This document shows positions 1 through 52,782 of a DNA stretch of 52,782 nt, piece after piece. The stretch is from the sequence record OM313460. One strand, given 5' to 3'. Origin of the DNA: Escherichia phage vB_EcoM_IntR. Position numbers and translations under genes: made by a program. The notes beneath the pieces were generated by a model. That model made no database searches. It worked only from the letters and a program-made list of their open reading frames with translations, and was not told where the DNA came from. How positions within the stretch are numbered: position 1 is the first letter of the stretch; every line of letters starts with the position of its first letter.

Positions 1-121
1 ACTTAGAGGCGTCTATATGTATGATCCGGTTTATCTCTTTATTAATATCAGAACCGGATGAAAAAAATTTACGCTGGTGAAAAATAAAAAAAAGCCGGAC
101 TGATAAATAAATTTGTAGACG

Positions 122-150
122 TTTACACTATAAAAAAGATGTGTTACAAT
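122..150 (+). promoter_or_regulatory. sigma70-type promoter (TTTACA-N17-TACAAT)
   Basis: TTTACA at 122-127, 17-bp spacer, TACAAT at 145-150; upstream of the 205..636 ORF. Confidence 0.5.
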
Positions 151-204
151 ATTTATCAATGTTGCTGATTACCAAATCTTTGGATTATATACGAGGCTGA
201 ATAA

Positions 205-636
205 ATGGTTAATATAAGACAGAAAGGACAGAACTTTGAGCGTAAAATGGCTAAGAAGTTCAATAGCTCGTTCGGATTAACTGTTGAGCGCAATCTTCAA
301 CAGTCTATTAATGGCGTGGCAGACTTGTTGGGTGTGCCGTTTTTCAGCGTTGAACTGAAGAAGCACAAGACCAAGTCTATCGGAACATGGTGGAGACAGT
401 GTGCGGCATCGGCAAAGGCTCAGAACAAGATGCCAGTGCTTATATACGAACTACCAAGAAAACAGCCTACCGTGGTGATGAATAAGGCTGATGTGATTGA
501 CTGTTTTCCAAGTGGCACGACTTTTAACGAGGCATCGAANCGCCTCTTTGTGGGTNTAGTAGAATTAACATGGGAACAATTTTGCCGGGTCTACAACTAT
601 TACGTTGCGCCCGGCACTCAATATCACGTCAATTAA
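205..636 (+). CDS. PD-(D/E)XK-type nuclease-like protein (possible resolvase/endonuclease)
   Basis: ATG with GAGG Shine-Dalgarno upstream; motif GVAD...SVELKKHK resembles the D...ExK nuclease core; two N-containing codons (X) in the ORF. Confidence 0.45.
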   Translation: MVNIRQKGQNFERKMAKKFNSSFGLTVERNLQQSINGVADLLGVPFFSVELKKHKTKSIGTWWRQCAASAKAQNKMPVLIYELPRKQPTVVMNKADVIDCFPSGTTFNEASXRLFVGXVELTWEQFCRVYNYYVAPGTQYHVN

Positions 637-818
637 TCTTGTTTCAGCTCGTCACAAATGACATGCTGATTTTTGGCAGGGATAATACCAAGATTNAGNA
701 NGGTGTATGGACTATCNGCGACACATTGTTCAACGGTAGTCCATTCAGGTTTGGATTCAACAATTTTGTAACTACAATCATGAGTAGCCACACATGTTGC
801 CAGGATTAAGCCAATCAT
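633..818 (-). CDS. hypothetical protein (contains ambiguous bases)
   Basis: 61-aa ORF, AAGGTGA RBS upstream of ATG; sequence has Ns at 696-717. Confidence 0.3.
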   Translation of the reverse strand: MIGLILATCVATHDCSYKIVESKPEWTTVEQCVXDSPYTXXNLGIIPAKNQHVICDELKQD

Positions 819-994
819 AAGTAATCACCTTCAACCAGGAACTCAAACANNTGGTTGTAAACGTTGCAACCTTTAGCGAAAGAGCTTTCAGCAGGTTTAC
901 CATCGCGGACGATCATCATATACTCACCGCCATGGATGTCCACCCAGTATTGCATGCCACCTTTGACCGGATTACGTTGTAAGAATTTAAACAT
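815..994 (-). CDS. hypothetical small protein (59 aa, not in ORF track)
   Basis: ATG at 992-994 overlapping stop of upstream gene (TAATG), AGGAG RBS; my manual translation MFKFLQRNPVKGG...; contains NN at 850-851. Confidence 0.3.
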   Translation of the reverse strand: MFKFLQRNPVKGGMQYWVDIHGGEYMMIVRDGKPAESSFAKGCNVYNXXFEFLVEGDYL

Positions 995-1239
995 TATTTG
1001 CTCCTGATTCCAAGTTTATTCAATAGCCACACTGTCATGTCAACCCAGGTTAACGGTACAGTTTTCGGGGGTTGATAATCCCAGCAGCTTGCAGTTCTTT
1101 GTATTTCTGCTTGGCGCCGCTCCGCTTCGCGTAATACCGCATCGTCAGAAGTGCCGGCAGAAAAAAGATCGGTAACACCAGATAAATCGCGTTGATTAAC
1201 ACGTCGAGCAATGTCATATAAATCTTCCTTAGAAAGCAT
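994..1239 (-). CDS. hypothetical early protein
   Basis: 81-aa ORF in leftward gene array; weak RBS. Confidence 0.4.
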   Translation of the reverse strand: MLSKEDLYDIARRVNQRDLSGVTDLFSAGTSDDAVLREAERRQAEIQRTASCWDYQPPKTVPLTWVDMTVWLLNKLGIRSK

Positions 1240-1466
1240 AAGTTAATACCATAATAATTACCAGAAAAACCGCTACCAGTTTACTCATGTACCGGCCTTC
1301 AGCATATGCAGGATTCACAACAGAATACTCAACAACATGTTTACGGCGGACCATAAGGCCTCCACTTGTGGGTTAATTCAATCATGAGGACTTTTGGCAA
1401 ATCCTCAGGATTGAATTAATTACCAGCTTTTAATCAAGCCCTGTCAGCGCCAGGACTTGACTAATA

Positions 1467-1667
1467 TCACTCAATCATTATCTGTACTACTATTATACAC
1501 TCTTTATTGAAGCGGGTAAACACCTTTCCTCCATTTGTGCGTTTAGCCCCAGATTTTAGAGCTGACTGGCACCAGACATTCCATTCCTCAACTGTCAAGA
1601 ATTTTTGCTCAGCTTTGGGTGGTAGTCCATTGGCAAGGTCTACCGTAGTAAATTTGACTAGTGGCAT
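1467..1667 (-). CDS. hypothetical early protein
   Basis: ATG at 1665-1667 overlaps stop of upstream gene (ATGA coupling). Confidence 0.45.
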   Translation of the reverse strand: MPLVKFTTVDLANGLPPKAEQKFLTVEEWNVWCQSALKSGAKRTNGGKVFTRFNKECIIVVQIMIE

Positions 1668-2056
1668 CACTTGACCTCAAATTTTGACTCGTCATATTCC
1701 GGATCAGTCACGTCCCGGGTAGCACAATTTTTGATTGCCTCCCAGTAACGTTGGGCATCATCGCCATCGACATAAACTGTCCAGTGGCCGTAACCACCTT
1801 CAAATCTGTCCCAGGCTTGTTCCCAGACTTTGCCATCTTCCAGCTTGTACCAAGTTGGACGACTGTCAAACTCGCGGATTGGATGGTACCCCAATAAAGG
1901 ATTCATGATGTCAATAATGTCTGCCCTGCCAATCTCCTGGTTTTCCCACAAGATTGTCATGAATTGCTCAAACTTAAAAGCGTTTGGCAGAACTTTGATG
2001 ACTTCACCATCACAATATACGGTATAGGTGCCATCTTCGCATTTTGCACTGTACAT
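1667..2056 (-). CDS. hypothetical early protein
   Basis: 129-aa ORF, ATG preceded by AGGAGAGAG RBS; leader repeated upstream of 2563..2721. Confidence 0.55.
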   Translation of the reverse strand: MYSAKCEDGTYTVYCDGEVIKVLPNAFKFEQFMTILWENQEIGRADIIDIMNPLLGYHPIREFDSRPTWYKLEDGKVWEQAWDRFEGGYGHWTVYVDGDDAQRYWEAIKNCATRDVTDPEYDESKFEVK

Positions 2057-2129
2057 GTTTCTCTCTCCTATTGATTGTGAATAATTTCAATCATGAACTA
2101 TCACAACTTTGGATAGTTCATTGTTGAAA

Positions 2130-2303
2130 CTATACTAACTTTGTTACAATCTGAATTGTCAGCCGGAAGTCTTCCATCAAGTTATCAAACCCTTTGGAAC
2201 CACCAACCGCATCAGCTATTTGATCTTTCACAATTTGGGCATTTGATTCCAGTAATTCAATCAGGTGCGCCAATTCGTCTTCAGTCAATTTCAGGTCTTT
2301 CAT
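2130..2303 (-). CDS. hypothetical small protein
   Basis: Internal ATG at 2301-2303 with GGGTGGA RBS, ATGA overlap with upstream stop; the ORF-track start at 2318 is a TTG. Confidence 0.4.
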   Translation of the reverse strand: MKDLKLTEDELAHLIELLESNAQIVKDQIADAVGGSKGFDNLMEDFRLTIQIVTKLV

Positions 2304-2557
2304 AATGTATCCACCCAAGCCATAACTTTTGCCAGTCTTACAACGTCTTCATGGTCCCGCTCGCCATCAGAAAATTCGCTGGCGATGATACCCATAATTG
2401 ACGCCAGATTCATGTTGATGATGTAGGCGTGTTGGCGCACTTCATCAATTCCTGAATCTATCACCAGTTCCGCAAATTCCTGCGAACCTTCATCCCATTC
2501 AGCCCAATACTGCTCGGCATAAAAGTCCAGTTCTTTTTTCATCTCAATGTCAGTCAT
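2300..2557 (-). CDS. hypothetical acidic early protein
   Basis: 85-aa ORF, GAGGAG RBS upstream of ATG. Confidence 0.5.
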   Translation of the reverse strand: MTDIEMKKELDFYAEQYWAEWDEGSQEFAELVIDSGIDEVRQHAYIINMNLASIMGIIASEFSDGERDHEDVVRLAKVMAWVDTL

Positions 2558-2562
2558 TTTGA

Positions 2563-2721
2563 TTACTCCTCAGAACTTGAAAATTTGTCATCAATGGACT
2601 CAACAATATAATCAAGAGTTGAAGTGTGAGAACTATCAGAAAAAGTGCCCATCTTCTCCAGCTCAATCATCATATCCCGTAAAGCCATTGCCTGGTCTTT
2701 GGTCAGTTTAATTTTAAGCAT
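2563..2721 (-). CDS. hypothetical small protein
   Basis: ATG at 2719-2721 with AGGAGAG RBS in a conserved leader; the longer ORF-track start is a GTG. Confidence 0.35.
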   Translation of the reverse strand: MLKIKLTKDQAMALRDMMIELEKMGTFSDSSHTSTLDYIVESIDDKFSSSEE

Positions 2722-2785
2722 GTTTCTCTCCTGTTGATTGTGAATAACTTTCATTGATGGCACTACTTGAGTGCCATCTCAAAAA

Positions 2786-3355
2786 TTACTCTTCAGTTTC
2801 TTGTGCTTCAGTTTCAGGTTTTTCTTCAGTATCAGTTTTTTCACCAGTTACTGACTTACCCTCAGTCACTTTACCAGATTTTACATCATTCCGGTAGTAT
2901 GACATATATGACTGGATAACTCTTTTGGCTTTGATGTCATCCGCCTCCATTCCACAGGCTTTCATGGCATCAACAAGTGCCAATTTGGAGTCTTCTTTAT
3001 CCATCAGGTTGTAATCTTCGGGCACCACATAGCAGGTATCTTTAGTTGACGGACCAGATGACGATTTGCGAGAGCCACCAGCGGATGCTCGTGTTGTCGC
3101 AACTTTGACCTCTTCAACTTCCAGTTGGTTCAGTTCATCAAACAATGCCTTGACCAACACTTCTTTGGAGTCCTTGACACTTACAGTACTTTCATCATTA
3201 AGGGACTTAATCATCTTAATGATCTGGTTGTTGGCAAAGTACTGAAGACTATCCATCTGCACTACAATAGTCCCAAGACTTTCAGTAGTCAGACCAGATT
3301 TTACAGACTCAACAGAAAAGGCGGAAGTCAGGTAAACATAGTTGATAGTAGTCAT
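2786..3355 (-). CDS. hypothetical acidic protein (Glu/Thr-rich C-terminus)
   Basis: ATG at 3353-3355 with GAGGA RBS (ORF-track start 3424 is TTG); 189 aa. Confidence 0.5.
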   Translation of the reverse strand: MTTINYVYLTSAFSVESVKSGLTTESLGTIVVQMDSLQYFANNQIIKMIKSLNDESTVSVKDSKEVLVKALFDELNQLEVEEVKVATTRASAGGSRKSSSGPSTKDTCYVVPEDYNLMDKEDSKLALVDAMKACGMEADDIKAKRVIQSYMSYYRNDVKSGKVTEGKSVTGEKTDTEEKPETEAQETEE

Positions 3356-3450
3356 TTGATGTATCCTCGTTGATAGAATTTTTGATATGTGCCAATCCTT
3401 GGCAAGTAAGTCCAAACATGACAACTTTTGTCAAGTTGTCATGATTGAAA

Positions 3451-3753
3451 TCACTTCGCGCTTGCGTTTTCAACGGCTTGTACAACTTTCAACAAATGCC
3501 TGAAGTCATCATGATAGATTTCATTAAAGCCATCTGCCGCAAAGTTTTCGCCAATTAAGATCAGTCTTTCGCGGACCAAGTCAATCAATAGTTTATTGTC
3601 AGTTATTTCCGCACCTGTAACAAGTTCAACAAATAATTGCTGTACGTTATCGCAACGGATGTTACTTTCAATACACACTTGGCGCATGTCTTCAACTATT
3701 GACATGATTGTGACTTGCATTTCTACGTCAGAAGTGATGTTATTCAGTTTCAT
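3451..3753 (-). CDS. hypothetical early protein
   Basis: 100-aa ORF, AAAGG RBS; first gene of the leftward early array. Confidence 0.5.
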   Translation of the reverse strand: MKLNNITSDVEMQVTIMSIVEDMRQVCIESNIRCDNVQQLFVELVTGAEITDNKLLIDLVRERLILIGENFAADGFNEIYHDDFRHLLKVVQAVENASAK

Positions 3754-4125
3754 AATAGTTACCTTTGTACTAGTTTCCAGGTGTGACTACTGTTACCAAT
3801 AGTCACTAGTTGAAACTACTACTTGTGTTACTATCAACAAGAAACATGTTACCAAATTGTTAAAGAGCAAAAGGTACCATTGACATCTACCAGATGTACC
3901 TGTTGACTGGTTAAGTACTACCTACCTAATCTAAACCATACCAATATCCTTTAGACCAGTTAGACTGGTCACTCAGTCATCACATTCAATAAATATATAA
4001 TAGTCCAATCCCTCTTGATTGTACACCTTATATTTGTAAGTTTATGCAAGTTTTTAGAAATGATAATCACTTGCGATTGAGAGTGGTTCTCGTATGCTAT
4101 TGATATAGTTTCGCATGTAATTACT

Positions 4126-4205
4126 CAACTCAAAATGGTCGGCAGGGGTTATAATCACATAGGGGTGCCACTTAAAGGAGCCGGCGAAATTATTTATAAA
4201 AATAT
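4126..4205. repeat. direct repeat copy 1 (~80 bp) in control region
   Basis: TCAACTCAAAATGGTCGGCAGGGGTTATAAT...AGGGGTGCC...AAGGAGCCGGCGAAATT + AT-rich tail; matches the copy at 4301-4380. Confidence 0.6.
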
Positions 4206-4300
4206 AATTTCAATCTGAAGTATAGACGCTTTGTGTTATAACGGCCGAAGTAGTTCATACGGTAATTGTATCAATCACAATAGTTACCAGCGTAATCATT

Positions 4301-4380
4301 TCAATCGAAATAGGTGCGGCGGGGGGTAATTTCGCAAGGGTGCTACCCACCAGGAGCCAGCGGAATTTTTTTATTTTTTG
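4301..4380. repeat. direct repeat copy 2 (~80 bp) in control region
   Basis: TCAATCGAAATAGGTGCGGCGGGGGGTAATTT...AGGGTGCTACC...CAGGAGCCAGCGGAATT + T-rich tail; shares blocks with copy 1. Confidence 0.6.
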
Positions 4381-4600
4381 GTATTTTCTCCTTATCAGGA
4401 CCAATCATCATCAGAGTGATACGACAGGAGCTAACCTTTTGCCTAACACAATAATAAGTGAAGCCCCTCTAAAATTTTTTTATATTTTTCGGAAATTGTG
4501 TAGACACTCACTAAAAAGTGGTGTACTTTCTCTCCTCCACGCGCTATCATTAATGTGAATCATCAAACGGCCTCACGGTCTCCTACTTGTGGGTAACATT

Positions 4601-5164
4601 ATGAAAATTGTTCAATTAGAACCATATCCGCCTCAATTGGCTATCGTTTGTAGCGAAAAAGAGCATGAAGAGCTCCAAAAGCTGATGGATTTGCCTGATT
4701 TTGGCAACTGGAATGACCGGGAAACGCGTAATGCGTCTACTTTTACGTTCACTCGCGTTAACTATCCGTACCTGTTAATCGTCGTCGAACTGTACCACCC
4801 GGACGACCTGAAGTACAACACCATTTCCCACGAAGGCATTCACGTAATGTCGTCGCTGATGAACTATGTAGGGCTTAAATACGACCCAGAAAACGATGAA
4901 TGGTACGCATATCAGCACGATTTCATCGTAAATGCCATTTGTAAGGCCCATGATGAGTACCTGGAGCGCAAAAAAGCGCCAAAACATAAGCCAAAAATCG
5001 AAACAGGCAATCATCCTGTGATACAGCCACAAGACGTAATGAACTCGCTTTTGACTGACACTACTGGGGACTTTTTAGATGATAAACCTAATCTTTGCAA
5101 TGGGCCAAAATGGGGAATTCGGGTTGTCCCCGGAGTTTATGAAGCATCAGGTGGACTCGTGTAA
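4601..5164 (+). CDS. hypothetical protein with HExxH motif (possible zinc metallopeptidase-like)
   Basis: ATG at 4601 (ORF-track start 4589 is GTG); motif ISHEGIHVM; 3' end overlaps the next gene by 86 nt. Confidence 0.45.
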   Translation: MKIVQLEPYPPQLAIVCSEKEHEELQKLMDLPDFGNWNDRETRNASTFTFTRVNYPYLLIVVELYHPDDLKYNTISHEGIHVMSSLMNYVGLKYDPENDEWYAYQHDFIVNAICKAHDEYLERKKAPKHKPKIETGNHPVIQPQDVMNSLLTDTTGDFLDDKPNLCNGPKWGIRVVPGVYEASGGLV

Positions 5165-5753
5165 GACTATGGAAGAGGTCCGTGCGCTTCCTAAGTCTGG
5201 TTTACCATGGAAGTGTCCGTCAGATATGCTCTTTTTCAGGACTATGACTAATTCAATTGCGTCAGAACCAGGCTATAATGCGTATCAGCAACTACGGGGA
5301 CAGTTCCCAAGTGACCAGTTGCGAAACATGATAGCTGATGTAACGGTAAAAATGGTTGGGCATAGCGTATTGTTAGCCGGTCGTAAAACGTTTATGACTA
5401 TGAGTCTGCCTATGTCAGCCCACCGAATACTGCTGCCGGTATCTCGTCAGATTATGGCTTCAGAAGGCTACAACAATATAGGTGAGTTGGCAGCAGCACT
5501 TGAGACCAGTGGTTCAGATGTTTGGATTGTTGGCGGTGCACAGTTAATACTTGCGGCTCTTGAAGAGCATGCCAAAGGTACACTCCGTGTTGACAACATG
5601 TTTATCAGCACAATCAAAGAAGCAGGTCCAAGTGATATATTAATGGACCGTAGCAAATTAATGATGTACATTGATAGCGACTTCACTTATAATGATGAAT
5701 ATGTTGATAACAAATCTGTGCTGATACAGCGTTACCGGAGTGTACACAAATGA
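5079..5753 (+). CDS. dihydrofolate reductase
   Basis: N-terminus MINLIFAMGQNGEFG, LPW motif, VLLAGRKTF and VWIVGGAQL blocks match DHFR signatures. Confidence 0.7.
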   Translation: MINLIFAMGQNGEFGLSPEFMKHQVDSCKTMEEVRALPKSGLPWKCPSDMLFFRTMTNSIASEPGYNAYQQLRGQFPSDQLRNMIADVTVKMVGHSVLLAGRKTFMTMSLPMSAHRILLPVSRQIMASEGYNNIGELAAALETSGSDVWIVGGAQLILAALEEHAKGTLRVDNMFISTIKEAGPSDILMDRSKLMMYIDSDFTYNDEYVDNKSVLIQRYRSVHK

Positions 5754-6256
5754 ATATCATAGTTGAGGGACCTGACAATGCTCGTAAATCTACACTTATT
5801 AAGTTCCTTGAACCTCATCTTGGCCGCGCAGTTATTCATAATACTGTTGACAAAGATGCCGAATCGGTCATGGCTAAACAGGCCAAAGAAAACGCGCTCG
5901 AAGGCAATAGTATTTACGACCGTAGCGCTGTTATATCTGAGTATATCTATTGCATGGTTCTTCAACGTACGCCTGTCATCAATATTAATGTATCACATGT
6001 AGCAGATATGTGTGACAACGCCATCGTTATCTTTTGTATGCCGCCTATTGAAAAGGTACTGGCGACTACAAAAGAAGAGATGCCTGGTGTTGTGGAAAAT
6101 CTTGAGGCGTTATACAACCAGTATGACAACCTCATTGACGAACTGGTTATGATGGGCAAGCAGTTCTTTATTTACGACTGGACTGCTGAAGAAAATGGCC
6201 CAGAAGCAGTTCTCGAATACATCAACGAACGTATTAATAAGGAGTGGAACAAATGA
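5750..6256 (+). CDS. thymidylate kinase-like dNMP kinase
   Basis: IIVEGPDNARKST aligns with the TMK P-loop (IVIEGLEGAGKTT) but lacks the glycines; DR motif (IYDRSAVISEY); ATGA-coupled to DHFR. Confidence 0.6.
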   Translation: MNIIVEGPDNARKSTLIKFLEPHLGRAVIHNTVDKDAESVMAKQAKENALEGNSIYDRSAVISEYIYCMVLQRTPVININVSHVADMCDNAIVIFCMPPIEKVLATTKEEMPGVVENLEALYNQYDNLIDELVMMGKQFFIYDWTAEENGPEAVLEYINERINKEWNK

Positions 6257-6972
6257 GCCCAGTATACAATACCTCAGTCACGCTGTCAGCAACCGTAGGG
6301 GACGTCAACAAGACTGTTACTGTGGGTTCAACTAACCCGAACCTGTCAGGCGAAGACCTGCTACGCCTGGCCAAACGTGCTCTTGAAGATAACGAAGTGA
6401 CTGGTACTGAAGGCGTTAACATTGAAATTAACGTCGAAGGGTATCCACACAGCATCAGTATTGCTACCTCTTCATTGCCGGATGATGAAACTCGTGAACA
6501 GCTGGAAACCAAAAAGTTCAACGACGAGCTGGAATATCGTACCGGTGAGATGTTCAGCAGTGCGCTAAACTGGTACTTGTGCAAGGCTTCAAACTACGCT
6601 GGCGCTCCTATGTCAGACCGTATGTTAGCTGATATGTCTGCACGTGAAATTGCTAAAGGCTGGGCGCATGTACAGATGCTGCAGGAGCATATCTGCAAGC
6701 TGGAAAGCTGCAATAAAGACGCGTCTGAGCTTATTACTGCCTATAAGCGACAGATTAACGACCTGCAGCAACTGATGGGCAAACGCGCTGAAGAATATGA
6801 GGCTGAGATTCGTAGTCTTAACGGTACGGCTGTTGCTAACAACCGTGCTTTCAGCGAAGAGCGTAAAGCGCTTATTGCCCAGCGCGACGCTGAAAAACGT
6901 CGTGCAGACGACCTAGCAAACCGTCTTAATTTTATCCGTAAACACATGGATGCTATGGAAGGGGTAATCTGA
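6253..6972 (+). CDS. hypothetical protein (C-terminal coiled coil)
   Basis: ATG at 6253 with AGGAG RBS (ORF-track start 6244 is GTG); ATGA-coupled to upstream gene. Confidence 0.5.
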   Translation: MSPVYNTSVTLSATVGDVNKTVTVGSTNPNLSGEDLLRLAKRALEDNEVTGTEGVNIEINVEGYPHSISIATSSLPDDETREQLETKKFNDELEYRTGEMFSSALNWYLCKASNYAGAPMSDRMLADMSAREIAKGWAHVQMLQEHICKLESCNKDASELITAYKRQINDLQQLMGKRAEEYEAEIRSLNGTAVANNRAFSEERKALIAQRDAEKRRADDLANRLNFIRKHMDAMEGVI

Positions 6973-7262
6973 TGGACTTGTTCGATATGGTCGAACATCC
7001 TGAAGTAAACGGCTTGGCGGAAGCTAAGCCATTTAACTGGGATGAATTCGTAGCAGGCAAACCTGCTGTAACCCACAATGGGCAGATTGCATATTACGGA
7101 GGCCATAGCGAACATCCGATGTGCACTCACCTGTACAACGCTATCACAACCATAGCCGACGAAAACGTTATTAAATACGGAAAAGATGTAATGCCTTTTC
7201 TTGTAGATGAGCGCGGTTACTTCGAAGGTAAATGGTTCCCGTTTCTGGTAGAAATGGCCTAA
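6972..7262 (+). CDS. hypothetical protein
   Basis: 96-aa ORF, start overlaps upstream stop. Confidence 0.45.
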   Translation: MDLFDMVEHPEVNGLAEAKPFNWDEFVAGKPAVTHNGQIAYYGGHSEHPMCTHLYNAITTIADENVIKYGKDVMPFLVDERGYFEGKWFPFLVEMA

Positions 7263-7378
7263 AAACCGGATAAATATAAAGGCGTCTAAGTTAGTTCTTC
7301 ATCTATATAAGCTACTTATTCGCCTTTCTACTGTAGACTTTCTCATCATCTCTCTAGACACTTCATTTTTATATTCTG

Positions 7379-7407
7379 TTTACTTACTTCGCGTAACTCG
7401 TTATAAT
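7379..7407 (+). promoter_or_regulatory. sigma70-type promoter (TTTACT-N17-TATAAT)
   Basis: TTTACT 7379-7384, 17-bp spacer, TATAAT 7402-7407; upstream of the terminase genes. Confidence 0.55.
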
Positions 7408-7439
7408 CCCGACTATCCGGATTAACGAGGACGACACCC

Positions 7440-7730
7440 ATGGCAAAACCGAAAAAAACCCGTGAGGCAACAGAAGAACTGTTGGCCACGATGCGACGTA
7501 TCCAGCTGGACCCGTTGGAAGTTATGCAACGGGCTATCATACTTGCTGAACGTGAAGACGACTACAAAGCAATGATGGATGGTGCACTGGGCGTTATGCC
7601 GTACATGTATCCTAAGCTGAAAGAATCCGTTGTCAAAGCAGACATCGACCAGAACCTGTCTGGTAATGGTGTCAACCTGAACATTACAATAGGCGACCAG
7701 AAAGTGGTAGATACTACTGGGGAAGAGTAA
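7440..7730 (+). CDS. putative terminase small subunit
   Basis: 96-aa ORF immediately upstream of the large terminase, GAGGA RBS; assignment by position only. Confidence 0.4.
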   Translation: MAKPKKTREATEELLATMRRIQLDPLEVMQRAIILAEREDDYKAMMDGALGVMPYMYPKLKESVVKADIDQNLSGNGVNLNITIGDQKVVDTTGEE

Positions 7731-7733
7731 TAA

Positions 7734-9122
7734 ATGAATCTTGACTTTCACCTGCATGACAGACAAGGTGCCGCTCTGCGGTCTCAGGCAACTGAGATTC
7801 TGTACGGTGGTGCTGCTGGTGGTGGTAAGTCTCACCTTATGCGTGTAATGTCAATTATCATGTGTTGCATGATACCTGACTTGCAGATTTACCTTTTCCG
7901 CCGAAACTATAACGACCTTACGGCTAACCACATGGTTGGCCCCACAAGTTATCCTGCCTTGCTGGATGGTATGTGCAAAGCTGGCAAGTGCAAGATTAAC
8001 TACTCGAGCAACACTATCAAATTCTGGAACGGTGCAAACATCAAGCTCTGTCACCTCCAGTATGAAAAAGATATTTATACCTACCAGGGTGCGGAGATTC
8101 ACGTTCTGCTGATGGATGAGCTTACTCACTTCACAGAAACGATGTACCGCTTCTTGCGTAACCGTGTCCGACTCGGTGCTCTCAAAGTCCCTGAGAACTT
8201 TTTCCGGCCTCTGCCACTCATCTTTTGTGGGTCAAACCCCGGTGGTGTAGGTCACAACTGGGTTAAGCGTACTTTCGTAACTGCTGCTCCTCCGATGAAA
8301 ATCGTTAAGCAGGAAAAACGCGAAGGTGGTATGGCGCGTCAGTACATACCAGCTAAGATGACTGATAACCCTACGTTGATGGAAAACGACCCTGATTACG
8401 GCGACCGTCTTGAAGGTCTTGGTGACCCGGCGCTTGTTGCCGCGATGAAAGAAGGCGACTGGGATATTGTTGCAGGTGGTGCACTCGACGATGTATGGTC
8501 AACCAAGTGTATTCTGCCTCGTATGCGTATTCCAAAAGGCTGGACTATCGAACGTTCTCTTGACTGGGGTTCTACTCACCCGTTCTCTGTTGGTATCTGG
8601 GCTATTGCAAATGGCGCTTCGCTTACAGACGACGAAGGCAATGAGTACTTTATTCCACGTGGTTCCATTATACGTATAGCTGAATGGTATGGGTGCTCTG
8701 AAAAAGAAGCTAACAGGGGTATTAAACTTTCTGCTGCCGAAGTTGCTCAAGGTGTTATTCGTCTACAGGAAAATCTGCAGGCTGGTGGCTGGATTCAAAG
8801 CAACGTTAATCCTGGTCCGGCAGATAGTCAGATTTATGCGTGCAAGGAAAAAGACGTTGAGACTATCGCGAAGAAAATGGAAGACGAAGGCGTAACCTGG
8901 GTCAAGGCCGACAAGTCACAAGGTTCGAGAATAAATGGCTTAGAGCTATTCCGTCAGCTTCTGAAAAATGTTAAGATGGACGAAACGGAAAAGCCGGGCA
9001 TTTATTTTATGGAAAACTGTCCAGCAGCCATAAACACGTTGCCGGTTCTGCCGCGTGACAAGAACAACACGGAAGATGTCGACACGAACTCTGAAGACCA
9101 CGTATACGATGATTGTCGTTAG
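7734..9122 (+). CDS. terL: terminase large subunit
   Basis: Walker A YGGAAGGGKSHLM, Walker B LLMDELTH; followed by the portal gene. Confidence 0.85.
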   Translation: MNLDFHLHDRQGAALRSQATEILYGGAAGGGKSHLMRVMSIIMCCMIPDLQIYLFRRNYNDLTANHMVGPTSYPALLDGMCKAGKCKINYSSNTIKFWNGANIKLCHLQYEKDIYTYQGAEIHVLLMDELTHFTETMYRFLRNRVRLGALKVPENFFRPLPLIFCGSNPGGVGHNWVKRTFVTAAPPMKIVKQEKREGGMARQYIPAKMTDNPTLMENDPDYGDRLEGLGDPALVAAMKEGDWDIVAGGALDDVWSTKCILPRMRIPKGWTIERSLDWGSTHPFSVGIWAIANGASLTDDEGNEYFIPRGSIIRIAEWYGCSEKEANRGIKLSAAEVAQGVIRLQENLQAGGWIQSNVNPGPADSQIYACKEKDVETIAKKMEDEGVTWVKADKSQGSRINGLELFRQLLKNVKMDETEKPGIYFMENCPAAINTLPVLPRDKNNTEDVDTNSEDHVYDDCR

Positions 9123-9183
9123 ATGGTGTTGCGTGGCATCAACCGTTATACTACCAAGCTCAAAATAAATATGGGACGGTAAA

Positions 9184-10746
9184 ATGTCGATAACCCCAAG
9201 CAGCACGCCTAACGTCGGATACCAGCGTCCTGAGCTGACTAAGAACGCTGGTAAGTACCGAATGATTAAGGACTGCATCGAGGGTCAGGAAGCTGTTAAA
9301 GCACGCGGTGATTTTTATCTGCCTCGTCCTGACCCTACGAACTGCACAGAAGAAAACCTGATGCGGTACAACTCGTACCTGCGTCGCGCTGTGTTCTATA
9401 ACGTACTACAGCGAACTCTTTCGGGTATGACTGGTCTGGTATTCCAGCAGCAACCTGAAATGCTGATGCCTGATGATATGGAAGTGCTGAAAGTAAATAT
9501 CGACGGTGCAGGTATCGGTGCTATTCAGCAAATGCGTAAGTGCTTTAAATCAGTGCTTGCGTTTGGACGGGCAGGATTGCTGACTGACTTTCCAAAAGCA
9601 CGTATCGGTGAGTTTGGTGAATCCATTGGTTTTACACGTAAAGAACTAATGGATGGAGAAGTGCAGCCGACAGTAACGCTGTACATGCCATGGCAGATTA
9701 TAAACTGGCGAGAAGAGTATCGCAACGGTAAAGTGATGCTCACTCAAGTTGTCATTTGCGAGCAAATACCGGGGGTTACTGATGGCTTTCAGCAAGACTA
9801 CACACCCGTGTGGCGTCACCTTTACCTGGATGAAGAAGGCAATTGCAACCAGTCTTTGTGGGTCAATAAGGGCGACAAGAATGCGCAGAACGTCTCCGGT
9901 GGTGCGTTGTATGTCACGCAAGAAAATGTTGTCTTACGCGACTCCAACGGCTTACCGCTGAAGTTTATTCCGTTCCAGTTTATTGGTTCTGAAACAAACA
10001 GCGCTGAGATTGACCCTCCGCCGATGTACGACTTAGCTGTGCTTAATATCGCACACTACCGTAACTCTGCTGACTACGAAGAATCATGCTTCGTAACAGG
10101 TCAACCCACAGTATGGGCGTCTGGACTTACTGAAGCATGGGTTGAAGATGTTCTGAAGGGTGAACTGCGACTCGGTTCGTTTGGTGGTATTCCGCTGCCG
10201 GCTAACGCCGCTGTAGGTATTATTCAGACCAACCCTAACACCCAGCCGTTTGAAGCGATGAAGCAAAAAGAAGCGCAGATGATTGCAATCGGTGCTCGAC
10301 TGATTCGCGAGAATGGTAAGGTAGAACGACGCGAAGTTGAGATTAAGAATGAAGCTGCATCTGAAGCTTCGCTTATCGTAACTGTTGCGCAGAACGTTGA
10401 AGCTGCTTATCGTAAAGCAATCGAATGGTGTGGCCTGTTCTACGGACACCCTAAAGAAGAAATTACGATTAACCTCAGCTACAACTTCATCTATAGCCAG
10501 TTGACTTATCAAGAACGTCAGCAGCTGGTTAACGAATGGATTGCTGGTGCTATCACGTTTAGTGAGATGCGTAGCAATCTTAAACAGGCTGGCATTGCTA
10601 AGCTCACCGACGAAGAAGCTAAGAAGCTAATTGATGAAGAGCTGGCTGAACGCGATGCGCGTGAGGTAGCAAAAGAAGCAGAAAAGAACGCTCAAGCAGC
10701 TAAGAACAGTGATGGGCAGGAAAATAATCCAGAAAAAACTGAATAA
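9184..10746 (+). CDS. portal protein
   Basis: 520-aa protein between terminase and scaffold/capsid genes; acidic C-terminus. Confidence 0.65.
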   Translation: MSITPSSTPNVGYQRPELTKNAGKYRMIKDCIEGQEAVKARGDFYLPRPDPTNCTEENLMRYNSYLRRAVFYNVLQRTLSGMTGLVFQQQPEMLMPDDMEVLKVNIDGAGIGAIQQMRKCFKSVLAFGRAGLLTDFPKARIGEFGESIGFTRKELMDGEVQPTVTLYMPWQIINWREEYRNGKVMLTQVVICEQIPGVTDGFQQDYTPVWRHLYLDEEGNCNQSLWVNKGDKNAQNVSGGALYVTQENVVLRDSNGLPLKFIPFQFIGSETNSAEIDPPPMYDLAVLNIAHYRNSADYEESCFVTGQPTVWASGLTEAWVEDVLKGELRLGSFGGIPLPANAAVGIIQTNPNTQPFEAMKQKEAQMIAIGARLIRENGKVERREVEIKNEAASEASLIVTVAQNVEAAYRKAIEWCGLFYGHPKEEITINLSYNFIYSQLTYQERQQLVNEWIAGAITFSEMRSNLKQAGIAKLTDEEAKKLIDEELAERDAREVAKEAEKNAQAAKNSDGQENNPEKTE

Positions 10747-10751
10747 AGCTA

Positions 10752-10780
10752 TTTACTTTCGGTTTACCTGGCTATATAAT
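10752..10780 (+). promoter_or_regulatory. sigma70-type promoter (TTTACT-N17-TATAAT)
   Basis: TTTACT 10752-10757, TATAAT 10775-10780. Confidence 0.55.
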
Positions 10781-10782
10781 CC

Positions 10783-10875
10783 TTCATGTCAACCGCGCAA
10801 CAGCCGGCCACGAGAGTCTGCAGGGCTCAGTGGATTTCGGATGGCTGGCTGCGCGGTTCGACCCAAACCTGTTCG
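10783..10875 (+). ncRNA. structured leader RNA (long imperfect hairpin) upstream of scaffold gene
   Basis: AACCGCGCAACAGCCGGCC ... GGCTGGCTGCGCGGTT inverted repeat downstream of the promoter -10. Confidence 0.3.
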
Positions 10876-10923
10876 GAGCCCACTTGAGTGGATTGAGCCC
10901 CTCTCATATAGGATTGTAAAATT

Positions 10924-11637
10924 ATGGCACTTAAAACAGTTGTAACTGACCTTACCGAAGTTGATGAAGGCTTCCGTGGCCTGTATATCAAAGACGAAGC
11001 ATCTGGCGCATTCCGTTTGGACGTTGAACCAGACGAAAAAACGCTGAAAGAATTAGAAGACCTGCGCAAAGAAAAACAGCGTATGGAACAGCACACCAAA
11101 AAGCTTCTCGAAGAAAAGAAAAAAGAAGCTGAACGTGCTCGCCTGGCTGAAGAAGAACGCGCACGTCGTGAGCGTGATGTTGAATCTCTTGAGCGCTCTA
11201 TCAAAGAGAAACATCAGGCTGAACTGGAACAGTATACTAATCGTCAGGCACAGCTGCAAGCTCAGCTGGAAGCGCAAATGGTTGATAACCTGGCGCTGAA
11301 CCTGGCTAACCAACTCTCTGACACCCCGGCACTTATTATGCCACACATCAAGGCCCGACTGCGCGCTCAGGAAATTGATGGTAAGTGGCGTACTACTGTC
11401 GTGGATGTTATGGGTAACCCGACTGCTACAACGCCAGATGAGCTAGTGGAACATATGCGCGCTGATAAGCAGTTTGCACCTCTTGTGCGTGGAACCAAGG
11501 CTGGCGGTGGCGGTGCCAACGGCGGCGGAGCTAATCCTGGTGGGAACGGCGGTGGCGAACAGCACACTTTCGGAGGCGGGGACGACCGCATAGCACGTGC
11601 TCGTGCTAAAATCCAAAACACACAATGGGGCAAATAA
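10924..11637 (+). CDS. scaffolding protein
   Basis: Charged coiled-coil (E/K/R-rich) with Gly-rich C-terminus; located directly upstream of the major capsid gene. Confidence 0.6.
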   Translation: MALKTVVTDLTEVDEGFRGLYIKDEASGAFRLDVEPDEKTLKELEDLRKEKQRMEQHTKKLLEEKKKEAERARLAEEERARRERDVESLERSIKEKHQAELEQYTNRQAQLQAQLEAQMVDNLALNLANQLSDTPALIMPHIKARLRAQEIDGKWRTTVVDVMGNPTATTPDELVEHMRADKQFAPLVRGTKAGGGGANGGGANPGGNGGGEQHTFGGGDDRIARARAKIQNTQWGK

Positions 11638-11640
11638 TTT

Positions 11641-12618
11641 ATGTCACTGTATATTTTTAACGAACAAGTACGTTCTACCGCCACCGAACGGGTCGACCAG
11701 GACGTACAGAAGTTCAACGAAGCTTCTGCAGGTACCCTTATCCTGGGTAACCAGTACGTAATCGGTGATTACGTTGAGCAGGCAATGTGGCAGCTGGTTG
11801 ACGGTATCGCTACTCGTCGTAACGCTTACGCAGGCACCAACAAAGTTGATGCGCAGACTCTGGGCCAGATTCTGGACCGTTCTGTTAAGATCGACGGCCG
11901 TGTTGGTCCTCTGAACATTACCGGTACTATGATGCGTCGCATCGGTGCAGGTGATACTGAACCAGCAGCTGTTGTTGCTGCACAGGCTTCTGCTGCGATG
12001 TTCCAGGACTACCTGAACACCACTGCTGCATGTCTGGTAGCTGCTATCGGCGCAAACGCTGATGTTGTTCTGGACGTAACTGCAGGTTCCGGTGCTGCTG
12101 CAAACATCACTATGCAGAACCTGAACAAAGTAAACGCTAAGATGGGTGACCGTTCTCAGCAGATTCGTGCATACATCATGCATTCTACTGCGTTCCACTC
12201 TCTCATCGACCAGGCCATCAACAACACGGAACACCTGTTCCAGATTGGTGACCTGAACGTATACAAAGACTTCCTGGGTCGTCGTTATGTCGTTTCCGAC
12301 ATCCCGGCTCTGGTTGATGGCGCCGGTGCTTCCGCTAAGTACCGCACTCTGGGTCTAACCCCGTCTGCTGCAATCGTTCAGGTCGGCGGCCTGTACGATA
12401 TGGTTACCTCCGAGCAAACCGGTGGTGAAAACATCCTGCGTCAGATGCAGGGTGAATACGACTTCAACGTGTCGCTGAAAGGCTACAGCTGGGTCGGTCA
12501 CAAAGCTGGTCAGTCTCCGACTGATGAAGACCTGGCTGCTCAAGCGTCCTGGTCTAAAGTTGCGACTTCCAACAAAGACACCGCTGGTGTTATGCTGCTG
12601 GCTAAGTCTGCAATCTAA
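11641..12618 (+). CDS. major capsid protein
   Basis: 325-aa Ala/Gly-rich protein after the scaffold gene; followed by a strong terminator. Confidence 0.7.
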   Translation: MSLYIFNEQVRSTATERVDQDVQKFNEASAGTLILGNQYVIGDYVEQAMWQLVDGIATRRNAYAGTNKVDAQTLGQILDRSVKIDGRVGPLNITGTMMRRIGAGDTEPAAVVAAQASAAMFQDYLNTTAACLVAAIGANADVVLDVTAGSGAAANITMQNLNKVNAKMGDRSQQIRAYIMHSTAFHSLIDQAINNTEHLFQIGDLNVYKDFLGRRYVVSDIPALVDGAGASAKYRTLGLTPSAAIVQVGGLYDMVTSEQTGGENILRQMQGEYDFNVSLKGYSWVGHKAGQSPTDEDLAAQASWSKVATSNKDTAGVMLLAKSAI

Positions 12619-12640
12619 CCCACAAACGGGACTAACAAAA

Positions 12641-12670
12641 GGCGAGCTGACGAGCTCGCCTTTTTTATTT
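12641..12670 (+). terminator. rho-independent terminator
   Basis: GGCGAGC...GCTCGCC stem followed by TTTTTTATTT. Confidence 0.75.
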
Positions 12671-12696
12671 ACACGTATAAAGTTCTGGTATATAAT
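12668..12696 (+). promoter_or_regulatory. sigma70-type promoter (TTTACA-N17-TATAAT)
   Basis: TTTACA 12668-12673, TATAAT 12691-12696; overlaps the terminator T-tract. Confidence 0.55.
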
Positions 12697-12722
12697 CGGA
12701 CTAAACTTGCTGGAGGCTTTAT

Positions 12723-13223
12723 ATGGCATACACACTTGTTGTGGAAGACGGTTCAATCGTTCCGGGTGCTAACTCGTATGTTAGCGCTGCAGAAGTAGAT
12801 GAGTTTATCACTAACGAAGGTCTTCTCATTCAGCCAGGAACTGACCCGTACTACCAGGCTGCCAAAGCAGCTATTCGACTTGATAACCAGTTTAACTGGC
12901 TAGGCCGTAAGGTCAGCAAAACACAGAACATGGCTTGGCCCCGTACTGGCCTCGGTGCATGCAATGTTGACATCGCGGAGTCTGTAATTCCGCGAGAAGT
13001 TAAGCTGGCACAGCTTTATATGATGGCCAGTGTATTGAGCTATGACGGCGAAGAAGGTGTGCGTAGCGACCAGGCTTTGCGCCGTAAGAAAGTTGGTAAC
13101 CTGGAGATTGAATACTTCGACTCCAAATCAGGCGTTACCGGCGCAACTGACCTTTGGACGTCAGACGTCAAGGCCATGCTCAAGCACCTTGTGGGTGCAT
13201 CCCTGAGAACGCGGAGAGTATAA
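12723..13223 (+). CDS. head-tail connector / head completion protein (putative)
   Basis: 166-aa ORF right after the capsid gene, GGAGG RBS; assignment by position. Confidence 0.45.
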   Translation: MAYTLVVEDGSIVPGANSYVSAAEVDEFITNEGLLIQPGTDPYYQAAKAAIRLDNQFNWLGRKVSKTQNMAWPRTGLGACNVDIAESVIPREVKLAQLYMMASVLSYDGEEGVRSDQALRRKKVGNLEIEYFDSKSGVTGATDLWTSDVKAMLKHLVGASLRTRRV

Positions 13224-13711
13224 TGATTCGCATACGCCTTGAACGTCGCGACAAACAAAAGTTCGAGTTCACCTACCGTGCCTTTAAGTCGTTTGAAGGT
13301 CAAGGCGTATCAGTAGGTGTTCATCCAGAACACAACAGACGTGTAAACCCTAGAGATCGTATAACAAACGCTGAGCTTGCAATGGTGCATGAGTACGGTC
13401 TTAACGGTCTACCAGAACGAAGCTTTCTTCGTAGCGCTGTTGGTGGTAGGGGTAAAGGTCGACAGGCGATAAACAAAGCTTTCCGTGATAACGTGCCTGC
13501 CGTTCTTAGAGGAAGCATGACTGCCCATGAACTTAACGACAGAATAGGCCGTATGCTTGTCGATGCTGTTCACGACAGAATGGACAGTGATGTACCGCCT
13601 CCTAACACCGAGCTGACAGAAGAGCGCAAGCGCGGACCTGGTACGCTTAGAGAATCTATGCAGTTGTATGATTCGATAGGGTACAAGGTCGGCAGAAACT
13701 GGAGGCTATAA
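13223..13711 (+). CDS. neck / head-closure protein (putative)
   Basis: ATG at 13223 overlapping the upstream TAA, GGAGA RBS (ORF-track start 13154 is upstream and overlapping). Confidence 0.45.
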   Translation: MIRIRLERRDKQKFEFTYRAFKSFEGQGVSVGVHPEHNRRVNPRDRITNAELAMVHEYGLNGLPERSFLRSAVGGRGKGRQAINKAFRDNVPAVLRGSMTAHELNDRIGRMLVDAVHDRMDSDVPPPNTELTEERKRGPGTLRESMQLYDSIGYKVGRNWRL

Positions 13712-14088
13712 TGCTCAAGATAACTTCGCTAATGAAGGATAAAACCTTTGTAGCATTAACGGATGTTCTTCTCCGAAACGATTCGCGCTTACCAAATGGC
13801 GACTTCGAAGACGAATATACAGCTGCAAAGTATCTGTGTAACATTCAACCTGGTGCAGCTACCAACCAGCCTAACCTGTTGACTAAAGACGATGGCGAGC
13901 ATGAGTTCCCACGTATTGCGATATACAGTGGACAAGAGCTGAAGCTCGGAGACTTCGTTATATACGAAGACCAACCATACCGTGTATTCCGTATCGACCC
14001 ATGGAGTCGTCATGGCCACTACTACGTTACAGCAATTCTCCATAAAGGACCTCAGGGAGCTCGTTCAGAAGCTTTTACCATTACCTGA
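13711..14088 (+). CDS. neck / tail-completion protein (putative)
   Basis: ATG overlapping upstream stop, GGAGG RBS. Confidence 0.4.
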   Translation: MLKITSLMKDKTFVALTDVLLRNDSRLPNGDFEDEYTAAKYLCNIQPGAATNQPNLLTKDDGEHEFPRIAIYSGQELKLGDFVIYEDQPYRVFRIDPWSRHGHYYVTAILHKGPQGARSEAFTIT

Positions 14089-14539
14089 CGGGACATGTAT
14101 TATTGGTGAAGAGTCTGGTACAGTCGATGGTAGTCCGTATGTTTACTTGCGCCCTGGCGACGCATATGACTTCGGACCTCCTCGAACCAAACAAGGCGCT
14201 GACGGCTTTGAGTACGTCAGTAAACCTATGATGACATCTGTACGTATTACAGCTGTCGGTAAGAATGCTGCTGAGTTAATGCGTAAGCTACATATAGCAC
14301 TGGGTAGCTCACCAGCTAAGCAGTTTAACCGTTTACGGCATTATGCAATAACCAAAATATCGAAGATTGATAATGTCGGTGGTGCTATTGGTGCAGGCTA
14401 TGCGCAGAAATCAATGATGACTGTCGACATTAGCTATGTACATAAAGTTAAAATTGAGCAACCGTACATCTACAAGGTTGACATCACTTGTATGGATGAT
14501 AACGGTAACAAAGCGACTGGTACAGTAGAGGAACCGTAA
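14012..14539 (+). CDS. tail completion protein (putative)
   Basis: ATG at 14012 with GGAG RBS (ORF-track start 13982 is GTG); overlaps the previous ORF by 77 nt. Confidence 0.4.
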   Translation: MATTTLQQFSIKDLRELVQKLLPLPDGTCIIGEESGTVDGSPYVYLRPGDAYDFGPPRTKQGADGFEYVSKPMMTSVRITAVGKNAAELMRKLHIALGSSPAKQFNRLRHYAITKISKIDNVGGAIGAGYAQKSMMTVDISYVHKVKIEQPYIYKVDITCMDDNGNKATGTVEEP

Positions 14540-15162
14540 TGGCAACTGAAGTAGACCCGGAACTGCAAGCGCAGCTGGATAAGCTAACAACTGCTGTCCA
14601 GCTTATTCATGACTTCGGTATGTCAGACGACTCAAGCATCCCTAACCCGGAAGGCGGTGTCATACGCACACTCGAAGGCATTAACGCTGCAATCAATGAA
14701 GCTATACCAAATTTTGAAAATGCTAACGAAGCTGCTATACAGGCGCGTGCTGCTCGTGATGCGGCTATTGCAGCCAAAGAAGCTGCAGAAACCGCAGCTG
14801 AACAGGCCACAGTATCTTCTACGTCAGCAATCTATGAGTACGGCAACGTTGCAAGTGCAGCTACTGTAACTATACCTGCTGCATCTAAAACAATTGTCAG
14901 TCTTACTCTTAACCAGCCAAACACCGTAATTAATATCGGTGGTGTATCTGACCCGTCTACTGTTGCGCGTCAGATTACTATTGCTATTAAGCAAGGCACT
15001 GGTTCTAACAAGGTGACTGCCTGGGATCCCAGAATAAAATGGGCAAACAACAGAAAGCCCGTTCTGTCATTCCTTGTGGGTTACACAGATGTTGTTACGT
15101 TGCTTACATTTGACTCAGGAGCAACTTGGATGGGTTTCTTTAACGGTGGATGGATTAAATAA
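14539..15162 (+). CDS. virion structural protein (Ala-rich coiled region)
   Basis: 207-aa ORF, GAGGA RBS, start overlaps upstream stop. Confidence 0.4.
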   Translation: MATEVDPELQAQLDKLTTAVQLIHDFGMSDDSSIPNPEGGVIRTLEGINAAINEAIPNFENANEAAIQARAARDAAIAAKEAAETAAEQATVSSTSAIYEYGNVASAATVTIPAASKTIVSLTLNQPNTVINIGGVSDPSTVARQITIAIKQGTGSNKVTAWDPRIKWANNRKPVLSFLVGYTDVVTLLTFDSGATWMGFFNGGWIK

Positions 15163-18119
15163 TGCACACGATGTTGCTTAAAGACGGATCAGACCATCGA
15201 GCTAATGTCGAAAGCCTTATCGAAGGTCACCACCACTTTCTTGAGCGCAATACTGGTAGAACTGACGACGCTACGCGTCAGCACTATATCTTCAACCCAG
15301 AAGGAGTAGTGTCGAACAACCGCCATTTTATTGCGCACACTATGATGGAGTACCAACCTAACGGTGATGCTCCGTCTGAAAGTCAGTCGCTGCTGATACT
15401 CGGCGAAATTCACGCGTACCTTGCTACTAAGGAACAGCGGTATCTGGACAAAGCAATTGAGTACTTCAATGCTTACGTCAAATACTATTACGAGGGTGAC
15501 CCAATCCCTGATACTCCTCGTCGCTGGATCGCTAACTGGCTTTGTAATGGCAAAGAGCCTGTGCTAGCCAGCTTCCCGATCAACCCTGATTCACCAACAC
15601 AGGGTGGATATAAAAATGTGCCAGTTAAATTTGTTAACGGCAAAGCACAAATCCCTCATGGTTCTCCTTTCTGGGGCGAGTACCTGGATGTTGCTACTTG
15701 GGCCCACAGGGGACACATGGCATGGCCTGCTATTAATGGCGGGGTGCGTGTTATTAAAAATGAAGTTAACTGGGATGATATTTACAACAATTATCGCATC
15801 ACTACCATGCCAGCTGACCCATGGAATCAGTTAGCCTGGATTGACTGGCCGAGGTACCTCGGTGAGCCAAGCTACACTGTGGACTGGTCTGCTGCTGAAC
15901 CTCCTATACATCTCATCGAGTATATTGTTGCGTGGACCAATAACAAGATTGGTGTTCTACCTGGCAAAAACGATGAGCTATGGGGAGGCGAGATTCTTGA
16001 GACTGGACTGCCTGACTCTCGCAGGGGTGAGATTCAGCTTCGTGACCATACTATCAATGGTGTGTACCTGCTTAACTATGCTGTTAAGCTTCCTGTTGAA
16101 CACGGTGGTTATTTGCTCAAGCGAAATGAAGTATGGCACAACAGACCTGTGAACGTTCCACTGTACGGCGAGCTTCAGCGCGGTAATGCTGCTGATGCTG
16201 AGTTGTGGTTCTGTGACTGCTGCTATATGCTGTGGCGAATTACTAACGAGCAAAAGTATTACAACGCTTGGCAAGCTGTCCTGTTTACACTGGAGGAGTA
16301 TATTGACATCGATAAACAAGACCAGTTCTTCCGACAAGACACTCACGCGTCGTCTCCGTTTACTGATGGCATCTCTTATGATTGGTCTTATCCTGAACTG
16401 GCACAAGCTATATATTCACGTGATGAAAATGGTTATATAGTTCTACGTCAGAACGAAAAAGCTCAATCATCTCTGGAGCAGCAGGCTGTATGGTTTAAGT
16501 GTAAGCCAACAGCTAAGATACGTACAGAAGTTGGTGGCAAAGATGATGCTGGTCAGAATATCAGTGTCAAGGTGGAAATGTACATGAACCGTGAAAAGGT
16601 TGACGTCGAGCAAAACATCTATCGTTTTGTCACACAGCTACCTGCTCTTGGCGCTTCGCCTGCTAACTACGACATTCCGTTAAGCGATTTTGTCGCAGGT
16701 ACTAAGCCAGACGGTTCTGAGTATATCTTAGCTGATATTCGTTCATCCACTGATTATGGTAATGCCACTATTGCAGTGTCTTACCGTACTGACATACTCG
16801 ACAACAGACGTGGCAACACTGTTCGTATGACGATACCGGATAGTTCGTCAGGTGCCATTATAGGCTTTTGGCTACTGGAATCTTCCCAGGCACCTTTAAA
16901 CTCGCTGACGTATACTTCTACAGGTCCGTTGTACATCAAAGTAACTGACGCGCAAGGCTGGAGCTGGGTACGTGATTTACCTGCCGCATCAGGCTGGGTA
17001 ACTCAGCAGATTCGTACATGGGAGTTCAGGCTGGCGTCATACCAGGAAAACCCAGGTACACCACCAGCTAGCCCACAATTCGGCGAGATTAAGCAGTTCT
17101 CGTTTGTACTGCCTGACGGCGTTAATACGTCGACAAGTATTAGCTGGTACTGTGTGAATGATGTTCCGCCTCGCTATAACTGGCCAATTGGTTATACGAT
17201 TAAGTATCGTCTTACTTTCTCGGCTGATAACCCGTACACAGCTAAGCTTGGCGACTGTACTGTGCTGGACTATGAGAATGATAACCTTGCTTACACGCCA
17301 GGTGTTATTCCGTTCTCCAACATTTATAACCCTGATTCTAAGCAGTTCGATGGTTGGCACGGTATACCTTACCCTGGCTATCAGTATCCGTTTGTCTTTA
17401 CGCATGACGATACTGCAGCAGGTACAATCAGGCTGAACAACATGGTTAACTTTTTGTACGATTCTCAGCAATGGTACTATAAGAAGTTTGGTCAGCTAGG
17501 TCCTGGTGCATCTGCTTTTATCTGGAACCGTTGGGATAACTTTAAATACGGTGTACCTGATACGTTTACCATGTATCACTGGGGTAATGGTAGTGCATGG
17601 TCAGGTTACCAGCCTCGTGCTTATTTCTCCGCAGCACGTGGATGGTATGAGCTAGTAAACCGTGGTAAGCCGGTTCCGAGTAAGCTTATTGCTTACGTGG
17701 ATAACTGGTCAAAATGGTTGCTTGACTTCATGGAAAGGTCAGGAGGTGTGTCACCTTCTAACTTCCCGCAAGAAGGTGTTGCTCTGCCAGTCCCTTCAGA
17801 CTTCACAGGCCACATGTGTGGACTATGGCTTGCTGGTGCAGCTATGTCAGCCCTTTGTGGGTCAACAGTATCAGGACTTGATAAGCTGATGGATATGCTT
17901 GTCAATGAGCTAGAAGACCACTATGACATAACTGGTATTCCGGGACATGTAATGGATGGTGGTTGGTCGCCAGCGTTACGCCTTGAAACTGGTACCGGAC
18001 CTGAAAGCAACGCCATGTACTATGGTTTTTACTCTGGCGAAATATTACGAGGGCTGGGGTTATACTTACTGTACAAAAACAAAGGGGCTAAAGCAGATAT
18101 TTATGATTTAGGCCCGTAA
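15162..18119 (+). CDS. large virion-associated protein (985 aa), possible glycan-degrading enzyme
   Basis: Long uninterrupted ORF rich in Trp/Tyr; inserted between neck genes and the tail sheath gene. Confidence 0.5.
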   Translation: MHTMLLKDGSDHRANVESLIEGHHHFLERNTGRTDDATRQHYIFNPEGVVSNNRHFIAHTMMEYQPNGDAPSESQSLLILGEIHAYLATKEQRYLDKAIEYFNAYVKYYYEGDPIPDTPRRWIANWLCNGKEPVLASFPINPDSPTQGGYKNVPVKFVNGKAQIPHGSPFWGEYLDVATWAHRGHMAWPAINGGVRVIKNEVNWDDIYNNYRITTMPADPWNQLAWIDWPRYLGEPSYTVDWSAAEPPIHLIEYIVAWTNNKIGVLPGKNDELWGGEILETGLPDSRRGEIQLRDHTINGVYLLNYAVKLPVEHGGYLLKRNEVWHNRPVNVPLYGELQRGNAADAELWFCDCCYMLWRITNEQKYYNAWQAVLFTLEEYIDIDKQDQFFRQDTHASSPFTDGISYDWSYPELAQAIYSRDENGYIVLRQNEKAQSSLEQQAVWFKCKPTAKIRTEVGGKDDAGQNISVKVEMYMNREKVDVEQNIYRFVTQLPALGASPANYDIPLSDFVAGTKPDGSEYILADIRSSTDYGNATIAVSYRTDILDNRRGNTVRMTIPDSSSGAIIGFWLLESSQAPLNSLTYTSTGPLYIKVTDAQGWSWVRDLPAASGWVTQQIRTWEFRLASYQENPGTPPASPQFGEIKQFSFVLPDGVNTSTSISWYCVNDVPPRYNWPIGYTIKYRLTFSADNPYTAKLGDCTVLDYENDNLAYTPGVIPFSNIYNPDSKQFDGWHGIPYPGYQYPFVFTHDDTAAGTIRLNNMVNFLYDSQQWYYKKFGQLGPGASAFIWNRWDNFKYGVPDTFTMYHWGNGSAWSGYQPRAYFSAARGWYELVNRGKPVPSKLIAYVDNWSKWLLDFMERSGGVSPSNFPQEGVALPVPSDFTGHMCGLWLAGAAMSALCGSTVSGLDKLMDMLVNELEDHYDITGIPGHVMDGGWSPALRLETGTGPESNAMYYGFYSGEILRGLGLYLLYKNKGAKADIYDLGP

Positions 18120-18125
18120 CCACTA

Positions 18126-18154
18126 TTTACTTAACCGAGGCGCCAGCCTATAAT
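18126..18154 (+). promoter_or_regulatory. sigma70-type promoter with -10 inside an inverted repeat
   Basis: TTTACT 18126-18131, TATAAT 18149-18154; GCGCCAGC..GCTGGCGC inverted repeat spans the -10. Confidence 0.5.
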
Positions 18155-18186
18155 AAGCTGGCGCACCCAATAAGAGGATTCTCCAG

Positions 18187-18825
18187 ATGGCAAATCGTAC
18201 TACAGCCAACCGTCATATTGAAGACGCAGACCTGCGTCAAGAGTCGGTTACTCAGTTCCCGTTAGCCAAGCCGACCAAGCTTGATGAGAACGGAAAATTC
18301 ATTCCAACCCCAGTTACCGGTGTAACTGTTACCCCTAAAACTAAGTCAATTGCTGTTGGTGAGTTTACTACTCTGACAGCAGCAGTAGCCCCGGCAGACG
18401 CAGATGACGTCACTGTATTGTGGGAAAGCGATGCACCTGACAAAGCCACTGTTGATGGTTCAGGTCGTGTTCAGGGTATCAAAGTAGGTTCAGCAACTAT
18501 TACTGCTAAATCCAAGCTTGACCCTGCCAAAACCGATACCGTAGCAATTACGGTAACTGCTCCGCCTGTAGCCGTCACTGGTGTTACGTTAGCGCCTAAG
18601 TCGCCCAGCGTTGTAGTAGGCTCTACTGTACAGCTGACTGCAACTGTGCTGCCTGCTGGCGCTACTAACAAAGCTGTTACCTACGAGTCCAATGACACGG
18701 CTAAAGCTACTGTTAGCGCTACCGGTCTGGTGACTGGTAAAGCAGCTGGCGTCGTCACCATCACTGTCAAAACAGCTGATGGCAGCTTCACTGACACCGC
18801 GTCAGTAACTGTTACTGCCGAGTAA
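18187..18825 (+). CDS. bacterial Ig-like (BIG2-type) domain protein
   Basis: Two Thr/Val-rich repeats of the pattern VTGVT...ATVD..G.V.G...G.ATIT..T.DG. Confidence 0.6.
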   Translation: MANRTTANRHIEDADLRQESVTQFPLAKPTKLDENGKFIPTPVTGVTVTPKTKSIAVGEFTTLTAAVAPADADDVTVLWESDAPDKATVDGSGRVQGIKVGSATITAKSKLDPAKTDTVAITVTAPPVAVTGVTLAPKSPSVVVGSTVQLTATVLPAGATNKAVTYESNDTAKATVSATGLVTGKAAGVVTITVKTADGSFTDTASVTVTAE

Positions 18826-18836
18826 GGAGCTGATTG

Positions 18837-20966
18837 ATGTCGCTTCCACTTGATGAGGTTGTCGACGTCCAGTTCAGTAAGAGCAACGGGGGTAAAGGTT
18901 TTACCCCCAATGTTCCGCTGGAAGGCATAATGCTTTACAACTACGAGTACTCAATCGTTGCGGATGATGACCCTGTTCAGCTAGCTGTGCTCTACATTCC
19001 AACCAACGCTACGGAGCGTGGTATGGTATGGGAATCTAGCGACTCAGACGTTATCACCGTTGATGAGCTCGGATTTGCAAAGCCGCTGGCGGAAGGTGTT
19101 GCATACGTGACTGGTACGTCTGTTGATGGCGGTTATACTGTACGAGCAAAGTTCAATGTTGCTCGAGCACCTATCCTTGTTGAATCTGTTACAGTGTCTC
19201 CCACAAGCGTGACACTTGAAGAGGGTAAGACTCAACGTCTGACATACACCTATTTACCTGCTAATGCAGACAAACCTGATTTTTACTGGATTTCAGATGA
19301 CGAGGCTGTTGCTGTCGTTAGTGACAGCGGGCTTGTCACTGCCATTGGAGACGGTGAAACAACTGTAAGCGTACAGTACGGTATTGACAGTACTATATCT
19401 GATAGCTGTATCGTAACTGTTATTCCACCTATTGTACACGTTACAGGAGTTGAGTTTCTTACTCAGTCACCTCTTAACATTAATATCGGAAGCACAACTG
19501 AGACGAGTATTCGTGTATCGCCAGAAGACGCCACTGACAAAACAGTGACGTACGAAAGCAGTGCGACTGATGTAGTAACTGTAGATACTGACGGAAATGT
19601 TACGGGTGTTATAGCTGGCAATGCCACTATTACTGTTAAGACGAATGATGGTGATAAGACTGACACTCTTGATATTATAGTCAAGGAGGCTGTCGTAAAT
19701 GTTACCGGTGTAAGTATTGATGAAGGCGCTACAGCTTCCATGGAAGTTGGAGACACTCTTCAGTTGCATGCTACTGTGACTCCTGAAAATGCTACTGACC
19801 CGTCTGTTGTGTGGGATGCTCCTACATCAGCAGTTGCGACTGTTACTAAAGCTGGTTTGGTAACCGCTAATGAAGTAGGTTCAATTAATGTTACTGTTAC
19901 CACTAATGACGGTGGCTTTACCGATAGCATTGAGGTTAAAGTTACAGACCCTAGCATCGCAGTTACAGACGTTGCATGGGCTTCTGACTCTCCGACTAAA
20001 GTGAGTGCTGGCCATCAGGTGCAAACTAAAATTGTTATAACACCTGAAAAAGCAACCAATAAAAAAGTCAGTTACAACAGCTCAAACCCAGACGCTGTTA
20101 CTGTTGACACTGATGGAGTTATATACGGTCAATCTCCTGGAACTTCAACTATTACAGTTACAACAGACGACGGTGGACTTACTGCTTCGTTTATAGCTAC
20201 TTGCACAGAAGTGGCTGTTATTACACCTGACGGTCTTGGCGGTATTCCAATCGGTGGCACCCAGCAGTTCACTTATACTGTTAGCCCGTCTGATGCTGAG
20301 CTAACTGATATTCGTTACGAATCTGCTAACCCAGCTATTGCAACTGTTGATTCGTCTGGCGTTGTAACTGGTGTTGCTAGCGGCGGATGTAATATCTGGA
20401 TTTACGCAACTAGTAATGGTGCGGACATTAGCTCAGCTACTTGGGCACAAATTTCTGAGAGGGTTCAGGTATACCCGCAGTATGCTGAATGGCTTGTGGG
20501 TAACAACAAACAGCTTGATGTTGAGATTTATCCATCGGACTCTAAGAGCGTTACCGTTACTTATAGCTCGTCAGATGATTCTGTAATTAGCATAGATGCA
20601 AATGGCTTGATGACTGCTAAGTCTGAAGGTTCAGCAACTATTACTGCTAACGTTGTAATGAACGGTGTTGCTGCTTCTGGTACAACATCTCCTTACGTGT
20701 CTGAGCTTTCTGTTACTACTGATTCGCTGCCTGCACTTACTGTTGGCAACACGCAGCAGCTGGTTGTAACTGTTAGACCTGAATACGCTAAGACAGACCC
20801 AGGCTATAACATTCAGTATACAACTACAGACGATACTGTCGCTACTGTAAGTAATACCGGTGTTATTACTGGCGTTGGTAACGGTGGATGCCGTATTGGT
20901 GCCACAGTAACTGTGAGAAATGCTACAGCGTCGGACAGCTCTTATCAGTCCGTTGATGCAGCATAA
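18837..20966 (+). CDS. multi-domain Ig-like (BIG2-type) repeat protein
   Basis: ATG at 18837 with AAGGAG RBS (18834 is TTG); about seven tandem Ig-like repeats. Confidence 0.6.
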   Translation: MSLPLDEVVDVQFSKSNGGKGFTPNVPLEGIMLYNYEYSIVADDDPVQLAVLYIPTNATERGMVWESSDSDVITVDELGFAKPLAEGVAYVTGTSVDGGYTVRAKFNVARAPILVESVTVSPTSVTLEEGKTQRLTYTYLPANADKPDFYWISDDEAVAVVSDSGLVTAIGDGETTVSVQYGIDSTISDSCIVTVIPPIVHVTGVEFLTQSPLNINIGSTTETSIRVSPEDATDKTVTYESSATDVVTVDTDGNVTGVIAGNATITVKTNDGDKTDTLDIIVKEAVVNVTGVSIDEGATASMEVGDTLQLHATVTPENATDPSVVWDAPTSAVATVTKAGLVTANEVGSINVTVTTNDGGFTDSIEVKVTDPSIAVTDVAWASDSPTKVSAGHQVQTKIVITPEKATNKKVSYNSSNPDAVTVDTDGVIYGQSPGTSTITVTTDDGGLTASFIATCTEVAVITPDGLGGIPIGGTQQFTYTVSPSDAELTDIRYESANPAIATVDSSGVVTGVASGGCNIWIYATSNGADISSATWAQISERVQVYPQYAEWLVGNNKQLDVEIYPSDSKSVTVTYSSSDDSVISIDANGLMTAKSEGSATITANVVMNGVAASGTTSPYVSELSVTTDSLPALTVGNTQQLVVTVRPEYAKTDPGYNIQYTTTDDTVATVSNTGVITGVGNGGCRIGATVTVRNATASDSSYQSVDAA

Positions 20967-20991
20967 AAATTAATTAACTTTGCACTGGCCA

Positions 20992-21020
20992 TTTACTTGG
21001 TTAAACTTACTGAGTATAAT
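20992..21020 (+). promoter_or_regulatory. sigma70-type promoter (TTTACT-N17-TATAAT)
   Basis: TTTACT 20992-20997, TATAAT 21015-21020. Confidence 0.55.
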
Positions 21021-21052
21021 GGCCGGAAAGTCCACCCAAGAGGTAAACAAAA

Positions 21053-22192
21053 ATGCCGTTGAATGTAAACCAGATTGTAAACGTTCAACTGAACAACACT
21101 CCAACTGGTATCAGCAAAGGTGACTTCGGTAAGCTGGCTCTTTTAACTCAGGACCCTGGCACTGCTTTTCCTGACAGCGACAACGGACACTATGTTGAAA
21201 TCGGCAGCTACTCTGAAGCCGAGTCTTATTGGGGTGCTGGTTCAGTTGTGCTTGGCGCGTTGAAGATTTTCTTTGCACAATCTCCGCGTCCTCGTTCAGT
21301 AGTTATCGCCTCATGGAACAACACCTCTACTCTGGATGCGGCTATTAAAGCATTCAACGATGTGTACCCTGACTGGTATGTTCTGCGTCCGCTTCCACCT
21401 ACTGGTGAGCTGTCTGACGATGACATCAGTTTGCTGGCGTCAACTGTTGCTGCTTACGATAAAAAACGTTGCAGCTATACAACCACTAAAGCAACTCATA
21501 TTGAAAACAGCGACTCCAACCCGATTAAAGTTCTGGCTGGTAAAGGCTACAACAATATGTGGCTTCAGTATGATAAGAACAACCAACACTATGCAGACAT
21601 TTCTGCTATGGCGCGTGCTCTGTCCGTTAACTTCTCTGGTAACCGCACCACGATTACCATGAAGTTCAAACAAGAGCCTGGCATTACACCGAACAACACT
21701 TTAACGCTTACTGAAGCTAACAAGTGTAAAGCGCTGGGTATTAACTGGTACACCTACTACAGCACCTTTGCTATGCTTGCTGAGGGTACTGTTCTCGGTA
21801 CGTCCAAACCGCCTCGCTTCTGGGATGAAGTACACGGCCTAGACTGGTTCTGTAATGCAGTTCAGACTTACGTCTTCAACTCAATCGCTACGTCACCCAC
21901 GAAGGTGCCGCAGACGAACAAAGGTCACGAGCGCCTTACCGGTGCTGCAGCTGTTGCTTGTCAGCAGGCTGTCGACAACGGCTTGGTTGCACCTGGTATC
22001 TGGTACGGTGATGAGTTTGGTACACTGTCTTATGGTGACCGACTCGAGACAGGTTTCTACATCTACATCCCTGACGTAGATGACCAGCCTCTGGATGAGC
22101 GTGAAGCTCGTCAGGCCGTTGTAATGCAAATCGCGATTAAGCTGGCAGGTGCAATCCATTCCAGCGACATCCTGATTAACTTCACTCGCTAA
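21053..22192 (+). CDS. tail sheath protein (P2 FI / Mu L-like size class)
   Basis: 379-aa ORF followed by tube, chaperone and tape-measure genes; AGAGG RBS. Confidence 0.5.
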   Translation: MPLNVNQIVNVQLNNTPTGISKGDFGKLALLTQDPGTAFPDSDNGHYVEIGSYSEAESYWGAGSVVLGALKIFFAQSPRPRSVVIASWNNTSTLDAAIKAFNDVYPDWYVLRPLPPTGELSDDDISLLASTVAAYDKKRCSYTTTKATHIENSDSNPIKVLAGKGYNNMWLQYDKNNQHYADISAMARALSVNFSGNRTTITMKFKQEPGITPNNTLTLTEANKCKALGINWYTYYSTFAMLAEGTVLGTSKPPRFWDEVHGLDWFCNAVQTYVFNSIATSPTKVPQTNKGHERLTGAAAVACQQAVDNGLVAPGIWYGDEFGTLSYGDRLETGFYIYIPDVDDQPLDEREARQAVVMQIAIKLAGAIHSSDILINFTR

Positions 22193-22203
22193 GGAGCAGA
22201 TCA

Positions 22204-22635
22204 ATGATCATCGATTCTTCTGAATGCGTGTTGAGCCTGAATGGTGTTCAGCTGTCCGACTGGGCAGACGGTGCCGATGTCATTGACGTGCAATGGGTGG
22301 ACCCAGCTTCCACCTATCTTGCAGGTGCTGATGGCGGTGGTATCCAGATTATGAACCCGTCCAAAGCCATTAAGCTGACTATCAAAGTTAAGCAAAGTGG
22401 TCCGGACGCCAAATGGCTTAACGACCAGTACAACCTGCAGCGTAACAACATTCGTGGATTCGTCCCGTTTGTGCTGCAAGCCAAAGACCTGCTAAACCAG
22501 GATTTGGCATGGGGTAAAAAAGGTTACTTTACCGATGGTTCCCCGTGGACTCGTGGTAACGGCCATAACCCGACTACCTTCTCTATTGTGTTCCACCAAG
22601 GTGGTATGCAGTTGACTGAAGGCTTTGACCAGTAA
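22204..22635 (+). CDS. tail tube protein
   Basis: 143-aa ORF between sheath and chaperone genes; AAGGAG RBS. Confidence 0.5.
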   Translation: MIIDSSECVLSLNGVQLSDWADGADVIDVQWVDPASTYLAGADGGGIQIMNPSKAIKLTIKVKQSGPDAKWLNDQYNLQRNNIRGFVPFVLQAKDLLNQDLAWGKKGYFTDGSPWTRGNGHNPTTFSIVFHQGGMQLTEGFDQ

Positions 22636-22653
22636 CAATAGAGGAAAGCACAA

Positions 22654-23082
22654 ATGACTGAGCCCAAATCATTTGACATCGACGACGTAACGTACAACAT
22701 GACACTCGCAAACGCGCTGCAAGCCTGGACAGTCCTGAAAAAAGCAGGTAAGCTGTTCAAAGGCATTGGTAACGCGGACATTGTGGGTAAAGACGGCAAA
22801 GTGGACGGTAAGAAAGCAATGCTGGTCCTGTTGGACGCTGTTCTGGAGAACGCAGGTTCTGACGAGATGACAGCTATTGAGGAACTAATCTTCCGCAATA
22901 CTGTTGTTGTAGTTGATGGCAAACCGCGTAAGCTGTCTGACTGTAAAGACCAACACTTCAACGCACATCGTAGCCATATCTTCGGTGTGCTCAAGGAGGG
23001 ATTGGTATATCAGTTCGCGGATTTTTTCAAAGGGAATGGCCTGTCAGGTCTAGCGGGTCTAGCCACGCCCTTGACGAAATAA
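22654..23082 (+). CDS. tail assembly chaperone (short form)
   Basis: 142-aa ORF immediately upstream of the tape-measure gene; AGAGGAAA RBS. Confidence 0.55.
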   Translation: MTEPKSFDIDDVTYNMTLANALQAWTVLKKAGKLFKGIGNADIVGKDGKVDGKKAMLVLLDAVLENAGSDEMTAIEELIFRNTVVVVDGKPRKLSDCKDQHFNAHRSHIFGVLKEGLVYQFADFFKGNGLSGLAGLATPLTK

Positions 23083-23264
23083 AACGCAAGCAACAGTCAG
23101 GGACGCAAGAAACTGACTGGTTTATTTGGCTTCCTATTCTCAAGGGTCATGTGACCCTTGCAGAATTAAAGTCGTCTTACAGCTTGTGTGATTTGTGCGA
23201 CCTGCATATTGCTATTCTGGACTATGCCGAGTTAGAGGAAATCCATGGCGACCATAATCGATAG
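22654..23264 (+). other. tail assembly chaperone, -1 frameshifted long form (predicted)
   Basis: Slippery heptamer T_TTT_TTC at 23022-23028 in the zero frame; the -1 frame stays open from 23025 to a TAG at 23262-23264, overlapping the tape-measure start. Confidence 0.5.
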
Positions 23265-24927
23265 CTTTCTGGTAACGCTTGAGAGTAAAGCCGATAGTGC
23301 AGGCTTTGACCTCTTCGACCAGCTGTCCCGCCGTTTTGTGATTACCCTCGGCGATGTAATCAATCTTGCTGAGCGTGCCGCTGGTGCGCTCGGTAGGATG
23401 TTTGCGCCTGCGTTAGAGGCTGACGTACTCGCCGCCAAGATTAAAGGCTTCGGCTACGACGTCGAATCGACGTGGAAAACGCTGATGGATATGTCTTTGC
23501 AAATGGGTACACCATTTCAAGAGGCACTCGACGGCTTTACTAAACTTAAAGCGTATGGCGTTGACCCGTTAAACGGTTCGCTACAAATGCTCAAAACAAT
23601 CACTGCTGCAACAGGCGGTGATTTGGCACGTACCATTGTTGCGTACGGCCAGGCAACTGCGATGGGTTCATTGCAGGGCCAGGAAAAGAACCAGTTCATT
23701 AACGCCGGTGTTGACATCTGGGGCGCATTGTCCCGTTACACTGGTAAGCAACTCGGCGAGCTTCAGGATATGATGCGGCAGAAGAAAATTACTGCCGACA
23801 TACTGACTAGCGCGCTCAAACAAGAAGCCGAACGGTTAAAACCAATTGCCCACGAAGTGTCACAGACACTCAAAGCGCAGTTAACTAACCTGAGCACAAT
23901 TTGGTATGCTGCTCGTGCTAAGATTACCCAGACCCGAGTATGGGACGAGGTAACTAAAGGCGCGATAAATATGGTTAAGTCACTTACCGCAGTGCTTAAC
24001 GATACCACACTTACTGCAGCATTTAAAAAGTTTGATGAAATTGTATTCAATACAATTGAAAATATAAAACGACTTATCTACGTTATCGGGGATAACTTCC
24101 CGTTAATGGTTGCAATAACCTCATACGCACTGCTGTCACTTATTCCTGTGCTGGCGGCACTTATTCCCGTGCTGACTAAGGTCGGCAATGCCTTTGTGGG
24201 TTTAGCTGCCAAAATACTTATGAACCCGCTTACGTGGATTGTACTTGCTATCGGCGCAGTTATTGCTGTACTCGCTGACCTCGATGATGCTCTGGCAGGA
24301 CGTGAGACAGTTGTTAAGTGGTCAAAAGACGTTGTTGCTGCATGGGGAATTGTCAAGCAGTATATCGTAGTTATTGCAGACTTTATTCTGTCAATATTTG
24401 ACGGCCGCTTATGGAACCGGCTCGGTAACTGGTGGCAAGGTTTCCTTGGTGAAGTTAAGCAAGGCATAGAGCAGATAAAGCTGTGGTTGTCTGAAGCGCT
24501 TTACCAGTTGCCTGGTGGTAAGTTCCTAATGGCATTATTTGGTAAGCTCGATTCTACCCTGGGCTTTGCTGGTAACAAACTTGTGACAGGTGCGGAGGCT
24601 ACTGTCAATGCTGTGTCGCCTACCACTGAACAGGGCGGAAGCTTCTGGAGTAAGGCGCTCAACTGGTCTATGCGTAACTTCAACCCTATTACAGGGGAGA
24701 TGACAGCTGGAGGCCAGGCTATGCAGTCAGCTATAAATACAGCTAAGCAAAACCAACAACAGAACGCAACTGTTATCCATCAGGATAATAGCGTTAAAGT
24801 TGATGCTACTATTACCGGTGTACAAAACCCACAAGAAGTAGGTCGTGAGGTCAATGACCAGGTCAAACAGGCGCAGAAAGAGAATGCTACTGTAAGGGCT
24901 AACAACAAAACGGCGGTAACACAATGA
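23245..24927 (+). CDS. tail tape measure protein
   Basis: 560-aa alpha-helical protein with a central hydrophobic segment; position after the chaperone. Confidence 0.7.
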   Translation: MATIIDSFLVTLESKADSAGFDLFDQLSRRFVITLGDVINLAERAAGALGRMFAPALEADVLAAKIKGFGYDVESTWKTLMDMSLQMGTPFQEALDGFTKLKAYGVDPLNGSLQMLKTITAATGGDLARTIVAYGQATAMGSLQGQEKNQFINAGVDIWGALSRYTGKQLGELQDMMRQKKITADILTSALKQEAERLKPIAHEVSQTLKAQLTNLSTIWYAARAKITQTRVWDEVTKGAINMVKSLTAVLNDTTLTAAFKKFDEIVFNTIENIKRLIYVIGDNFPLMVAITSYALLSLIPVLAALIPVLTKVGNAFVGLAAKILMNPLTWIVLAIGAVIAVLADLDDALAGRETVVKWSKDVVAAWGIVKQYIVVIADFILSIFDGRLWNRLGNWWQGFLGEVKQGIEQIKLWLSEALYQLPGGKFLMALFGKLDSTLGFAGNKLVTGAEATVNAVSPTTEQGGSFWSKALNWSMRNFNPITGEMTAGGQAMQSAINTAKQNQQQNATVIHQDNSVKVDATITGVQNPQEVGREVNDQVKQAQKENATVRANNKTAVTQ

Positions 24928-25820
24928 GTGACATCTTTGCTGGAATTACTGATGCTGCCAATAACTTGTACCAGGACGCCCGTGACAGGCTCATGGGCGA
25001 CGGTACAACCACCTTACGCTTCCGCAACTGCGGAGGCATTAAGATGGATGCTGTCACTAACGAAGAGCATCAGTCTGACCTTGACATCGCTGATAACGAA
25101 CTTGAGTCCGGGGCTAAGGCTTCGGACCATGCTGCTGTACAACCAAAAGTTATTACTGTCACTGGCGTGGTGGTTGGTTATATCGACGAGTCAGTTCAAG
25201 AGTCAACAATTAAGGATGTAACAGGCCTACGGTCTATGGATTTCTTGGATGATATTCAGCTTCCACAGGTAGTGTCTACTGCTCTCGAAGGAACAAGGGA
25301 CTTTGCTGTTAACAAGCTAGCCTCATTCATAGACTGGGGCGGTTTAGACGCTACCATCTCACGCTCTTTAGTTCCATGGCTTCCTGACTTTAGTATAGCT
25401 GAACAGCTTAAGTCTTCGGACAATATGAGGATTGAACAGGTATACCGTACCTTGCTGGATTTACAGAAAAACGTTATCTACTGTGACGTTGACACTGGTA
25501 TCTTCAAGTATACGAATATGCTTTTGAAGTCTGTTCGTGTTGTACAGGAGAAAGATGGTTCAGCGACGTTTACCCTTACGTTCCGTGAAGTCATCGAAGT
25601 GCCGATTGTAGTTACAAACGCTGTAGCGGCTAAGTCAACAGGTCGCCCGGCTAACAACGGTACCAAGAAGAGCGGACGGGCGCAAGGTCAGGGTGATGCT
25701 GTCAGTAAGAAGGACATAAACACAACTACGTCGATTAGCGAGAAACGCGTAAACGATAACCGTGGATTCGGCGTAACGCTTGGTGATATGTTCGGCTTTA
25801 ACCTACGAGGTATTTTCTGA
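24924..25820 (+). CDS. tail/baseplate protein (Mu N-like position)
   Basis: 298-aa ORF between tape measure and baseplate genes; start overlaps upstream stop. Confidence 0.45.
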   Translation: MSDIFAGITDAANNLYQDARDRLMGDGTTTLRFRNCGGIKMDAVTNEEHQSDLDIADNELESGAKASDHAAVQPKVITVTGVVVGYIDESVQESTIKDVTGLRSMDFLDDIQLPQVVSTALEGTRDFAVNKLASFIDWGGLDATISRSLVPWLPDFSIAEQLKSSDNMRIEQVYRTLLDLQKNVIYCDVDTGIFKYTNMLLKSVRVVQEKDGSATFTLTFREVIEVPIVVTNAVAAKSTGRPANNGTKKSGRAQGQGDAVSKKDINTTTSISEKRVNDNRGFGVTLGDMFGFNLRGIF

Positions 25821-26212
25821 TGATACTTACCACAACTGCTTTCCTCGACATTGTAGGTAACGATGGTTCTGGTATTTACGACTTGGAGCCTACCTCTGAA
25901 GGTAAGCAATCAATATCAATTTCTATCGCTGGATATACGTATAACATTGAGTTGTACTATAACACGGTAGGTCAGCTCTGGCAGGCTACAGTGACTGACC
26001 TATCAAGTAATGCTGTACTTTGTTCCAGTTATGCTTTACAATATGGGCGTATTGCTTTTGGTAACTGGGACACGCGTATAGCGTTGCTGGTAAGTGACAA
26101 ATCCTCCAGCCGCATCGGTCCTATGACTACAGATGACATGGGAGGACGTTGCAATGTCTACATCGTCGACAAAACAGCCTACCCGTCAGTTTGGCCGCGC
26201 GTTAAAGCTTGA
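25820..26212 (+). CDS. tail protein (hypothetical)
   Basis: 130-aa ORF, translationally coupled. Confidence 0.4.
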   Translation: MILTTTAFLDIVGNDGSGIYDLEPTSEGKQSISISIAGYTYNIELYYNTVGQLWQATVTDLSSNAVLCSSYALQYGRIAFGNWDTRIALLVSDKSSSRIGPMTTDDMGGRCNVYIVDKTAYPSVWPRVKA

Positions 26213-27113
26213 GGTCAGCAACGGTAAAGATGAAGGCATAATCATCTCAAATCTTCGTGTTACCTTTGACATTCAAAAGGGTAACACGAAGCATCCAAAT
26301 AAAGCGACAATCACAGTGTTCAACTTGACTGAATCCAACCGTTATAAGTTGGCGGCAGGTACCTGGGATTACGTCCGTCTCTCTGTGGGTTACGGTCTTG
26401 ACAACATAGTTTATCGTTTGATATTCGAAGGCGATATTACTCGTGCTAACGACCAACGAAACGGCCTTGACATTCAGACTGTTCTCGAATGTGGCGATGC
26501 CCGTAAATCTTACAACGATGGCTTTGTTAATACGACGCTGGCTGCTGGTTCTACGTATGACAGTGTTGTTGACGTTTGCCTGGCTAGCATGCCAAACGTT
26601 GAAGAAGGGTACGTCTGCCTTGACAGCAACAAACCAGCTTTCCTGAGAGCACGTACTCTGTTCGGACAAACGCACAGTGTACTGGACCAGGTTGCTGCTG
26701 CCAACAAGGCTACCTGGTCTATACAAGACAATAAGCTCAATATCATTCCTAACGACTCTGTTACTGACTACGACGTTGTTGTGCTGTCAGAATCGTCTGG
26801 TATGATTGGTGCTCCTCGCGGCACAGACAAAGGTCTTGAGGTTACTTGCAACCTGAATCCTAGCCTGGCCATCGGTGGTCTTGTACAAGTAAATTCTATG
26901 TTTACACAGTACAACGGACAGTATAAAATCGACACTATAAGATTTCGGGGTGACAATAAACCGAAAGGACCGTGGCGTGCTGACTTAACGGTTCTTGGCG
27001 GACAGTTCGCGAAGAAAGTTCGTCGACTCAAGAAGCCACGCAAACTGTCGAAGATTGAGTACGACTACGTTACCGAACCCGGTGTTGACCATACAGTAGG
27101 CGGAGGTAGCTGA
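26154..27113 (+). CDS. baseplate hub protein (putative)
   Basis: ATG at 26154 with GGAGGA RBS (ORF-track start 26133 is upstream); sits before the spike gene. Confidence 0.45.
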   Translation: MSTSSTKQPTRQFGRALKLEVSNGKDEGIIISNLRVTFDIQKGNTKHPNKATITVFNLTESNRYKLAAGTWDYVRLSVGYGLDNIVYRLIFEGDITRANDQRNGLDIQTVLECGDARKSYNDGFVNTTLAAGSTYDSVVDVCLASMPNVEEGYVCLDSNKPAFLRARTLFGQTHSVLDQVAAANKATWSIQDNKLNIIPNDSVTDYDVVVLSESSGMIGAPRGTDKGLEVTCNLNPSLAIGGLVQVNSMFTQYNGQYKIDTIRFRGDNKPKGPWRADLTVLGGQFAKKVRRLKKPRKLSKIEYDYVTEPGVDHTVGGGS

Positions 27114-27760
27114 TGTCAGCTATTGACTATAATACAGCAACACTTGACGAGGCCATTGAAGCTGCACTGTTTGCTGCAATGATTGGTAAACGCCACTGTT
27201 TACCTGGCCGTATAGTATCGTTTAACAGCGACCTACAGACTGTTGTTGTTGAACCTATGGTTAGCGCCGAAAACGAAGATGGTTCGATGAGACAGTTACC
27301 ACCAGCAGCTGATGTTCCTTTGTTCCAGCTAGGTGGCGGTGATTTTGTTATAACACTCGAACCAAAGAAAGGCGACCCGTGCTTACTTCTTGTTGCTGAC
27401 AGATGTATTGACGTATGGTATGAGCTGGCTGAAAACGCTATACCAGGTGACTTCCGACAGAATGACCTGTCAGACTGCTTCTGTCTTGTGGGCTTCAGAC
27501 CTAAACCTCTGAAGATAACAAACTGGATGGAAGGTGTAACTATCCGTAAGGTTGATGGTAGCCACTATATCAATATTAATAATGCTGGCAAGGTATCGAT
27601 AAAGGCTACAGCAGTAGACTTGCTTGATACACCAACACTTAATGCACCAAACACAGAAGCCAAGTTTAAAGAAATTAATATTGGCGGCGTTAAGATGTCC
27701 AAACACAGACACCAAGAGAATGGTGACGGTGGCGGTATTACTAATGGCCCGCAAAACTAG
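27113..27760 (+). CDS. baseplate spike / assembly protein V-like
   Basis: GGAGG RBS; N-terminal LPGRIVSF block typical of gpV-type spikes; Gly-rich C-terminus. Confidence 0.55.
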   Translation: MSAIDYNTATLDEAIEAALFAAMIGKRHCLPGRIVSFNSDLQTVVVEPMVSAENEDGSMRQLPPAADVPLFQLGGGDFVITLEPKKGDPCLLLVADRCIDVWYELAENAIPGDFRQNDLSDCFCLVGFRPKPLKITNWMEGVTIRKVDGSHYININNAGKVSIKATAVDLLDTPTLNAPNTEAKFKEINIGGVKMSKHRHQENGDGGGITNGPQN

Positions 27761-27770
27761 GTAACCCACA

Positions 27771-28142
27771 ATGCGAACTAGACGACTTGATTCAAACTGG
27801 GACTGGAATTTTGGGCGTGGACGACTTGACTACGCCGAGACATCTGAGTCCATTGAACAACGCATCGTGCAGATACTCCGCTGCTATACCATGGACTGGG
27901 TACATGACCTGGACTATGGCATTGATTGGTTCGGACTAATGGAGAAGCCTGTTCGATGGGCTGACCTGGAGGCTGCAATCAAAACAGCAATACTTGCGGA
28001 GTATGGAGTTAGTTCTATCGAGAGCTTTACCCTAAGCTTCGACCCTGACTCACGTCACGCTGTTTATTCGGTTGAGGTTAATGATATTTACCACAACACA
28101 ACCTCTATTAACAGAAGTATTAATTTAACCGGAGAAAACTGA
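27771..28142 (+). CDS. baseplate wedge protein (gp25/W-like)
   Basis: 123-aa ORF upstream of the J-like gene; size and position match gp25/W. Confidence 0.5.
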   Translation: MRTRRLDSNWDWNFGRGRLDYAETSESIEQRIVQILRCYTMDWVHDLDYGIDWFGLMEKPVRWADLEAAIKTAILAEYGVSSIESFTLSFDPDSRHAVYSVEVNDIYHNTTSINRSINLTGEN

Positions 28143-29314
28143 TGGGCTCTGTAACTAGCACAGGCTATGTTCCCGTCAAGCTCGACGACTGGATCAGCAG
28201 ATTCGAAACGCTCTTCCGTCGTGTGTATGGCGCGGATATTGATTTGTCAGCTAAGTCTGCTGACGGACAAATGGTTGGTATTCTGGCGCAGATGTTTGCA
28301 GACCAGGACGAGCAAGTTGCAATTCTGTTTTCTATGCTTGACCCTAACCAGGCGTCTGGCGTATACGTCGACCAGTTTCTTGCCTACGTAGCGCTTCAGC
28401 GTAAAGGCGAGATGTCAACGCTGTTGACTAAGGTTAAGATTGAAGGCGACCGTAACACTATTATACGTACGCCTTACTATGTAACTGACAGCTCGAATAA
28501 CGTGTACCAGCTTAACTCCACTGTTGCGCTGGATGATAACGGTGTAGTAGAAACAAGCTTCAGCTCTGTTAAGACTGGACGCTTTGTCGTACTTGCAAAC
28601 GATGAGCTTAAACCACAGACTATTGTTTCTGGTGTACGTAAAGTTACCAACATGCAAGTGTCGTCTGGCGGTGCGTCCACTGAGCTCGACTCTGAGGCAA
28701 TAGACCGGGCGTATGCTTCTTACGGCAAACCTGGCACTAACAGCATCGATGGTATTGTTGCTGAGATTCGTCAGATGACTGATGTTATCGCATGTAACGG
28801 TTACGAGAACGAAGAAGCTACACAGGACCCGTTAACTGGCTTACCTCCTCATAGTATGCAGATTGTTGTGGATGGCGGTTCACCTGCGGCTATTGCTGAT
28901 TGCATCTTCCGTCGTAAGACTAATGGCTGTAAGCAGATTGGTACGGAGTCTTATCAGATTACGGATAAGTCCGGTACACAGCGTACAATAAAATGGAGTC
29001 AGCCTACTTATGTTGAGGCATATGCTTCAATAGTTGTAGCTCGTAAAGAGCTGTTTACAGACGTTTCCGAGGACCTTATCAAGAATGCTATTCTGTCCAA
29101 GGTATACAATATCGGTGAAGAGGTATCGACTTACGAGCTGGGCCAGCTGATTCAAGAAGCTAACGGTGTAAGCCCGAACTTCTACATCAAGACGTTCTTT
29201 GTGGGTAAAACATCTAATCCGTCAACAGATACTATTCTGCGTATCACTGCTCTTGAGCGTGCAATATTCGCTGCAGACCGTATCACTATTGCAGTGGTGA
29301 ACGCTGATGGCTGA
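28142..29314 (+). CDS. baseplate J-like protein
   Basis: 390-aa ORF, GGAGA RBS, in canonical baseplate gene order. Confidence 0.6.
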   Translation: MGSVTSTGYVPVKLDDWISRFETLFRRVYGADIDLSAKSADGQMVGILAQMFADQDEQVAILFSMLDPNQASGVYVDQFLAYVALQRKGEMSTLLTKVKIEGDRNTIIRTPYYVTDSSNNVYQLNSTVALDDNGVVETSFSSVKTGRFVVLANDELKPQTIVSGVRKVTNMQVSSGGASTELDSEAIDRAYASYGKPGTNSIDGIVAEIRQMTDVIACNGYENEEATQDPLTGLPPHSMQIVVDGGSPAAIADCIFRRKTNGCKQIGTESYQITDKSGTQRTIKWSQPTYVEAYASIVVARKELFTDVSEDLIKNAILSKVYNIGEEVSTYELGQLIQEANGVSPNFYIKTFFVGKTSNPSTDTILRITALERAIFAADRITIAVVNADG

Positions 29315-29960
29315 ATATCATAAACTACTTATTCAGCAGTACGCTGATAAGCCAAAAGCTGTTGCAACTATTCAAGGCTTCGATGATGCTATTCAAGGCA
29401 TCTGGGATGGTGCCCAGCAAGTTGTTGATAGTCTTAATATTGATAAAGCTTTCGGTAAAGGTCTTGATAATGTTGCAGCCCGAGTTGGTGCCTCACGTGC
29501 TCTTAAAAAAGGCGTAGACCGTAAGTTCTTCGGCTTTACCAATAAAGTACCAGACGTGCTTGGCTTCGGCGGTTCGTCTGGTAATAAAGGCGGTCCGTTC
29601 TACCGTTACGGTGCATCAGTATGGGACCCGGTAATTCTTGATGATATTGACTTGCGTACTTACATCAAGATGAAAATCTGGAAGAACATGCAAGACGGTA
29701 CTATGCCGTATTTAATTGACTTCCTGATTGAATTCTTCGGAATGAATAACTTCGTTATAACTGACAACGAAGATATGACAATGACTCTGGAGATATACAG
29801 TACTCTGACTCCGCTTAAGCAAGTGTTGATTCAGAACTACGATATTCTTCCGCGCCCCACAGGGGTGAAGATTGAACTTAATACGAGCGTTGACGTTACA
29901 GATAGCCTGTACCGTTATGCTACTGTAAACTTACCAGCACAGGTGAATGTATATGGCTGA
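29307..29960 (+). CDS. baseplate/tail protein (Mu gp48 / P2 I-like position)
   Basis: 217-aa ORF overlapping the J-like gene end. Confidence 0.45.
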   Translation: MAEYHKLLIQQYADKPKAVATIQGFDDAIQGIWDGAQQVVDSLNIDKAFGKGLDNVAARVGASRALKKGVDRKFFGFTNKVPDVLGFGGSSGNKGGPFYRYGASVWDPVILDDIDLRTYIKMKIWKNMQDGTMPYLIDFLIEFFGMNNFVITDNEDMTMTLEIYSTLTPLKQVLIQNYDILPRPTGVKIELNTSVDVTDSLYRYATVNLPAQVNVYG

Positions 29961-31287
29961 TGTACAAACAAGACCCGATAACGACATCTTCGCCAGCTCA
30001 GCGGGTACTGGTGAACTGCTGCCGTTCGGTGACCTTGCTAGAGGCTGGGGTGCAACCCTTGGGTACTCGGAAGGTATTCCTCCGATGGAGTGGTTTAACT
30101 TTATCGGTAACCGTACTGACAAAGGTATCCACTACATCCTACAGCAGGGTGTTGATGTATGGGTGGAAACTGAGACCTACCCGGTTGGCGCACTGGTTAA
30201 AGTTAACGCTGACAATATGCTGTACCGTTGTCTGGTGCAAAATATTAACATGGTACCGTCGGCTAACCCTACGCAGTGGCGTCCTGTACTTGATCTGACC
30301 GCTGCGTCTGCTGCTGCACGACAGGTTGGTAAAGCCTCTGGTAACGTAATCCAGGTCGGTGCATTTGGCTTAGGTGGCAACGCTGAGGTAGTTACTAATG
30401 CTAACAGCATTGTAAACGACGGTATCTACCAGCTTCCAGCATCAGGCACAGGCGGGCCTACTAACGGCGTTGCGACTGAGATTCTGCACATCAACTGGGA
30501 TGCTAATAACGCTTCACAGTGGGCACGAACCAAAGGTAAGCGCGTAATTGCTATGCGTGAGAAGGTTAACAATACCTGGGGTGGCTGGTCATACTCTTAC
30601 GGGCCTGACAATAAACCTACGGCTGCTGAGCTGGGTATTAACCAGGACTTCATCCCTATGGATGGTTCTGACTCAATCCGTGGTAACTTAGGTACTATTG
30701 GCTGGTTGCATATTGCACGTACTACTTCCGACTTGCTACGTGCTGCTAACTCCGCTGGTGTAGGTACTGTCGAGTATTCTGGTAACATCGCAGGTGGTAC
30801 TGCTGTTCAGGAGTTGCTGACTTCAGTTTCTGTCGCGGCTAACAGTAATGTTGTCACTGCTGCTCGCTGGGGATCTGTACCTATGTCGCACATCCAGCAC
30901 ATCCTTGTGGCTGGCGGTGCTACACAGATTAACATGGCGGTATGTCGCCCTGGTGGTATTGCCGACCGCCGTACAGTAGCTTTGCAGGTGGATGGTCTTA
31001 ACAGCCGAGTAACTACCACAAATAGCTTTATTTTATGTGAGAATGGTGTTAGAGTATATTCACCTAACAACCCGCAGCCTATCGATACTTCAGCCGGTAA
31101 CGTTCGGGGTATTCGACTCGGCGCTCGTATTGCTGCTGGTGTATCCGAGTCAACATTCTACCCGGGCCATGTAATGACTGGCTGGCGCTTCGGTAATAAG
31201 AAAGAGCTGCGCGGTGGTACATACTGGTCAGCGCCGTTACAGTATTATATCAACGGCACTTGGATTAACGTAAGCAACGTATCGTAA
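29953..31287 (+). CDS. tail fibre protein
   Basis: ATG at 29953 with AGGTGA RBS (29947 also ATG); Gly/Ala/Asn-rich 445-aa protein followed by chaperone genes. Confidence 0.55.
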   Translation: MADVQTRPDNDIFASSAGTGELLPFGDLARGWGATLGYSEGIPPMEWFNFIGNRTDKGIHYILQQGVDVWVETETYPVGALVKVNADNMLYRCLVQNINMVPSANPTQWRPVLDLTAASAAARQVGKASGNVIQVGAFGLGGNAEVVTNANSIVNDGIYQLPASGTGGPTNGVATEILHINWDANNASQWARTKGKRVIAMREKVNNTWGGWSYSYGPDNKPTAAELGINQDFIPMDGSDSIRGNLGTIGWLHIARTTSDLLRAANSAGVGTVEYSGNIAGGTAVQELLTSVSVAANSNVVTAARWGSVPMSHIQHILVAGGATQINMAVCRPGGIADRRTVALQVDGLNSRVTTTNSFILCENGVRVYSPNNPQPIDTSAGNVRGIRLGARIAAGVSESTFYPGHVMTGWRFGNKKELRGGTYWSAPLQYYINGTWINVSNVS

Positions 31288-31296
31288 AGGTTTATT

Positions 31297-31839
31297 ATGA
31301 CTAAGCATAAGGTGTTCCGTAACTTTACCATGTACCATCCCGAGGTAACAGAAGAGAACGAGAACATTGTAAATGCTGGTGCAATCTTCCTCAAGGATGA
31401 GGAAGGTCGCGACTGGTACAATCTCGCAAAAGAGTTCGCTGTCAAATACGAAGGCGCAACGTTCTTGCAGGTAGATAAGAACGGAGTTGTAATTGCGGCA
31501 CATACCGACCCAACTATGTTCCATCCTGTGGGTTGCGATATGGTAGTAACATACGACCCGCCTTTCAACATCTTCGAGACTGTTGGCGAATGGCTGTTCG
31601 ACGGTAAAGAGTTTACGCTTAACGCACCAATGATGAAGGAGATTGCTCGTGAGCGTAAAGAACAAGCTCTGTCCATCGCTTCGACCAAGGTCAGTGTTTT
31701 ACGTGACACAGTTGATAGTGGCAATGCTACCGATGAAGAAAAAGAGCTATTTGCTAAATGGCGTGATTACAGGATTGCTGTCAATCGTCTTGACATTAAC
31801 CTTGGTTCCGCTATGGTTGTTCCACCTATGCCGGAGTAA
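31297..31839 (+). CDS. tail fibre assembly chaperone (Tfa-like), paralog 1
   Basis: 180 aa; shares LKDEEGRDWYNLAKE / AAHTDPTMFHPVGCD blocks with the next ORF. Confidence 0.5.
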   Translation: MTKHKVFRNFTMYHPEVTEENENIVNAGAIFLKDEEGRDWYNLAKEFAVKYEGATFLQVDKNGVVIAAHTDPTMFHPVGCDMVVTYDPPFNIFETVGEWLFDGKEFTLNAPMMKEIARERKEQALSIASTKVSVLRDTVDSGNATDEEKELFAKWRDYRIAVNRLDINLGSAMVVPPMPE

Positions 31840-31842
31840 ACC

Positions 31843-32346
31843 ATGCAACTGTCATTTTTCAACTTTACAGAATACAACCCACAAAGGACGGCGGAGACAC
31901 TTCCGCTGATTAAGCAAGGCGTTGTATTCATCAAAGATAACAATGGTAATGACTGGCGTAAGCTGGCTAAAGAGCTGGCTAAGAATAAAGAGCTGGTTCA
32001 TTATATTGTTGTGGACAAGTACAATGCTGTTGCCGCGTATGCTAACGATCCTACGCTACTGTTTCCTGTTAATTGCGATTTGCATATTGTTGAGTCTGTC
32101 CCTGCTGCTAAGTTTGCGGATTGCTATTACGAATGGTCATACGTTAATGGCAAGTTTGTTAAGCACTCGGAACTGCAGAAGGTGATTGCAGAAGAACGCC
32201 TGCAGGAAGAACAGGCTTGGGTTGAAGGACAACTCGACACTGAAGAAGATGAGGAACGTATTATCGCTCTCCATAAATTCCGTGCCGATTTGTTGCTGCT
32301 TGTTATGTCAGATGCGCCGCATATCGACTGGCCTGTACGACCGTAA
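31843..32346 (+). CDS. tail fibre assembly chaperone (Tfa-like), paralog 2
   Basis: 167 aa; matching blocks IKDNNGNDWRKLAKE / AAYANDPTLLFPVNCD. Confidence 0.5.
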   Translation: MQLSFFNFTEYNPQRTAETLPLIKQGVVFIKDNNGNDWRKLAKELAKNKELVHYIVVDKYNAVAAYANDPTLLFPVNCDLHIVESVPAAKFADCYYEWSYVNGKFVKHSELQKVIAEERLQEEQAWVEGQLDTEEDEERIIALHKFRADLLLLVMSDAPHIDWPVRP

Positions 32347-32352
32347 CTAATT

Positions 32353-32394
32353 GCTACCAGCAAGCTTGTGCAGTTGCTGGTAGCGTTTCTTTTA
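32353..32394 (+). terminator. rho-independent terminator
   Basis: GCTACCAGCAA...TTGCTGGTAGC inverted repeat followed by GTTTCTTTT. Confidence 0.6.
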
Positions 32395-32448
32395 CGCTTG
32401 AGTCGTGCTATAATCCACTCTGGGTATACAATAAACCGGAGATATGGG

Positions 32449-32709
32449 ATGTTTGACTACAACGACAAGTCTTCCCTTATTGGCCAGTTTGTGGCTTGGG
32501 TAACAATAACAGTAAGTACTTTATCACTAAGTGATTGGGGTACTCTTATCGGTATACTCAGTTCCTTGGTGATGCTGATTGTTGTTACATATAACCAAAC
32601 ACGGCGAACCAAAATTATGTCGGATTATTACAATCGTAAGAAGCCGATAGAGGATGAAGTCGCGTCGAAAGAAGAGGTGTTACGTGAGTCTGAAATCAGC
32701 AGCGACTAA
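32449..32709 (+). CDS. holin (two transmembrane segments; possible pinholin)
   Basis: ATG at 32449 with GGAG RBS; hydrophobic stretches LIGQFVAWVTITVSTLSL and GTLIGILSSLVMLIVVTY; directly upstream of the endolysin. Confidence 0.55.
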   Translation: MFDYNDKSSLIGQFVAWVTITVSTLSLSDWGTLIGILSSLVMLIVVTYNQTRRTKIMSDYYNRKKPIEDEVASKEEVLRESEISSD

Positions 32710-33229
32710 AGGAGGTTGTAGCATGCTCGCTATCATCGGGCTTGTATTGTCGATGACAAGTACGCATGTACGTACTAATAAAGAAGGTCTTGAAATAATC
32801 GGTAATGCAGAAGGTTGTATGCGCAACCCGTATGTATGCCCTACTGGTTATTTAACAGTTGGCATTGGTAGCCGCATCTACAGCGATGAGCCCGCTGTAC
32901 GGCGCGAAGGCCTGACAGACCAGGAGATTGCTGACCGCTGGGTCAAGAATATACAAGAAGCAGAAAAGTGTGTTAACGACTGGTTCCACGGTAAAGATAT
33001 GAACACTAACCAGTTCAGCGCTATGACTTCAATGGTATTCAACCATGGTTGCACTAGACTCCGTAAGAACAAGGATGGTTCACCTACCAAAATATATACT
33101 GCTGCCCGTAAACAAAACTGGACTGAAATGTGTAACAGCATAACTGACTGGGATATGGGTGGTAAGTACAGGGGCTTGACAATACGTAAGCAAAAGGAAA
33201 AAGCGTTATGTCTAAAACCGGTGCAATAA
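32654..33229 (+). CDS. SAR endolysin, T4-lysozyme family (P1 Lyz-like)
   Basis: Catalytic block EGLEIIGNAEGCMRNPYVCPTGYLTVGIG and HGKDMNTNQFSAMTS; N-terminal weakly hydrophobic Gly/Ala/Ser-rich segment with Cys; alternative starts at GTG 32684 and ATG 32723. Confidence 0.75.
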   Translation: MKSRRKKRCYVSLKSAATKGGCSMLAIIGLVLSMTSTHVRTNKEGLEIIGNAEGCMRNPYVCPTGYLTVGIGSRIYSDEPAVRREGLTDQEIADRWVKNIQEAEKCVNDWFHGKDMNTNQFSAMTSMVFNHGCTRLRKNKDGSPTKIYTAARKQNWTEMCNSITDWDMGGKYRGLTIRKQKEKALCLKPVQ

Positions 33230-33537
33230 TTGCAGTTATTCTCGGCCTCGCCATTGTGTTCCTGGCTTTGTGGGTACGTGAGCTGAAAGGTGATATTATC
33301 GACCGTGACGGTATAATCAAACAGCTTAACAAGACTAATGGCGAGTTGTCCGCTACTAATCAAACGCTGATTAACTCTGTAAAGGATGAACGAGAGGCCT
33401 CAGCCAAACGCGCCAGTAAGATAACTGAACTTGAACAACAACTGCGTGATAAGAAGGGTAAATATGACGAAGCGACAAAATATGATTCGTGCGCTAATAC
33501 TGTTGCTCCTTCTGCCGTTCATGAACTCATGCGCTGA
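33208..33537 (+). CDS. i-spanin (Rz-like)
   Basis: N-terminal TM segment IIAVILGLAIVFLALWV then coiled coil; overlaps the endolysin end. Confidence 0.55.
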   Translation: MSKTGAIIAVILGLAIVFLALWVRELKGDIIDRDGIIKQLNKTNGELSATNQTLINSVKDEREASAKRASKITELEQQLRDKKGKYDEATKYDSCANTVAPSAVHELMR

Positions 33538-33739
33538 TAAGCCTGAAGTTGTTTATGTTGACAGGGTAGTCAAGGTTTATCCGCCTGGTGCGTACCTGGT
33601 TAAATGCCATAAACCTGAATTAACAGGTAATACCTGGAAGGCAATAGGTCAGTTAGCTATTGAACGTGGAACAGCTCTTGATGATTGTGCAGACAAGATG
33701 GACAGCATAATTAACTGGAGTAACAAAGGGGCCGAGTGA
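33464..33739 (+). CDS. o-spanin (Rz1-like lipoprotein), overlapping the i-spanin gene
   Basis: ATG at 33464 with AAGAAGGG RBS; signal peptide LILLLLLPFMNSC; out of frame with the i-spanin 3' end. Confidence 0.5.
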   Translation: MTKRQNMIRALILLLLLPFMNSCADKPEVVYVDRVVKVYPPGAYLVKCHKPELTGNTWKAIGQLAIERGTALDDCADKMDSIINWSNKGAE

Positions 33740-33753
33740 TGGCCCCTTTATTT
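33728..33753. terminator. bidirectional rho-independent terminator between convergent blocks
   Basis: GGGGCC-GAGTGAT-GGCCCC hairpin flanked by A-run upstream and TTTATTT downstream. Confidence 0.65.
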
Positions 33754-33755
33754 GA

Positions 33756-34034
33756 TTAAGCCTGCAGGAAGCCTGGGAACATATCAGCGCGTAAAGCAGC
33801 GCCCTTCAGTAACCAGATTTGGTCTTTAGCCTGTGCAAGCGCATTGTCCTGAGCTACTTGTTTGCCGATGTCTGCATTGAACTCTGCAGGGTCAACACAA
33901 CCAGAAGTACCTACACCTAACTGGAAGCCATCCAGCGTTGCCACACATACAGTTACAGTTGTATTCGGTACCTGCCAGAAATGATACTCCAGTTTATCAA
34001 CAAGAGCATTAACTTCTTTAAAATCTACTTTCAT
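33756..34034 (-). CDS. hypothetical protein
   Basis: 92-aa ORF, AAGGAAAG RBS, start overlaps upstream stop. Confidence 0.5.
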   Translation of the reverse strand: MKVDFKEVNALVDKLEYHFWQVPNTTVTVCVATLDGFQLGVGTSGCVDPAEFNADIGKQVAQDNALAQAKDQIWLLKGAALRADMFPGFLQA

Positions 34035-34258
34035 TATCGCTTTCCTTTCTTCTCGTTATACTGCGCGCAGGATGCACACAATACTGTACCGGGTAAGAGC
34101 TGACGTCGTTTTTCTTCAATGTCTTCCCCACACTGGTAGCACGTCAGCGGGCTTACTCCTGTGTATCTTACTCGGTTCGATAGCGCTGCGTCCCGGGCAA
34201 CTTGTTCAGCTTCAGAAGCCATATCATTAATGTCCGATGTGCGCGTAGTCTCAATCAT
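34034..34258 (-). CDS. DksA/TraR-type C4 zinc-finger protein
   Basis: CYQCGEDI...CASCAQ (CxxC-N17-CxxC), 74 aa; GAGGGA RBS. Confidence 0.55.
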   Translation of the reverse strand: MIETTRTSDINDMASEAEQVARDAALSNRVRYTGVSPLTCYQCGEDIEEKRRQLLPGTVLCASCAQYNEKKGKR

Positions 34259-34533
34259 TATTTTCCCTCTTCTTCACAATACAGGGTTTCTAATTCGTCG
34301 CATAGCTGTTGCGTCCAGCAATCATCCTCACCACGTATCTGGAAGCACAGCACAGGAATATCCTGTCGTAAAATATCGCTCTTGTAAATCTTTTTGGCAA
34401 CAGCTTCTGGTTCTTCCTGGAATATCTTCATAAACCAGTCCAGGCCTGACGTGCAGCCTGAGGCGTCTAGTATCTCCTTCGCCCTTAACTTAAGCGTTTC
34501 ATCTACTTCATACTCTAAACCTATCTTAGACAT
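34258..34533 (-). CDS. hypothetical acidic protein
   Basis: 91-aa ORF translationally coupled to the downstream gene. Confidence 0.45.
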   Translation of the reverse strand: MSKIGLEYEVDETLKLRAKEILDASGCTSGLDWFMKIFQEEPEAVAKKIYKSDILRQDIPVLCFQIRGEDDCWTQQLCDELETLYCEEEGK

Positions 34534-34548
34534 ATTATAGACCTTTAA

Positions 34549-36516
34549 TTAGTGTGCCTCTGCCCAGTTACTTTCTATCTTAGCATCAGTAAGAACAGGT
34601 ACACGAAGCGGTAGTACAGTTTCCATGACCCGTACGAAATCATAGAACCCATCTTCTGCTTGCTTACCAGACGGTAGAGAGAAGTTAAGCTCATCGTGTA
34701 CAGTCAGGCGAGGTACGCCAATCACGTCAAAGTAACCGTCTTCATACCCTTTCAGCATTGCAGACTTCATCTGGTCTGCTGACGACCCTTGCAGCACTCG
34801 GTTGATTGCCTTGTGGGTGTCTGCCAGTTTAATGTTCGGGCCATACTCCTGACGTGCTTCTTCAAATGGCAAAGGCATCTTCCCGAATCCACCACGCTTT
34901 GGTACCCACTTATTGAACCACGTCTTCCGGCCCATAAAGGTTTCTACGTACCCCTGGCTATAACATAAATCTTCATAATGCTTCATGGTAGCACCAATGA
35001 ATGGTGCGCCCTGATGGTACGCCTTCAGAACAGGTTCTGCTTCTTCAGGCGTCATTGCTAACTTACGGGCAAGAGCATTAAGCATCATGCCATATAGCAA
35101 ACCAAAGTTGATGGTCTTGGCTGGTTTACGCTCTATAACGTGACCTGAGGCTTCCTTGATAATATCGACCATAACATTGTGGTAATCTGCTTCCGGGTTA
35201 GCCGCGAAAATTGCTCGTAACTCATCAGCGCCCGGGCCGACTGCAAAATGCGCCATGAATCGATATTCAATTTGGGCGTAGTCTGCTGATCCCCATCTGT
35301 GTCCGACATCCGGTACGAAACAAGCACGAAGGAGTGGTCCCAGTATTTTGTGTCGAGACGGTATATTCTGCAGATTAGGGTCAGATGAGCTAAACCGACC
35401 ACTAACGGTTCCACCGTCATCACCGCGCATTTGATGGAATTGACCGTGAAGGAAGCCATTTGTATTCATCCCCAATATATAGCCACGAATAAACGTGGAC
35501 TGGATTTTTTCATAAGACTTAATCTCAGACACCAGTTCCGCAAACGGATGGTGCAAGCCTGCTAAGAAGTCTGCCGTAAACGACGGATTACCCGCCGCTG
35601 TTTTGAAGTACTCCAGACCTAAATGGTCAAATGCAAGAGCTAAGTCCGGACCTGAGTTAACGTTAATGTTAAAGCCAATCTGGTCTTTAATCTGCTGGTG
35701 CATTTTCCTTATTTCAGCGCTAAGCGTATCATCCGCCTCTTTGGCTTTATCAAGGTCAACACGCACACCTGCAAAACGCATCTTAAGCATTAATGGAATA
35801 AGCTTGCACTCCATATAGAATACATCTGTTAAACACCAGCGACTTAACAAAGGCCACTGGGCTTTGATAATGTGTATTGGTAAGTCGGCGTCAGATTCAG
35901 CATAGTAACCCACAAGACGAGGAGGCGTTTTGTAGATGTACTTTCTGGCTTCACCTGTTGGCTTACAGCCATAAGCATCTGAAATCCATTGGTACATCTC
36001 GGCTGAGTCTTTACCTTCGCCTACATACTTTCGTCCAAGTCCTTCAAGTGCAACACGCGCGCCTGGGTCAAGTAATGCTTCCGCGAATTGTACATCCATG
36101 CACAATCCTTTAACTTCCACGCCTTCTGCTGCAAGCCAGCCCAAGTCATATGTGATGTTAGCACCGACTTTAACTTGGTTAGGTCGCGAGAGTTCGAGCC
36201 GAAGCCAACCAAGTACTTCCTCAGCTGGAAGGTTATCCTCTTCGCCGAGCTCGTGTCTGATTGGGTAGTAAGCTTTGAAGCCGTTGTCCGTAGCGATACT
36301 AACTCCAACGATATGACCCTCCCTCCTGGCCCAACCACTACCATTTGTATCCATCCCTGGGTCGTATGTTTCACAGTCAAGACCGATAATCTTTGCAGAA
36401 GACAAATCCGGGTAATGCGCGCGCGGCCGCCATCCAGTATCCCTGACGTATGGTATAGGACGGTTGATAGGTTTAACATTCTTTGCACCTTCGAAGCTAT
36501 CGAATAAAAAGCTCAT
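34549..36516 (-). CDS. DNA polymerase, family A (with 3'-5' exonuclease domain)
   Basis: Exo I motif IGLDCETYD; Pol motif A DYAQIEYRF, motif B RKPAKTINFGLLYGM, motif C LTVHDEL. Confidence 0.85.
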   Translation of the reverse strand: MSFLFDSFEGAKNVKPINRPIPYVRDTGWRPRAHYPDLSSAKIIGLDCETYDPGMDTNGSGWARREGHIVGVSIATDNGFKAYYPIRHELGEEDNLPAEEVLGWLRLELSRPNQVKVGANITYDLGWLAAEGVEVKGLCMDVQFAEALLDPGARVALEGLGRKYVGEGKDSAEMYQWISDAYGCKPTGEARKYIYKTPPRLVGYYAESDADLPIHIIKAQWPLLSRWCLTDVFYMECKLIPLMLKMRFAGVRVDLDKAKEADDTLSAEIRKMHQQIKDQIGFNINVNSGPDLALAFDHLGLEYFKTAAGNPSFTADFLAGLHHPFAELVSEIKSYEKIQSTFIRGYILGMNTNGFLHGQFHQMRGDDGGTVSGRFSSSDPNLQNIPSRHKILGPLLRACFVPDVGHRWGSADYAQIEYRFMAHFAVGPGADELRAIFAANPEADYHNVMVDIIKEASGHVIERKPAKTINFGLLYGMMLNALARKLAMTPEEAEPVLKAYHQGAPFIGATMKHYEDLCYSQGYVETFMGRKTWFNKWVPKRGGFGKMPLPFEEARQEYGPNIKLADTHKAINRVLQGSSADQMKSAMLKGYEDGYFDVIGVPRLTVHDELNFSLPSGKQAEDGFYDFVRVMETVLPLRVPVLTDAKIESNWAEAH

Positions 36517-37511
36517 CAGTCCCCTCTCACATACGCAATTACAACTGTACGAGTTGAGTTTTCCATTTTGAGCGCCTGACTACCCAGTCCTATTCTTTCC
36601 ATGCCTTTAGCCAGTTTACTCATCTGACTAATAACACAGTTGAACGGTTTACTAAACTTAGTCGACTGGAACTTAATGTCGACGGACATCTTTGGAATAA
36701 TCTTATCTGGTAAGTCTGCCTTTGCAGTTGACTCGCCTGTTATCTCCAGAATAGCCTGACCTTCGTCGTACCCAGTAAGCTGGTCCATGACTTCCAGGAA
36801 CTCAGGAGTGATGGCCTGCATATCCATTTCCATATTGAAGAACTTCGATACGTCTGGCCATTTGGCTGCGAGTACCGGAGCATCCATCTGTACGCCATCC
36901 GCAAAGCCGAAGAACATCTGGCCGCGGGCGTATCCTACACTTGTGGGTTCCATCTTCAGCTTAACCAGGGCCTCAAGCATTGGTTTGGCTATGGCACATT
37001 CAAATTCAAAATCCACGTTCAACTTCTCGCGTATCATATACTTACCGTTAGTGGCGTAAGCATAACCATCGCGCAGAAGTAAAGATGTTGCCCATACCTG
37101 CGGTGCTTCGTTAGGTACCCATTTGGCTAAGGCAGTTAATACCGGGAGTAATTCGCCATGTGCTGAATACCAGTTGTTAACTGTAGCAAGCGGCGGTATT
37201 GGTTCATTAAGCGCTTGCATTCTTGTTTTAAGTACACCTGCTGTGACTGTGAGGTTTCCAGCGGCTGTAATGTTAAAAGTAATCTGTTCAGTTCTTGCCG
37301 CATTAACGGCCTTACGAAATGATTCAGCATCCACTTGCAGGTCTGGAAATCCTTTACATGGCGCTCGTAGTAATACGTTCTTGTAGTATGAATGGATTGT
37401 TCCGTCTGCAATCCATATTTTGCCCATAAGACCACTATCAGTATACTTGATGGGACGAGCTTGTTGAACGGCAGTCTGTATTTGTTTGGTGTCATAGTTA
37501 AACTTGCTCAT
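36516..37511 (-). CDS. hypothetical protein adjacent to the DNA polymerase gene
   Basis: 331-aa ORF; start follows a stable hairpin; function not recognisable by eye. Confidence 0.5.
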   Translation of the reverse strand: MSKFNYDTKQIQTAVQQARPIKYTDSGLMGKIWIADGTIHSYYKNVLLRAPCKGFPDLQVDAESFRKAVNAARTEQITFNITAAGNLTVTAGVLKTRMQALNEPIPPLATVNNWYSAHGELLPVLTALAKWVPNEAPQVWATSLLLRDGYAYATNGKYMIREKLNVDFEFECAIAKPMLEALVKLKMEPTSVGYARGQMFFGFADGVQMDAPVLAAKWPDVSKFFNMEMDMQAITPEFLEVMDQLTGYDEGQAILEITGESTAKADLPDKIIPKMSVDIKFQSTKFSKPFNCVISQMSKLAKGMERIGLGSQALKMENSTRTVVIAYVRGD

Positions 37512-37518
37512 AGTATAA

Positions 37519-37534
37519 CGGGGCCGAAGCCCCG
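37519..37534 (-). promoter_or_regulatory. stable intergenic hairpin (UUCG tetraloop on transcript strand)
   Basis: CGGGGC-CGAA-GCCCCG on the + strand, so CGGGGC-UUCG-GCCCCG in the leftward transcript, between the ThyA-family and downstream genes. Confidence 0.5.
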
Positions 37535-37541
37535 CTCCATC

Positions 37542-38426
37542 TTATACGGCCATTTGGAGTTTGATGTTTGGCATTGGTTTGTACTTCTCAACCATTGGCG
37601 TAACATCGGCAGGAGTGAAGTCAAACACTGACACGTCACAAATTGCATTAATGTCAGGACGACCTTCAAAGTTAGTGTCCAGTGTAGTATCAGAATTGCT
37701 TACGATACGTTGCAGGAAAATCTTTGCCGCATCGATATGATTCTGATAGATGTGATAATCACCCAGCGTAACAGTCATATCCCCTACACCAACACCCAGC
37801 TCAGCAGCAATGGTAATCTGCAACATCTGATGCAGCAGAATGTCATGAGGCAGGCCCAGAATAACATCCGCGCTACGCATATGGAACATCAGCTCTAATT
37901 CATTACGGTTGTTAATGAACAGCTGAAAACCATGGTAACAAGGCGGAAGGGCCATGGCGTCCATCTCTTGTGGGTTCCATGCCGTAACGTAAGCCCGGCG
38001 GTCGGTAGGTTTAACCTTCAGCGTTTCAATAACATCTTTAAGCTGGTTAGTGAGAACACCATTCTTATAGAATGGCTTAATCCACTGCACGCCGTACACA
38101 GGACCTAAGTCACGGTTGTCTGGTGTACCCCAACGTTTGTTTGCATCCTGCAGATTACCTTCCCACCAGTTGCAGCCAAAACCTTTGAGCGTATCGACAT
38201 TTGAAATGCCGTTGATAAAGCAATAAAGCTCAGCAGCAACAGCCTTGATGTTAACTGGTTTAAATACCGGTACCATCAGTTTGTTGTCCTTGAAAGCCAG
38301 CTTAAACGCTGTACCAAAACAACGGCGTGTACCAACACCTGTACGGTCTTCGACATCTTCACCCTTACGCAGGATAAACGAAATGATGTCGCTGTAAAGA
38401 GAATCGACAGTGCTGTATGTTTTCAT
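37542..38426 (-). CDS. ThyA-family pyrimidine C5-modifying enzyme, predicted dCMP-specific (hydroxymethylase or methyltransferase)
   Basis: DRTGVGT, DLGPVYGVQW, MALPPCYHGFQ (catalytic Cys), RSADVILGLPHD; Asp replaces the Asn177-equivalent and Tyr replaces His147; AAGGAA RBS. Confidence 0.75.
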   Translation of the reverse strand: MKTYSTVDSLYSDIISFILRKGEDVEDRTGVGTRRCFGTAFKLAFKDNKLMVPVFKPVNIKAVAAELYCFINGISNVDTLKGFGCNWWEGNLQDANKRWGTPDNRDLGPVYGVQWIKPFYKNGVLTNQLKDVIETLKVKPTDRRAYVTAWNPQEMDAMALPPCYHGFQLFINNRNELELMFHMRSADVILGLPHDILLHQMLQITIAAELGVGVGDMTVTLGDYHIYQNHIDAAKIFLQRIVSNSDTTLDTNFEGRPDINAICDVSVFDFTPADVTPMVEKYKPMPNIKLQMAV

Positions 38427-39019
38427 TAAAACAGTTCCTTTTGGGCCGGGTTAACGTGTGCGTCGATGATTGCCTGAATGTCAGGTGCTTTCCATCCTTC
38501 AGGCTTAACAATATCCTGACCAGACTTATGCTTACTGTTGCTTGCATCAGGCTTAGCGCGTTCTTTCGCCATGTTAGCAGCCTGTACCGCATCCCATGCA
38601 TCATCAAGTGGCCAGTTGTTGTTTGCACACCAGGTAATCAGGTGGATAATTAACTGTGCCAGACGGTCGCAATGAGTGTCTTCAGTATCCTTAACGTATA
38701 CGATAAGACCTTCAGCATCAAAGCGGTCCATAAATCCGCATGGCGTAGTCAATAGAATCGGATACTCAAATTCGTTGGTGAACCATGCTGTCTGGTCATA
38801 CAGGTATAACGTACCTGCAGCAATATAGATTAAGTCTACAATACCGTCTAAGAATCCAGCTTTATCGCCTTCTTTCTTAGCTTGCTTAATTTCATCCATC
38901 TCCTCAATAAGACGGTCATAACGAAGTTTGAACTCTGGCTTGCCGCCTTGACTAATCGGCTTGAGGTCAAACTTCTCGTGGAAAGCTGTAACACCTGCAG
39001 CAATTTTACTGAATCGCAT
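38426..39019 (-). CDS. MazG-like NTP pyrophosphohydrolase (candidate dCTPase/dUTPase)
   Basis: LIEEMDEI (EExxE-like) and LDGIVDLIYIAAG blocks; AAGGAG RBS; stop overlaps the ThyA-family start. Confidence 0.5.
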   Translation of the reverse strand: MRFSKIAAGVTAFHEKFDLKPISQGGKPEFKLRYDRLIEEMDEIKQAKKEGDKAGFLDGIVDLIYIAAGTLYLYDQTAWFTNEFEYPILLTTPCGFMDRFDAEGLIVYVKDTEDTHCDRLAQLIIHLITWCANNNWPLDDAWDAVQAANMAKERAKPDASNSKHKSGQDIVKPEGWKAPDIQAIIDAHVNPAQKELF

Positions 39020-39404
39020 TTCTTAACTCCTTACAAACAGTTTCGATAAACTTACGTTTTGTTTCAGTAGACCAGATTATATGTCGGGCCTTCTCTAATA
39101 CGTCCCAGCGGTCTTTACCCACAGGAAAGGGAACAATGAAGAGGCCGGTGCGAGATATACGCTTGATAAACGGGAACTTGCAACGCATGGTTGTTTCAAA
39201 TTTGATAAAGTTATTTTGCGCTTCGCGTGTAAATTTAACCTTATCAAATTCATGCTCGAGTGTTTGAGCAAGGTTGCATACCTCATGGAAAGAGGATGCA
39301 GGCAGGTAGTCTTCACGACCGACAGTGTTTACGTAGTCGATTTGACCTTCAAGACGAAGTATCCAAATTCTATAATAAGCTTCAGCGACACGTTGTAGAT
39401 TCAT
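39006..39404 (-). CDS. hypothetical protein
   Basis: 132-aa ORF with GAGGAGAG RBS, first gene downstream of the 39431-39459 promoter. Confidence 0.5.
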   Translation of the reverse strand: MNLQRVAEAYYRIWILRLEGQIDYVNTVGREDYLPASSFHEVCNLAQTLEHEFDKVKFTREAQNNFIKFETTMRCKFPFIKRISRTGLFIVPFPVGKDRWDVLEKARHIIWSTETKRKFIETVCKELRNAIQ

Positions 39405-39430
39405 TGTATCTCTCCTCTAAAAGATAACTT

Positions 39431-39459
39431 ATTATACCACATCACTCTCTAGTGGTAAA
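39431..39459 (-). promoter_or_regulatory. sigma70-type promoter on the minus strand (TTTACC-N17-TATAAT)
   Basis: Reverse complement of 39431-39459 reads TTTACC-17 nt-TATAAT. Confidence 0.55.
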
Positions 39460-39474
39460 GCACTTTTTATGCTT

Positions 39475-39509
39475 CGGGTAAAATAAAAAGGACCAGCGTT
39501 AACTGGTCC
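39475..39509 (-). terminator. rho-independent terminator (minus strand)
   Basis: GGACCAG-CGTTAA-CTGGTCC hairpin followed on the minus strand by TTTTTATTTT. Confidence 0.7.
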
Positions 39510-39741
39510 TTATGGCAGGGTGGCGTAAGGAGATACAAGGAATCGCAGTTATGCAACCAGGCAGCGCATATGAGATTGGCTTAAGGACTGACCGACTTAA
39601 TCCCCGCGACGAGTCGAAAGGAGGTACCATCAAGTAGCCAATCACATATGCGTTACTTGCTGTGTGCTCTTACCACAGAAAGTATATAGCGTTACACTTA
39701 TCACACAGTTGTAGTGGCAAAAGCACACAGCAAGTACAACC

Positions 39742-39828
39742 TTAGTTGTGGTGTCTTAGCACCTGAGTTATTGTGGATAACCTGCACCCGACGGGTGTCA
39801 AAAAGATACGCCAAAACACCACAACTAA
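39742..39828. repeat. 13-bp perfect inverted repeat pair flanking a DnaA-box-like 9-mer
   Basis: TTAGTTGTGGTGT at 39742-39754 and ACACCACAACTAA at 39816-39828; TGTGGATAA (reverse complement TTATCCACA) at 39772-39780; palindrome CACCCGACGGGTG at 39785-39797. Confidence 0.5.
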
Positions 39829-40079
39829 AATTGTGACCGCCGTCTACACCAGGCGCCTGGGGTCAAGGTAGCGAGCCAATACCCTTTTCAGCGTCGGAGG
39901 AATCGAACCTCACACATCACGGCTTTTACCAAATCTCGGTCAGCGAGCAGAATTGAACTGCATTCACTGGACACCCTCACTGTTTCAACACACCAGGCTT
40001 AATTGATTGTTGATAAGAAGAGAGATGTAAGGATGTCCATTGAATGCACCTCCGTAGAGGTGCGTTCAGATCAGCGCTA

Positions 40080-40547
40080 TTATTCAGCAACTTCTTCGTT
40101 GTCGCCTTCGATCGCGCCAGCCAGTTTAGCAGCTTCAGCTTTAGCAGCTTCTGCTTTCTGGCGAGCTTTTTCAGCTTTCTCTTCAGCTTTGCGAATCTGC
40201 TCAGCAGCTTTCGCTTCGGCTTTTTCAGCTTTGATGCGAGCACGCTCTTCAGCTTTACGCTGTTTTTCAGCAGCTTTAGCAGCATCGCGTTCTGCTTTAG
40301 CGGTATCAACGCGCTTAGCCAGAACTTTACCAGTGGCTTTACGCCAGTAGGTCAGCTGGGAAGAAACAGTACCACGGGACATTTCGGTAGTGGCAACAAC
40401 TTCGTCCATAACATCGGAGCTGGACTTGCCTTCTTCATGGGCTTTATCAGCCAGGTCCCATACGTAACGTGCGCCAGTACCAGCTGCCGGATACAGTACG
40501 CCGTTAACTTCTTCTTTACCAGTTACAAAAGTCAGTTTCTCGCTCAT
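40080..40547 (-). CDS. hypothetical protein with C-terminal Lys/Ala/Glu-rich single-helix repeat
   Basis: ATG at 40545-40547 with GAGGAAAA RBS; C-terminus KAEKAEAKAAEQIRKAEEKAEKARQKAEAAKAEAAK; overlapping + strand ORFs are low-complexity mirror frames. Confidence 0.5.
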   Translation of the reverse strand: MSEKLTFVTGKEEVNGVLYPAAGTGARYVWDLADKAHEEGKSSSDVMDEVVATTEMSRGTVSSQLTYWRKATGKVLAKRVDTAKAERDAAKAAEKQRKAEERARIKAEKAEAKAAEQIRKAEEKAEKARQKAEAAKAEAAKLAGAIEGDNEEVAE

Positions 40548-40653
40548 AATTTTTTCCTCGTCTACAGGGCTTAATGTTTGTTCGTTACGTGAGTTAATAT
40601 ACGTCATTTAAAAGAGAGTGTAAACACCTTTTTTAAACTTTTTTCATTAGTGT

Positions 40654-40881
40654 TTAGAAAGGCACATCATAGTCAAAAAGTTTACATCCGGAAGACAGGA
40701 CTGCCGGCGGTGGTGTTTTGCCTCCGGATAATAGACAACCTCCTGCCTGAAAGCTACGGCAGTTCGCACAGCTCATATCCTGCAGGTATATAATAAGCTG
40801 CCGGCGAACGTGCCGAGGCAAAGCTTTAGCCTGGGTTGCTACCCGTTCAAATAGTTCTCTGTTATCGAGCGCCATAGCCAT
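40654..40881 (-). CDS. hypothetical Cys-containing small protein
   Basis: 75-aa ORF overlapping the helicase 3' end by 20 nt. Confidence 0.3.
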   Translation of the reverse strand: MAMALDNRELFERVATQAKALPRHVRRQLIIYLQDMSCANCRSFQAGGCLLSGGKTPPPAVLSSGCKLFDYDVPF

Positions 40882-42532
40882 TTCCCCAGTCGTAGTTCAT
40901 GATTTGTGGGTAGGGCCGTTTAATCCATACCTTAATACGCTTAGGAATGGCCAGCTCACCCTTACGGCGGATAAACTCGTCGCATGTTTCAGGCGGTTCG
41001 GTTCCTGCAGCATTACGCCACCAGGCATCTGCCATTTGTTTAGCATTACCATGGGCCTCAATATTTACCCAAGTTGTGTACACTTCCAGGTTTGAGTAGT
41101 ACACAACCTTTATACTGTCAGGTCGTCCTTGCTTCTGGAATAAAGAATAGTTTACCAGCGTAACATCTTTATCCACAACACGAAGCTGGCCATTAGTCAT
41201 TACTTCTTCTTCTGACGAAGTGAATGCAATAGCAGGTCCGTTAACTGTAAATTCAAATTCATGTCCGCACATCGGATATACACCATTCTCATCTGGCGTA
41301 CTTCCTTTAGCCGGATGCTTACACGTACGGGCGGCATAACCACTTACCTGGTGGCAGATAGGGCACTCTTTACCGCCAGGTGTTTTCTCTGACCGTTTCT
41401 TTTTCTTCTTACCAAGACGTGGCGGAACAGCCGGGTCATCAATAGGCCCAAGGTCAATGGTGTTAGATGTAAAGTCCATGACAAGACAGTCATGCTTACC
41501 AGGCGCTGTACGTAACCCTCGACCGAGTATCTGCACCCACAAAGCAACAGACGTGGACGGGCGCAAGATGCCGAGCATATCAATCTCAGGATAGTCAAAT
41601 CCTGTTGTCAATACGTTTACGTTTACACAGACCCGTGCTCGTCCGCTTGTAAACTCTTCCAGCGCCGTTTCACGTTCTTTCTTTGTAAGACCGCCATGCA
41701 CAACTACAGTCTGCCACCCTCGCAGATTAAATTCGTCTGCTATGTTGTGGGCGTGTTCAACACTTGTGGCGAATACAAGAACGTGGTTCCTGTCTTTACC
41801 GTAGTGCATCATCTCGCGGATGGCTGCAACTGTTATGCTGTGTTGGTTGGCTACCTTCTCAAGCTCTGACGGTATATAATCACCCATCCTTTCGCCAACA
41901 TTACTGGTGTCAATCTTGGTTAACACTTTCTTGTTGACCAGGCGTGACAGGAAGCCTTCATTTACCAGTCTGGTGAATGCGTCAGGTGTTGTAAGGTCAT
42001 AGCAGATGTCGGTAAATATACCGCAGTCAAGTAAGTGACCACCCGCCAGTCGATACGGAGTTGCTGTAAGGCCTGTTACCTTTACCTTAGGATTAAGCTC
42101 TTTGAAATGAGCAATAACCTTACGGTATGTTGTTTCAGACTTCTCAGGAACAAGATGGGCTTCGTCAATGAATATAAGATTGAACTTACCTGCTTCTTCC
42201 AGGTTCTTAATAATCGACTGTACTGACGCTACAACGATACGACCTGAAAAGTCTTTGTGTCCTGCGCCTGAAGAGTAGATTGATACTGGTGCTTGCGGCC
42301 AGTGGCGAACAATCGCTTTGGCGTCTTGTTCTACCAGCTCCTTGACGTGTGTCAATATAAGAATACGCTGACGTGGATAGCTGGTAAGAATATCCTTCAT
42401 CAACATACCAAGCACAGGTGATTTACCTGAACCTGTAGGCATGACAATAAGTGGATTACCACTATAAGAATTGAAGTACGACCACCAAGCTGTGACCGCT
42501 TCTTTTTGATACCAGCGAGCTTCAAAAGCCAT
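40862..42532 (-). CDS. SF2 DNA helicase (DEAH-type)
   Basis: Motif I MPTGSGKS, motif II FIDEAH, motif III TATP, motif VI QILGRGLR; C-terminal Cys cluster CPICH...C. Confidence 0.8.
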   Translation of the reverse strand: MAFEARWYQKEAVTAWWSYFNSYSGNPLIVMPTGSGKSPVLGMLMKDILTSYPRQRILILTHVKELVEQDAKAIVRHWPQAPVSIYSSGAGHKDFSGRIVVASVQSIIKNLEEAGKFNLIFIDEAHLVPEKSETTYRKVIAHFKELNPKVKVTGLTATPYRLAGGHLLDCGIFTDICYDLTTPDAFTRLVNEGFLSRLVNKKVLTKIDTSNVGERMGDYIPSELEKVANQHSITVAAIREMMHYGKDRNHVLVFATSVEHAHNIADEFNLRGWQTVVVHGGLTKKERETALEEFTSGRARVCVNVNVLTTGFDYPEIDMLGILRPSTSVALWVQILGRGLRTAPGKHDCLVMDFTSNTIDLGPIDDPAVPPRLGKKKKKRSEKTPGGKECPICHQVSGYAARTCKHPAKGSTPDENGVYPMCGHEFEFTVNGPAIAFTSSEEEVMTNGQLRVVDKDVTLVNYSLFQKQGRPDSIKVVYYSNLEVYTTWVNIEAHGNAKQMADAWWRNAAGTEPPETCDEFIRRKGELAIPKRIKVWIKRPYPQIMNYDWGNGYGAR

Positions 42533-42590
42533 TTAACGTCTCCTCATTAACTTCATATATTATACCACTTCCTTGTGGTGATGTATACTT

Positions 42591-43469
42591 TTATTTTAAG
42601 GAAAGTTTAACGGGCTTCTCATCCTGTGGGAAGACATCAGCAGGGCGATACTCATCGCAAGCCGCTAATTGCTCTTCGATTGTTTCGAGTTCTTTCTGGT
42701 GCTTGTTGCAGTACCACACTTTGCCCTGAAGCGGTTTACTGTAATGGCAGGTTCTGCAGTTCCTGTCTGGCATTGCTCCTTTGTGGCACAAGTGATGGTA
42801 TTCGCACATCCCTGGTTTGCACTCCCACCAAATAGGCGATTCAGAAATCTTCGGCATATCCAAACCAGATTCCGCATATACAACAGCCTCCGCTTTACTC
42901 AGTTGTATGTCGCTTTCCAGTAAGTCAATCTCGACCACTTCAAAATACATCTCGTCAGTGTTCTTGTTGATTGCAATATACACAGCTTGATTCAGCTTAA
43001 GCTTCCGCATGTACACCTGCATCTGGGCGTAGTGTACCGGCTTACTTGCTTTAACAGACTTGAGCTTGACTAACTCTTTAAACGACTTATCGCCATGCGT
43101 CTTGAATTCAGCAAGTGCCCATACGCCTTTGTATTTAATTACACAGTCACAAGACCCAGAGAAGATGTCATTGAAGTCGTGTATGCGCCATTGCTTACCA
43201 GTCTTGGGATTGACGTCCAGCACTTCGTCACATACGGAACGAAGCCACTTTACAATTCTGCTTTCTTCAAGGTTACCACGTTCAAACAGACGAAGTTGCT
43301 TAGCTGTAAACTTCTCCTTGAACGACCAGTGCAGAACGTGCCAAAGATAGCGATAGCAGTTGTGTCCTATCTGCGATGCTCCAAGATGCCCGCGTCGTTC
43401 TTCTCTTTCATGGGCTTCGACTATCTTGATGTCAATACGTTTCTGCAGGTCGTTAAACGGACTGGGCAT
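42591..43469 (-). CDS. RecB-family (Cas4-like) PD-(D/E)XK exonuclease with Cys cluster
   Basis: ATG at 43467-43469 with GAGGAG RBS; DCVIKYKGVWALAEFK (D...ExK), QMQVY (QhxxY), C-terminal CKPGMCEYHHLC...CRTC. Confidence 0.6.
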   Translation of the reverse strand: MPSPFNDLQKRIDIKIVEAHEREERRGHLGASQIGHNCYRYLWHVLHWSFKEKFTAKQLRLFERGNLEESRIVKWLRSVCDEVLDVNPKTGKQWRIHDFNDIFSGSCDCVIKYKGVWALAEFKTHGDKSFKELVKLKSVKASKPVHYAQMQVYMRKLKLNQAVYIAINKNTDEMYFEVVEIDLLESDIQLSKAEAVVYAESGLDMPKISESPIWWECKPGMCEYHHLCHKGAMPDRNCRTCHYSKPLQGKVWYCNKHQKELETIEEQLAACDEYRPADVFPQDEKPVKLSLK

Positions 43470-43938
43470 TGTTAAACTCCTCAACGCTGAATTCATCATA
43501 CACAATATTATGTGCCCACAAATGGGCGACGGCATTTGCCATGCTGTCCTTCCATTTGGATTGAGAAGCTGTGTGTGCCAATGCAACTACCCGAACCAGG
43601 TTAAGGTTGGCTATCAGCATATCTGCACAATGTTCGCACGGCGGGTAGGTTATGTAGATGGTAACCGGGCCTAATGAAGGAGTGTCTAACTCACTCCTTA
43701 TATTAGCTAAGGTATTTATCTCGCTATGAATAGTGAGAGCGTTCTTGAGGCTATTAGGCACTATTCTTATAGAGTCTAGCTGCGTAGGCAGACCGTTATA
43801 TCCAGTGGAAATAATACGCTTGTTCTGGTCCACAAGAACGCTACCGACTTGACGTTTCGGGTCCTTCGACCAGCTTGCAACTTCACAAGCTATGCGCATA
43901 AACCGCTTATCCCACTTGTCCATCTTCTTCTTTTGCAT
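43453..43938 (-). CDS. dCMP deaminase (cytidine/deoxycytidylate deaminase family)
   Basis: Zinc-binding HSE (HSEINTL) and PCEHC motifs; GGAGA RBS. Confidence 0.8.
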   Translation of the reverse strand: MQKKKMDKWDKRFMRIACEVASWSKDPKRQVGSVLVDQNKRIISTGYNGLPTQLDSIRIVPNSLKNALTIHSEINTLANIRSELDTPSLGPVTIYITYPPCEHCADMLIANLNLVRVVALAHTASQSKWKDSMANAVAHLWAHNIVYDEFSVEEFNNAQSV

Positions 43939-43955
43939 GGTAGTCTCCGTATATG

Positions 43956-43976
43956 AAAATAGGGGCCGAAGCCCCT
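43956..43976 (-). terminator. terminator-like hairpin (UUCG tetraloop) on the minus strand
   Basis: AGGGGC-CGAA-GCCCCT on the + strand; on the transcript a hairpin followed by AUUUUC. Confidence 0.45.
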
Positions 43977-43999
43977 ATTGAATATCTACTCGGCAGGGA

Positions 44000-44527
44000 T
44001 TATTCTTCCCAAGGAGCTGCTTCACCACCATCAGTACCAGGTGCCGTTGCAGTAGCACTCGCACCTGCACCTACTTTCTTCGTCGTCGATGCAGTTGCTT
44101 GAGACTGACCGCCTACTGCAGTAGTTGCTTCAGTTGACGCTTTGTATTCGCGAATATCGTTTTGTGGGTCGTACTCACCGGTCTTGTCGATACGAACACC
44201 AACTTTACCGGCTACAATACGGTTTTCCAGTAAGTCGGTAGAAGTCAGTTCAACAATACCCAGCGCACGACACAACGCAGACAGTTTGCGATGACCGATT
44301 TCAACAGCTTGCGCATTAGGGTTGGAGTAGGTAATCATGTCAAATACAACACGGTTAGCGAACTCACCTTCCTGCACTTTCAGACGCAGGGACAGATAAG
44401 AACCAGTGCCTGCTTTAGTCGGCTTCAGCTCAACCTCTTCAATCATGAAGTTGTACCAGCCTTTCGGGATCGGGTCAAAAGACTGTTGCGGTTCGACGGT
44501 AGAGCTGTTGAAGTTTAATTCAGCCAT
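44000..44527 (-). CDS. hypothetical protein (DUF669-like position next to the ATPase; possible ssDNA-binding role)
   Basis: 175-aa ORF with Ala/Thr/Gly-rich acidic C-terminus, directly downstream of the AAA ATPase. Confidence 0.45.
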   Translation of the reverse strand: MAELNFNSSTVEPQQSFDPIPKGWYNFMIEEVELKPTKAGTGSYLSLRLKVQEGEFANRVVFDMITYSNPNAQAVEIGHRKLSALCRALGIVELTSTDLLENRIVAGKVGVRIDKTGEYDPQNDIREYKASTEATTAVGGQSQATASTTKKVGAGASATATAPGTDGGEAAPWEE

Positions 44528-44634
44528 TGTTTGGTATCCTGTTTAAGTTTAATTTAATTTCGTTTAACGCTTTACCGGCAGCGTTCGGCCGTGATGCTTA
44601 TTATACGCCACTTTTTATCATGGCGTAAACACTT

Positions 44635-45519
44635 TTATTCGCCGGATTCTTTTTCAGCTTGAGCAGCTTTCTTCGCCATCCAGGCTAGGTGCTTCTCTTT
44701 CGATTCGTCTGAACCGATTTTAGTGAGTTGCACATTCGGGTCGTCGTTCTGCATTTGTTCTGCAGCTCGACCAGTCAGAAGCAGGTAGCTGTCTGACTCC
44801 GGGTGGTAATACCACAGCTGGTAAGGATGATAGCCTTGTAGCTTATCATAAATCCAACCCAGATCTGCAGGTTCACGTGCATCCAGTTCACGCCCTGGTG
44901 CGTTACGGCACTTAGCTTCCCATTGATAGTCAGGTTGTGTCTGAATATAACGTTCGCTGTTACCGTTGGCATCTGGTGCAGTCATACGCAAAGCAAGTAC
45001 CGCATCCATAAGATACGGCAACTGTTTAGGTAACTGCTGTCCTGGCATAAGAGGTGAGTACAGCATTGCACCAGTAACCTCGTCCTTGTTCTTCTCAAGC
45101 TTGCACAGGTATGCAACGCTGAAAGGCAAGTCACGGAACTGACGCATGATATACATCATCTTGTCGTTGGTATTACCATAAGCCTGTCGTTTGTCGTTGA
45201 CCTGCGACTTCTCATAGTCCAGACAAACTTCAGCAACATCCGATAGTGAGTCGAAAATCAGATGCTCGTACTTCTGCGCATCCTTACTTTCGGTAAGCCA
45301 TTTGTACAGCGCCAGAATGTCATTGAACGTATTGATTGGCGTAGAGTCGATGTCAGCATCTGCAATCGACATCAATCCACCTTCAGCGTTAATGACCAGA
45401 ACCTTGTCATGAGGCAAGGTCTTAGCCAGGCTGGTTTTACCAACACCTGATGCGCCGTAAATAGCGACCTTAGGTCGCTTATTTTCTACGGCTTGTTTAG
45501 TAGATACAATCTGAACCAT
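44635..45519 (-). CDS. AAA/RecA-like ATPase (Sak4-like recombination ATPase)
   Basis: Walker A GASGVGKTSLA, Walker B HLIFDSL; GAGGA RBS. Confidence 0.7.
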   Translation of the reverse strand: MVQIVSTKQAVENKRPKVAIYGASGVGKTSLAKTLPHDKVLVINAEGGLMSIADADIDSTPINTFNDILALYKWLTESKDAQKYEHLIFDSLSDVAEVCLDYEKSQVNDKRQAYGNTNDKMMYIMRQFRDLPFSVAYLCKLEKNKDEVTGAMLYSPLMPGQQLPKQLPYLMDAVLALRMTAPDANGNSERYIQTQPDYQWEAKCRNAPGRELDAREPADLGWIYDKLQGYHPYQLWYYHPESDSYLLLTGRAAEQMQNDDPNVQLTKIGSDESKEKHLAWMAKKAAQAEKESGE

Positions 45520-45749
45520 TAGTGATAGTCCTCGTAAAGTGATTCTTCATCGCAGTACATACGATAAAGAGCTTCTTCGGCTTCTTCCAGGGTGTCAAAC
45601 TCCTCGCCACAGACGGAGTATTTTGTGGGTTCATCGAATGACTCGACGATGTGCCAGTCATGATGAATACCGTACGTCCACAAGTCGCAGTCATCTTTTG
45701 CAACAAGCTTACGTGTGGAACGAAATTGTGCTAGAGTATTGATGCTCAT
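45519..45749 (-). CDS. hypothetical acidic protein
   Basis: ATG at 45747-45749 with GAGGAGAGAG RBS (ORF-track start 45788 is upstream). Confidence 0.4.
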   Translation of the reverse strand: MSINTLAQFRSTRKLVAKDDCDLWTYGIHHDWHIVESFDEPTKYSVCGEEFDTLEEAEEALYRMYCDEESLYEDYH

Positions 45750-45809
45750 ATTCTCTCTCCTCATGTGTATAGAGGTATTATACACCACTTACATGGGGTA
45801 AGTACACTA

Positions 45810-46256
45810 TTATTTTACACTAACAGCTTGACACGATAGCCGCGACAAACCGAGGTTGGCTATAACGCCATCGAGCAATACTCCTGCATGTTCTTCATTG
45901 TATGCTTCTACCCACAAAGGGATGGTGACGCCCTTCAGATGGTCGCTATACACGTTAAACCTATATACCTGTTTGTGTGCTTTGTCAACACGCACAACAG
46001 TAAGGTTACCATCCTCGTAAGGAGGAAGCTCAACGCCTTTCTTACTCCAGAAGTTACGGAACTCAGCACTATTAACAATGCCGTGTACAACACGTTCTGT
46101 AAGCTCTGTTTTGAGGTCAGCACGTGCCTTTGTACTGATAAAGAAACGACAAGAGAAGAAAGCATTGACGTTTAACACATCAACCGCGTACACAACGTTA
46201 TGCTCTTCAGCAGTTGGTGCTTTATAAACAATATATTTAGTTTTGAACAGGTCCAT
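45810..46256 (-). CDS. hypothetical protein
   Basis: 148-aa ORF, GGAGAG RBS. Confidence 0.5.
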   Translation of the reverse strand: MDLFKTKYIVYKAPTAEEHNVVYAVDVLNVNAFFSCRFFISTKARADLKTELTERVVHGIVNSAEFRNFWSKKGVELPPYEDGNLTVVRVDKAHKQVYRFNVYSDHLKGVTIPLWVEAYNEEHAGVLLDGVIANLGLSRLSCQAVSVK

Positions 46257-46279
46257 AGTACTCTCCAGGGAGGAAGATA

Positions 46280-46297
46280 GGCGGGCTTGTACCCGCC
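46280..46297 (-). promoter_or_regulatory. intergenic hairpin
   Basis: GGCGGG-CTTGTA-CCCGCC between the 46305..47210 and 45810..46256 genes. Confidence 0.4.
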
Positions 46298-46304
46298 GAA
46301 GTTA

Positions 46305-47210
46305 TTACAGCAGTTCTGCTTTCATGGCAGCGATACCATCAAGCAATGCTTTGATGTCCGGATTAGATGCTGCCAGGTCTGCAACAACTGACTGACGACG
46401 ACGTTCCAGCTCTTTCTCAACTTCCAGGTCGAGGCGTGCTGATGCTTCACGCAATAAGGTTTCAACCTGCTGACGACGCTGGTACTTGTTAAAGTCAGGT
46501 ACATCAACCAGCCATTTGAGAGTTGCAGTATTATAGCCAGAAGTATTGGCTGCACTTACAGACACAACGTCAACCAGCTTAGTACCGTTTAAGTCCGGAT
46601 AGTTAACATTGCGAACGTCAACAACTGCTTTGTCGCCTACACTTACTTTGCCGATGTACTTGTATGTGTACACACGACCATTCGGTTCAAATTTAACACC
46701 GACGAACTTCAGTTTGTCGTCGGCAATAACTTCTTCCTCAACTTTGAAGTTGATTGCTGTGTTCTTGACAGGTGCAGCCGCTTTGAGCTTAGCAACCATG
46801 TACTGTTCGGAATGAGCAGGACGGCACAGACGGAATACGTCTTCATTGTACGTCAGCCAGTTACCAGTCTCATCCATGCATGCAATCTGATTAGTGCCAT
46901 CCAGCGAACGAACACCCGGACGATTCTTCTCAACACGATACAGCTTACCTTCTTTCAGGTTAGCATAAGAACGGCGGGCGATACCCCAGTTGTGTTTTTC
47001 AGATTCATACTTAGCGAAACGGTCAACACTGAAGTTCTGCTTCAGACCACGGTCGTCAATTACCCATAAGTTATCGTAAGCACCGCCGAAAGAACCCAGG
47101 TTGGCATACACTTTGCCCTGCGTCAACAGGGAAGTGTTTCCCTCGTCAACACAGATAACAAAACCCAGAGCTTCGTGTGCTTTACCGCTGCGGTCAAATA
47201 CTGTAGTCAT
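46305..47210 (-). CDS. hypothetical protein
   Basis: 301-aa ORF, AAGGAAA RBS. Confidence 0.55.
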   Translation of the reverse strand: MTTVFDRSGKAHEALGFVICVDEGNTSLLTQGKVYANLGSFGGAYDNLWVIDDRGLKQNFSVDRFAKYESEKHNWGIARRSYANLKEGKLYRVEKNRPGVRSLDGTNQIACMDETGNWLTYNEDVFRLCRPAHSEQYMVAKLKAAAPVKNTAINFKVEEEVIADDKLKFVGVKFEPNGRVYTYKYIGKVSVGDKAVVDVRNVNYPDLNGTKLVDVVSVSAANTSGYNTATLKWLVDVPDFNKYQRRQQVETLLREASARLDLEVEKELERRRQSVVADLAASNPDIKALLDGIAAMKAELL

Positions 47211-47324
47211 TTCTTGTTTCCTTGTATACCAGTTTGATTGTATGCCAGAGACATTCCCTGCGCATGTGCTTTATTGCTTAACCGTTAAAGACATTATATC
47301 ATTAGTGAGTGGTGACGTACACAT

Positions 47325-47615
47325 TTATTTTAAGGCAGAAGTGCAAATAGCATCACACAAACAATAATGAGCACGGTCGTAGTCTTCAAACAAGAACACT
47401 TCGCCGTTGGCGACTACTTCAATATCGTTAACTTGCATGCTGATACCAGAATGCAGGAGCACATCCATAGCCTGGTCCTTGTTCTTGTACGGGTCCCAAA
47501 TAAGCTGGAAGCCTGACCCGCAAAGGAGACATCCCTTGAGCTCCGGAAGAGTTGACTCCTTCACAGTCACATTACAAATCTTAGCCAGTTTAGCACGAGA
47601 ATCGAGAGTACTCAT
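47325..47615 (-). CDS. hypothetical protein
   Basis: 96-aa ORF, ATGA-coupled to the upstream gene. Confidence 0.45.
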   Translation of the reverse strand: MSTLDSRAKLAKICNVTVKESTLPELKGCLLCGSGFQLIWDPYKNKDQAMDVLLHSGISMQVNDIEVVANGEVFLFEDYDRAHYCLCDAICTSALK

Positions 47616-47902
47616 TTACGTTTACCTTTACGTTTGTGTAGCGGAGTATATGTTTTCTTTGGTACGCCAAACATGGCCGCATATGTACCGACTTCTTTCT
47701 TTGTTGGCTTATCCACAATTTCGTCAATCACGATTAAGTCATGGTCGATATTGCGAAAGACTTCAGCCGCTCTTTTCTCAACAGGAGTAAAGTCAATAAC
47801 CAGCTCTTTGCCTATCAGGCTTTCTTTGAGCTTGTCAAATAGCCATTTGTCACGCGGACCAGGATTGCCCATAAACATAACACGCATCTGCTTATTGTCC
47901 AT
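47612..47902 (-). CDS. hypothetical basic protein
   Basis: 96-aa ORF with Lys/Arg-rich C-terminus. Confidence 0.45.
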   Translation of the reverse strand: MDNKQMRVMFMGNPGPRDKWLFDKLKESLIGKELVIDFTPVEKRAAEVFRNIDHDLIVIDEIVDKPTKKEVGTYAAMFGVPKKTYTPLHKRKGKRK

Positions 47903-47992
47903 GGATGATATACCCCGTTATTTGTGTTGCCAGGTACAAACCGTATACCACACACCCAACTAGTATGGCATCAAGAATCAGATGAGCTATCT

Positions 47993-48295
47993 TTACGTTT
48001 GATCACCGGCCTTGACTGTAACGTTACGGCTGTTAACCACTTCCAGGCTGGTGCCATCATTTTTGTGGGTTACACGAATAAACGCAACACCCTCAGCCTG
48101 TGCCTGCTCAATAGCTTTATTCAGCACAACATTATCCTGTACCATATGACGTACGCGAGGAAGGATATTACAAAGAGGTTCCATCTCATCCATTCCTGCA
48201 GTACGCATGACTGACTTGAGAATGCCAAGATGATGCTTATAACGGTCTTCAAGATTATACTTCTTGCTGTTATGACTTTTACGTTCTGCTGCCAT
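47993..48295 (-). CDS. hypothetical protein
   Basis: ATG at 48293-48295 with GGAGA RBS (ORF-track start 48307 is TTG). Confidence 0.45.
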   Translation of the reverse strand: MAAERKSHNSKKYNLEDRYKHHLGILKSVMRTAGMDEMEPLCNILPRVRHMVQDNVVLNKAIEQAQAEGVAFIRVTHKNDGTSLEVVNSRNVTVKAGDQT

Positions 48296-48314
48296 GTAAG
48301 TCTCCAAAAGTCAA

Positions 48315-48333
48315 GGGGCTTGTGCTAAGCCCC
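48315..48333 (-). promoter_or_regulatory. intergenic hairpin
   Basis: GGGGCT-TGTGCTA-AGCCCC between the 48340..48789 and 47993..48295 genes. Confidence 0.4.
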
Positions 48334-48339
48334 GTCTAA

Positions 48340-48789
48340 TTACTCGGCTTCTTCCGTAGCTGCCGGGGTGAATGTTACAGTCGGAATACCAGGCGAGGTC
48401 TTCACAACAGGGTCGACGATAGCCAGTTGTTCTGGTGTCAGGTTACGGTATGCAGTAACTGACATTTCATACTTGGTTTTAAACAGCTTGGCAACAACAG
48501 TCTTCGGTAACTTCTTCATTACGTCAGGCACAAGCTTCTGGTCTAGCGAGCGGTTAACCTTCTGCTCAACCTTGAGTTTACCAGGTACGCCATGCATGCT
48601 GAACTCAACCGTTAGTGTACCTTCTTTACCACGATTGATAATCATGTCGCGTTCAAGACGTGCTTTAATGGTCCGGCGCAATGTCTCCTGGTTAGCTTTC
48701 GCCTGTGCCATCCAGCGGTTCAGATTCGCCAGCTTGTCGTACAGCTGTTCCGTGTCCATCGATTCCAGTTCTTGTGGGTTCAGTGCCAT
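48340..48789 (-). CDS. hypothetical protein
   Basis: ATG at 48787-48789 with GAGGAAA RBS (ORF-track start 48828 is upstream). Confidence 0.45.
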   Translation of the reverse strand: MALNPQELESMDTEQLYDKLANLNRWMAQAKANQETLRRTIKARLERDMIINRGKEGTLTVEFSMHGVPGKLKVEQKVNRSLDQKLVPDVMKKLPKTVVAKLFKTKYEMSVTAYRNLTPEQLAIVDPVVKTSPGIPTVTFTPAATEEAE

Positions 48790-49060
48790 CAGTTGTTTCC
48801 TCAGGTTGCATGTGCATAGTTGCACCAATTAGTAGACAATAGTTATTGAACATTGTACGTAGTGCCTGGCCCGCAACAATATCCGTTATGTCTATTATAC
48901 CACTTTTAGTGGTGACGCGTAAAGCTTTTTCTTTCTTTGTTTTTTCCACGAATGCAATGCTGATGATTTCTTCCGCATGTATTACGTGGATAGTACCTGC
49001 AAACTCACCAGTCTTAGCTGGTGCCTGGTACACTAACGACATAGACGGTTGGTTACTCAT
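48692..49060 (-). CDS. hypothetical protein (3' end overlaps the next gene by ~98 nt)
   Basis: 122-aa ORF, weak RBS; the long overlap makes the true stop uncertain. Confidence 0.3.
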   Translation of the reverse strand: MSNQPSMSLVYQAPAKTGEFAGTIHVIHAEEIISIAFVEKTKKEKALRVTTKSGIIDITDIVAGQALRTMFNNYCLLIGATMHMQPEETTDGTEPTRTGIDGHGTAVRQAGESEPLDGTGES

Positions 49061-49070
49061 TTAATTACTC

Positions 49071-49508
49071 TTATTTATATAAGTCCATCCAGTTACGATA
49101 CTCGTCATAGAACCGGTCAAACTCGGTTTTGGTGAGTGCGATAGCAACACCATTTACCAGATGCATGGTTCGTGTTTTGATGTTGACATACATGACGTTG
49201 CTGTACGGGAACAAGCTACCGTCATTGTCAGTGAAGTAAGTCGGTGTGATATGAAGCGCATCGCGCAATGCAACCAGCGCTTCAACAGCTTCTGCATGAC
49301 CTTCGCGGCGGAACGTCATGCAAGGCGGTGCACCGTCTTCGTCCTGGGTACCGCGCAAAGTAAGGTATACAATTTCAGCAGTATCATTGTGTACAATTAC
49401 GCTGATGTCAACGATGTCGCTGGTACGGAAGGTAACAAAGTGCTCTTCAATTACTTGTTCGTCGGTATTAGGACTGACGCCCTGAAAGGTCTTGAGTGTG
49501 TGAAACAT
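49071..49508 (-). CDS. hypothetical protein (first gene of the leftward block)
   Basis: ATG at 49506-49508 with GGAGA RBS (ORF-track start 49592 is upstream). Confidence 0.45.
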   Translation of the reverse strand: MFHTLKTFQGVSPNTDEQVIEEHFVTFRTSDIVDISVIVHNDTAEIVYLTLRGTQDEDGAPPCMTFRREGHAEAVEALVALRDALHITPTYFTDNDGSLFPYSNVMYVNIKTRTMHLVNGVAIALTKTEFDRFYDEYRNWMDLYK

Positions 49509-49539
49509 TGGTTGTATCTCCTTAACAGAATGTAAGTCT

Positions 49540-49568
49540 ATTATGTATATAAAGGAGGGGAAAGTAAA
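49540..49568 (-). promoter_or_regulatory. sigma70-type promoter on the minus strand (TTTACT-N17-CATAAT)
   Basis: Reverse complement of 49540-49568 reads TTTACT-17 nt-CATAAT; divergent from the + promoter at 49602-49631. Confidence 0.5.
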
Positions 49569-49601
49569 TAGATATAAATGTATAAAATACATAAAAGTCT
49601 A

Positions 49602-49631
49602 TTTACTCTGGTTTAATAACGTGTATATAAT
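49602..49631 (+). promoter_or_regulatory. sigma70-type promoter (TTTACT-N18-TATAAT)
   Basis: TTTACT 49602-49607, TATAAT 49626-49631. Confidence 0.5.
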
Positions 49632-49661
49632 GAGAGCCTCACAAACAAGAGGAGAGACTCA

Positions 49662-49994
49662 ATGATAAAGCCAAAGCTGTTGCGGCATATTCGCAACGGT
49701 ATTAAGCTACTCGCCGAAGGCAATGAATATGCCTGCAAGCAACGCGGTATTACAAAAGTCGGCCTGTTCAATAAAGAGTTACCGACTCGCTACTTTACCA
49801 AATCACCACTAACACTCGTACCTGCAGCGGAGTATTATAAAGACCCCGAAGCAGCTCGGGCTAAAATCAAGGAAGGTCTTGACCGACTTGTAGAGGAAGG
49901 CTATTTGACAGTACGTCAACACACTGAATCATCTTATTACTACAAGCCAACTTCTAAGGTAACCAGCAATGACAATGACGAGTCAGCCGAGTGA
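49662..49994 (+). CDS. hypothetical protein (possible DNA-binding regulator)
   Basis: 110-aa ORF with AGGAGAG RBS immediately upstream of the primase-helicase gene. Confidence 0.45.
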   Translation: MIKPKLLRHIRNGIKLLAEGNEYACKQRGITKVGLFNKELPTRYFTKSPLTLVPAAEYYKDPEAARAKIKEGLDRLVEEGYLTVRQHTESSYYYKPTSKVTSNDNDESAE

Positions 49995-52503
49995 TATTCT
50001 CGGTCTGAAATACTTTAAGCCAGAAGGGATTCCCCAAGTCTTCAAAGATATGAAGCGCTGGGCTATCTTTGAGCTGACGTACGAAGACGAGACTCTCGAA
50101 GTTCAATCCAAACCTAAGAAACCTGCAAGAGCGCCATCAGGCCGTTCCTTCAGCACAACTGTGCCTGAAGAGTGGATGACTTTCGACGACGCCCTGTCAC
50201 GTTGTATTCGCAATCGTGAAATGAAGATTAAAGCTGTACAGGGGAATATCACCTTTGTGCCGGCTTTGGTTGTTCCTCGCCAGTGGTACTTTGTTGACCT
50301 GGACAACCATGAAGATAACCCAGACATTGAAGCTACCCACAAAGCGATAATTGAAGGGACTCGTGGTGCTTATGCCGAGACGTCAATCTCTGGCAAAGGG
50401 CAACACATTGCAATCCCTTTACCCTGGACTGCAGCAACATCTAAAGAGAAAGACGAACAACTGGACATCAAAATCCAGAAGGCTGAGATGTTCCTGGTAA
50501 TGACAGGCAATGTATTGAGTGAGTTCAATGCTAATCCTGTTTCAGCCCGTGAATGGCATGCAGCAATTGAGAAGTTCTTTCTTGAATCAAGCGCACCTGA
50601 TATTGATGTTGAGTTTGAGCAAGACGAAGACCGTGGCGAAGAGTATGACAAAGAGCTGTACGAACAGCTAGCCGACAATACTCGCTGGGCGCTTGAGCAC
50701 TATCTTAGCGACTACGCACCAGACGGTGTTGGTGTGAGTAATGACGGTTCTGAACGTTTAAGCCGTATCTTAAAAGACTTGCTTCGTGTAACCCGTAACT
50801 ATGAAGTTACACAACGCATCTTCATGGCCAGCAAAGCTGCAGCATACGAAGGTCGTCGTGCAAGTCGACATAGTTTGTCTGTTGACAAGTACCATCAGTG
50901 GTTCAGTCGTGTTGGTAAGACTGTGCTGAAAGAGATGCAACGTGATGGCTTATTCGTCAAGACCAAGTTTGCTCTTGACATCAACAAAGAGTTAACCAAG
51001 AATTCTGGGGTGTCACTGGCTGAGAACGTTGAGTTCAAAGTCAACGACGATATTCTGCCATCTGACGTATTTGTCAGAACGGCCCCGTCCGGGTTTAAAC
51101 GGCTTATTGCTGAGATACAGGATAACATATCTCCGGCTAACAGGGTTAACGACTATGCAATTGGCACAGCTCTTAACATCCTGAGCAACTGCGCCGGTCG
51201 TAAGTATGTTTGTCCAGTAGGCGGTCATGCTAACTTCCTGGTAACCAACATCATTCTTGTGGGTGGTTCATCAATCGGTAAATCGTTGTATACCGAGATG
51301 TTCCCACAAATCCAGGCAAGTTTACCTGACACATCGCCTATCAGCCTTAATCGTATTCCAAGGGAACAGACTTTTGCAACCAGGACGTTCGCTGAACTGA
51401 TGGCTAACCCGTCATACCATTCAGTCCAGTTGTTCTACCCTGAATTTGGTCTGGCTTTAGGTTCTGGCTTACGCATGAATCCTAACAACCCTGACAACTT
51501 TCAGAAAGCTCTGATGGACGCTTCAACCAAGCGTAAGGTTGGCGGTATACTGACAGGTATCAAACGTGCTAATGCTGACAATGATGTCAAGACAGTAAGC
51601 GAACCATGCTACTCTATCCTGGGGGACTCAACTCAAGAGCTTATCCTTGACAACACCCGGAAGCAAGACTTCTCAAGTGGCTTTTTGCCCCGCTTCCTGT
51701 TCATCCCGAACTATGAGCGAGCGGAGTTTGCCAAACCTGAGAAGGTAGGACGTCGCCAGCAGATTCGCCGTACTCAATTCTCCAAAGAGCTGATTGAGAA
51801 ACTGGAAGCAATCGCTTATGTGAATGCTATCCCGCCTAACGGTAAACTAAGGCACGACCCGATTCCTATTTACGACGAATCGGATGATGATGACTTCCTG
51901 TACGAATACCAGTGCAATATTAATGATATGCGCCAGTATTACAGGGATAACGAAGTAGCATCTGCCTTTGTGGGCCGAATGGGCGAGTATGTATTCAATA
52001 TAGCAGCACTGATTGGACTACTCGATAACTGGGATGCTCCTGTTATGACCAGGGACAACATCGAATGGGCTTACAAATATGTTCTTCGTTGTATAACCGC
52101 CTGGGTCAATAACACAAGCAGGATAGTCGCACCACCAACTACCAACGCCGAAGTAGTGGACGGCTTCCTCAAAGTCTACAGGGACATTTTGGCCCTTTAC
52201 ACCAAAAGAGGATGGAACGGTATTGTTAAGCATTATCCTGAGGGTGTTGTGAGAAGTATCCGGGAAGAACACCTCCAGATGAATGGTTTAAGCATATATG
52301 CTATTCGTCAGTCTTTGAGCTGGTTTAAATCGAATTACGGTTTTAATATCACAGCTAACAACAAAGTCATTGACGGTATGCTGCAGGATATGATTGACCA
52401 GGACTATTTAGCAGTTCAAATATATAAGCCCACAAGAGGCCGATCTGCTAACATTTACTGCCTGACAGAGCGAGGATATGACACTGCTAAGAAGTTAAAA
52501 TAA
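49969..52503 (+). CDS. DNA primase-polymerase / SF3 helicase fusion
   Basis: Prim-pol motifs WYFVDLDNHED (hDhD) and SISGKGQHIAIP (sGxGxH); C-terminal P-loop ILVGGSSIGKS. Confidence 0.75.
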   Translation: MTMTSQPSDILGLKYFKPEGIPQVFKDMKRWAIFELTYEDETLEVQSKPKKPARAPSGRSFSTTVPEEWMTFDDALSRCIRNREMKIKAVQGNITFVPALVVPRQWYFVDLDNHEDNPDIEATHKAIIEGTRGAYAETSISGKGQHIAIPLPWTAATSKEKDEQLDIKIQKAEMFLVMTGNVLSEFNANPVSAREWHAAIEKFFLESSAPDIDVEFEQDEDRGEEYDKELYEQLADNTRWALEHYLSDYAPDGVGVSNDGSERLSRILKDLLRVTRNYEVTQRIFMASKAAAYEGRRASRHSLSVDKYHQWFSRVGKTVLKEMQRDGLFVKTKFALDINKELTKNSGVSLAENVEFKVNDDILPSDVFVRTAPSGFKRLIAEIQDNISPANRVNDYAIGTALNILSNCAGRKYVCPVGGHANFLVTNIILVGGSSIGKSLYTEMFPQIQASLPDTSPISLNRIPREQTFATRTFAELMANPSYHSVQLFYPEFGLALGSGLRMNPNNPDNFQKALMDASTKRKVGGILTGIKRANADNDVKTVSEPCYSILGDSTQELILDNTRKQDFSSGFLPRFLFIPNYERAEFAKPEKVGRRQQIRRTQFSKELIEKLEAIAYVNAIPPNGKLRHDPIPIYDESDDDDFLYEYQCNINDMRQYYRDNEVASAFVGRMGEYVFNIAALIGLLDNWDAPVMTRDNIEWAYKYVLRCITAWVNNTSRIVAPPTTNAEVVDGFLKVYRDILALYTKRGWNGIVKHYPEGVVRSIREEHLQMNGLSIYAIRQSLSWFKSNYGFNITANNKVIDGMLQDMIDQDYLAVQIYKPTRGRSANIYCLTERGYDTAKKLK

Positions 52504-52514
52504 GTAGGTAAATC

Positions 52515-52557
52515 AAGGGCTTGGGTAATTGTAAAAATCCTAAGCCCTTATTTTTTA
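52515..52557 (+). terminator. rho-independent terminator
   Basis: AAGGGCTT ... AAGCCCTT inverted repeat followed by ATTTTTT, just after the primase-helicase stop. Confidence 0.55.
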
Positions 52558-52670
52558 AGCTTATTTTACAAACTGATTAATATTTAAACTATAATTAAAT
52601 ATATGGACCCTAAGAGTATGATTTTATTACTCTTTTACAAATCATAATATATGGGCTCCCTATAAAAAGA

Positions 52671-52745
52671 TTAAGGGGGTAATAAGGGGATCCAAGTACC
52701 GGATAAAAGGGGTATATATTTATTTTATTATTATTATTATTATTA
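52671..52745. repeat. AT-rich region with three G-tract iterons and a (TTA)7 microsatellite
   Basis: TTAAGGGGG (52671), ATAAGGGG (52683), ATAAAAGGGG (52703) and TTATTATTATTATTATTATTA at 52725-52745. Confidence 0.55.
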
Positions 52746-52782
52746 TATATTATTAATTATATTAGAAGTAATAAAAACAGCT

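What the first reader, a model, noticed from the sequence alone, without database searches (positions are those of the whole stretch)
122..49631. Shared host-type promoter ATTTACT-N17-TATAAT used across early, structural and replication blocks
At least nine intergenic sites (122, 7379, 10752, 12668, 18126, 20992, 39431 minus, 49540 minus, 49602) share TTTAC(T/A/C)-17/18 bp-TATAAT, usually preceded by A. No phage RNA polymerase or sigma factor is recognisable in the window, so late structural genes appear to be transcribed by host sigma70 from a phage-specific -35 variant. Several -10 elements lie inside inverted repeats (18141-18160), hinting at regulated access.
Basis: seen in the sequence. 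Interest (0 to 1): 0.4.

Follow-up and report, generated by a model that had tools for sequence, protein, structure and literature searches.

The report
Host sigma-70 promoters of a Rosemountvirus
About twenty conserved promoter sites of the ordinary E. coli sigma-70 type (T[T/G]TAC, 17-18 bp, TATAAT) sit in front of every gene block of this BP63-like phage; the feature is real but ordinary, and it is already annotated or predicted in close relatives.

Summary
TTTACN-N16-18-TATAAT occurs 10 times against 0.16 expected. A slightly relaxed model gives 19 sites against 0.9 expected, and 14 of them lie in the 8% of the genome that is non-coding. I count 20 family members. The hexamers stay at orthologous positions in three other lineages (Loughboroughvirus ZCSE2, Salmonella phage vB_SE1_KM, Erwinia phage SOI901): -10 is 94% and -35 is 91% conserved, while spacers and flanks are 56-63%. 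No phage RNA polymerase or sigma factor is detectable, and a published "late sigma factor" label in ZCSE2 is a Sak4/AAA_24 ATPase.

The interpretation needs three corrections. First, the -35 variant is not phage-specific: T4 promoters use TTTAC in the same way, and TTGAC-N-TATAAT is absent from both. Second, there are two flavours. T4-early-like promoters (A-tract, TGn, A/T-rich discriminator) drive non-structural operons. Plain A-TTTAC(T/A)-17-TATAAT promoters with a G+C-rich discriminator occur only in the structural/lysis block. Third, the window does encode an RNAP-binding factor, a TraR-type protein at 34034-34258.

Homologous sites are already annotated as promoters in BP63 RefSeq, and the same inference was published for phage S144. 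The finding is real and ordinary, and no TSS data exist.

The parts
122..150 (+). Promoter P122: TTTACA-17-TACAAT (TGt extended -10), upstream of the RusA-like gene 205-636
   Evidence: Conserved in ZCSE2 and SOI901. Annotated as a promoter in BP63 RefSeq.
1492..1520 (-). Promoter P1520: TTTACC-17-TATAAT, inside the 3' end of ORF 1467-1667, upstream of small genes 1229-1354 and beyond
   Evidence: Conserved only within the genus (swi3, BP63).
3997..4025 (-). Promoter P4025: TGTACA-17-TATTAT, the leftward member of a divergent pair in the 847-nt gap; candidate promoter of the small-gene (early) operon 3753->633
   Evidence: The TTGATTGTACA block is invariant in ZCSE2 and SOI901.
4522..4550 (+). 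Promoter P4522: TGTACT-17-TATCAT, with AAAAAGTGG and a T-rich tract upstream; drives the operon 4601-7262
   Evidence: TAAAAAGTGGTGTACTTT and GCTATCATTA are invariant in three lineages.
5665..5693 (+). Internal promoter P5665: TGTACA-17-TATAAT, within the DHFR-like gene, 57 nt before the thymidylate kinase gene
   Evidence: An exact match is kept in BP63, ZCSE2 and AEV23.
7379..7407 (+). Structural-class promoter P7379: TTTACT-17-TATAAT-CC, upstream of 7440-7730 and the large terminase gene
10752..10780 (+). Structural-class promoter P10752: A-TTTACT-17-TATAAT-CC, upstream of the scaffold and major capsid genes
12637..12664 (+). Intrinsic terminator after the major capsid gene; its T-run abuts the -35 of P12668
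12668..12696 (+). Structural-class promoter P12668: A-TTTACA-17-TATAAT-CG, upstream of the head-tail adaptor gene
   Evidence: Annotated in BP63.
18126..18154 (+). Structural-class promoter P18126: A-TTTACT-17-TATAAT, upstream of the Ig-domain structural protein gene
   Evidence: Annotated in BP63.
18140..18164 (.). 8-bp inverted repeat GCGCCAGC/GCTGGCGC with the -10 of P18126 in its 9-nt loop
   Evidence: 0 of 200 shuffles. The same repeat occurs in ZCSE2. SOI901 keeps the pairing with a different stem, AGCCAG/CTGGCT.
20992..21020 (+). Structural-class promoter P20992: TGGCCA-TTTACT-17-TATAAT-GGCC, upstream of the tail sheath gene
   Evidence: The flanks TGGCCA and GGCC are invariant in four lineages.
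32353..32384 (+). Hairpin plus T-run (terminator-like) after the tail fibre assembly genes, abutting P32386
32386..32414 (+). Structural/lysis-class promoter P32386: TTTCTT-17-(TGc)TATAAT-CC, an extended -10 type upstream of the holin gene
33725..33749 (.). Terminator between the convergent lysis and replication blocks
   Evidence: Annotated as a bidirectional terminator in BP63.
34034..34258 (-). TraR/DksA-family gene (74 aa) with DINDMA (the DxxDxA motif) and CxxC-N17-CxxC; predicted to bind the RNAP secondary channel
   Evidence: PHROG 54 at 1.8e-18, PF01258 at 3.5e-10, TIGR02419 at 4.2e-14, PDB TraR 6n57_M at 3.4e-7, sequence.
39431..39459 (-). Replication-class promoter P39459: AAAAAGTGC-TTTACC-17-(TGg)TATAAT-AA, just after terminator 39488-39511
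   Evidence: Annotated in BP63.
40596..40624 (-). Replication-class promoter P40624: AAAAAAGGTG-TTTACA-17-TATATT
   Evidence: Annotated in BP63.
42559..42587 (-). Replication-class promoter P42587: TATACA-17-(TGg)TATAAT. Its spacer tcaccacaaggaagtgg is nearly identical to T4 early-promoter spacers.
   Evidence: Annotated in BP63.
44600..44629 (-). Replication-class promoter P44629: AATAAAAGTG-TTTACG-18-TATAAT, with palindrome TACGCCA/TGGCGTA; upstream of the SSB gene
   Evidence: Annotated in BP63.
45777..45806 (-). Replication-class promoter P45806: TGTACT-18-TATAAT
47293..47321 (-). Replication-class promoter P47321: TGTACG-17-(TGa)TATAAT
48894..48923 (-). Replication-class promoter P48923: A-rich tract, TTTACG-18-(TGg)TATAAT, inside ORF 48692-49060
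49540..49568 (-). Promoter P49568: A-TTTACT-17-CATAAT, the leftward member of the divergent pair; first promoter of the replication block
49602..49631 (+). Promoter P49602: A-TTTACT-18-TATAAT, the rightward member of the divergent pair; drives 49662-49994 and the primase gene

Best explanation
The motif marks a family of about 20 genuine promoters for the host's sigma-70 RNA polymerase holoenzyme. Their form is a -35 element T[T/G]TAC, a 17- or 18-bp spacer and a -10 element TATAAT, placed so that transcription would start about 20-25 nt (occasionally 50-180 nt) before a start codon. The phage, a BP63-like Rosemountvirus, has no RNA polymerase or sigma factor of its own, so host holoenzyme transcribes every module.

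Two flavours exist. Non-structural operons (the replication block, both left-arm operons and the primase operon) use strong T4-early-type promoters: an A-rich tract at about -37 to -49 resembling a proximal UP element, often G before the -35, often TGn before the -10, and an A/T-rich discriminator. The structural and lysis block uses six plainer promoters, A-TTTAC(T/A)-17-TATAAT, with no A-tract and a G+C-rich discriminator. They are placed after terminators or directly before the genes for the most abundant virion proteins.

A TraR-type protein, encoded near the distal end of the replication operon, probably binds the RNAP secondary channel. By analogy with lambda Orf73, it would shift polymerase away from host rRNA-type promoters.

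Shown: motif enrichment, geometry, conservation, the two flavours, the absence of a sigma or RNAP homolog, and the TraR hallmarks. Inferred: actual start sites, promoter strength, timing, and any effect of the TraR-like protein.
For: Enrichment and specificity.

Location and orientation: 14 of 19 top sites lie in 8% non-coding DNA, and 13 of them are co-oriented with a gene 27-144 nt downstream.

Phylogenetic footprint without motif picking: -10 is 94% and the -35 core 91% identical to the window, against spacer 56% and flanks 57-63%, across ZCSE2, vB_SE1_KM and SOI901. This holds even where the adjacent proteins are only 27-60% identical.

Within species: 2 of 240 hexamer positions differ from swi3, against 4.1% genome-wide.

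Census over 60 site-by-genome cases: TTTAC 39, TGTAC 17, TTGAC 0; spacer 17 bp in 45 cases and 18 bp in 15.

Class differences: discriminator G+C is 0.70 vs 0.31 (p=0.0018) and upstream A content differs at p=0.005, window only. Across four genomes, the first base after the -10 is C14/G5/A2 in the structural class and A19/G7/T6/C0 in the replication class.

No RNAP or sigma.

T4 parallel; Hinton 2010 (PMC2988021).

TraR hallmarks; criteria from PMC9239242.

Prior annotation and prediction: BP63 RefSeq; phage S144 (PMC7432712).
Against: No transcription start site, RNA-seq or in vitro transcription data exist for this phage group; none of the 21 papers naming the genus is such a study. About 35 ORFs have no known function, so an unrecognisable activator, anti-sigma or sigma-appropriation factor cannot be excluded. 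A 110-aa protein (49662-49994) models as a winged-helix-like fold. If all blocks use constitutive sigma-70 promoters, early/late timing is unexplained. By the known rule for DksA/ppGpp/TraR, G+C-rich discriminators mark inhibited promoters, which fits awkwardly with high late expression of structural genes. Three sites (1520, 5665, 48923) lie inside ORFs, where conservation is confounded by coding constraint.
Confidence: 0.82

Rival explanations
1. The structural-block sites need an unrecognised phage-encoded factor (an activator, a sigma-appropriating pair, an antiterminator or a cryptic sigma). The sigma-70-like hexamers would then be only part of the late signal, or not the main late promoters.
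For: The structural class is systematically and conservedly different (A before the -35, no A-tract, no TGn, G+C-rich discriminator, conserved flanks such as TGGCCA...GGCC at 20992). Many ORFs are of unknown function. A winged-helix-like 110-aa protein is encoded as the first gene after P49602. The temporal programme is otherwise unexplained.
Against: All six sites have a consensus -10 and optimal 17-bp spacing; five have a near-consensus -35, and P32386 has a weaker TTTCTT with a TGn extended -10. Activator-dependent late promoters such as P2 Ogr, Mu C or T4 gp55 sites typically lack these features (established knowledge). No sequence element beyond the hexamers is shared by all six. No sigma or RNAP homolog was found. 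The positional candidate gp6253-6972 models as a coiled coil with no fold match. The winged-helix fold hits are all non-significant (best E=0.07).
Confidence: 0.13
2. Kinetic switch: the two flavours are two kinetic classes of sigma-70 promoter, and the TraR-like protein sets which class wins. Timing would then be achieved with no sigma factor, activator or repressor.
For: The classes differ in the discriminator, which from established knowledge is a determinant of the DksA/ppGpp/TraR response, and this difference is conserved. The TraR-like protein has the DxxDxA motif and the C4 finger. Its gene and its position at the distal end of the replication operon are conserved in KM, ZCSE2 and AEV23. 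The S144 authors proposed that the DksA-like protein controls late genes.
Against: The direction is wrong for the simple version. G+C-rich discriminators go with inhibition by TraR/DksA, yet the structural genes must be highly expressed. Lambda Orf73 had almost no direct effect on lambda pR, pR' and pL and acts mainly by inhibiting host promoters (PMC9239242). Promoters with a consensus -10 and a 17-bp spacer usually form stable complexes that are insensitive to these factors (established knowledge).
Confidence: 0.12
3. The motif is not a promoter set but repeated DNA with another role (packaging, replication or recombination sites, or a mobile cassette), or it is a chance or compositional artefact.
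For: TATAAT alone is not enriched. Intergenic DNA is A+T-rich. One T4 spacer is nearly identical to that of P42587, which could suggest a transferred cassette.
Against: The combined motif is 60-fold or more over dinucleotide-preserving shuffles. The sites show strict co-orientation with genes and a constant distance to start codons. Conservation is confined to the two hexamers while the spacers drift. This is the signature of RNAP contacts, not of a repeat.
Confidence: 0.02

Closest known systems
Bacteriophage T4 early promoters (the 'uber' UP/-35/TGn/-10 sigma-70 promoters; Hinton 2010, PMC2988021)
   Same: The -35 is TTTAC, usually preceded by G, and never TTGAC when paired with TATAAT: 9 vs 0 in T4 1-100 kb and 10 vs 0 in the window. 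Both have A/T-rich upstream tracts and TGn. The spacer element CCACAAGGA(T/A)GTGG at window P42587 matches T4 sites at 2457 and 50972 in 14-15 of 17 positions (16 of 17 for swi3's version against the 2457 site). Both are read by host E-sigma70 without a phage sigma.
   Different: T4 uses these promoters only for early genes, then switches to MotA/AsiA middle promoters and gp55 late promoters. The window has no homolog of gp55, ModA/B, RpbA, Srd, Srh, Mrh or MotB (AsiA, MotA, Alt and gp33 were not compared). Here a second, plainer sigma-70 flavour serves the structural genes. The TGTAC variant (3-4 per genome in this clade) was not seen in T4.
Promoters annotated in Salmonella phage BP63 RefSeq (NC_031250) and predicted in phage S144 (PMC7432712)
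   Same: These are the same genus (BP63, ~96% identical) and the sister genus (S144). BP63 carries 'promoter, similar to TTGACA(N15-18)TATAAT with 2bp mismatch' features at the homologs of window sites 122, 12668, 18126, 39459, 40624, 42587 and 44629. The S144 paper states that there is no phage RNAP, that 18 host-type promoters lie in all clusters, and that a DksA-like protein is a possible late regulator.
   Different: Those are predictions only. BP63 does not annotate the homologs of 7379, 10752, 20992, 32386, 45806, 47321, 48923, 49568/49602 or 4025/4522. Neither source reports the TTTAC/TGTAC rule, the two flavours, cross-genus conservation or the T4 parallel.
Canonical E. coli sigma-70 -35/-10 promoters (TTGACA-17-TATAAT); lacUV5 is TTTACA-18-TATAAT (from memory)
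   Same: The -10 hexamer, the spacing and 5 of 6 positions in the -35. Position 3 G->T is the commonest natural deviation.
   Different: G at position 3 of the -35, present in roughly three quarters of E. coli promoters (compilations, from memory), is absent from all 60 site-by-genome cases here.
F-plasmid TraR and phage lambda Orf73 (RNAP secondary-channel regulators; PMC9239242, PMC6970531)
   Same: The protein is 74 aa long. It has an N-terminal DxxDxA motif (DINDMA) and a CxxC-N17-CxxC zinc finger. It aligns to TraR over residues 25-73. Like P2 Orf82, it is encoded in an early/replication operon.
   Different: It has a 6-residue longer N-terminus before the DxxDxA motif. Its score is just below the NCBIfam TraR-family cut-off (52.9 vs 59.7 bits). 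Binding to RNAP and any effect on phage promoters are untested.

Membership tests
Sigma-70-dependent -35/-10 promoter | -10 hexamer close to TATAAT, with A at position 2 and T at position 6 | tested here: met
   14 of 20 sites are exact TATAAT. The others are TACAAT, CATAAT, TATATT, TATTAT and TATCAT. 94% conserved across lineages.
Sigma-70-dependent -35/-10 promoter | -35 hexamer close to TTGACA, 16-18 bp upstream of the -10 | tested here: met
   T[T/G]TAC in 18 of 20 sites; TATACA and TTTCTT once each. The spacer is 17 bp (16 sites) or 18 bp (4 sites). Position 3 is always T rather than G.
Sigma-70-dependent -35/-10 promoter | Upstream of, and co-oriented with, transcription units | tested here: met
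   All 20 sites point to a same-strand gene. The distance from the -10 to the ATG is 26-34 nt at 10 sites.
Sigma-70-dependent -35/-10 promoter | Transcription start 5-9 nt downstream of the -10; open complex formation by E-sigma70 | not testable with these tools
   No TSS or RNA-seq data were found for the genus.
T4-early-type 'uber' promoter (UP/-35/TGn/-10) | A/T-rich UP-like tract upstream of the -35 | tested here: met
   Replication class: A fraction 0.53 at about -37 to -49, against 0.22 in the structural class. Not met by the structural class.
T4-early-type 'uber' promoter (UP/-35/TGn/-10) | TGn extended -10 | tested here: inconclusive
   TG at -15/-14 is present in 4 of 9 window replication-class sites, and in 9 of 32 across genomes.
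T4-early-type 'uber' promoter (UP/-35/TGn/-10) | -35 is (G)TTTAC; additional consensus within the spacer | tested here: met
   8 of 8 T4 sites are gTTTAC. The T4 spacer ttaccacaaggatgtgg compares with window P42587 tcaccacaaggaagtgg. G precedes the -35 in 21 of 32 replication-class cases.
T4-early-type 'uber' promoter (UP/-35/TGn/-10) | Stimulation by ADP-ribosylation of RNAP alpha (Alt/ModA) | tested here: not met
   No ModA/ModB homolog in the window (best tblastn E=0.14). T4 Alt itself was not compared.
Phage-encoded sigma factor or RNA polymerase | Sequence similarity to sigma-70 family regions, to T4 gp55, or to single- or multi-subunit RNAPs | tested here: not met
   About 40 non-structural proteins were scanned against PHROGs and 30 against Pfam, with no match. 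10 were scanned against NCBIfam. T4 gp55 tblastn gave a best E of 7.2. The ZCSE2 'sigma factor for late transcription' ortholog (44635-45519) is AAA_24 at 2.8e-28 and Sak4-like at 3e-51.
TraR/DksA secondary-channel regulators (gene 34034-34258) | DxxDxA motif in the N-terminal helix | tested here: met
   D9-I-N-D12-M-A14. The criterion comes from PMC9239242.
TraR/DksA secondary-channel regulators (gene 34034-34258) | C4 zinc finger CxxC-N17-CxxC, and a length of about 73 aa | tested here: met
   C40, C43, C61 and C64; 74 aa. PF01258 at 3.5e-10. PDB TraR at E=3.4e-7.
TraR/DksA secondary-channel regulators (gene 34034-34258) | Binds RNAP and alters initiation kinetics | not testable with these tools
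   Requires biochemistry.

The most novel reading that the evidence does not exclude
The phage times its structural genes with nothing but host E-sigma70. It would encode two kinetic classes of sigma-70 promoter: a T4-early-like class with an A/T-rich discriminator, and a minimal -35/-10 class with a G+C-rich discriminator. A TraR-type secondary-channel protein, made from the replication operon, would shift polymerase between them and away from host rRNA promoters. The conserved palindromes linking the -35 and the -10 would be part of that kinetic tuning.
Probability: 0.1. Interest if true: 0.55.

Novelty: already known. Interest (0 to 1): 0.2.

Why it matters
It gives a clean, conservation-backed transcription map for a phage group (Rosemountvirus/Loughboroughvirus) that is widely proposed for Salmonella and E. 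coli biocontrol. It also corrects a published 'late sigma factor' annotation. It shows that the T4-early promoter architecture, including TTTAC in place of TTGAC and even a spacer element, recurs in an unrelated myophage. Finally, it offers a compact system for testing how a phage with no sigma factor or RNAP of its own orders gene expression: two promoter flavours plus a TraR-type factor. None of this changes current understanding, because sigma-70-type promoters in a phage without its own polymerase are expected.

Tried and rejected
(1) The generic TTGACA/TATAAT scanner does not discriminate (43 vs 34, 34 vs 29, 24 vs 23 expected). Only the specific T[T/G]TAC form is enriched.

(2) Motif-guided ortholog picking is partly circular, so I replaced it with motif-blind MAFFT alignments and genome-wide shuffles.

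(3) I rejected the 'sigma factor for late transcription' label given to the ZCSE2 ortholog of 44635-45519. It is an AAA_24/Sak4-like P-loop ATPase. The ZCSE2 paper's table also assigns T4 replication names to tail genes.

(4) T4 gp55, RpbA, Srd, Srh, Mrh, MotB, ModA, ModB, gp45 and GoF were compared with the window and no homolog was found.

(5) gp6253-6972 was tested as a late regulator because of its position. The AlphaFold model is a small N-terminal domain plus a ~160-residue coiled coil, with no PDB fold match (best E=0.32).

(6) gp49662-49994 gives a confident model (pLDDT 87) whose top fold hits are all winged-helix proteins (MukE, MarR, Fur, PadR, BlaI). None is significant (best E=0.07), so this is a lead, not a finding. 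The 15-bp palindrome between the divergent promoters (49578-49592) is not conserved as a palindrome in KM or SOI901.

(7) The idea that inverted repeats are class-wide operators has weak support. Only about 17% of site-by-genome cases beat shuffles at p<=0.05, and the CCAC...GTGG spacer palindrome is shared with T4.

(8) tRNA and Rfam searches of the two large gaps found nothing.

(9) The Miller et al. T4 genome review, wanted for a citable early-promoter consensus, is not held, so I counted sites directly in the T4 genome instead.

Full report
**What the window is.** The 52,782-bp window is a complete or nearly complete genome of a BP63-like myophage (genus Rosemountvirus). It is colinear with Escherichia phage vB_EcoM_swi3 (MT768059.1), with the same length and no indels over the 50 kb compared but 4.1% substitutions. 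It is 96-99.9% identical to some 40 Salmonella and Escherichia phages. The layout, from the swi3 and BP63 annotations, is as follows:
- a leftward cluster of small genes (633-3753, minus strand);
- an 847-nt non-coding gap;
- a rightward nucleotide-metabolism operon (4601-7262);
- the packaging, structural and lysis block (7440-33739, plus strand);
- a convergent replication block (49508-33756, minus strand);
- a primase operon (49662-52503, plus strand).

**The observation.** The exact pattern TTTACN-N16-18-TATAAT occurs 10 times, against 0.16 expected from dinucleotide-preserving shuffles.
Site 122 has TACAAT as its -10, and 49540-49568(-) has CATAAT.
- A simple scored model (five -35 positions plus six -10 positions, spacer 16-18 bp) finds 19 sites at score >=10.5, against 0.87+-0.76 in shuffles. 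Fourteen of them lie in the 8.0% of the genome that is non-coding, and 13 of those point at a gene start 27-144 nt away.
- TATAAT alone is not enriched (43 against ~41.5). The generic TTGACA/TATAAT scanner is not enriched either. The signal therefore belongs to this particular form.
- Adding conserved weaker members brings the family to 20. These include a divergent pair in the 3754-4600 gap (4025 minus, 4522 plus) and an internal site at 5665 that is kept in BP63, ZCSE2 and AEV23. All 20 are listed.

**Are they functional?** I compared the window with three divergent lineages: Loughboroughvirus ZCSE2 (~84% identity in conserved genes), Salmonella phage vB_SE1_KM and Erwinia phage SOI901 (~77%).
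- At almost every site the two hexamers sit at the same distance from the orthologous start codon while the spacer changes. This holds even where the neighbouring protein is only 27-60% identical.
- That comparison picks the best motif match and is partly circular. I therefore aligned the upstream regions with MAFFT, without reference to the motif. Identity to the window is 94% in the -10, 91% in the five-base -35 core, 40% at the sixth -35 position, 56% in the spacer and 57-63% in the flanks.
- Within the species, only 2 of 240 hexamer positions differ between the window and swi3, against 4.1% overall.
- This is the footprint expected of RNA polymerase contacts. No experimental start-site or transcriptome data exist for the group.

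**No phage polymerase or sigma.**
- About 40 non-structural proteins were scanned against PHROGs, 30 against Pfam and 10 against NCBIfam. None gave a hit to an RNA polymerase or sigma factor.
- T4 gp55 and nine other T4 transcription proteins have no homolog in the window.
- The ZCSE2 record and paper call the ortholog of 44635-45519 a sigma factor for late transcription. Three libraries identify it as a Sak4-like AAA_24 ATPase, so I reject that label.
- The two positional candidates I modelled gave no regulator. gp6253-6972 is a coiled-coil protein with no fold match. gp49662-49994 has a winged-helix-like model, but all its fold matches are non-significant.

Gene 34034-34258 (minus strand) encodes a 74-aa TraR/DksA-family protein.
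- It has the DxxDxA motif (DINDMA, residues 9-14) and a CxxC-N17-CxxC zinc finger. Its best specific match among solved structures is TraR.
- These are the features that Gopalkrishnan et al. (PMC9239242) use to define functional TraR homologs. Such proteins bind the RNAP secondary channel and inhibit rRNA-type promoters.
- Lambda Orf73 raises burst size three- to four-fold, mainly by inhibiting host promoters, with little direct effect on lambda pL, pR and pR'.

**The -35 variant is not phage-specific.**
- TTGAC-N16-18-TATAAT is absent from the window and from every genome I fetched.
- TTTAC occurs 8-10 times per genome in this clade, and TGTAC 3-4 times.
- T4 behaves the same way. In its first 100 kb there are 9 TTTAC sites and no TTGAC site. 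The eight sites with a 17-bp spacer are all preceded by G and all lie on the transcribed strand.
- Two T4 sites, at 2457 and 50972, have the spacer tt(a/g)ccacaaggatgtgg. Window P42587 has tcaccacaaggaagtgg.
- Hinton's review describes T4 early promoters as UP/-35/TGn/-10 promoters with extra regions of consensus (PMC2988021). The window's non-structural promoters fit that description.

**Two flavours.**
- The nine replication-block sites have an A-rich tract at about -37 to -49, mostly G before the -35, TGn in four of nine, and an A/T-rich discriminator.
- The six structural/lysis-block sites mostly have A before the -35, no A-tract, no TGn (except the holin promoter) and a G+C-rich discriminator.
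- In the window alone, discriminator G+C is 0.70 against 0.31 (Mann-Whitney p=0.0018), and upstream A content differs at p=0.005.
- Across four genomes, the first base after the -10 is C14/G5/A2 in the structural class and A19/G7/T6/C0 in the replication class.
- The three extra left-arm sites (4025, 4522, 5665) look like the replication class.
- Structural-class promoters sit directly after terminators (12637-12664, 32353-32384) or before the scaffold/capsid, Ig-protein, sheath and holin genes.

**Inverted repeats.**
- At 18126, the -10 lies in the loop of an 8-bp repeat (18140-18164; 0 of 200 shuffles). ZCSE2 has the same repeat, and SOI901 keeps the pairing with a different stem.
- In several replication-class promoters, a palindrome runs from the TAC of the -35 to the G-TA at the -10. 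The stem changes between genomes but stays paired. At P42587 it is ACCAC/GTGGT, then TATCAC/GTGATA, then CGCGC/GCGCG. P44629 and P45806 behave similarly.
- Only about one case in six beats shuffles on its own, and T4 shares the CCAC...GTGG element.
- I therefore regard these repeats as unexplained features of this promoter architecture. They are not evidence for a phage-specific operator.

**Mechanism.**
- Shown: a conserved, correctly placed family of sigma-70-type promoters in every block; two conserved flavours; no phage sigma factor or RNAP; and a TraR-type factor.
- Inferred: host E-sigma70 transcribes the whole genome. The T4-early-like promoters capture polymerase at once. The plainer structural promoters restart transcription after terminators and boost the most abundant virion genes. 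The TraR-like protein frees polymerase by inhibiting host rRNA-type promoters.
- How early/late order is set is unknown. A direct TraR-based switch is possible but runs against the usual rule that G+C-rich discriminators mark inhibited promoters.

**Novelty.**
- BP63's RefSeq record already annotates seven of the homologous sites as promoters.
- The S144 paper already states that the phage lacks an RNAP, has host-type promoters in all clusters, and may use its DksA-like protein for later genes.
- New here, all computational, are the full 20-site map, the cross-genus footprint, the T[T/G]TAC rule and its T4 parallel, the two flavours, the TraR hallmarks and the correction of the sigma-factor label.
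- The finding itself is real, ordinary and already known in substance.

Noticed in passing
window 9120-9122 (within the large terminase ORF 7734-9182): The window has TAG where swi3 has TAC. The large terminase would therefore be truncated by 20 C-terminal residues relative to swi3 and BP63. This is either a real nonsense change or a sequencing error.
   Followed up: partly
whole window vs MT768059.1: The window has the same length as swi3 (52,782 bp) and aligns without any indel over the 50 kb compared, yet differs at 4.1% of positions. It is closer (99.6-99.9%) to vB_EcoM_PiR. This is odd for independent isolates and may reflect a reference-guided assembly.
   Followed up: partly
window 3754-4600: The 847-nt non-coding gap between the divergent left-arm operons contains blocks conserved in ZCSE2 and SOI901, besides the two promoters. 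One block of ~80 nt has GCAAGT/ACTTGC repeats (4036-4115). Three are G+C-rich modules each followed by a T-run (about 4135-4215, 4305-4385 and 4462-4495). These could be small RNAs, terminators or an origin. Rfam finds nothing.
   Followed up: partly
window 39405-40079 (minus strand): This is a 675-nt non-coding stretch. Erwinia phage SOI901 carries tRNA-Gln and tRNA-Pro at the homologous place. The window has no detectable tRNA (ARAGORN, Rfam), but it has a T-arm-like GGTTCGATTCC and a near-perfect ~85-nt hairpin at 39652-39739.
   Followed up: partly
window 1366-1388, 2062-2087, 2725-2750, 3406-3422 (genes on the minus strand): The small left-arm genes are separated by a hairpin followed by a conserved ~26-nt element (reverse complement of TCTCTCCT[A/G]TTGATTGTGAATAA) that ends at the ribosome-binding site. 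The arrangement is reminiscent of RNA-processing sites between early genes.
   Followed up: no
window 42559-42587 vs T4 (L013 2429-2457; L014 944-972): The promoter spacers are nearly identical between this phage and T4 (tcaccacaaggaagtgg vs ttaccacaaggatgtgg). The match is far beyond chance by my rough estimate, which suggests a shared functional constraint or transfer of promoter cassettes.
   Followed up: partly
L007/L012 (ZCSE2) 32881-33771 in the record; window 44635-45519: The GenBank and paper annotation 'sigma factor for late transcription' in ZCSE2 is unsupported. The protein is a Sak4-like AAA_24 ATPase. The same table gives T4 replication names to tail genes.
   Followed up: yes
window 49662-49994: This 110-aa protein is the first gene after P49602 and overlaps the primase start. 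It gives a confident AlphaFold model (pLDDT 87, pTM 0.79) whose top PDB fold hits are all winged-helix proteins, though none is significant (best E=0.07). It may be a DNA-binding protein.
   Followed up: partly
window 994-1239 and the left end: The paper on Rosemountvirus fHy-Eco03 reports a 3.6-kb terminal repeat that is missing from BP63-type records, and an 81-aa toxic protein, Gp05. The window's 994-1239 product is also 81 aa, but I did not test orthology.
   Followed up: no
window 20986-21026 and orthologs: P20992 is bracketed by invariant TGGCCA (before the -35) and GGCC (after the -10) in all four lineages. These form a short inverted repeat around the whole promoter.
   Followed up: no

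What the first reader, a model, noticed from the sequence alone, without database searches (positions are those of the whole stretch)
4126..4380. Two ~80-bp direct repeats in the ORF-free control region between the divergent early and rightward blocks
Copies at 4126-4205 and 4301-4380 share ordered blocks (TCAA.TC.AAAT.GG..GGC.GGGG.TAAT, AGGGTGC, AGGAGCC.GCG.AATT) followed by an A/T-rich tail. They are not explained by a sigma70 promoter at consensus spacing, and I could not fold them as simple terminators or tRNAs. The duplication and conservation suggest paired regulatory sites (operators or transcription factor binding sites) or small RNAs.
Basis: seen in the sequence. Interest (0 to 1): 0.6.

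Follow-up and report, generated by a model that had tools for sequence, protein, structure and literature searches.

The report
Twin genome-end cutting sites of phage
The two ~80-bp repeats are most likely the places where this phage's DNA is cut to make the ends of the packaged chromosome, not operators or small RNA genes: the right copy marks the right edge of a ~4.3-kb terminal repeat, and in a relative the left copy is a second cut site 176 bp inside it.

Summary
The repeat is real. Window 4104-4195 aligns with 4279-4371 at score 39, against 16.0 +/- 2.5 in shuffles (0 of 2000). Both copies are kept in five lineages of Rosemountvirus/Loughboroughvirus phages, always 175-177 bp apart. No RNA evidence was found: no Rfam or tRNA hit, unremarkable folding energy, and zero consensus pairs on either strand. 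No sigma-70 promoter is conserved.

The repeats coincide with mapped virion DNA ends in relatives.
- fHy-Eco03: the 3699-bp terminal repeat ends inside copy 2 (..GCCCC|GGCAAATTTTTT).
- vB_SalM_Sz: the exact 4263-bp repeat ends at the same place.
- AEV23: the left-end-to-copy-2 distance is exactly the published 3915 bp.
- fHy-Eco03 PhageTerm table: strong second peaks on both strands (T 0.40 and 0.59) exactly at the copy-1 junction I had predicted, so copy 1 is cut blunt on both strands.

The left genome end (window 75|76) shares copy 1's right flank. My model is a composite site: a left half that specifies right ends and a right half that specifies left ends. Copy 2 has the left half, the left terminus has the right half, and copy 1 has both.

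Predicted for this window: terminal repeat 76-4358, cuts at 4182|4183 and 4358|4359. The ends are known in relatives; the twin-site architecture appears undescribed.

The parts
52..75 (+). Outer flank of the left genome terminus (L site): AACCGGATGAAAAAAATTTACGCT, ending at the predicted cut 75|76.
   Evidence: The vB_SalM_Sz record starts at the homologous base. The fHy-Eco03 left repeat starts at the homologous base, a PhageTerm + peak with T 0.66. AEV23/S144 homology breaks exactly here.
76..4358 (.). Predicted long direct terminal repeat (4283 bp). It is present once in this unit-length window and twice in virion DNA.
   Evidence: The distance from the L site to the copy-2 cut was computed. 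The homologous repeats are 4263 bp in Sz, 3699 bp in fHy-Eco03 and 3915 bp in AEV23/S144.
76..120 (+). L-type inner flank: GGTG, then an A/T-rich stretch, then TAGAC at +41 (116-120).
   Evidence: Copy 1's right flank has the same layout: GGCG at +1 and TAGAC at +41 in window and AEV23, +40/+41 in fHy-Eco03 (read from the sequences).
122..150 (+). Sigma-70-like promoter TTTACA-17-TACAAT with a TG extension, 47 nt inside the left end and facing inward.
   Evidence: 10 of 12 matches.
205..636 (+). PDDEXK endonuclease gene, the first gene inside the left end. It is an alternative candidate for the cutting enzyme.
   Evidence: Pfam PF24608, E 3e-17. The homologue gp02 is virion-associated in fHy-Eco03.
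4102..4182 (+). Copy 1, R-type left half. It has NAAT motifs at -81, -66, -51 and -32 from the cut, the G-run GGCAGGGGT, CAC..GTG, and AAAGGAGCC ending at cut 4182|4183.
   Evidence: In fHy-Eco03 the homologous junction carries PhageTerm peaks on both strands: + 51118 (T 0.40, p 2e-26) and - 51117 (T 0.59, p 4e-149).
4183..4227 (+). Copy 1, L-type right half: GGCGAAATTATTTATAAAAATATAATTTCAATCTGAAGTA, then TAGAC at 4223-4227.
   Evidence: GCCGGCGAAATTATT is identical in the window, S144, SE4, KE25 and SOI901; fHy-Eco03 has CCCCGGCGCAATTTTT instead. The layout resembles the left-terminus flank.
4262..4358 (+). Copy 2, R-type left half. It has 15-bp-spaced GTAAT/ACAAT/GTAAT/GAAAT units at -97, -82, -67 and -52, GTAAT at -33, the G-run GGCGGGGGG, GGGTGCTACCC, and CCAGGAGCC ending at cut 4358|4359.
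   Evidence: TRF detects the 15-bp array in S144. The right boundary of the terminal repeat lies at the homologous position in Sz, fHy-Eco03 and AEV23.
4359..4380 (+). Copy 2 outer flank AGCGGAATTTTTTTATTTTTTG, outside the terminal repeat. On the bottom strand it reads A-tract-TTCCGCT|GGC, which resembles the outer flank of the L site.
   Evidence: 15 of 24 identical to the L-site top strand, against 7 of 24 for the other orientation.
4453..4505 (+). A weak third related element: AAGCCCCTCTAAAATTTTTTTATATTTTTCGGAAATTGTGTAGACAC.
   Evidence: Repeat D3. A minor PhageTerm minus-strand peak (T 0.07, p 1.7e-7) lies 160 bp right of the copy-2 cut at the homologous place in fHy-Eco03.
7440..7730 (+). 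Putative small terminase subunit.
   Evidence: It sits directly upstream of TerL. The S144 homologue is annotated as putative small subunit. No Pfam hit.
7734..9122 (+). Large terminase subunit, the presumed cutting enzyme.
   Evidence: Weak Terminase_6N hit. The homologues in AEV23 and S144 are annotated as terminase large subunit.

Best explanation
The two repeats are tandem copies of the site at which this phage's replicated DNA is cut to make the ends of the packaged chromosome.

The virion chromosome carries a long direct terminal repeat, predicted here as window 76-4358. Copy 2 holds its right boundary, with the cut at 4358|4359 in ..CCAGGAGCC|AGCGGAATTTTTTT. Copy 1, 176 bp to the left, is a second cut site (4182|4183, ..GGAGCC|GGCGAAATT). 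In a relative it is cleaved blunt on both strands in a large share of molecules.

I infer a composite site with two halves. The ~80-bp left half (NAAT motifs spaced 15 bp apart, a G-run, CAC..GTG, then ..GCC) directs formation of a right end. A right half (GGCG, about 36 nt of A/T-rich sequence, then TAGAC at +41) goes with formation of a left end.
- Copy 2 has only the left half and gives only right ends.
- The true left terminus (75|76) has only the right half and gives only left ends.
- Copy 1 has both halves and gives both kinds of end.

The cutting enzyme is most likely the terminase (7440-9122), with the small subunit binding the repeated array. That step is inferred, not shown.
For: Shown in relatives:
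1. fHy-Eco03 (MW602648) is annotated with a left terminal repeat at 1-3699. Base 3699|3700 lies in copy 2 (..TTTAAGCCCC|GGCAAATTTTTTATTTTTTT). The repeat was found with PhageTerm and checked by restriction digestion.
2. vB_SalM_Sz (PP236111) carries an exact 4263-bp repeat at both ends with 0 mismatches. Its right edge is ..CCAGGAGCC|AGCGGAATTTTTTT, which is the same sequence as window 4358|4359.
3. AEV23 has a published repeat of 3915 bp. The distance from |GGCGGAAAATTT to CGCC|GACGG in copy 2 is exactly 3915, whereas the distance to copy 1 is 3740. S144 gives the same 3915.
4. The fHy-Eco03 PhageTerm table lists + strand peaks at 47595 (T 0.66) and 51118 (T 0.40, p 2e-26), and - strand peaks at 51293 (T 0.68) and 51117 (T 0.59, p 4e-149). 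51293-51117 = 176, and 51118 maps to record base 3524, the first base after the copy-1 cut. I had placed that cut from sequence alone, before seeing the table.
5. S144 restriction mapping places a non-cohesive physical end in this gap. The two anomalous SspI bands of 5-7 kb fit ends at copy 1 and copy 2 (7117 + 5662) better than L..C2 alone (10857 + 5662).

Supporting sequence features:
- The copy 1 to copy 2 cut distance is 175-177 bp in 12 genomes from 5 lineages, despite about 30% divergence in between.
- The L-site flank and copy 1's right flank share GGCG at +1 and TAGAC at +41. fHy-Eco03 has GGCGCAA in both, whereas the window, Sz, KE25 and SOI901 copy 1 have GGCGAAA.
- The presence of each half predicts which strand shows a peak at all three sites.
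Against: - No read data exist for this window's own phage, so its ends are inferred by homology. The sequence at copy 2 is identical to Sz, and the L site differs from Sz by three substitutions within the 12 bases after the cut.
- How the Sz termini were determined is not known to me.
- The vB_SenM-1 paper reported a COS strategy from PhageTerm for a Rosemountvirus.
- The ZCSE2 authors could only say that the reads circularise.
- The fHy-Eco03 authors did not interpret the copy-1 peaks, and I could not see the raw data or the gels.
- Nothing here shows that the ~80-bp left half, rather than only the few bases at the junction, is what the enzyme recognises, or that terminase is the enzyme.
- The similarity between the L site's outer flank and copy 2's bottom strand is in A-rich sequence and may be compositional.
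Confidence: 0.85

Rival explanations
1. The sites are genome-end sites, but a dedicated endonuclease rather than terminase cuts them. One candidate is the PDDEXK nuclease encoded just inside the left end (205-636). It could act by strand-specific nicks at L (top strand) and copy 2 (bottom strand) followed by strand-displacement synthesis, as in the Watson model for T7.
For: The L site shows only a + peak and copy 2 only a - peak, as staggered nicks would give. The outer flanks share A-tract-TT-N-CGCT|GG on the nicked strand. A PDDEXK nuclease gene lies next to the terminus and its homologue is found in virions.
Against: No link ties this nuclease to the sites. The flank similarity is in low-complexity A-rich sequence. 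Copy 1 is cut on both strands at one position, which the nick model does not need.
Confidence: 0.12
2. Only copy 2 and the L site are true packaging cuts. The ends seen at copy 1 would then be breaks made after packaging or during DNA preparation, for example at paired nicks or a fragile structure. Copy 1 itself would be an auxiliary binding site or an evolutionary relic.
For: PhageTerm called the class from L and copy 2 only. The fHy-Eco03 authors report restriction fragments that fit the L..C2 map.
Against: T values of 0.40 and 0.59 with p values of 2e-26 and 4e-149 are close to those of the accepted termini. The S144 gel independently fits left ends at copy 1. Copy 1's GCCGGCGAAATTATT is kept unchanged in five of the six lineages compared, more than copy 2's junction, and its spacing to copy 2 is fixed.
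Confidence: 0.1
3. The repeats are mainly transcription control sites (operators, or promoters for a modified host polymerase) in the early control region, and the overlap with DNA ends is incidental.
For: They lie between divergent gene blocks. PhagePromoter predictions in S144 overlap both copies. A short CAC..GTG dyad and 15-bp-spaced motifs would suit a DNA-binding protein.
Against: The TATAAT-like hexamer is not kept: copy 1 in KE25, SOI901 and fHy-Eco03 has TAAACG or TAATCG. The spacing to the best -35-like hexamer is 13-16 nt (read). The motif occurs nowhere else in the genome. Exact coincidence with mapped ends at three sites in three phages is very unlikely by chance.
Confidence: 0.05
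4. Each repeat encodes a small structured RNA.
For: A T-rich tract follows copy 2, and the sequence is conserved.
Against: There is no Rfam family at E<10 over the copies and no tRNA. Folding z-scores are +0.36 and +0.40 on the + strand and -0.9 and -1.6 on the - strand. RNAalifold gives 0 pairs for the 17-sequence alignment on both strands. No terminator-like hairpin is present.
Confidence: 0.03

Closest known systems
T7/T3 concatemer junction (short direct terminal repeats, site-specific terminase cuts, Watson staggered-nick model)
   Same: Ends are non-permuted, non-cohesive and defined by sequence. The repeat is bounded by two different sites, one giving only left ends and one giving only right ends. 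The copy 1 to copy 2 interval (176 bp) is the size of a T7-type repeat (T7 160 bp, from my own knowledge).
   Different: The main repeat here is 3.7-4.3 kb, which PhageTerm classes as 'DTR (long), T5'. There is a third, internal site cut on both strands. No sequence similarity to the T7 sites was tested.
T5-type long direct terminal repeats
   Same: The repeat is several kb long and carries the pre-early/early genes. This is the PhageTerm class assigned to fHy-Eco03.
   Different: The T5 repeat is about 10 kb, and how its boundaries are defined is, to my knowledge, poorly understood. Nothing comparable to the duplicated ~80-bp element is known to me. T5's site-specific nicks are single-strand, whereas copy 1 shows ends on both strands.
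N4-like phages (direct repeats of variable length)
   Same: There is a precedent for heterogeneous ends from one phage: a unique left end and several right ends, giving repeats of 390-440 bp (PMC3896407).
   Different: In N4 the alternative right ends are a few to tens of bp apart and have 3' overhangs. Here the alternatives are 176 bp apart, lie at duplicated sites, and one also serves as a left end.
Lambda cos (cosQ-cosN-cosB) and SPP1/P22 pac sites
   Same: These are multipartite sites in which an array of small-subunit binding motifs lies beside the cut. Copy 1 behaves like a cos site in giving both a left and a right end.
   Different: The ends here are blunt and non-cohesive (+ start 51118 and - start 51117; S144 heating test), and the genome is not permuted. 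Both defining features of cos and of headful pac are therefore absent.

Membership tests
Boundary site of a direct terminal repeat (physical genome end) | Coincides with experimentally mapped ends of virion DNA. | tested here: met
   Homologous positions in fHy-Eco03, Sz and AEV23. The test is by homology, not on this phage's own DNA.
Boundary site of a direct terminal repeat (physical genome end) | The sequence between the left and right boundary is present identically at both ends of the chromosome. | tested here: met
   Sz has 4263 bp with 0 mismatches at both record ends. fHy-Eco03 is annotated with repeats at 1-3699 and 53313-57011. The window itself is a unit-length record, so this cannot be seen in it.
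Boundary site of a direct terminal repeat (physical genome end) | Ends are neither permuted nor cohesive. | tested here: met
   From the literature only: PhageTerm reports 'Permuted: No, Redundant', and the S144 heating/cooling test excludes cohesive ends. One conflicting COS call exists for vB_SenM-1.
Boundary site of a direct terminal repeat (physical genome end) | Cleavage is carried out by the phage terminase at this sequence. | not testable with these tools
   Needs an in vitro cleavage assay or genetics.
T7-type short terminal repeat (copy 1 to copy 2, 176 bp) | A left end at the first site and a right end at the second site on the same molecule. | tested here: inconclusive
   A + peak at copy 1 and a - peak at copy 2 both exist, and the S144 gel fits. 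Short reads cannot show that the two ends sit on one molecule.
Lambda-type cos site | Staggered nicks giving complementary single-stranded ends. | tested here: not met
   The + start at 51118 and the - start at 51117 are adjacent, which means a blunt cut. There are no cohesive ends in S144.
Headful pac site | Circular permutation with imprecise downstream ends. | tested here: not met
   PhageTerm reports 'Permuted: No' and single-base peaks.
Small RNA gene | A conserved secondary structure supported by covariation, or membership of a described family. | tested here: not met
   No Rfam hit. RNAalifold gives 0 pairs on both strands. Folding z-scores are not significant.
Sigma-70 promoter | Conserved -35 and -10 hexamers 16-18 bp apart. 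| tested here: not met
   There is no scan hit on the + strand in either copy. The hexamer after the G-run is TAAACG or TAATCG in three lineages, and the spacing is 13-16 nt.
Operator / transcription-factor site | Bound by a regulator, with an effect on transcription. | not testable with these tools
   Only a weak CAC..GTG dyad and 15-bp-spaced motifs are seen. No regulator has been identified.

The most novel reading that the evidence does not exclude
One phage may package a mixed population of chromosomes from three related sites.
- Packaging starts at the left terminus L.
- It ends at copy 1 or at copy 2 of the next genome unit.
- A blunt cut at copy 1 also provides the left end for the next, processive round.

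Virions would then hold L..C2 and L..C1 molecules (repeats of about 4.3 and 4.1 kb), C1..C2 molecules (a 176-bp, T7-sized repeat) and perhaps C1..C1 molecules with no redundancy. The half-site layout (left half gives right ends, right half gives left ends) would be the code that decides which kind of end each site can make. The lineage would then be a living intermediate between short-repeat and long-repeat packaging.

My rough estimate from the T values, the 150-nt reads and the ~625-bp inserts is that copy 1 supplies about a quarter to two-fifths of the ends.
Probability: 0.35. Interest if true: 0.75.

Novelty: new variant of a known kind. Interest (0 to 1): 0.55.

Why it matters
How phages with long direct terminal repeats define the two repeat boundaries is still poorly understood, and genome records of this group are mostly deposited as arbitrary circular permutations without ends.

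- **A sequence signature.** The result gives a signature for the ends of Rosemountvirus/Loughboroughvirus phages, several of which are proposed as therapy or biocontrol agents. It allows their ends to be annotated from sequence alone: here repeat 76-4358, for a virion DNA of about 57,065 bp.
- **A natural experiment.** The three sites carry different combinations of two half-sites, and the combination matches which strand ends are observed. That is directly testable by half-site swaps.
- **A practical warning.** Conserved repeats in an "early control region" of a phage can be packaging signals. Engineering or deleting this "non-coding" stretch could destroy genome maturation.

Tried and rejected
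**RNA readings**
- Rfam at E<=10 over 3700-4700 gave only chance hits outside the copies.
- ARAGORN found no tRNA in the whole window.
- Single-sequence folding of both copies on both strands was not better than shuffles.
- RNAalifold on 17 diverged copies gave no consensus pairs.

**Coding reading**
- A 27-codon ORF (ATG 4135 to TGA 4216-4218) is open in the window and in S144. By eye, it lacks the ATG and has an in-frame stop in KE25, SOI901 and fHy-Eco03.

**Other readings tried by eye**
- Sigma-54 (TGGCAC-N5-TTGC) and sigma-32 readings of the minus strand do not sit in the same register in the two copies.
- The resemblance to the type I-E CRISPR repeat (GCCAGCGGGGATAA) lacks the 5' stem half.

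**Searches for more distant relatives**
- Two exact-pattern scans of viral contigs returned only the four known isolates plus chance matches.
- A protein-guided scan of viral contigs gave nothing new.
- A protein-guided scan of metagenomes gave one close relative and three unrelated weak hits.
- Covariation therefore rests on five lineages.

**Other checks**
- TRF did not detect the 15-bp array in the window itself; it did in S144.
- The LPSEYT record breaks 7 nt right of the copy-2 cut, which is near but not exact, so I treat it as weak support.
- A cut-site regex finds one extra match at 2371-2383. It is kept only in close relatives and is probably chance.

Full report
**What the window is.** The window is a unit-length genome of a BP63-like myovirus (Rosemountvirus). 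It has the same length and coordinates as Escherichia phage vB_EcoM_swi3 but differs by about 5% substitutions, mostly at third codon positions. The finding lies in an ORF-free gap of about 850 nt. To its left is a block of small leftward early genes ending at 3753. To its right is a rightward block starting at 4601.

**The observation.** The two copies are real.
- A local alignment of 4100-4215 with 4276-4391 scores 39, against 16.0 +/- 2.5 in 2000 dinucleotide shuffles. None reaches 39.
- No other place in the window matches copy 1 as well.
- The aligned part is about 4104-4195 against 4279-4371, slightly longer than reported.
- A degenerate motif search finds only these two copies.

**Conservation.** Both copies are present in the same order in Loughboroughvirus S144 and SE4, in the divergent Rosemountvirus-like phages KE25 and fHy-Eco03, and in Erwinia phage SOI901. 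Scans of viral contigs and metagenomes added no further lineage.

**RNA and promoter readings.**
- Rfam, tRNA and terminator scans are negative over the copies.
- Folding energies are ordinary.
- An alignment of 17 diverged copies has no consensus structure on either strand.
- The TATAAT-like hexamer after the G-run is not kept in three lineages, and its spacing from the GAAA block is 13-16 nt.
- The phage group has no RNA polymerase of its own.

I therefore drop the small-RNA and promoter readings.

**The decisive lead: physical ends.** A paper on the Rosemountvirus fHy-Eco03 reports direct terminal repeats of 3699 bp, found by PhageTerm and checked by restriction digestion. Three data sets then place the right repeat boundary inside copy 2.
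- In record MW602648 the left repeat is annotated 1-3699. Base 3699|3700 lies inside copy 2..GGGGTGTTAATTTAAGCCCC|GGCAAATTTTTTATTTTTTT.
- Record PP236111 (vB_SalM_Sz, 57,020 bp) has an exact 4263-bp repeat at both ends. Its right edge is ..CCAGGAGCC|AGCGGAATTTTTTT, the very sequence of window 4358|4359.
- For the Loughboroughvirus AEV23 the published repeat is 3915 bp. The distance from its left-end motif |GGCGGAAAATTT to CGCC|GACGG in copy 2 is exactly 3915, and to copy 1 it is 3740. S144 gives the same 3915.

In addition, the AEV23 record loses homology with S144 exactly at the left cut. [quoted passage not shown]

**Copy 1 is also cut.** From sequence alone I placed the equivalent junction of copy 1 in fHy-Eco03 after base 3523 (CCCC|GGCG). 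The PhageTerm table in that paper's supplement lists these peaks in assembly coordinates:

| Strand | Position | T | p | Site |
|---|---|---|---|---|
| + | 47595 | 0.66 | 1.5e-114 | left terminus L |
| + | 51118 | 0.40 | 2.1e-26 | copy 1 |
| - | 51293 | 0.68 | 1e-195 | copy 2 |
| - | 51117 | 0.59 | 3.9e-149 | copy 1 |

- 51293-51117 = 176, which is the copy 1 to copy 2 spacing.
- 51118-47595+1 = 3524, the first base after my predicted cut.
- Copy 1 is therefore a blunt double-strand end in a large share of virion DNA.
- L shows only left ends and copy 2 only right ends.
- The authors did not comment on these second peaks in the text I could read.
- The S144 gel agrees. Its two unexpected SspI bands of 5-7 kb replacing the 12.6-kb band fit 7117 + 5662 (ends at copy 1 and copy 2) better than 10,857 + 5662.

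**Anatomy.** The cut lies at the centre of a GCC|GGC-like core in nearly all lineages.

*Left of the cut.* Copies 1 and 2 share about 80 bp (TRF finds the 15-bp array in S144):
- NAAT motifs at -97, -82, -67, -52 and -33 in copy 2, and at -81, -66, -51 and -32 in copy 1;
- a G-run;
- a CAC..GTG dyad;
- (A)AGG.GCC.

*Right of the cut.* Copy 1 does not resemble copy 2. It resembles the left end of the genome instead: GGCG at +1, about 36 nt of A/T-rich sequence, and TAGAC at +41. In the window these lie at 76/116 for L and 4183/4223 for copy 1. fHy-Eco03 has GGCGCAA in both L and copy 1, where the window, Sz, KE25 and SOI901 have GGCGAAA in copy 1.

*Half-site pattern.* Copy 1 looks like a right-end half joined to a left-end half.

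| Site | Right-end (left) half | Left-end (right) half | Ends observed |
|---|---|---|---|
| L | absent | present | left ends only |
| Copy 1 | present | present | both |
| Copy 2 | present | absent | right ends only |

This matches the strand pattern of the peaks at all three sites.

*Spacing.* The copy 1 to copy 2 distance is 175-177 bp in 12 genomes, although the sequence in between is about 30% diverged and nearby spacers carry indels of 7-20 nt.

**Mechanism.**
- *Shown in relatives:* the positions and strands of the ends.
- *Inferred:* that the shared left half is the recognition element for making right ends, that the GGCG..TAGAC flank goes with left ends, and that the terminase (7440-9122) does the cutting with its small subunit on the 15-bp array.
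- *Weaker observation:* the outer flank of L on the top strand and of copy 2 on the bottom strand both read A-tract-TT-N-CGCT|GG in this lineage and ..TTGCC|GG in fHy-Eco03. This would suit staggered nicks as in the Watson model for T7, but the sequence is A-rich and the match may be compositional.
- *Rough estimate of my own:* taking T = t/(t + 0.24 i), where t is the number of copies of a site that lie at a molecule end and i the number that lie internally per molecule, with 150-nt reads and ~625-bp inserts, copy 1 supplies about a quarter to two-fifths of the ends.
- *One model that fits, unproven:* packaging starts at L and ends at copy 1 or copy 2, and a copy-1 cut also feeds the next processive round. 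This would explain why right ends at copy 1 outnumber left ends there, and why no left ends are seen at copy 2.

**Prediction for this window.**
- Terminal repeat: 76-4358 (4283 bp).
- Virion DNA: about 57,065 bp.
- Cuts: 75|76, 4182|4183 and 4358|4359.

**Comparison with known systems.**
- The kind is known: site-specific ends with direct terminal repeats, as in T7 (short) and T5 (long).
- Heterogeneous right ends are known in N4-like phages.
- It is not a cos site, because the ends are blunt and non-cohesive. It is not a headful pac site, because the genome is not permuted.
- What I did not find described in the papers on this group is the duplicated composite site at a fixed 176-bp spacing and the internal site cut on both strands.

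**Caveats.**
- There are no reads for this exact phage.
- The method behind the Sz termini is unknown to me.
- One paper calls COS for a related phage.
- I could not see the gels or the coverage plots.

Noticed in passing
window 1-8620 vs L001 (MT768059): The window has the same length and coordinates as phage swi3 but differs at 452 of 8620 bases with no indels. In five genes, 162 of 228 differences are at third codon positions, so it looks like a natural close relative rather than the deposited record.
   Followed up: partly
window 4601-5086 (+): The first rightward gene is annotated 'putative Ku protein' in S144. Across four lineages the motif aligns as S/A-H-E-G-I/V-H-V-M, with H, E, G, H, V, M invariant; this looks like an HExxH metalloprotease signature. 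It has no Pfam hit, so the Ku label seems doubtful.
   Followed up: partly
window 205-636 (+): The first gene inside the predicted left end is a PDDEXK endonuclease (PF24608, E 3e-17). It is called resolvase or RusA-like in other records, and its fHy-Eco03 homologue gp02 was detected in virions. It could have a role in end processing.
   Followed up: no
window 122-150 (+): A strong sigma-70-like promoter (TTTACA-17-TACAAT with TG, 10 of 12) lies 47 nt inside the predicted left end and faces inward. This would suit expression from the first DNA to enter the cell.
   Followed up: no
window 52660-52782 and 1-75: The ORF-free stretch before the left cut has G-run motifs (AAGGGGGTAATAAGGGGAT, AAAAGGGGTATAT) and an (ATT)n-rich tract. 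The exact 9-mer GGGGGTAAT occurs only at 52675 and at 4322 in copy 2. An inverted repeat (9-31 / 52-74) abuts the cut.
   Followed up: partly
window 4453-4505; L143 (fHy-Eco03) about 3830-3880: A third, weaker element (T-tract, then GTGTAGACA) follows copy 2. In fHy-Eco03 a minor PhageTerm minus-strand peak (T 0.07, p 1.7e-7) lies 160 bp right of the copy-2 cut, at the homologous place.
   Followed up: partly
L145 (AEV23, OR810919) 1-1744: The AEV23 record carries about 1.7 kb of IS5 transposase and methyltransferase DNA joined exactly at the phage's left terminus. This is probably host DNA attached during assembly at a physical end.
   Followed up: partly
window 18322-18815: GTAAC/GTAAT.GTTAC-like motifs cluster here (14 genome-wide against 4.3 expected). 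They lie inside ORF 18187-18825, so they are probably coding repeats unrelated to the terminus array.
   Followed up: partly
window 2371-2383 (+): AAAATTCGCT|GGC matches the cut-site regex inside an early gene. It is kept in Sz and swi3 but not in fHy-Eco03 or AEV23, so it is probably chance.
   Followed up: partly
fHy-Eco03 and S144 papers: Both papers report that virion DNA resists many restriction enzymes, which points to an unidentified DNA modification in this phage group.
   Followed up: no

What the first reader, a model, noticed from the sequence alone, without database searches (positions are those of the whole stretch)
5079..6256. DHFR plus thymidylate-kinase-like gene with a glycine-poor P-loop, far from the ThyA-family gene
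A clear DHFR is ATGA-coupled to a TMK-fold kinase whose P-loop reads GPDNARKST instead of GxxGxGKT/S. DHFR is only needed if a folate-dependent C5 transfer releases dihydrofolate (reductive methylation). If the ThyA-like enzyme is dCMP-specific, this argues for a dCMP methyltransferase route to 5-methyl-dC rather than a hydroxymethylase, and the atypical kinase may phosphorylate the modified dNMP. dCMP deaminase at 43453-43938 completes a T4-like nucleotide toolkit split across two strands.
Basis: partly seen in the sequence, partly recalled or inferred. Interest (0 to 1): 0.6.

Follow-up and report, generated by a model that had tools for sequence, protein, structure and literature searches.

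The report
Phage toolkit for 5-methylcytosine DNA
This Salmonella/E. coli phage appears to carry a split gene set that most likely replaces the cytosine in its DNA with 5-methylcytosine, which would explain an "unknown DNA modification" reported for its relatives; this rests on sequence and published digests, not on a measurement of the base.

Summary
DHFR (5079-5753) overlaps by ATGA a 168-aa P-loop kinase (5750-6256) whose Walker A reads GPDNARKST.

The key evidence is elsewhere. The only ThyA-family gene (37542-38426, minus strand) has Asp where every dUMP-specific thymidylate synthase has Asn177. It also has H147Y, Q165M and F176H. It keeps Leu143, Asp169 and the TS C-terminal tail. By published rules this is the dCMP methyltransferase (5-methyl-dCMP synthase) signature.

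The signature defines a clade of about 32 phage cluster representatives under strong purifying selection. All four genes of the operon of Xanthomonas phage Xp12, the classic 5mC phage (pyrophosphohydrolase, ThyA-Asp177, deaminase, DHFR), have homologs here.

Published digests of relatives S144 and fHy-Eco03 show an unexplained cytosine-linked modification. Their pattern, with ScaI the only C-containing site cut, fits 5mC better than 5hmC.

In every other lineage inspected (3 isolates and one metagenomic lineage), the kinase family sits in one operon with an Asp177 ThyA homolog. This supports a role as modified-dCMP kinase.

The "glycine-poor P-loop" is a red herring. The family motif is GxDNxGK[ST] (166 of 169 members); Arg12 is a rare allele on a ~360-bp recombination tract.

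Verdict: a new member of a known kind. No biochemistry was done.

The parts
5079..5753 (+). Dihydrofolate reductase (224 aa). It has two lineage-specific insertions, at about residues 17-38 and 58-92.
   Evidence: Pfam DHFR_1 scores 33.8 bits (gathering score 25) and phrog_316 5.7e-27. Trp22, Asp27, Phe31, Thr35 and Gly95-Gly96 equivalents are conserved, as is the GR-x-T motif. dN/dS is 0.13-0.26. The DHFR-kinase pair is conserved in a 55%-identical relative.
5750..6256 (+). P-loop nucleoside/NMP kinase (168 aa) of the phrog_761 / YorR-like family. It is the proposed 5-methyl-dCMP kinase.
   Evidence: phrog_761 1.1e-23. AF2 pLDDT is 89, with the best PDB matches YorR 3kb2/2axp at TM 0.71. In PMBT14, Serbin, GTE2 and metagenomic contig L009 the family is in one operon with Asp177 ThyA homologs. 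dN/dS is 0.26-0.47.
5750..5753 (+). ATGA overlap of the DHFR stop codon and the kinase start codon (translational coupling).
   Evidence: Read directly from the sequence.
5768..5794 (+). Walker A / P-loop GPDNARKST. Arg12 is the CGT codon at 5783-5785, where 166 of 169 family members have Gly.
5499..5858 (+). Recombination tract of about 360 bp. It spans the DHFR 3' end, the junction and the kinase 5' end, and carries the Arg12 allele.
   Evidence: In 60-nt windows the tract is 92-100% identical to Loughboroughvirus S144 but 75-92% identical to Rosemountvirus SPLA2. The relationship is reversed outside the tract.
37542..38426 (-). ThyA-family enzyme (294 aa), predicted to be a dCMP C5-methyltransferase (5-methyl-dCMP synthase) rather than a thymidylate synthase.
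   Evidence: Pfam Thymidylat_synt 3.2e-63. Asp195 aligns with E. coli Asn177, Tyr164 with His147, Met183 with Gln165 and His194 with Phe176. Leu160 (Leu143), Asp187 (Asp169), Cys163, Arg184, His225, Tyr227 and the ...NIKLQMAV tail are retained. dN/dS is 0.04-0.14.
37842..37844 (-). Codon GAC = Asp195, the specificity-determining residue (E. coli ThyA Asn177).
38426..39019 (-). All-alpha (MazG/PRA-PH-like) nucleotide pyrophosphohydrolase abutting the ThyA homolog. It is the proposed dCTPase that supplies dCMP and removes dCTP.
   Evidence: Pfam PRA-PH 1.4e-07 (above the gathering score) and phrog_671 5e-24. It is homologous (E 2.4e-11) to the Xp12 gene immediately upstream of the Xp12 ThyA homolog and to PMBT14 gp49.
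43453..43938 (-). dCMP-deaminase-family zinc deaminase. It is proposed to convert part of the 5-methyl-dC nucleotide pool into thymidine nucleotides.
   Evidence: Pfam dCMP_cyt_deam_1 2.3e-21 and MafB19-deam 5.2e-12. It is 33% identical to the Xp12 deaminase over the full length, E 4e-23. The substrate is inferred from the Xp12 scheme (bioRxiv 10.1101/2024.12.05.627091).
34549..36516 (-). Family A DNA polymerase, which would have to incorporate 5-methyl-dCTP. Listed as context for the module.
   Evidence: Annotated in relatives. It is homologous to the PolA genes of the PMBT14, Serbin, GTE2 and L009 modules, and weakly to the Xp12 polymerase.

Best explanation
The DHFR-kinase pair is one half of a split, Xp12-like pathway that replaces dC with 5-methyl-dC in the phage DNA before replication.

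Proposed steps:
1. The MazG-like pyrophosphohydrolase (38426-39019) converts dCTP to dCMP. This step is inferred.
2. The ThyA homolog (37542-38426) methylates dCMP at C5, using methylene-tetrahydrofolate as both carbon donor and reductant, and releases dihydrofolate. The substrate is predicted from Asp177; the methyl product is predicted from Leu143, Asp169 and the TS-type tail.
3. The DHFR (5079-5753) regenerates tetrahydrofolate. The family assignment is shown; the role is inferred.
4. The translationally coupled kinase (5750-6256) phosphorylates 5-methyl-dCMP to the diphosphate, and host NDP kinase completes 5-methyl-dCTP. This is inferred from conserved operon linkage in other phages.
5. 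The family-A polymerase incorporates 5-methyl-dCTP.
6. The deaminase (43453-43938) converts part of the 5-methyl-dC nucleotide pool to thymidine nucleotides, so no separate thymidylate synthase is needed. This is inferred from Xp12.

The resulting DNA resists most restriction enzymes whose sites contain cytosine. Arg12 in the P-loop is a tolerated allele brought in by recombination, not a defining feature.
For: ThyA active site:
- Asp195 aligns unambiguously with E. coli Asn177 within RS.DV.LGLP[N/D]I. H147Y, Q165M and F176H accompany it, and Leu143, Asp169, Cys146, Arg166, His207, Tyr209, Glu58, Tyr94 and the C-terminal tail are retained.
- Rules from the literature: N177D switches TS to dCMP; positions 177 and 147 best separate modified from unmodified metagenomic contigs (PMC8670742). 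Leu143 goes with a methyl product and Asp/Glu143 with hydroxymethyl; D169N marks 5-hydroxy-dCMP synthases (PMC13326640).
- Of 32 clade representatives (51-98% identical, from contigs of 44-54 kb), all have Tyr147/Met165/His176 and 30 have Asp177. All 90 next-best hits have His/Gln/Phe/Asn. ThyA dN/dS is 0.04-0.14.

Xp12 precedent:
- Xp12 has pyrophosphohydrolase-like, ThyA(Asp177), deaminase and DHFR genes in one operon.
- Window homologs score: pyrophosphohydrolase 2.4e-11, ThyA 5.7e-22, deaminase 4e-23 at 33% identity, DHFR 3e-06.
- The preprint 10.1101/2024.12.05.627091 reports linked Thymidylat_synt, MafB19-deam, PRA-PH and DNA_pol_A genes on modified contigs. Five of seven such ThyA homologs made 5mdCMP.

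Experiments on relatives:
- S144 DNA resisted seven restriction enzymes with GC-containing sites and was cut only by SspI and PacI, whichever host it was grown on (PMC7432712).
- fHy-Eco03 DNA was cut only by ScaI out of 10 enzymes (PMC8145870).
- On Xp12 (5mC) DNA, ScaI gives partial cleavage, while NcoI, NotI, SphI, AflII, Sau3AI, SmaI, XhoI, GGCGCC, GGGCCC and CCGCGG enzymes are blocked. On T4gt (5hmC) DNA, ScaI is blocked (PMC7653180).

Kinase:
- The same family sits in one operon with a dUTPase/MazG-like gene, an Asp177 ThyA homolog, a deaminase and PolA in PMBT14, Serbin, GTE2 and metagenomic contig L009.
- A phage-induced 5-methyl-dCMP kinase is documented for Xp12 (Wang et al. 1982, cited in PMC10742078).
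- S144 carries the same Arg12 allele and has modified DNA.

Other: no DNA methyltransferase, glycosyltransferase or TET-like domain was found in the 38 ORFs scanned against Pfam.
Against: - No enzyme activity or base composition was measured for this phage or for any member of its genus. The published digests cannot distinguish a C modification from a G modification, or 5mC from other small C5 groups, with certainty. ScaI was only 'partial' on Xp12 DNA.
- The position-143 rule is not absolute. Xp12's own 5mdCMP synthase aligns Asn there.
- The ThyA homolog passes the TIGR03284 'thymidylate synthase' equivalog cut-off (176 bits against 108). Outside its clade it is closest to canonical TS at about 36% identity.
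- Two clade members have Asn177.
- The kinase is the least constrained gene (dN/dS up to 0.47). It has Arg in place of a near-invariant Walker A glycine. It is structurally nearest to deoxynucleoside kinases rather than NMP kinases. Xp12 lacks the family.
- PMBT14-type modules show no DHFR in the stretches inspected, so DHFR is not obligatory.
- Two relatives list E. coli K-12 derivatives as host. Such strains normally have McrBC, which attacks 5mC DNA (background knowledge, not checked here).
Confidence: 0.68

Rival explanations
1. This is an ordinary phage dTTP-supply kit. The deaminase makes dUMP from dCMP, the ThyA homolog is a true thymidylate synthase, DHFR recycles folate, and the kinase is a thymidylate kinase. 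On this reading, the DNA modification seen in relatives has another, unidentified cause.
For: This is how database records and the S144 paper annotate these genes. The ThyA homolog passes TIGR03284 and is closest to canonical TS outside its clade. PHROGs calls the kinase 'thymidylate kinase'.
Against: Asn177 is replaced by Asp, together with three other pocket changes, across a clade under strong purifying selection, while all 90 canonical neighbours keep Asn. N177D is known to abolish the dUMP preference (PMC8670742; PMC13326640). The kinase matches no curated TMK model. No other modification enzyme was found (PMC7432712), yet relatives' DNA is modified at sites containing cytosine.
Confidence: 0.07
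2. The ThyA homolog acts on dCMP but makes a different C5 product. Candidates are 5-hydroxymethyl-dCMP, 5-hydroxy-dCMP or something new, possibly tailored further on the DNA. The kinase would phosphorylate that product, and DHFR would only support general folate turnover.
For: Asp177 is shared by hydroxymethylases and hydroxylases. The Tyr147/Met165/His176 pocket has not been characterised. The position-143 rule has exceptions. Many window ORFs have no known function. S144's digest pattern fits 5hmC as well as 5mC.
Against: Position 143 is Leu, not Asp/Glu. Position 169 is Asp, not Asn. The TS C-terminal tail that closes the active site for hydride transfer is retained. DHFR is conserved with the clade. 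ScaI cuts fHy-Eco03 DNA but is fully blocked by 5hmC. No glycosyltransferase or other tailoring enzyme was detected.
Confidence: 0.13
3. The modification pathway is real, but this kinase is not its dedicated 5-methyl-dCMP kinase. It could be a deoxynucleoside salvage kinase. Alternatively, the Arg12 version in this window could be crippled, with host kinases doing the phosphorylation.
For: The best structural matches after YorR are deoxynucleoside kinases. Arg replaces a glycine conserved in 166 of 169 relatives. The kinase has the highest dN/dS of the set. Xp12 does without this family.
Against: In four other lineages the kinase lies directly beside enzymes that produce and consume dNMPs. The ORF is intact and under purifying selection (dN/dS 0.26-0.47). 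The Arg12 allele persists in two genera, including S144, which has modified DNA.
Confidence: 0.12

Closest known systems
Xanthomonas phage Xp12 5-methylcytosine pathway (5mdCMP synthase, 5-methyl-dCTP deaminase, DHFR, phage-induced 5mdCMP kinase)
   Same: It has an Asp177 ThyA homolog. The adjacent pyrophosphohydrolase-like gene is homologous (E 2.4e-11), the deaminase is 33% identical, a DHFR is present and the polymerase is family A. The predicted outcome, 5mC replacing C, is the same.
   Different: Xp12 is a siphovirus of the Mesyanzhinovviridae with the genes in one operon. Here the DHFR and kinase sit about 32 kb away on the other strand, next to the packaging genes. The ThyA homolog here is much more TS-like (Leu143, full C-terminal tail, 36% identity to E. 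coli ThyA, against Asn143 and a short tail in Xp12). Xp12 has no member of this kinase family.
Bacteriophage T4 hydroxymethylcytosine toolkit (gp56 dCTPase, gp42 dCMP hydroxymethylase, gp1 dNMP kinase, cd, td, frd)
   Same: The logic is the same: hydrolyse dCTP, modify dCMP with a ThyA homolog carrying Asp177, phosphorylate with a phage kinase, and also encode a deaminase and a DHFR.
   Different: T4 gp42 has an acidic residue at position 143 and makes a hydroxymethyl product without producing dihydrofolate (PMC13326640). T4 has a separate true TS (td). Structures of gp1-type dNMP kinases were not among the top matches to this kinase. No glucosyltransferases are present here.
Metagenomic ThyA(Asp177), mSCD deaminase, PRA-PH, PolA modules (MetaGPA; eLife 2021 and bioRxiv 2024.12.05.627091)
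   Same: The Pfam set is the same: Thymidylat_synt, dCMP_cyt_deam_1/MafB19-deam, PRA-PH and DNA_pol_A. The PMBT14, Serbin, GTE2 and L009 operons have this layout together with this kinase family.
   Different: Those studies used T4 gp1 as the kinase and, in the passages read, do not assign a cognate kinase family. Their ThyA homologs, judged by PMBT14 and its relatives, belong to a very divergent subfamily with a short tail and Arg143, and have an extra conserved ~260-aa gene that is absent here.
Canonical thymidylate kinase (TMK) and deoxynucleoside kinases; B. subtilis SPbeta YorR
   Same: The fold is a P-loop nucleoside/NMP kinase fold. The family motif G-x-D-N-x-G-K-[ST] is an ordinary Walker A. 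An Asp-Arg pair (residues 57-58) is invariant in the aligned family members; comparing it with the DR[YFH]/ERS motif of TMKs and dNKs rests on memory and was not tested.
   Different: No curated TMK or dNK model is matched above threshold. The protein is shorter (168 aa). The region where a LID would be expected (TKEEMPGVVEN) contains no arginine, judged by eye and not mapped onto the model. The closest structure, YorR, is itself uncharacterised.

Membership tests
ThyA / thymidylate synthase superfamily (PF00303) | Significant match to the family profile over the full length, with the catalytic Cys146, Arg166, Ser167, Asp169, His207 and Tyr209 | tested here: met
   Pfam 3.2e-63 and 213.8 bits against a cut-off of 24.3. 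All listed residues are conserved.
Canonical dUMP-methylating thymidylate synthase | Asn at position 177 (E. coli numbering), which selects dUMP and excludes dCMP | tested here: not met
   Asp195 occupies this position. All 90 canonical neighbours have Asn.
Canonical dUMP-methylating thymidylate synthase | His147 and Gln165 of the pyrimidine-pocket hydrogen-bond network | tested here: not met
   Tyr164 and Met183 occupy these positions, and Phe176 is replaced by His194.
Canonical dUMP-methylating thymidylate synthase | Score above the curated equivalog cut-offs | tested here: inconclusive
   It passes TIGR03284 (175.9 bits against 108.35) but fails NF002497 (190 against 327) and the other NF0024xx models.
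dCMP C5-methyltransferase (5mdCMP synthase, Xp12 type) | Asp at position 177 | tested here: met
   Asp195. The same residue is found in Xp12 and S144.
dCMP C5-methyltransferase (5mdCMP synthase, Xp12 type) | Non-acidic residue at 143 and Asp at 169 (not the hydroxymethylase or hydroxylase signatures), with the TS C-terminal tail retained | tested here: met
   Leu160, Asp187 and the tail ...NIKLQMAV. The rules come from PMC13326640.
dCMP C5-methyltransferase (5mdCMP synthase, Xp12 type) | Enzyme converts dCMP to 5-methyl-dCMP with dihydrofolate release, and virion DNA contains 5mC in place of C | not testable with these tools
   Only indirect evidence is available. Published restriction patterns of relatives fit 5mC.
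T4-type dCMP hydroxymethylase | Asp or Glu at position 143 together with Asp177 | tested here: not met
   Position 143 is Leu.
5-hydroxy-dCMP synthase (RB69 gp48 type) | Asn at position 169 (D169N) | tested here: not met
   Position 169 is Asp187.
Dihydrofolate reductase (PF00186) | Profile match above the gathering score, plus catalytic Asp27, Trp22, Phe31, the GR-x-T NADPH motif and Gly95-Gly96 | tested here: met
   33.8 bits against 25, phrog_316 5.7e-27, and the residues.
Thymidylate kinase (curated TMK families) | Match to a curated dTMP-kinase model | tested here: not met
   No Pfam TMK hit (only dNK at 15.4 bits against 27), no NCBIfam hit and no PDB sequence hit. Only the PHROG family name says 'thymidylate kinase'.
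P-loop nucleoside/NMP kinase fold | Predicted structure superposes on known kinases of this fold | tested here: met
   pLDDT 89. YorR TM 0.71, deoxyadenosine kinase TM about 0.6, TMK TM about 0.6.
P-loop NTPases (Walker A) | GxxxxGK[ST] | tested here: not met
   The window has G-P-D-N-A-R-K-S, with Arg12 in place of the second Gly. The family consensus meets the motif in 166 of 169 members.
dCMP/cytidine deaminase family (PF00383) | Zinc-binding deaminase domain | tested here: met
   2.3e-21 and 76 bits against 25.
5mC-selective (d)CTP deaminases (mSCD) | Preference for 5-methyl-dCTP over dCTP or dCMP | not testable with these tools
   The trait is polyphyletic and has no sequence signature. 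The only available evidence is 33% identity to the Xp12 deaminase.
All-alpha NTP pyrophosphohydrolases (MazG / PRA-PH) | Profile match, with the substrate being dCTP | tested here: inconclusive
   PRA-PH 32.2 bits against 21.3, and phrog_671 5e-24. The substrate was not determined.

The most novel reading that the evidence does not exclude
The Tyr147/Met165/His176/Asp177 pocket, which is not described in any paper found here, may make a C5 product other than plain 5-methyl-dCMP. The uncharacterised YorR-like kinase family would then be a dedicated kinase for modified dCMP across a widespread phage module. On this reading, Rosemountvirus and Loughboroughvirus DNA carries a cytosine derivative not yet described.
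Probability: 0.1. Interest if true: 0.8.

Novelty: new member of a known kind. Interest (0 to 1): 0.55.

Why it matters
- **An open question becomes testable.** Rosemountvirus and Loughboroughvirus phages are isolated repeatedly as biocontrol and therapy candidates against Salmonella and E. coli. Two papers reported that their DNA carries an unidentified modification and could not name the genes. This analysis names a candidate gene set and a predicted base (5mC), which one LC-MS run could check.
- **A systematic misannotation.** 'Thymidylate synthase', 'thymidylate kinase' and 'dCMP deaminase' are read as a dTTP pathway in dozens of records.
- **A candidate enzyme.** The kinase family is a candidate natural 5-methyl-dCMP kinase. 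The recent studies read here used T4 gp1 instead, so it could be useful for making 5-methyl-dCTP enzymatically.
- **Practical consequences.** Full 5mC substitution would affect cloning, restriction mapping, nanopore and bisulfite-type sequencing, sensitivity to Type IV restriction systems and host range.

Tried and rejected
- **The P-loop as a functional signature.** Rejected. The DN residues are family-wide. Arg12 occurs in 2 of 169 representatives and lies on a recombination tract.
- **A homolog of this kinase in Xp12.** None found, either by alignment of two candidates or by a family HMM against all Xp12 ORFs.
- **A sequence signature for 5mC-selective deaminases.** The preprint says the trait is polyphyletic, so this was dropped.
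- **Other modification enzymes in the window.** 38 ORFs were scanned against Pfam (14 of them also against PHROGs). No DNA methyltransferase, glycosyltransferase or TET/JBP-like hit appeared.
- **Papers linking Rosemountvirus or Loughboroughvirus to 5mC, or resolving the S144 or fHy-Eco03 modification.** None found in the library.
- **The conserved ~260-aa gene of PMBT14-type operons.** It has no counterpart in the window.
- **PDB sequence search for the kinase.** Only chance-level hits.
- **Palindrome avoidance.** GATC depletion is compatible with the model but also common in enteric phages, so it is not used as evidence.
Full report
**What the window is.** The window is a complete genome of about 52.8 kb from a Rosemountvirus (BP63-like) myophage of Salmonella and E. 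coli. About 60 phage records match it at 80-98% identity, and the gene order equals that of annotated relatives.

**Checking the observation.** ORF 5079-5753 (224 aa) and ORF 5750-6256 (168 aa) are present and overlap in ATGA.
- The first ORF is a DHFR. It scores 33.8 bits on Pfam DHFR_1 against a gathering score of 25, and 5.7e-27 on phrog_316. Trp22, Asp27, Phe31, Thr35, the GR-x-T motif and Gly95-Gly96 are conserved, and there are two lineage-specific insertions.
- The second ORF matches phrog_761, named 'thymidylate kinase', at 1.1e-23. It matches no curated TMK model in Pfam or NCBIfam and no PDB sequence.
- An AlphaFold model built from 15 homologs is confident (pLDDT 89, pTM 0.86). It resembles the uncharacterised SPbeta prophage protein YorR most closely (TM 0.71), then deoxynucleoside kinases, then shikimate, thymidylate and adenylate kinases. 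It is a small nucleoside/NMP kinase, and 'TMK' is a loose label.

**The P-loop.** The sequence GPDNARKST is read correctly, but it is not a family trait.
- A profile search of 1.84 billion cluster representatives found 3,442 relatives at E <= 0.001.
- Among the 169 sequences in hand, 166 have Gly at position 12 and the common motif is G-x-D-N-x-G-K-[ST], an ordinary Walker A. Only two have Arg, and both belong to this immediate group.
- The largest close cluster (BP63 type, 101 member sequences) and the deposited swi3 sequence have Gly.
- Sliding-window comparison shows that window 5499-5858 is 92-100% identical to Loughboroughvirus S144 but only 75-92% identical to Rosemountvirus SPLA2. Outside this stretch the relationship is reversed. 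The Arg12 allele (CGT against GGT) therefore arrived on a recombination tract of about 360 bp spanning the DHFR-kinase junction.
- The kinase remains intact and under purifying selection (dN/dS 0.26-0.47, against 0.13-0.26 for DHFR and 0.04-0.14 for ThyA).

**The ThyA homolog, which decides the interpretation.** The only ThyA-family gene is at 37542-38426 on the minus strand (Pfam 3.2e-63).
- Alignments to solved thymidylate synthases and to E. coli ThyA place Asp195 at the position of Asn177 (GLPHDI against GLPFNI). Tyr164 aligns with His147, Met183 with Gln165 and His194 with Phe176.
- Cys146, Arg166, Ser167, Asp169, His207, Tyr209, Glu58, Tyr94, Trp80, Leu143 and the C-terminal tail are retained.
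- Published work gives the reading of these positions. N177D converts TS into a dCMP methylase. Positions 177 and 147 are the two that best separate cytosine-modified from unmodified metagenomic contigs (PMC8670742). Leu143 goes with methyl products and Asp/Glu143 with hydroxymethyl products. Asn169 marks the newly described flavin-dependent 5-hydroxy-dCMP synthases (PMC13326640).
- The window enzyme is Asp177, Leu143, Asp169, which is the dCMP methyltransferase pattern.
- Among 120 retrieved homologs, a discrete clade of 32 representatives (51-98% identical, mostly from contigs of 44-54 kb) all carry Tyr147/Met165/His176, and 30 carry Asp177. Every more distant hit (<=40% identity) has the canonical His/Gln/Phe/Asn.
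- The enzyme still passes the broad TIGR03284 'thymidylate synthase' cut-off, which explains its routine annotation.

**The precedent.** Xanthomonas phage Xp12, whose DNA has 5mC in place of all C, encodes in one operon a hydrolase, a ThyA homolog with Asp177, a dCMP-deaminase-family enzyme and a DHFR.
- All four have homologs in the window. The pyrophosphohydrolase beside the window's ThyA matches the Xp12 'HAD hydrolase' at 2.4e-11. The ThyA homologs match at 5.7e-22. The deaminases are 33% identical (4e-23). The DHFRs match weakly (3e-06).
- A 2024 preprint shows that deaminases linked to Asp177 ThyA homologs can be 5-methyl-dCTP deaminases that supply dTTP. It also reports that such loci typically combine Thymidylat_synt, MafB19-deam, PRA-PH and DNA_pol_A domains, and that five of seven linked ThyA homologs made 5mdCMP. 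The window's minus-strand module (34549-43938) has exactly these domains.

**Experimental data on relatives.**
- For Loughboroughvirus S144, which shares the Asp177 ThyA, the DHFR and the Arg12 kinase, DNA from three different hosts resisted seven enzymes with GC-containing sites and was cut only by SspI and PacI. The authors concluded that cytosine is modified and could not find the genes (PMC7432712).
- For Rosemountvirus fHy-Eco03, only ScaI of 10 enzymes cut, and the authors left the modification unexplained (PMC8145870).
- A survey of more than 200 enzymes shows ScaI partially cutting Xp12 (5mC) DNA. NcoI, NotI, SphI, AflII, Sau3AI, SmaI, XhoI and the GGCGCC, GGGCCC and CCGCGG enzymes are blocked. 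On T4gt (5hmC) DNA ScaI is fully blocked (PMC7653180 and its supplement).
- The published patterns therefore fit 5mC better than 5hmC.
- I found no paper that connects these phages to 5mC or resolves the modification. One paper states that they lack an extensive set of nucleotide-modifying enzymes.

**The kinase's role.** In Pseudomonas phage PMBT14, Serratia phage Serbin, Gordonia phage GTE2 and a metagenomic contig (kinases 27-36% identical to the window's), the kinase homolog sits in one operon. It is followed by a MazG- or dUTPase-like gene, a conserved unknown gene, a ThyA homolog, a deaminase, PolA and a nuclease.
- All four of these ThyA homologs have Asp at position 177, although they belong to a very divergent subfamily.
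- In a 55%-identical relative the DHFR-kinase pair is conserved as in the window.
- A phage-induced 5-methyl-dCMP kinase was described for Xp12 in 1982 (cited in PMC10742078), but Xp12 has no member of this family.
- I infer that this family supplies the kinase step for the modified dCMP. The substrate has not been shown.

**Mechanism and confidence.** The most likely scheme runs as follows: dCTP to dCMP (pyrophosphohydrolase); dCMP to 5-methyl-dCMP plus dihydrofolate (ThyA homolog); dihydrofolate to tetrahydrofolate (DHFR); 5-methyl-dCMP to the diphosphate (kinase) and on to the triphosphate (host enzyme); incorporation by the phage polymerase; and deamination of part of the pool to thymidine nucleotides.
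- Shown here: the family assignments, the active-site residues, their conservation and the gene linkage.
- Inferred: every substrate and the identity of the base.
- I put 0.68 on this scheme, 0.13 on a different C5 product, 0.07 on an ordinary dTTP kit, and 0.12 on the kinase not being the dedicated enzyme.

**Caveats.**
- The position-143 rule has an exception in Xp12 itself.
- Two clade members have Asn177.
- Some relatives are recorded on E. coli K-12 hosts, which normally restrict 5mC DNA (the restriction is background knowledge, not checked here).
- The digests cannot formally exclude a guanine modification.

**Verdict.** The emphasised P-loop oddity is incidental, and the better analogue is Xp12 rather than T4. 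This is a new member of a known kind of system. Its practical value is that it offers a directly testable answer to an open question about a group of therapeutically used phages.

Noticed in passing
window 1-50000 against MT768059.1 (L014): The window is exactly co-linear with the deposited swi3 genome: same total length (52,782), same gene coordinates and no indels in 50 kb. Yet it differs at 2,051 positions (4.1%), mostly at third codon positions. Natural genomes this divergent would normally differ by indels. A reference-guided assembly of a different isolate is one possible explanation.
   Followed up: partly
window 5499-5858: A tract of about 360 bp across the DHFR-kinase junction is nearly identical to Loughboroughvirus S144 and unlike other Rosemountviruses. 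This indicates recent exchange between the two genera.
   Followed up: yes
whole window: GATC is strongly depleted (27 observed against 160 expected, O/E 0.17, z -10.5) and GATATC is absent (0 against 12.7). GC-only tetranucleotide palindromes are not depleted (O/E 0.84-1.12). MboI (GATC) is one of the few enzymes that still cuts 5mC Xp12 DNA.
   Followed up: partly
P0182 and P0191 (ThyA clade members, contigs of 1-1.6 kb): Two members of the Tyr147/Met165/His176 ThyA clade have Asn rather than Asp at position 177. They could be natural revertants, a different specificity or sequencing errors.
   Followed up: no
L006 11942-12730; L007 6637-7446; L008 10138-11031; L009 9118-9876: PMBT14-type operons carry a conserved gene of about 260 aa between the dUTPase-like gene and a divergent, C-terminally short ThyA homolog (Asp177, Arg143). 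The metagenomic copy has no recorded Pfam hit. It has no homolog in the window or in Xp12. Its role is unknown.
   Followed up: partly
L009 11289-13931: The family-A DNA polymerase of this metagenomic module carries an N-terminal uracil-DNA-glycosylase domain (PF03167) fused to the exonuclease and polymerase domains.
   Followed up: no
window 38426-39019 and L002 46207-46980: The Xp12 gene annotated 'hydrolase (HAD superfamily)' directly upstream of its ThyA homolog is homologous (E 2.4e-11) to the window's MazG/PRA-PH-like pyrophosphohydrolase. The Xp12 annotation may be wrong.
   Followed up: partly
window 4589-5164: The upstream ORF (phrog_1365, unknown function) runs 86 nt into the DHFR gene in the window. 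In swi3 and SPLA2 the corresponding gene ends 8 nt after the DHFR start, so the C-terminus differs.
   Followed up: no
the stretch of OM313461.1 (PiR) and MT764207.1 (JEP7) that matches window 4500-7500: These two close relatives carry an extra ~480 bp, annotated as a homing endonuclease, within the stretch matching window 4500-7500. The insertion point was not located.
   Followed up: no
records KY608966.1 (CF2) and MN158218.1 (BEC1-17): Two relatives list E. coli K-12 derivatives as host. K-12 normally carries McrBC, McrA and Mrr, which attack 5mC DNA (background knowledge, not checked here). So these phages may encode an inhibitor of Type IV restriction among their unknown early genes, or the hosts may have been mcr-negative.
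   Followed up: no
window 5079-5753: Relative to E. coli FolA and the Xp12 DHFR, this DHFR has two insertions. One of about 22 residues lies before the conserved LPW motif, and one of about 35 residues lies after the Thr35 region. Both are shared with S144.
   Followed up: partly

What the first reader, a model, noticed from the sequence alone, without database searches (positions are those of the whole stretch)
14539..20966. ~6.4-kb accessory insertion between neck genes and the tail sheath: a 985-aa protein plus two Ig-like repeat proteins
In the otherwise Mu/P2-like order (capsid, four small neck/completion genes, sheath, tube, chaperone, tape measure, baseplate), four extra genes sit between tail completion and sheath. 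The 985-aa protein is Trp/Tyr-rich, which may fit a polysaccharide-degrading enzyme. It is followed, behind its own promoter at 18126-18154, by a 212-aa and a 709-aa protein built of BIG2-like repeats. This looks like an acquired host-surface recognition or depolymerase module, possibly neck- or sheath-associated.
Basis: inference. Interest (0 to 1): 0.65.

Follow-up and report, generated by a model that had tools for sequence, protein, structure and literature searches.

The report
Tail glycosidase, adaptor and Ig-repeat genes
Between the neck and sheath genes of this Rosemountvirus-type phage lie four virion-protein genes (a small adaptor, a large sugar-cleaving enzyme of the phi92 gp141 family, and two chains of Ig-like domains) that most likely help the phage bind and cut through a host surface polysaccharide, possibly cellulose; the block is real but already present and partly described in many related phages.

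Summary
Four co-oriented genes (207, 985, 212 and 709 aa) lie between the neck terminator and the sheath gene. The 985-aa protein is Trp/Tyr-rich. A consensus-like promoter lies at 18126-18154. The last two proteins consist of 2 and 8 Big_2 domains.

The window is a Rosemountvirus (99.3% to phage PiR), and every relative examined carries the block. Virion proteomics in two related phages detected the homologues.

The 207-aa protein is an adaptor. Its C-terminal domain is encoded directly upstream of the large gene in seven unrelated phage lineages.

Fusions and synteny elsewhere place the enzyme at the distal tail, not the neck.

Host cellulose genes are needed by Rosemountvirus SPLA2 (enzyme 98.8% identical) and by Erwinia phage M7 (homologue present). 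This suggests cellulose as substrate, but it is not proven.

Verdict: a real, ordinary accessory module of a known kind, with a testable substrate hypothesis.

The parts
13982..14539 (+). Neck/tail terminator gene (context; upstream boundary of the block)
   Evidence: PF23961 Phage_tail_terminator_9, E 6e-17; phrog_6920 and phrog_7975. BP63 annotates a start about 30 nt further downstream.
14539..15162 (+). 207-aa adaptor protein (phi92 gp140-like): lineage-specific N-terminus, Ala-rich long helix (residues 59-97), conserved C-terminal beta-sandwich (residues ~97-207, nt 14827-15159)
15162..18119 (+). 985-aa tail glycosidase of the phi92 gp141 family: discontinuous (alpha/alpha)6 barrel (residues 1-135, 335-400, 705-985) with two beta-rich insertions
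15372..15389 (+). Motif PSESQS (family consensus TTEGQS, residues 71-76) containing invariant Glu73 (nt 15378-15380), the candidate general acid
   Evidence: E73 is invariant in 70 of 70 sequences. Best local profile match to BcsZ 53-TSEGQS-58. S6 gp094 (GH48) has Glu155 in VSETAS, which PMC9544554 names as the proton donor.
16185..16202 (+). Motif NAADAE (residues 342-347) with invariant Asp345 and Glu347, the candidate catalytic base or sugar-distorting Asp
   Evidence: 70 of 70 conserved. Aligns with GH48 S6 gp094 NAPDAE and with the GH8 BcsZ SASDGD signature.
15567..16163 (+). Beta-rich insertion 1 (residues 136-334) in a barrel loop; contains a strain-variable patch at residues 200-249
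   Evidence: Secondary structure of the model. The hhalign match to BcsZ runs across the splice junction. 11 of the 31 SPLA2/SPLA11 differences fall at residues 200-249.
16362..17273 (+). Beta-rich insertion 2 (residues 401-704), beta-sandwich; probably carbohydrate-binding-module-like
   Evidence: Model. Foldseek partial matches to CBM11 (6r31, 1v0a; probability 1.0, 156-184 columns), but the query region aligned was not reported, so assigning them to this insertion is inference.
18126..18154 (+). Promoter-like site TTTACT-17-TATAAT upstream of the Ig genes
   Evidence: Annotated as a promoter in BP63 and S144. Boxes conserved in fHy-Eco03. Similar sites at 12668-12696 and 20992-21020.
18140..18164 (+). 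8-bp inverted repeat GCGCCAGC/GCTGGCGC bracketing the -10 box
   Evidence: predicted dG -16.8 kcal/mol. The stem is kept in fHy-Eco03 through two compensatory double changes.
18187..18825 (+). 212-aa protein: ~40-aa N-terminus plus two Big_2 Ig-like domains
   Evidence: PF02368, E 2e-36. The S144 homologue gp18 was found in virions with 80% peptide coverage. fHy-Eco03 gp30 is marked MS-verified.
18837..20966 (+). 709-aa protein made of eight tandem Big_2 Ig-like domains; the most variable virion protein of the genus
   Evidence: PF02368, E 8e-94, 8 stretches. phrog_28902, 1476 bits. fHy-Eco03 gp31 is marked MS-verified. 91% identical to SPLA2; SPLA11 lacks one 87-aa repeat.
20992..21020 (+). 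Promoter-like site upstream of the sheath gene (downstream boundary)
   Evidence: conserved in fHy-Eco03.
21053..22192 (+). Tail sheath gene (context)
   Evidence: DUF3383, E 4e-72; phrog_205.

Best explanation
The block encodes a virion-borne accessory apparatus for dealing with host surface polysaccharide. It has three parts.

(1) The 207-aa protein is an adaptor. Its lineage-specific N-terminus and Ala-rich helix anchor it to the particle. Its conserved C-terminal beta-sandwich docks the large protein.

(2) The 985-aa protein is a phi92 gp141-family glycoside hydrolase. It is an (alpha/alpha)6 barrel of the GH8/GH48 (clan GH-M) type, with Glu73 as general acid and Asp345 as base or helper. 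Two beta-sandwich insertions probably bind carbohydrate.

(3) The 212-aa and 709-aa proteins are chains of 2 and 8 Big_2 Ig-like domains. They add weak, multivalent adhesion to glycans, either as a flexible fibre associated with the enzyme or as a particle decoration.

The enzyme most probably sits at the distal (baseplate) end of the tail. It binds and cleaves a chemically conserved beta-linked exopolysaccharide, with phosphoethanolamine-cellulose as the leading candidate. That would let the Mu gpS-like tail fibre (29947-31287) reach LPS.

Shown here: the gene content, the fold on a predicted model, conservation of candidate catalytic residues, the adaptor-enzyme gene pairing, and virion presence in relatives.

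Inferred: catalysis, substrate, stoichiometry, the attachment site, and the role of the Ig chains.

For: Catalytic motifs: E73, D345 and E347 are invariant in 70 sequences. Invariant residues are 2.5-fold enriched in the barrel segments (p = 1e-4). The best local profile matches to BcsZ are its two GH8 signature motifs, in order. Five motifs are collinear with GH48 S6 gp094.

Virion presence: S144 gp16, gp17 and gp18 were detected by ESI-MS/MS. fHy-Eco03 gp28-gp31 are all marked LC-MS/MS verified.

Distal-tail attachment elsewhere: fusion to P2 gpI within a W-J-I cluster; an HP1-like prophage with the order J-I-adaptor-enzyme-fibre; phi92-like and rV5-like baseplate loci; the T7-like fibre position; gpJ-type and Tal-type fusions.

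Ig link: homologues of ~1690 aa carry Big_2 tails, and distant ones carry Big_5.

Cellulose: bcs genes are susceptibility genes for Rosemountvirus SPLA2 (PMC10949491), whose enzyme is 98.8% identical to the window's. Kolesnikvirus M7 is reported as cellulose-dependent (PMC13101476) and encodes the adaptor-enzyme pair. The precedent is phage S6, which has a predicted GH48 and a verified GH5 cellulase (PMC9544554).
Against: There is no biochemical evidence for any member of the family. The fold evidence rests on a predicted structure. I could not inspect coordinates, so the spatial proximity of E73 and D345 and the presence of a pocket are unverified.

Sequence-level links to GH8 and GH48 are individually non-significant (E 0.05-0.7). 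No Pfam GH model matches, even after removing the insertions.

Substrate: S144 (sister genus) resistant mutants lack O-antigen. SPLA11 (same genus, enzyme 97% identical) was assigned to LPS. For phiEa21-4, LPS and OmpA are proposed as receptors, with release of amylovoran/HexNAc fragments. rV5-like and phi92-like phages carrying homologues infect E. coli K-12, where bcsQ is annotated as a pseudogene; from my own knowledge, K-12 therefore makes no cellulose. Those phages depend on ECA there.

The SPLA2 dependence could act through the tail fibre or the BcsC porin rather than through this enzyme.

The position of the proteins on this phage's particle is unknown, and the S144 MS table lacks the large Ig protein.
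Confidence: 0.62

Rival explanations
1. The enzyme is real, but its substrate is not cellulose. It may cleave or bind another host glycan, such as enterobacterial common antigen, an LPS-linked or O-antigen-associated polysaccharide, PNAG or another beta-glycan. In that case the cellulose dependence of SPLA2 and M7 arises from other components.
Against: Homologues at 45-50% identity occur in Pseudomonas and Acinetobacter genomes and in Stenotrophomonas, Aeromonas and Vibrio phages. From my own knowledge, these hosts lack ECA and share no O-antigen. Such conservation fits a chemically invariant substrate. Two independent cellulose-dependent phages carry the family. The closest motif matches are to cellulase families GH48 and GH8.
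Confidence: 0.3
2. The 985-aa protein is a non-catalytic receptor-binding or structural protein that keeps a glycosidase fold only as a carbohydrate-binding scaffold.
For: No activity has been shown for any family member. The catalytic base could not be assigned with confidence. There is no significant sequence match to any curated GH family. The S144 authors found no tailspike-like or fibre-like Phyre2 model.
Against: Glu73 and Asp345/Glu347 are invariant across 70 sequences down to 45% identity. They lie in motifs collinear with the GH8 and GH48 catalytic motifs. Invariant residues are enriched in the barrel. HHpred hydrolase hints were reported independently for S144 ORF17.
Confidence: 0.12
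3. One reading: the module forms neck or collar fibres, or sheath-associated appendages, because its genes lie between the neck terminator and the sheath gene.
For: Gene position. The adaptor N-terminus is lineage-specific and unrelated to any other protein of the window, so its docking site is unknown. For the Ig proteins, a decoration role on sheath or capsid is plausible: the S144 gp18 homologue had the highest peptide coverage of all virion proteins, and the Ig genes have a separate promoter next to the sheath gene.
Against: In all other lineages the adaptor-enzyme pair lies in baseplate or fibre loci, or the enzyme is fused to distal tail proteins. The adaptor's C-terminal domain resembles baseplate or tailspike attachment modules.
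Confidence: 0.15
4. The block is a recently acquired mobile cassette (a moron-like insertion) specific to this phage.
For: It is absent between the terminator and sheath genes of the distant relative Aaphi23. The enzyme module is clearly portable between very different phages.
Against: It is present with the same order and boundaries in BP63, SPLA2, SPLA11, S144 and fHy-Eco03. Forty-three records cover at least 80% of the region at DNA level. Its GC content is indistinguishable from the late region. No flanking repeats or integrase-like genes were seen.
Confidence: 0.05

Closest known systems
Phage phi92 gp140/gp141 (part of the multivalent adsorption apparatus; homologues in rV5-like, PVP-SE1-like and Seoulvirus phages)
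   Same: Full-length homology of the 985-aa protein: 42% identity to the Justusliebigvirus alia protein, and the S144 record names gp141. The same small upstream partner gene is present, annotated 'Phi92_gp140' in SPFM11. A review lists gp141 as a putative glycosidase (PMC5380687).
   Different: In phi92-like and rV5-like phages the pair lies inside the baseplate/lateral-fibre locus and is followed by a Calx-beta plus TIM-barrel protein or a long fibre gene. Here it lies between the neck and sheath genes and is followed by two Big_2 proteins. The adaptor N-termini are unrelated.
Erwinia phage S6 gp094 (predicted GH48) and gp095 (GH5 cellulase), used for cellulose-dependent infection
   Same: Virion-associated (alpha/alpha)6-barrel enzyme of clan GH-M. 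Collinear motifs: acid Glu, NAxDAE, DK(F/Y)FRQ, WxG(Y/F)Q, (D/E)FTGxM. Host cellulose genes are needed by a close relative of this phage.
   Different: There is no significant overall sequence similarity. S6 is an N4-like podophage. Its gp094 matches GH48 directly and has a Calx-beta N-terminus, no beta-sandwich insertions in the barrel and no gp140-like adaptor.
GH8 endoglucanases such as E. coli BcsZ and C. thermocellum CelA
   Different: No Pfam PF01270 match. The barrel is interrupted by about 500 residues of beta insertions. The catalytic base position is unresolved. The protein is a virion component of 985 aa, not a ~350-aa periplasmic or secreted enzyme.
Adaptor/branching systems for phage tailspikes (T4 gp10-like domains of CBA120 TSP4; anchor-branch receptor-binding-protein systems of Klebsiella and K1-5/SP6-type phages)
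   Different: The scores are moderate and there is no sequence similarity. The docked enzyme is an alpha/alpha barrel, not a trimeric beta-helix.
Ig-like (Big_2) domains on phage structural proteins (T4 Hoc-type decoration; C-terminal Big_2 of siphophage major tail proteins)
   Same: Clear Big_2 membership. Virion-associated in relatives. Copy number varies between strains.
   Different: Here the domains are free-standing proteins made almost entirely of Ig repeats (2 and 8). They are not appended to a capsid or tube protein. The 'major tail protein' label in GenBank and PHROGs is a domain-level carry-over; the real tube protein is at 22204-22635.

Membership tests
phi92 gp141-like tail protein family (PHROG 2871) | Full-length sequence homology to family members | tested here: met
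   phrog_2871 E 0, 1423 bits. tblastn: 520 phage records cover at least 80% of the query. 373 clusters at 50% identity in 1.84 billion representatives. The S144 record names gp141.
phi92 gp141-like tail protein family (PHROG 2871) | gp140-like partner gene directly upstream | tested here: met
   The C-terminal HMM of the 207-aa protein hits the upstream gene in alia, navn, phiR8-01, phiEa21-4, SPFM11, a Pseudomonas prophage and fHy-Eco03.
phi92 gp141-like tail protein family (PHROG 2871) | Component of the mature virion | not testable with these tools
   Not testable for this phage. Homologues were detected by MS in S144 and are marked as such in the fHy-Eco03 record.
Glycoside hydrolase family 8 (clan GH-M) | (alpha/alpha)6 barrel fold | tested here: met
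Glycoside hydrolase family 8 (clan GH-M) | Sequence membership (Pfam PF01270 Glyco_hydro_8) | tested here: not met
   No Pfam hit for the full protein or the barrel-only construct at E up to 10. No PDB GH8 hit with the family profile.
Glycoside hydrolase family 8 (clan GH-M) | Catalytic Glu in a (T/S)SEGQ-type motif and the Asp-rich signature | tested here: inconclusive
   The two best local hhalign matches to a BcsZ profile are exactly these motifs in order, but with E 0.048 and 0.65. The residues are invariant in the family.
Glycoside hydrolase family 8 (clan GH-M) | Hydrolysis of beta-1,4-linked glycans | not testable with these tools
   Needs an enzyme assay.
Glycoside hydrolase family 48 (clan GH-M) | (alpha/alpha)6 barrel fold | tested here: met
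Glycoside hydrolase family 48 (clan GH-M) | Sequence membership (a Pfam GH48 model, or significant similarity to a GH48 enzyme) | tested here: not met
   No Pfam hit. The family HMM against S6 gp094 gives E 0.16.
Glycoside hydrolase family 48 (clan GH-M) | Conserved catalytic acid Glu and base Asp motifs | tested here: inconclusive
   Five collinear motif matches to S6 gp094, each individually non-significant. PMC9544554 names Glu155 and Asp331 for gp094. Position 155 is Glu in my translation, but position 331 is Asn, so I take the base to be D334 in the same NAPDAE motif.
Classical tailspike depolymerase (trimeric right-handed beta-helix) | Parallel beta-helix catalytic domain | tested here: not met
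Big_2 bacterial Ig-like domain proteins (PF02368) | Match above the Pfam gathering score | tested here: met
   212-aa protein: 124 bits. 709-aa protein: 308 bits in 8 stretches. Cut-off 22.8.
T4 gp10-like / CBA120 TSP4-type attachment domain | Structural similarity of the docking domain | tested here: inconclusive
T4 gp10-like / CBA120 TSP4-type attachment domain | Physical binding of a partner spike or enzyme | not testable with these tools
   Supported only indirectly, by strict gene adjacency in seven lineages.

The most novel reading that the evidence does not exclude
The phi92 gp141-like proteins are an unclassified, sequence-isolated family of clan GH-M glycoside hydrolases that act as virion-borne cellulases or cellulose-binding enzymes. 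With their gp140-like adaptor they would make bacterial (phosphoethanolamine-)cellulose a primary receptor, or a penetrable matrix, for many unrelated phages of Gram-negative bacteria: Rosemountvirus, Kolesnikvirus, rV5-like and phi92-like phages, jumbo Seoulvirus, T7-like podophages and P2/HP1-like prophages. This would explain why this part of the 'Swiss-army-knife' fibre loci is so conserved.
Probability: 0.3. Interest if true: 0.6.

Novelty: new member of a known kind. Interest (0 to 1): 0.4.

Why it matters
The block itself is ordinary: a conserved, already annotated set of tail-associated genes in a well-sampled phage genus.

What the analysis adds is a concrete, testable function for a protein family found in about 1% of sequenced phages (532 of 50,697 records) that has no curated family, no solved structure and no known substrate.

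If the family is a virion-borne cellulase or cellulose binder, three things would follow:
- It would explain the cellulose-gene dependence seen in Salmonella (SPLA2) and Erwinia (M7) screens.
- It would identify the function of a conserved element of the rV5 and phi92 fibre loci that the BASEL authors called unclear.
- It would provide biofilm-matrix-degrading enzymes and a portable adaptor-enzyme pair for phage engineering.

Tried and rejected
- **Curated families for the 207-aa and 985-aa proteins:** Pfam, NCBIfam and PDB sequence searches found nothing, even with a family profile and with the beta insertions spliced out.
- **Global hhalign to a BcsZ profile:** failed. Only local motif matches were obtained, none individually significant.
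- **Direct homology to S6 gp094 (GH48), gp095, gp096 or gp097:** not significant.
- **SD286 'gp38' paper on a Rosemountvirus receptor-binding protein:** it concerns a 123-aa protein, which by its size I take to be the baseplate protein at 27771-28142. It is not part of this block.
- **Programmed frameshift joining the 212-aa and 709-aa ORFs:** rejected. They are in different frames, separated by a stop codon, with an AAGGAG 7 nt before the ATG at 18837.
- **DNA-level tandem repeats in the Ig genes:** none.
- **A shared N-terminal anchor between the 207-aa protein and other proteins of the window:** none.
- **Recent horizontal acquisition:** rejected on conservation and GC content.
- **Attributing the SPLA2/SPLA11 receptor difference to one gene:** not possible, because the enzyme, the Ig protein and the fibre all differ.
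- **Schwarzer et al. 2012 (phi92):** not held in the library.


Full report
**1. Observation**

The window carries four co-oriented ORFs at the stated place: 14539-15162 (207 aa), 15162-18119 (985 aa), 18187-18825 (212 aa) and 18834/18837-20966 (710/709 aa). The ATG at 18837 lies 7 nt after an AAGGAG and right after the stop codon of the previous gene, so 709 aa is the likely product and the two Ig genes are separate.

Upstream is a neck terminator (PF23961) preceded by adaptor and Neck1 genes. Downstream are the sheath (DUF3383), the tube, a chaperone-sized ORF, the tape measure and the baseplate. The regular tail fibre is elsewhere: a 446-aa protein at 29947-31287 with two chaperone-sized ORFs after it.

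The 985-aa protein has 3.7% Trp and 6.5% Tyr, above the other virion proteins. Pfam finds 2 and 8 Big_2 domains in the last two proteins. The promoter-like TTTACT-17-TATAAT at 18126-18154 is present, and similar sites lie in the gaps before the neck genes (12668-12696) and before the sheath gene (20992-21020). The scan as a whole finds no more sites than in shuffled sequence, so position and conservation carry the argument, not statistics.

**2. What phage this is, and how old the block is**

The region is 99.3% identical to Escherichia phage vB_EcoM_PiR and about 95-96% identical to BP63, swi3, SPLA2 and many other Rosemountvirus records. Forty-three records cover at least 80% of it.

The same four genes in the same order occur in BP63, SPLA2 and SPLA11, the sister genus Loughboroughvirus (S144) and the more distant fHy-Eco03. 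In Aaphi23, a distant relative that shares the neck gene set, the sheath gene follows the terminator homologue directly.

The block's GC content (46.6%) equals that of the late region (47.2%). It is therefore an addition to a simpler ancestral layout, but an old one that is fixed in this group.

**3. The 985-aa protein**

It matches PHROG 2871 ('tail protein') almost end to end. It has no Pfam, NCBIfam or PDB sequence match, even with a 70-sequence profile.

Homologues are unusually conserved for a host-recognition protein: 45-50% identity over the full length in proteins from Acinetobacter, Pseudomonas and Brenneria genomes. By tblastn, 532 phage records carry it. These include rV5-like (29%), phi92-like (42%), jumbo Seoulvirus (47%) and Erwinia Kolesnikvirus (45%) phages, T7-like podophages, and Vibrio, Aeromonas and Stenotrophomonas phages. 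An exhaustive HMMER search finds 373 clusters at 50% identity, with no tail into the very large cellular GH families.

The S144 record states that its homologue matches phi92 gp141. A review lists gp141 as a putative glycosidase.

**4. Fold and candidate catalytic residues**

An AlphaFold model built on the alignment is confident (pLDDT 90.1, pTM 0.86). Helical segments at residues 13-109, 344-386 and 743-974 are separated by two beta-rich regions.

Foldseek adds partial matches to CBM11-type beta-sandwiches. I attribute these to the insertions by inference, because the aligned query region was not reported.

Invariant residues are 2.5-fold enriched in the barrel segments (p = 1e-4). A barrel-only profile was compared with a BcsZ (GH8) profile built from E. 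coli bcsZ and its homologues. The two best local matches were:
- phage 71-TTEGQS-76 against BcsZ 53-TSEGQS-58; this stretch contains Glu55, which from my own knowledge of the BcsZ literature is the catalytic acid
- phage GNAADAE against the BcsZ SASDGD signature; this alignment runs across the spliced-out insertion

Against the GH48 enzyme gp094 of phage S6, five motifs match in the same order: the acid Glu, NAxDAE, DK(F/Y)FRQ, WxG(Y/F)Q and (D/E)FTGxM. The commentary on S6 names the Glu (155) as proton donor and an Asp it numbers 331 as base. Position 331 is Asn in my translation, so I take the base to be D334, three residues on in the same NAPDAE motif.

Glu73, Asp345 and Glu347 are invariant in all 70 sequences. 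None of these sequence matches is significant alone (E 0.05-0.7), and I could not inspect the model coordinates. The conclusion 'clan GH-M-like hydrolase with Glu73 as acid and Asp345 as base or helper' is therefore well supported at the fold level and only suggestive at the residue level. It is not a beta-helix tailspike.

**5. The 207-aa protein is the enzyme's adaptor**

Its alignment shows a conserved N-terminal part, an Ala-rich helix and a strongly conserved C-terminal domain. The model gives a long helix at residues 59-97 and a confident beta-sandwich at residues 100-207.

An HMM of the C-terminal domain hits the gene directly upstream of the large gene in seven lineages:
- phi92-like alia
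- rV5-like navn
- T7-like phiR8-01
- Kolesnikvirus phiEa21-4
- jumbo SPFM11, where the gene is annotated 'Phi92_gp140'
- a Pseudomonas HP1-like prophage
- fHy-Eco03

E-values run from 1e-25 to 4e-56. The N-terminal HMM hits only fHy-Eco03.

**6. The Ig proteins**

The 212-aa protein is about 40 residues plus two Big_2 domains. The 709-aa protein is eight Big_2 domains.

They are the fastest-changing virion proteins in the genus. The 709-aa protein is 91% identical to SPLA2's, against 95-99% for the other virion proteins. SPLA11 lacks exactly one 87-aa repeat. S144's homologue has 624 aa, and fHy-Eco03's small one has a single Big_2 domain.

Some homologues of the enzyme (~1690 aa) carry Big_2 tails at their C-terminus, and distant ones carry Big_5. 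This links Ig arrays to the enzyme functionally. The similarity is at domain level only. The 'major tail protein' labels in databases are a carry-over from Big_2 domains of siphophage tube proteins.

**7. Virion presence**

In S144, ESI-MS/MS of purified particles found gp16 (21 kDa), gp17 (111 kDa, 25 peptides) and gp18 (22 kDa, 80% coverage, the highest in the table). ORF19, the large Ig protein, is not listed. The fHy-Eco03 record marks gp28-gp31, all four homologues, as LC-MS/MS-verified virion proteins. This phage itself is untested.

**8. Where on the particle**

Gene position suggests the neck or sheath, but every lineage in which attachment can be inferred points to the distal tail:
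- fusion of the enzyme to the P2 wedge protein gpI, after the gpW and gpJ genes
- the order J-I-adaptor-enzyme-fibre in an HP1-like prophage
- position inside the baseplate/lateral-fibre loci of phi92-like and rV5-like phages
- the fibre position of a T7-like phage
- position after the Felix O1-type fibre genes of phiEa21-4
- fusions to a lambda gpJ-type domain, a Tal-type N-terminus and a podophage fibre-tail adaptor domain

I therefore consider a baseplate-peripheral location most likely for the adaptor-enzyme pair. I leave the location of the Ig proteins open; the high MS coverage of the small one would also fit a decoration protein.

**9. Substrate**

Three published results bear on it.

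- **SPLA2.** In a TraDIS screen of S. [quoted passage not shown] SPLA2's enzyme is 98.8% identical to the window's. From my own knowledge of the bcs locus, these genes lie in two divergent operons, which would argue for the polymer rather than a polar effect on the porin. That is inference.
- **M7.** Erwinia Kolesnikvirus M7 is reported as cellulose-dependent. It encodes the adaptor-enzyme pair.
- **S6.** Phage S6 needs cellulose and carries a predicted GH48 and a verified GH5 cellulase.

A chemically invariant substrate would also explain why the family is so conserved across hosts that share neither O-antigen nor ECA.

Against this:
- S144's resistant mutants lack O-antigen.
- SPLA11 was assigned to LPS.
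- phiEa21-4 is reported to use LPS and OmpA, with a virion glycosidase activity that releases amylovoran/HexNAc fragments.
- rV5-like and phi92-like phages with homologues infect E. coli K-12 and depend on ECA there. In K-12, bcsQ is annotated as a pseudogene; from my own knowledge, K-12 therefore makes no cellulose.

The enzyme may thus be an accessory that matters only when the matrix polymer is made, or its substrate may be different. I put cellulose at roughly one in three.

**10. Regulation, seen in passing**

The -10 box of the 18126-18154 site lies in the loop of a perfect 8-bp inverted repeat (18140-18164). In fHy-Eco03 both promoter boxes are conserved, and the stem is maintained by two compensatory double changes. 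This suggests a selected stem-loop or a symmetric operator.

**11. Comparison with what is known, and novelty**

The block is a member of a known kind: a virion-associated polysaccharide-active enzyme with a separate adaptor, plus Ig-domain structural proteins. It is already present, annotated and partly discussed in the literature. The S144 paper describes 'four tail proteins' and reports an HHpred hydrolase hint for ORF17, and phi92 gp141 is listed as a 'glycosidase'.

New here are:
- the assignment of the fold to clan GH-M, with named candidate catalytic residues
- the recognition of the upstream gene as a conserved adaptor across seven lineages
- the argument for a distal-tail location
- the link between this family and two independent cellulose-dependence phenotypes

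All four are inferences awaiting experiment.

**12. Limits**

- The fold evidence rests on predicted structures.
- The residue-level matches are sub-significant.
- The virion data come from relatives.
- Phenotype-to-gene links are correlative.
- The Schwarzer et al. 2012 phi92 paper could not be read.

Noticed in passing
window 18140-18164 (within the intergenic region 18120-18186): A perfect 8-bp inverted repeat GCGCCAGC...GCTGGCGC encloses the -10 TATAAT of the promoter-like site (predicted hairpin dG -16.8 kcal/mol, no U-run after it). In the divergent relative fHy-Eco03 the stem is preserved by two compensatory double changes (GTGCCTGC...GCAGGCAC). It may be an RNA stability or processing hairpin, or an operator.
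   Followed up: partly
whole window (52782 bases): The window has exactly the record length of Escherichia phage swi3 (MT768059, 52782 bp) and matches it at identical coordinates (14000-21500; 13982-14536), yet is only ~95-96% identical. Its closest relative PiR (99.3%) likewise shares length and coordinates with JEP7 (52936 bp). This suggests reference-guided assemblies in this genus, so indels and ends of such records should be treated with caution.
   Followed up: no
window 18837-20966; L012 (SPLA11) 1888-3756; L015 (S144) 7208-9082; L004 (fHy-Eco03) 13207-13638: Ig-repeat copy number varies between close relatives. SPLA11 lacks exactly one 87-aa Big_2 repeat of the large protein (622 against 709 aa). 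S144 has 624 aa. The fHy-Eco03 small Ig protein has one Big_2 instead of two. The large Ig protein is the least conserved virion protein (91% to SPLA2).
   Followed up: partly
window 15759-15908 (residues 200-249 of the 985-aa protein): 11 of the 31 amino-acid differences between the SPLA2 and SPLA11 enzymes cluster in this 50-residue stretch of beta-insertion 1. This is a possible specificity-determining surface patch on an otherwise very conserved protein.
   Followed up: no
window 12637-12696: A strong terminator-like hairpin (12 pairs followed by a T-run) directly after the major capsid gene is followed at once by the best promoter-like site of the region (TTTACA-17-TATAAT, 11 of 12). The late region therefore appears to be divided into units at 12.6, 18.1 and 21.0 kb.
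   Followed up: no
window 13711-14088 and 13982-14539: The 125-aa 'head protein' ORF and the terminator ORF overlap by up to 107 nt. The terminator start is uncertain: GTG at 13982 here, while BP63 annotates a start about 30 nt further downstream.
   Followed up: no
GenBank records BEC1-17 (MN158218) and swi3 (MT768059), region homologous to window 14000-21500: Genes of this block are annotated there as '1,4-alpha-glucan branching enzyme' and 'diguanylate cyclase/phosphodiesterase (GGDEF & EAL domains)'. No family search here supports either name. They look like automatic mis-annotations.
   Followed up: no
L002 (phage alia) 11871-14030; protein P0119: In phi92-like phages the gene after the enzyme encodes a Calx-beta plus 'non-contractile tail sheath' N-domain plus TIM-barrel protein (PF23844/PF23845). 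The same two domains are fused to the C-terminus of the enzyme in P0119. This is a second recurrent partner of the family, of unknown role.
   Followed up: partly
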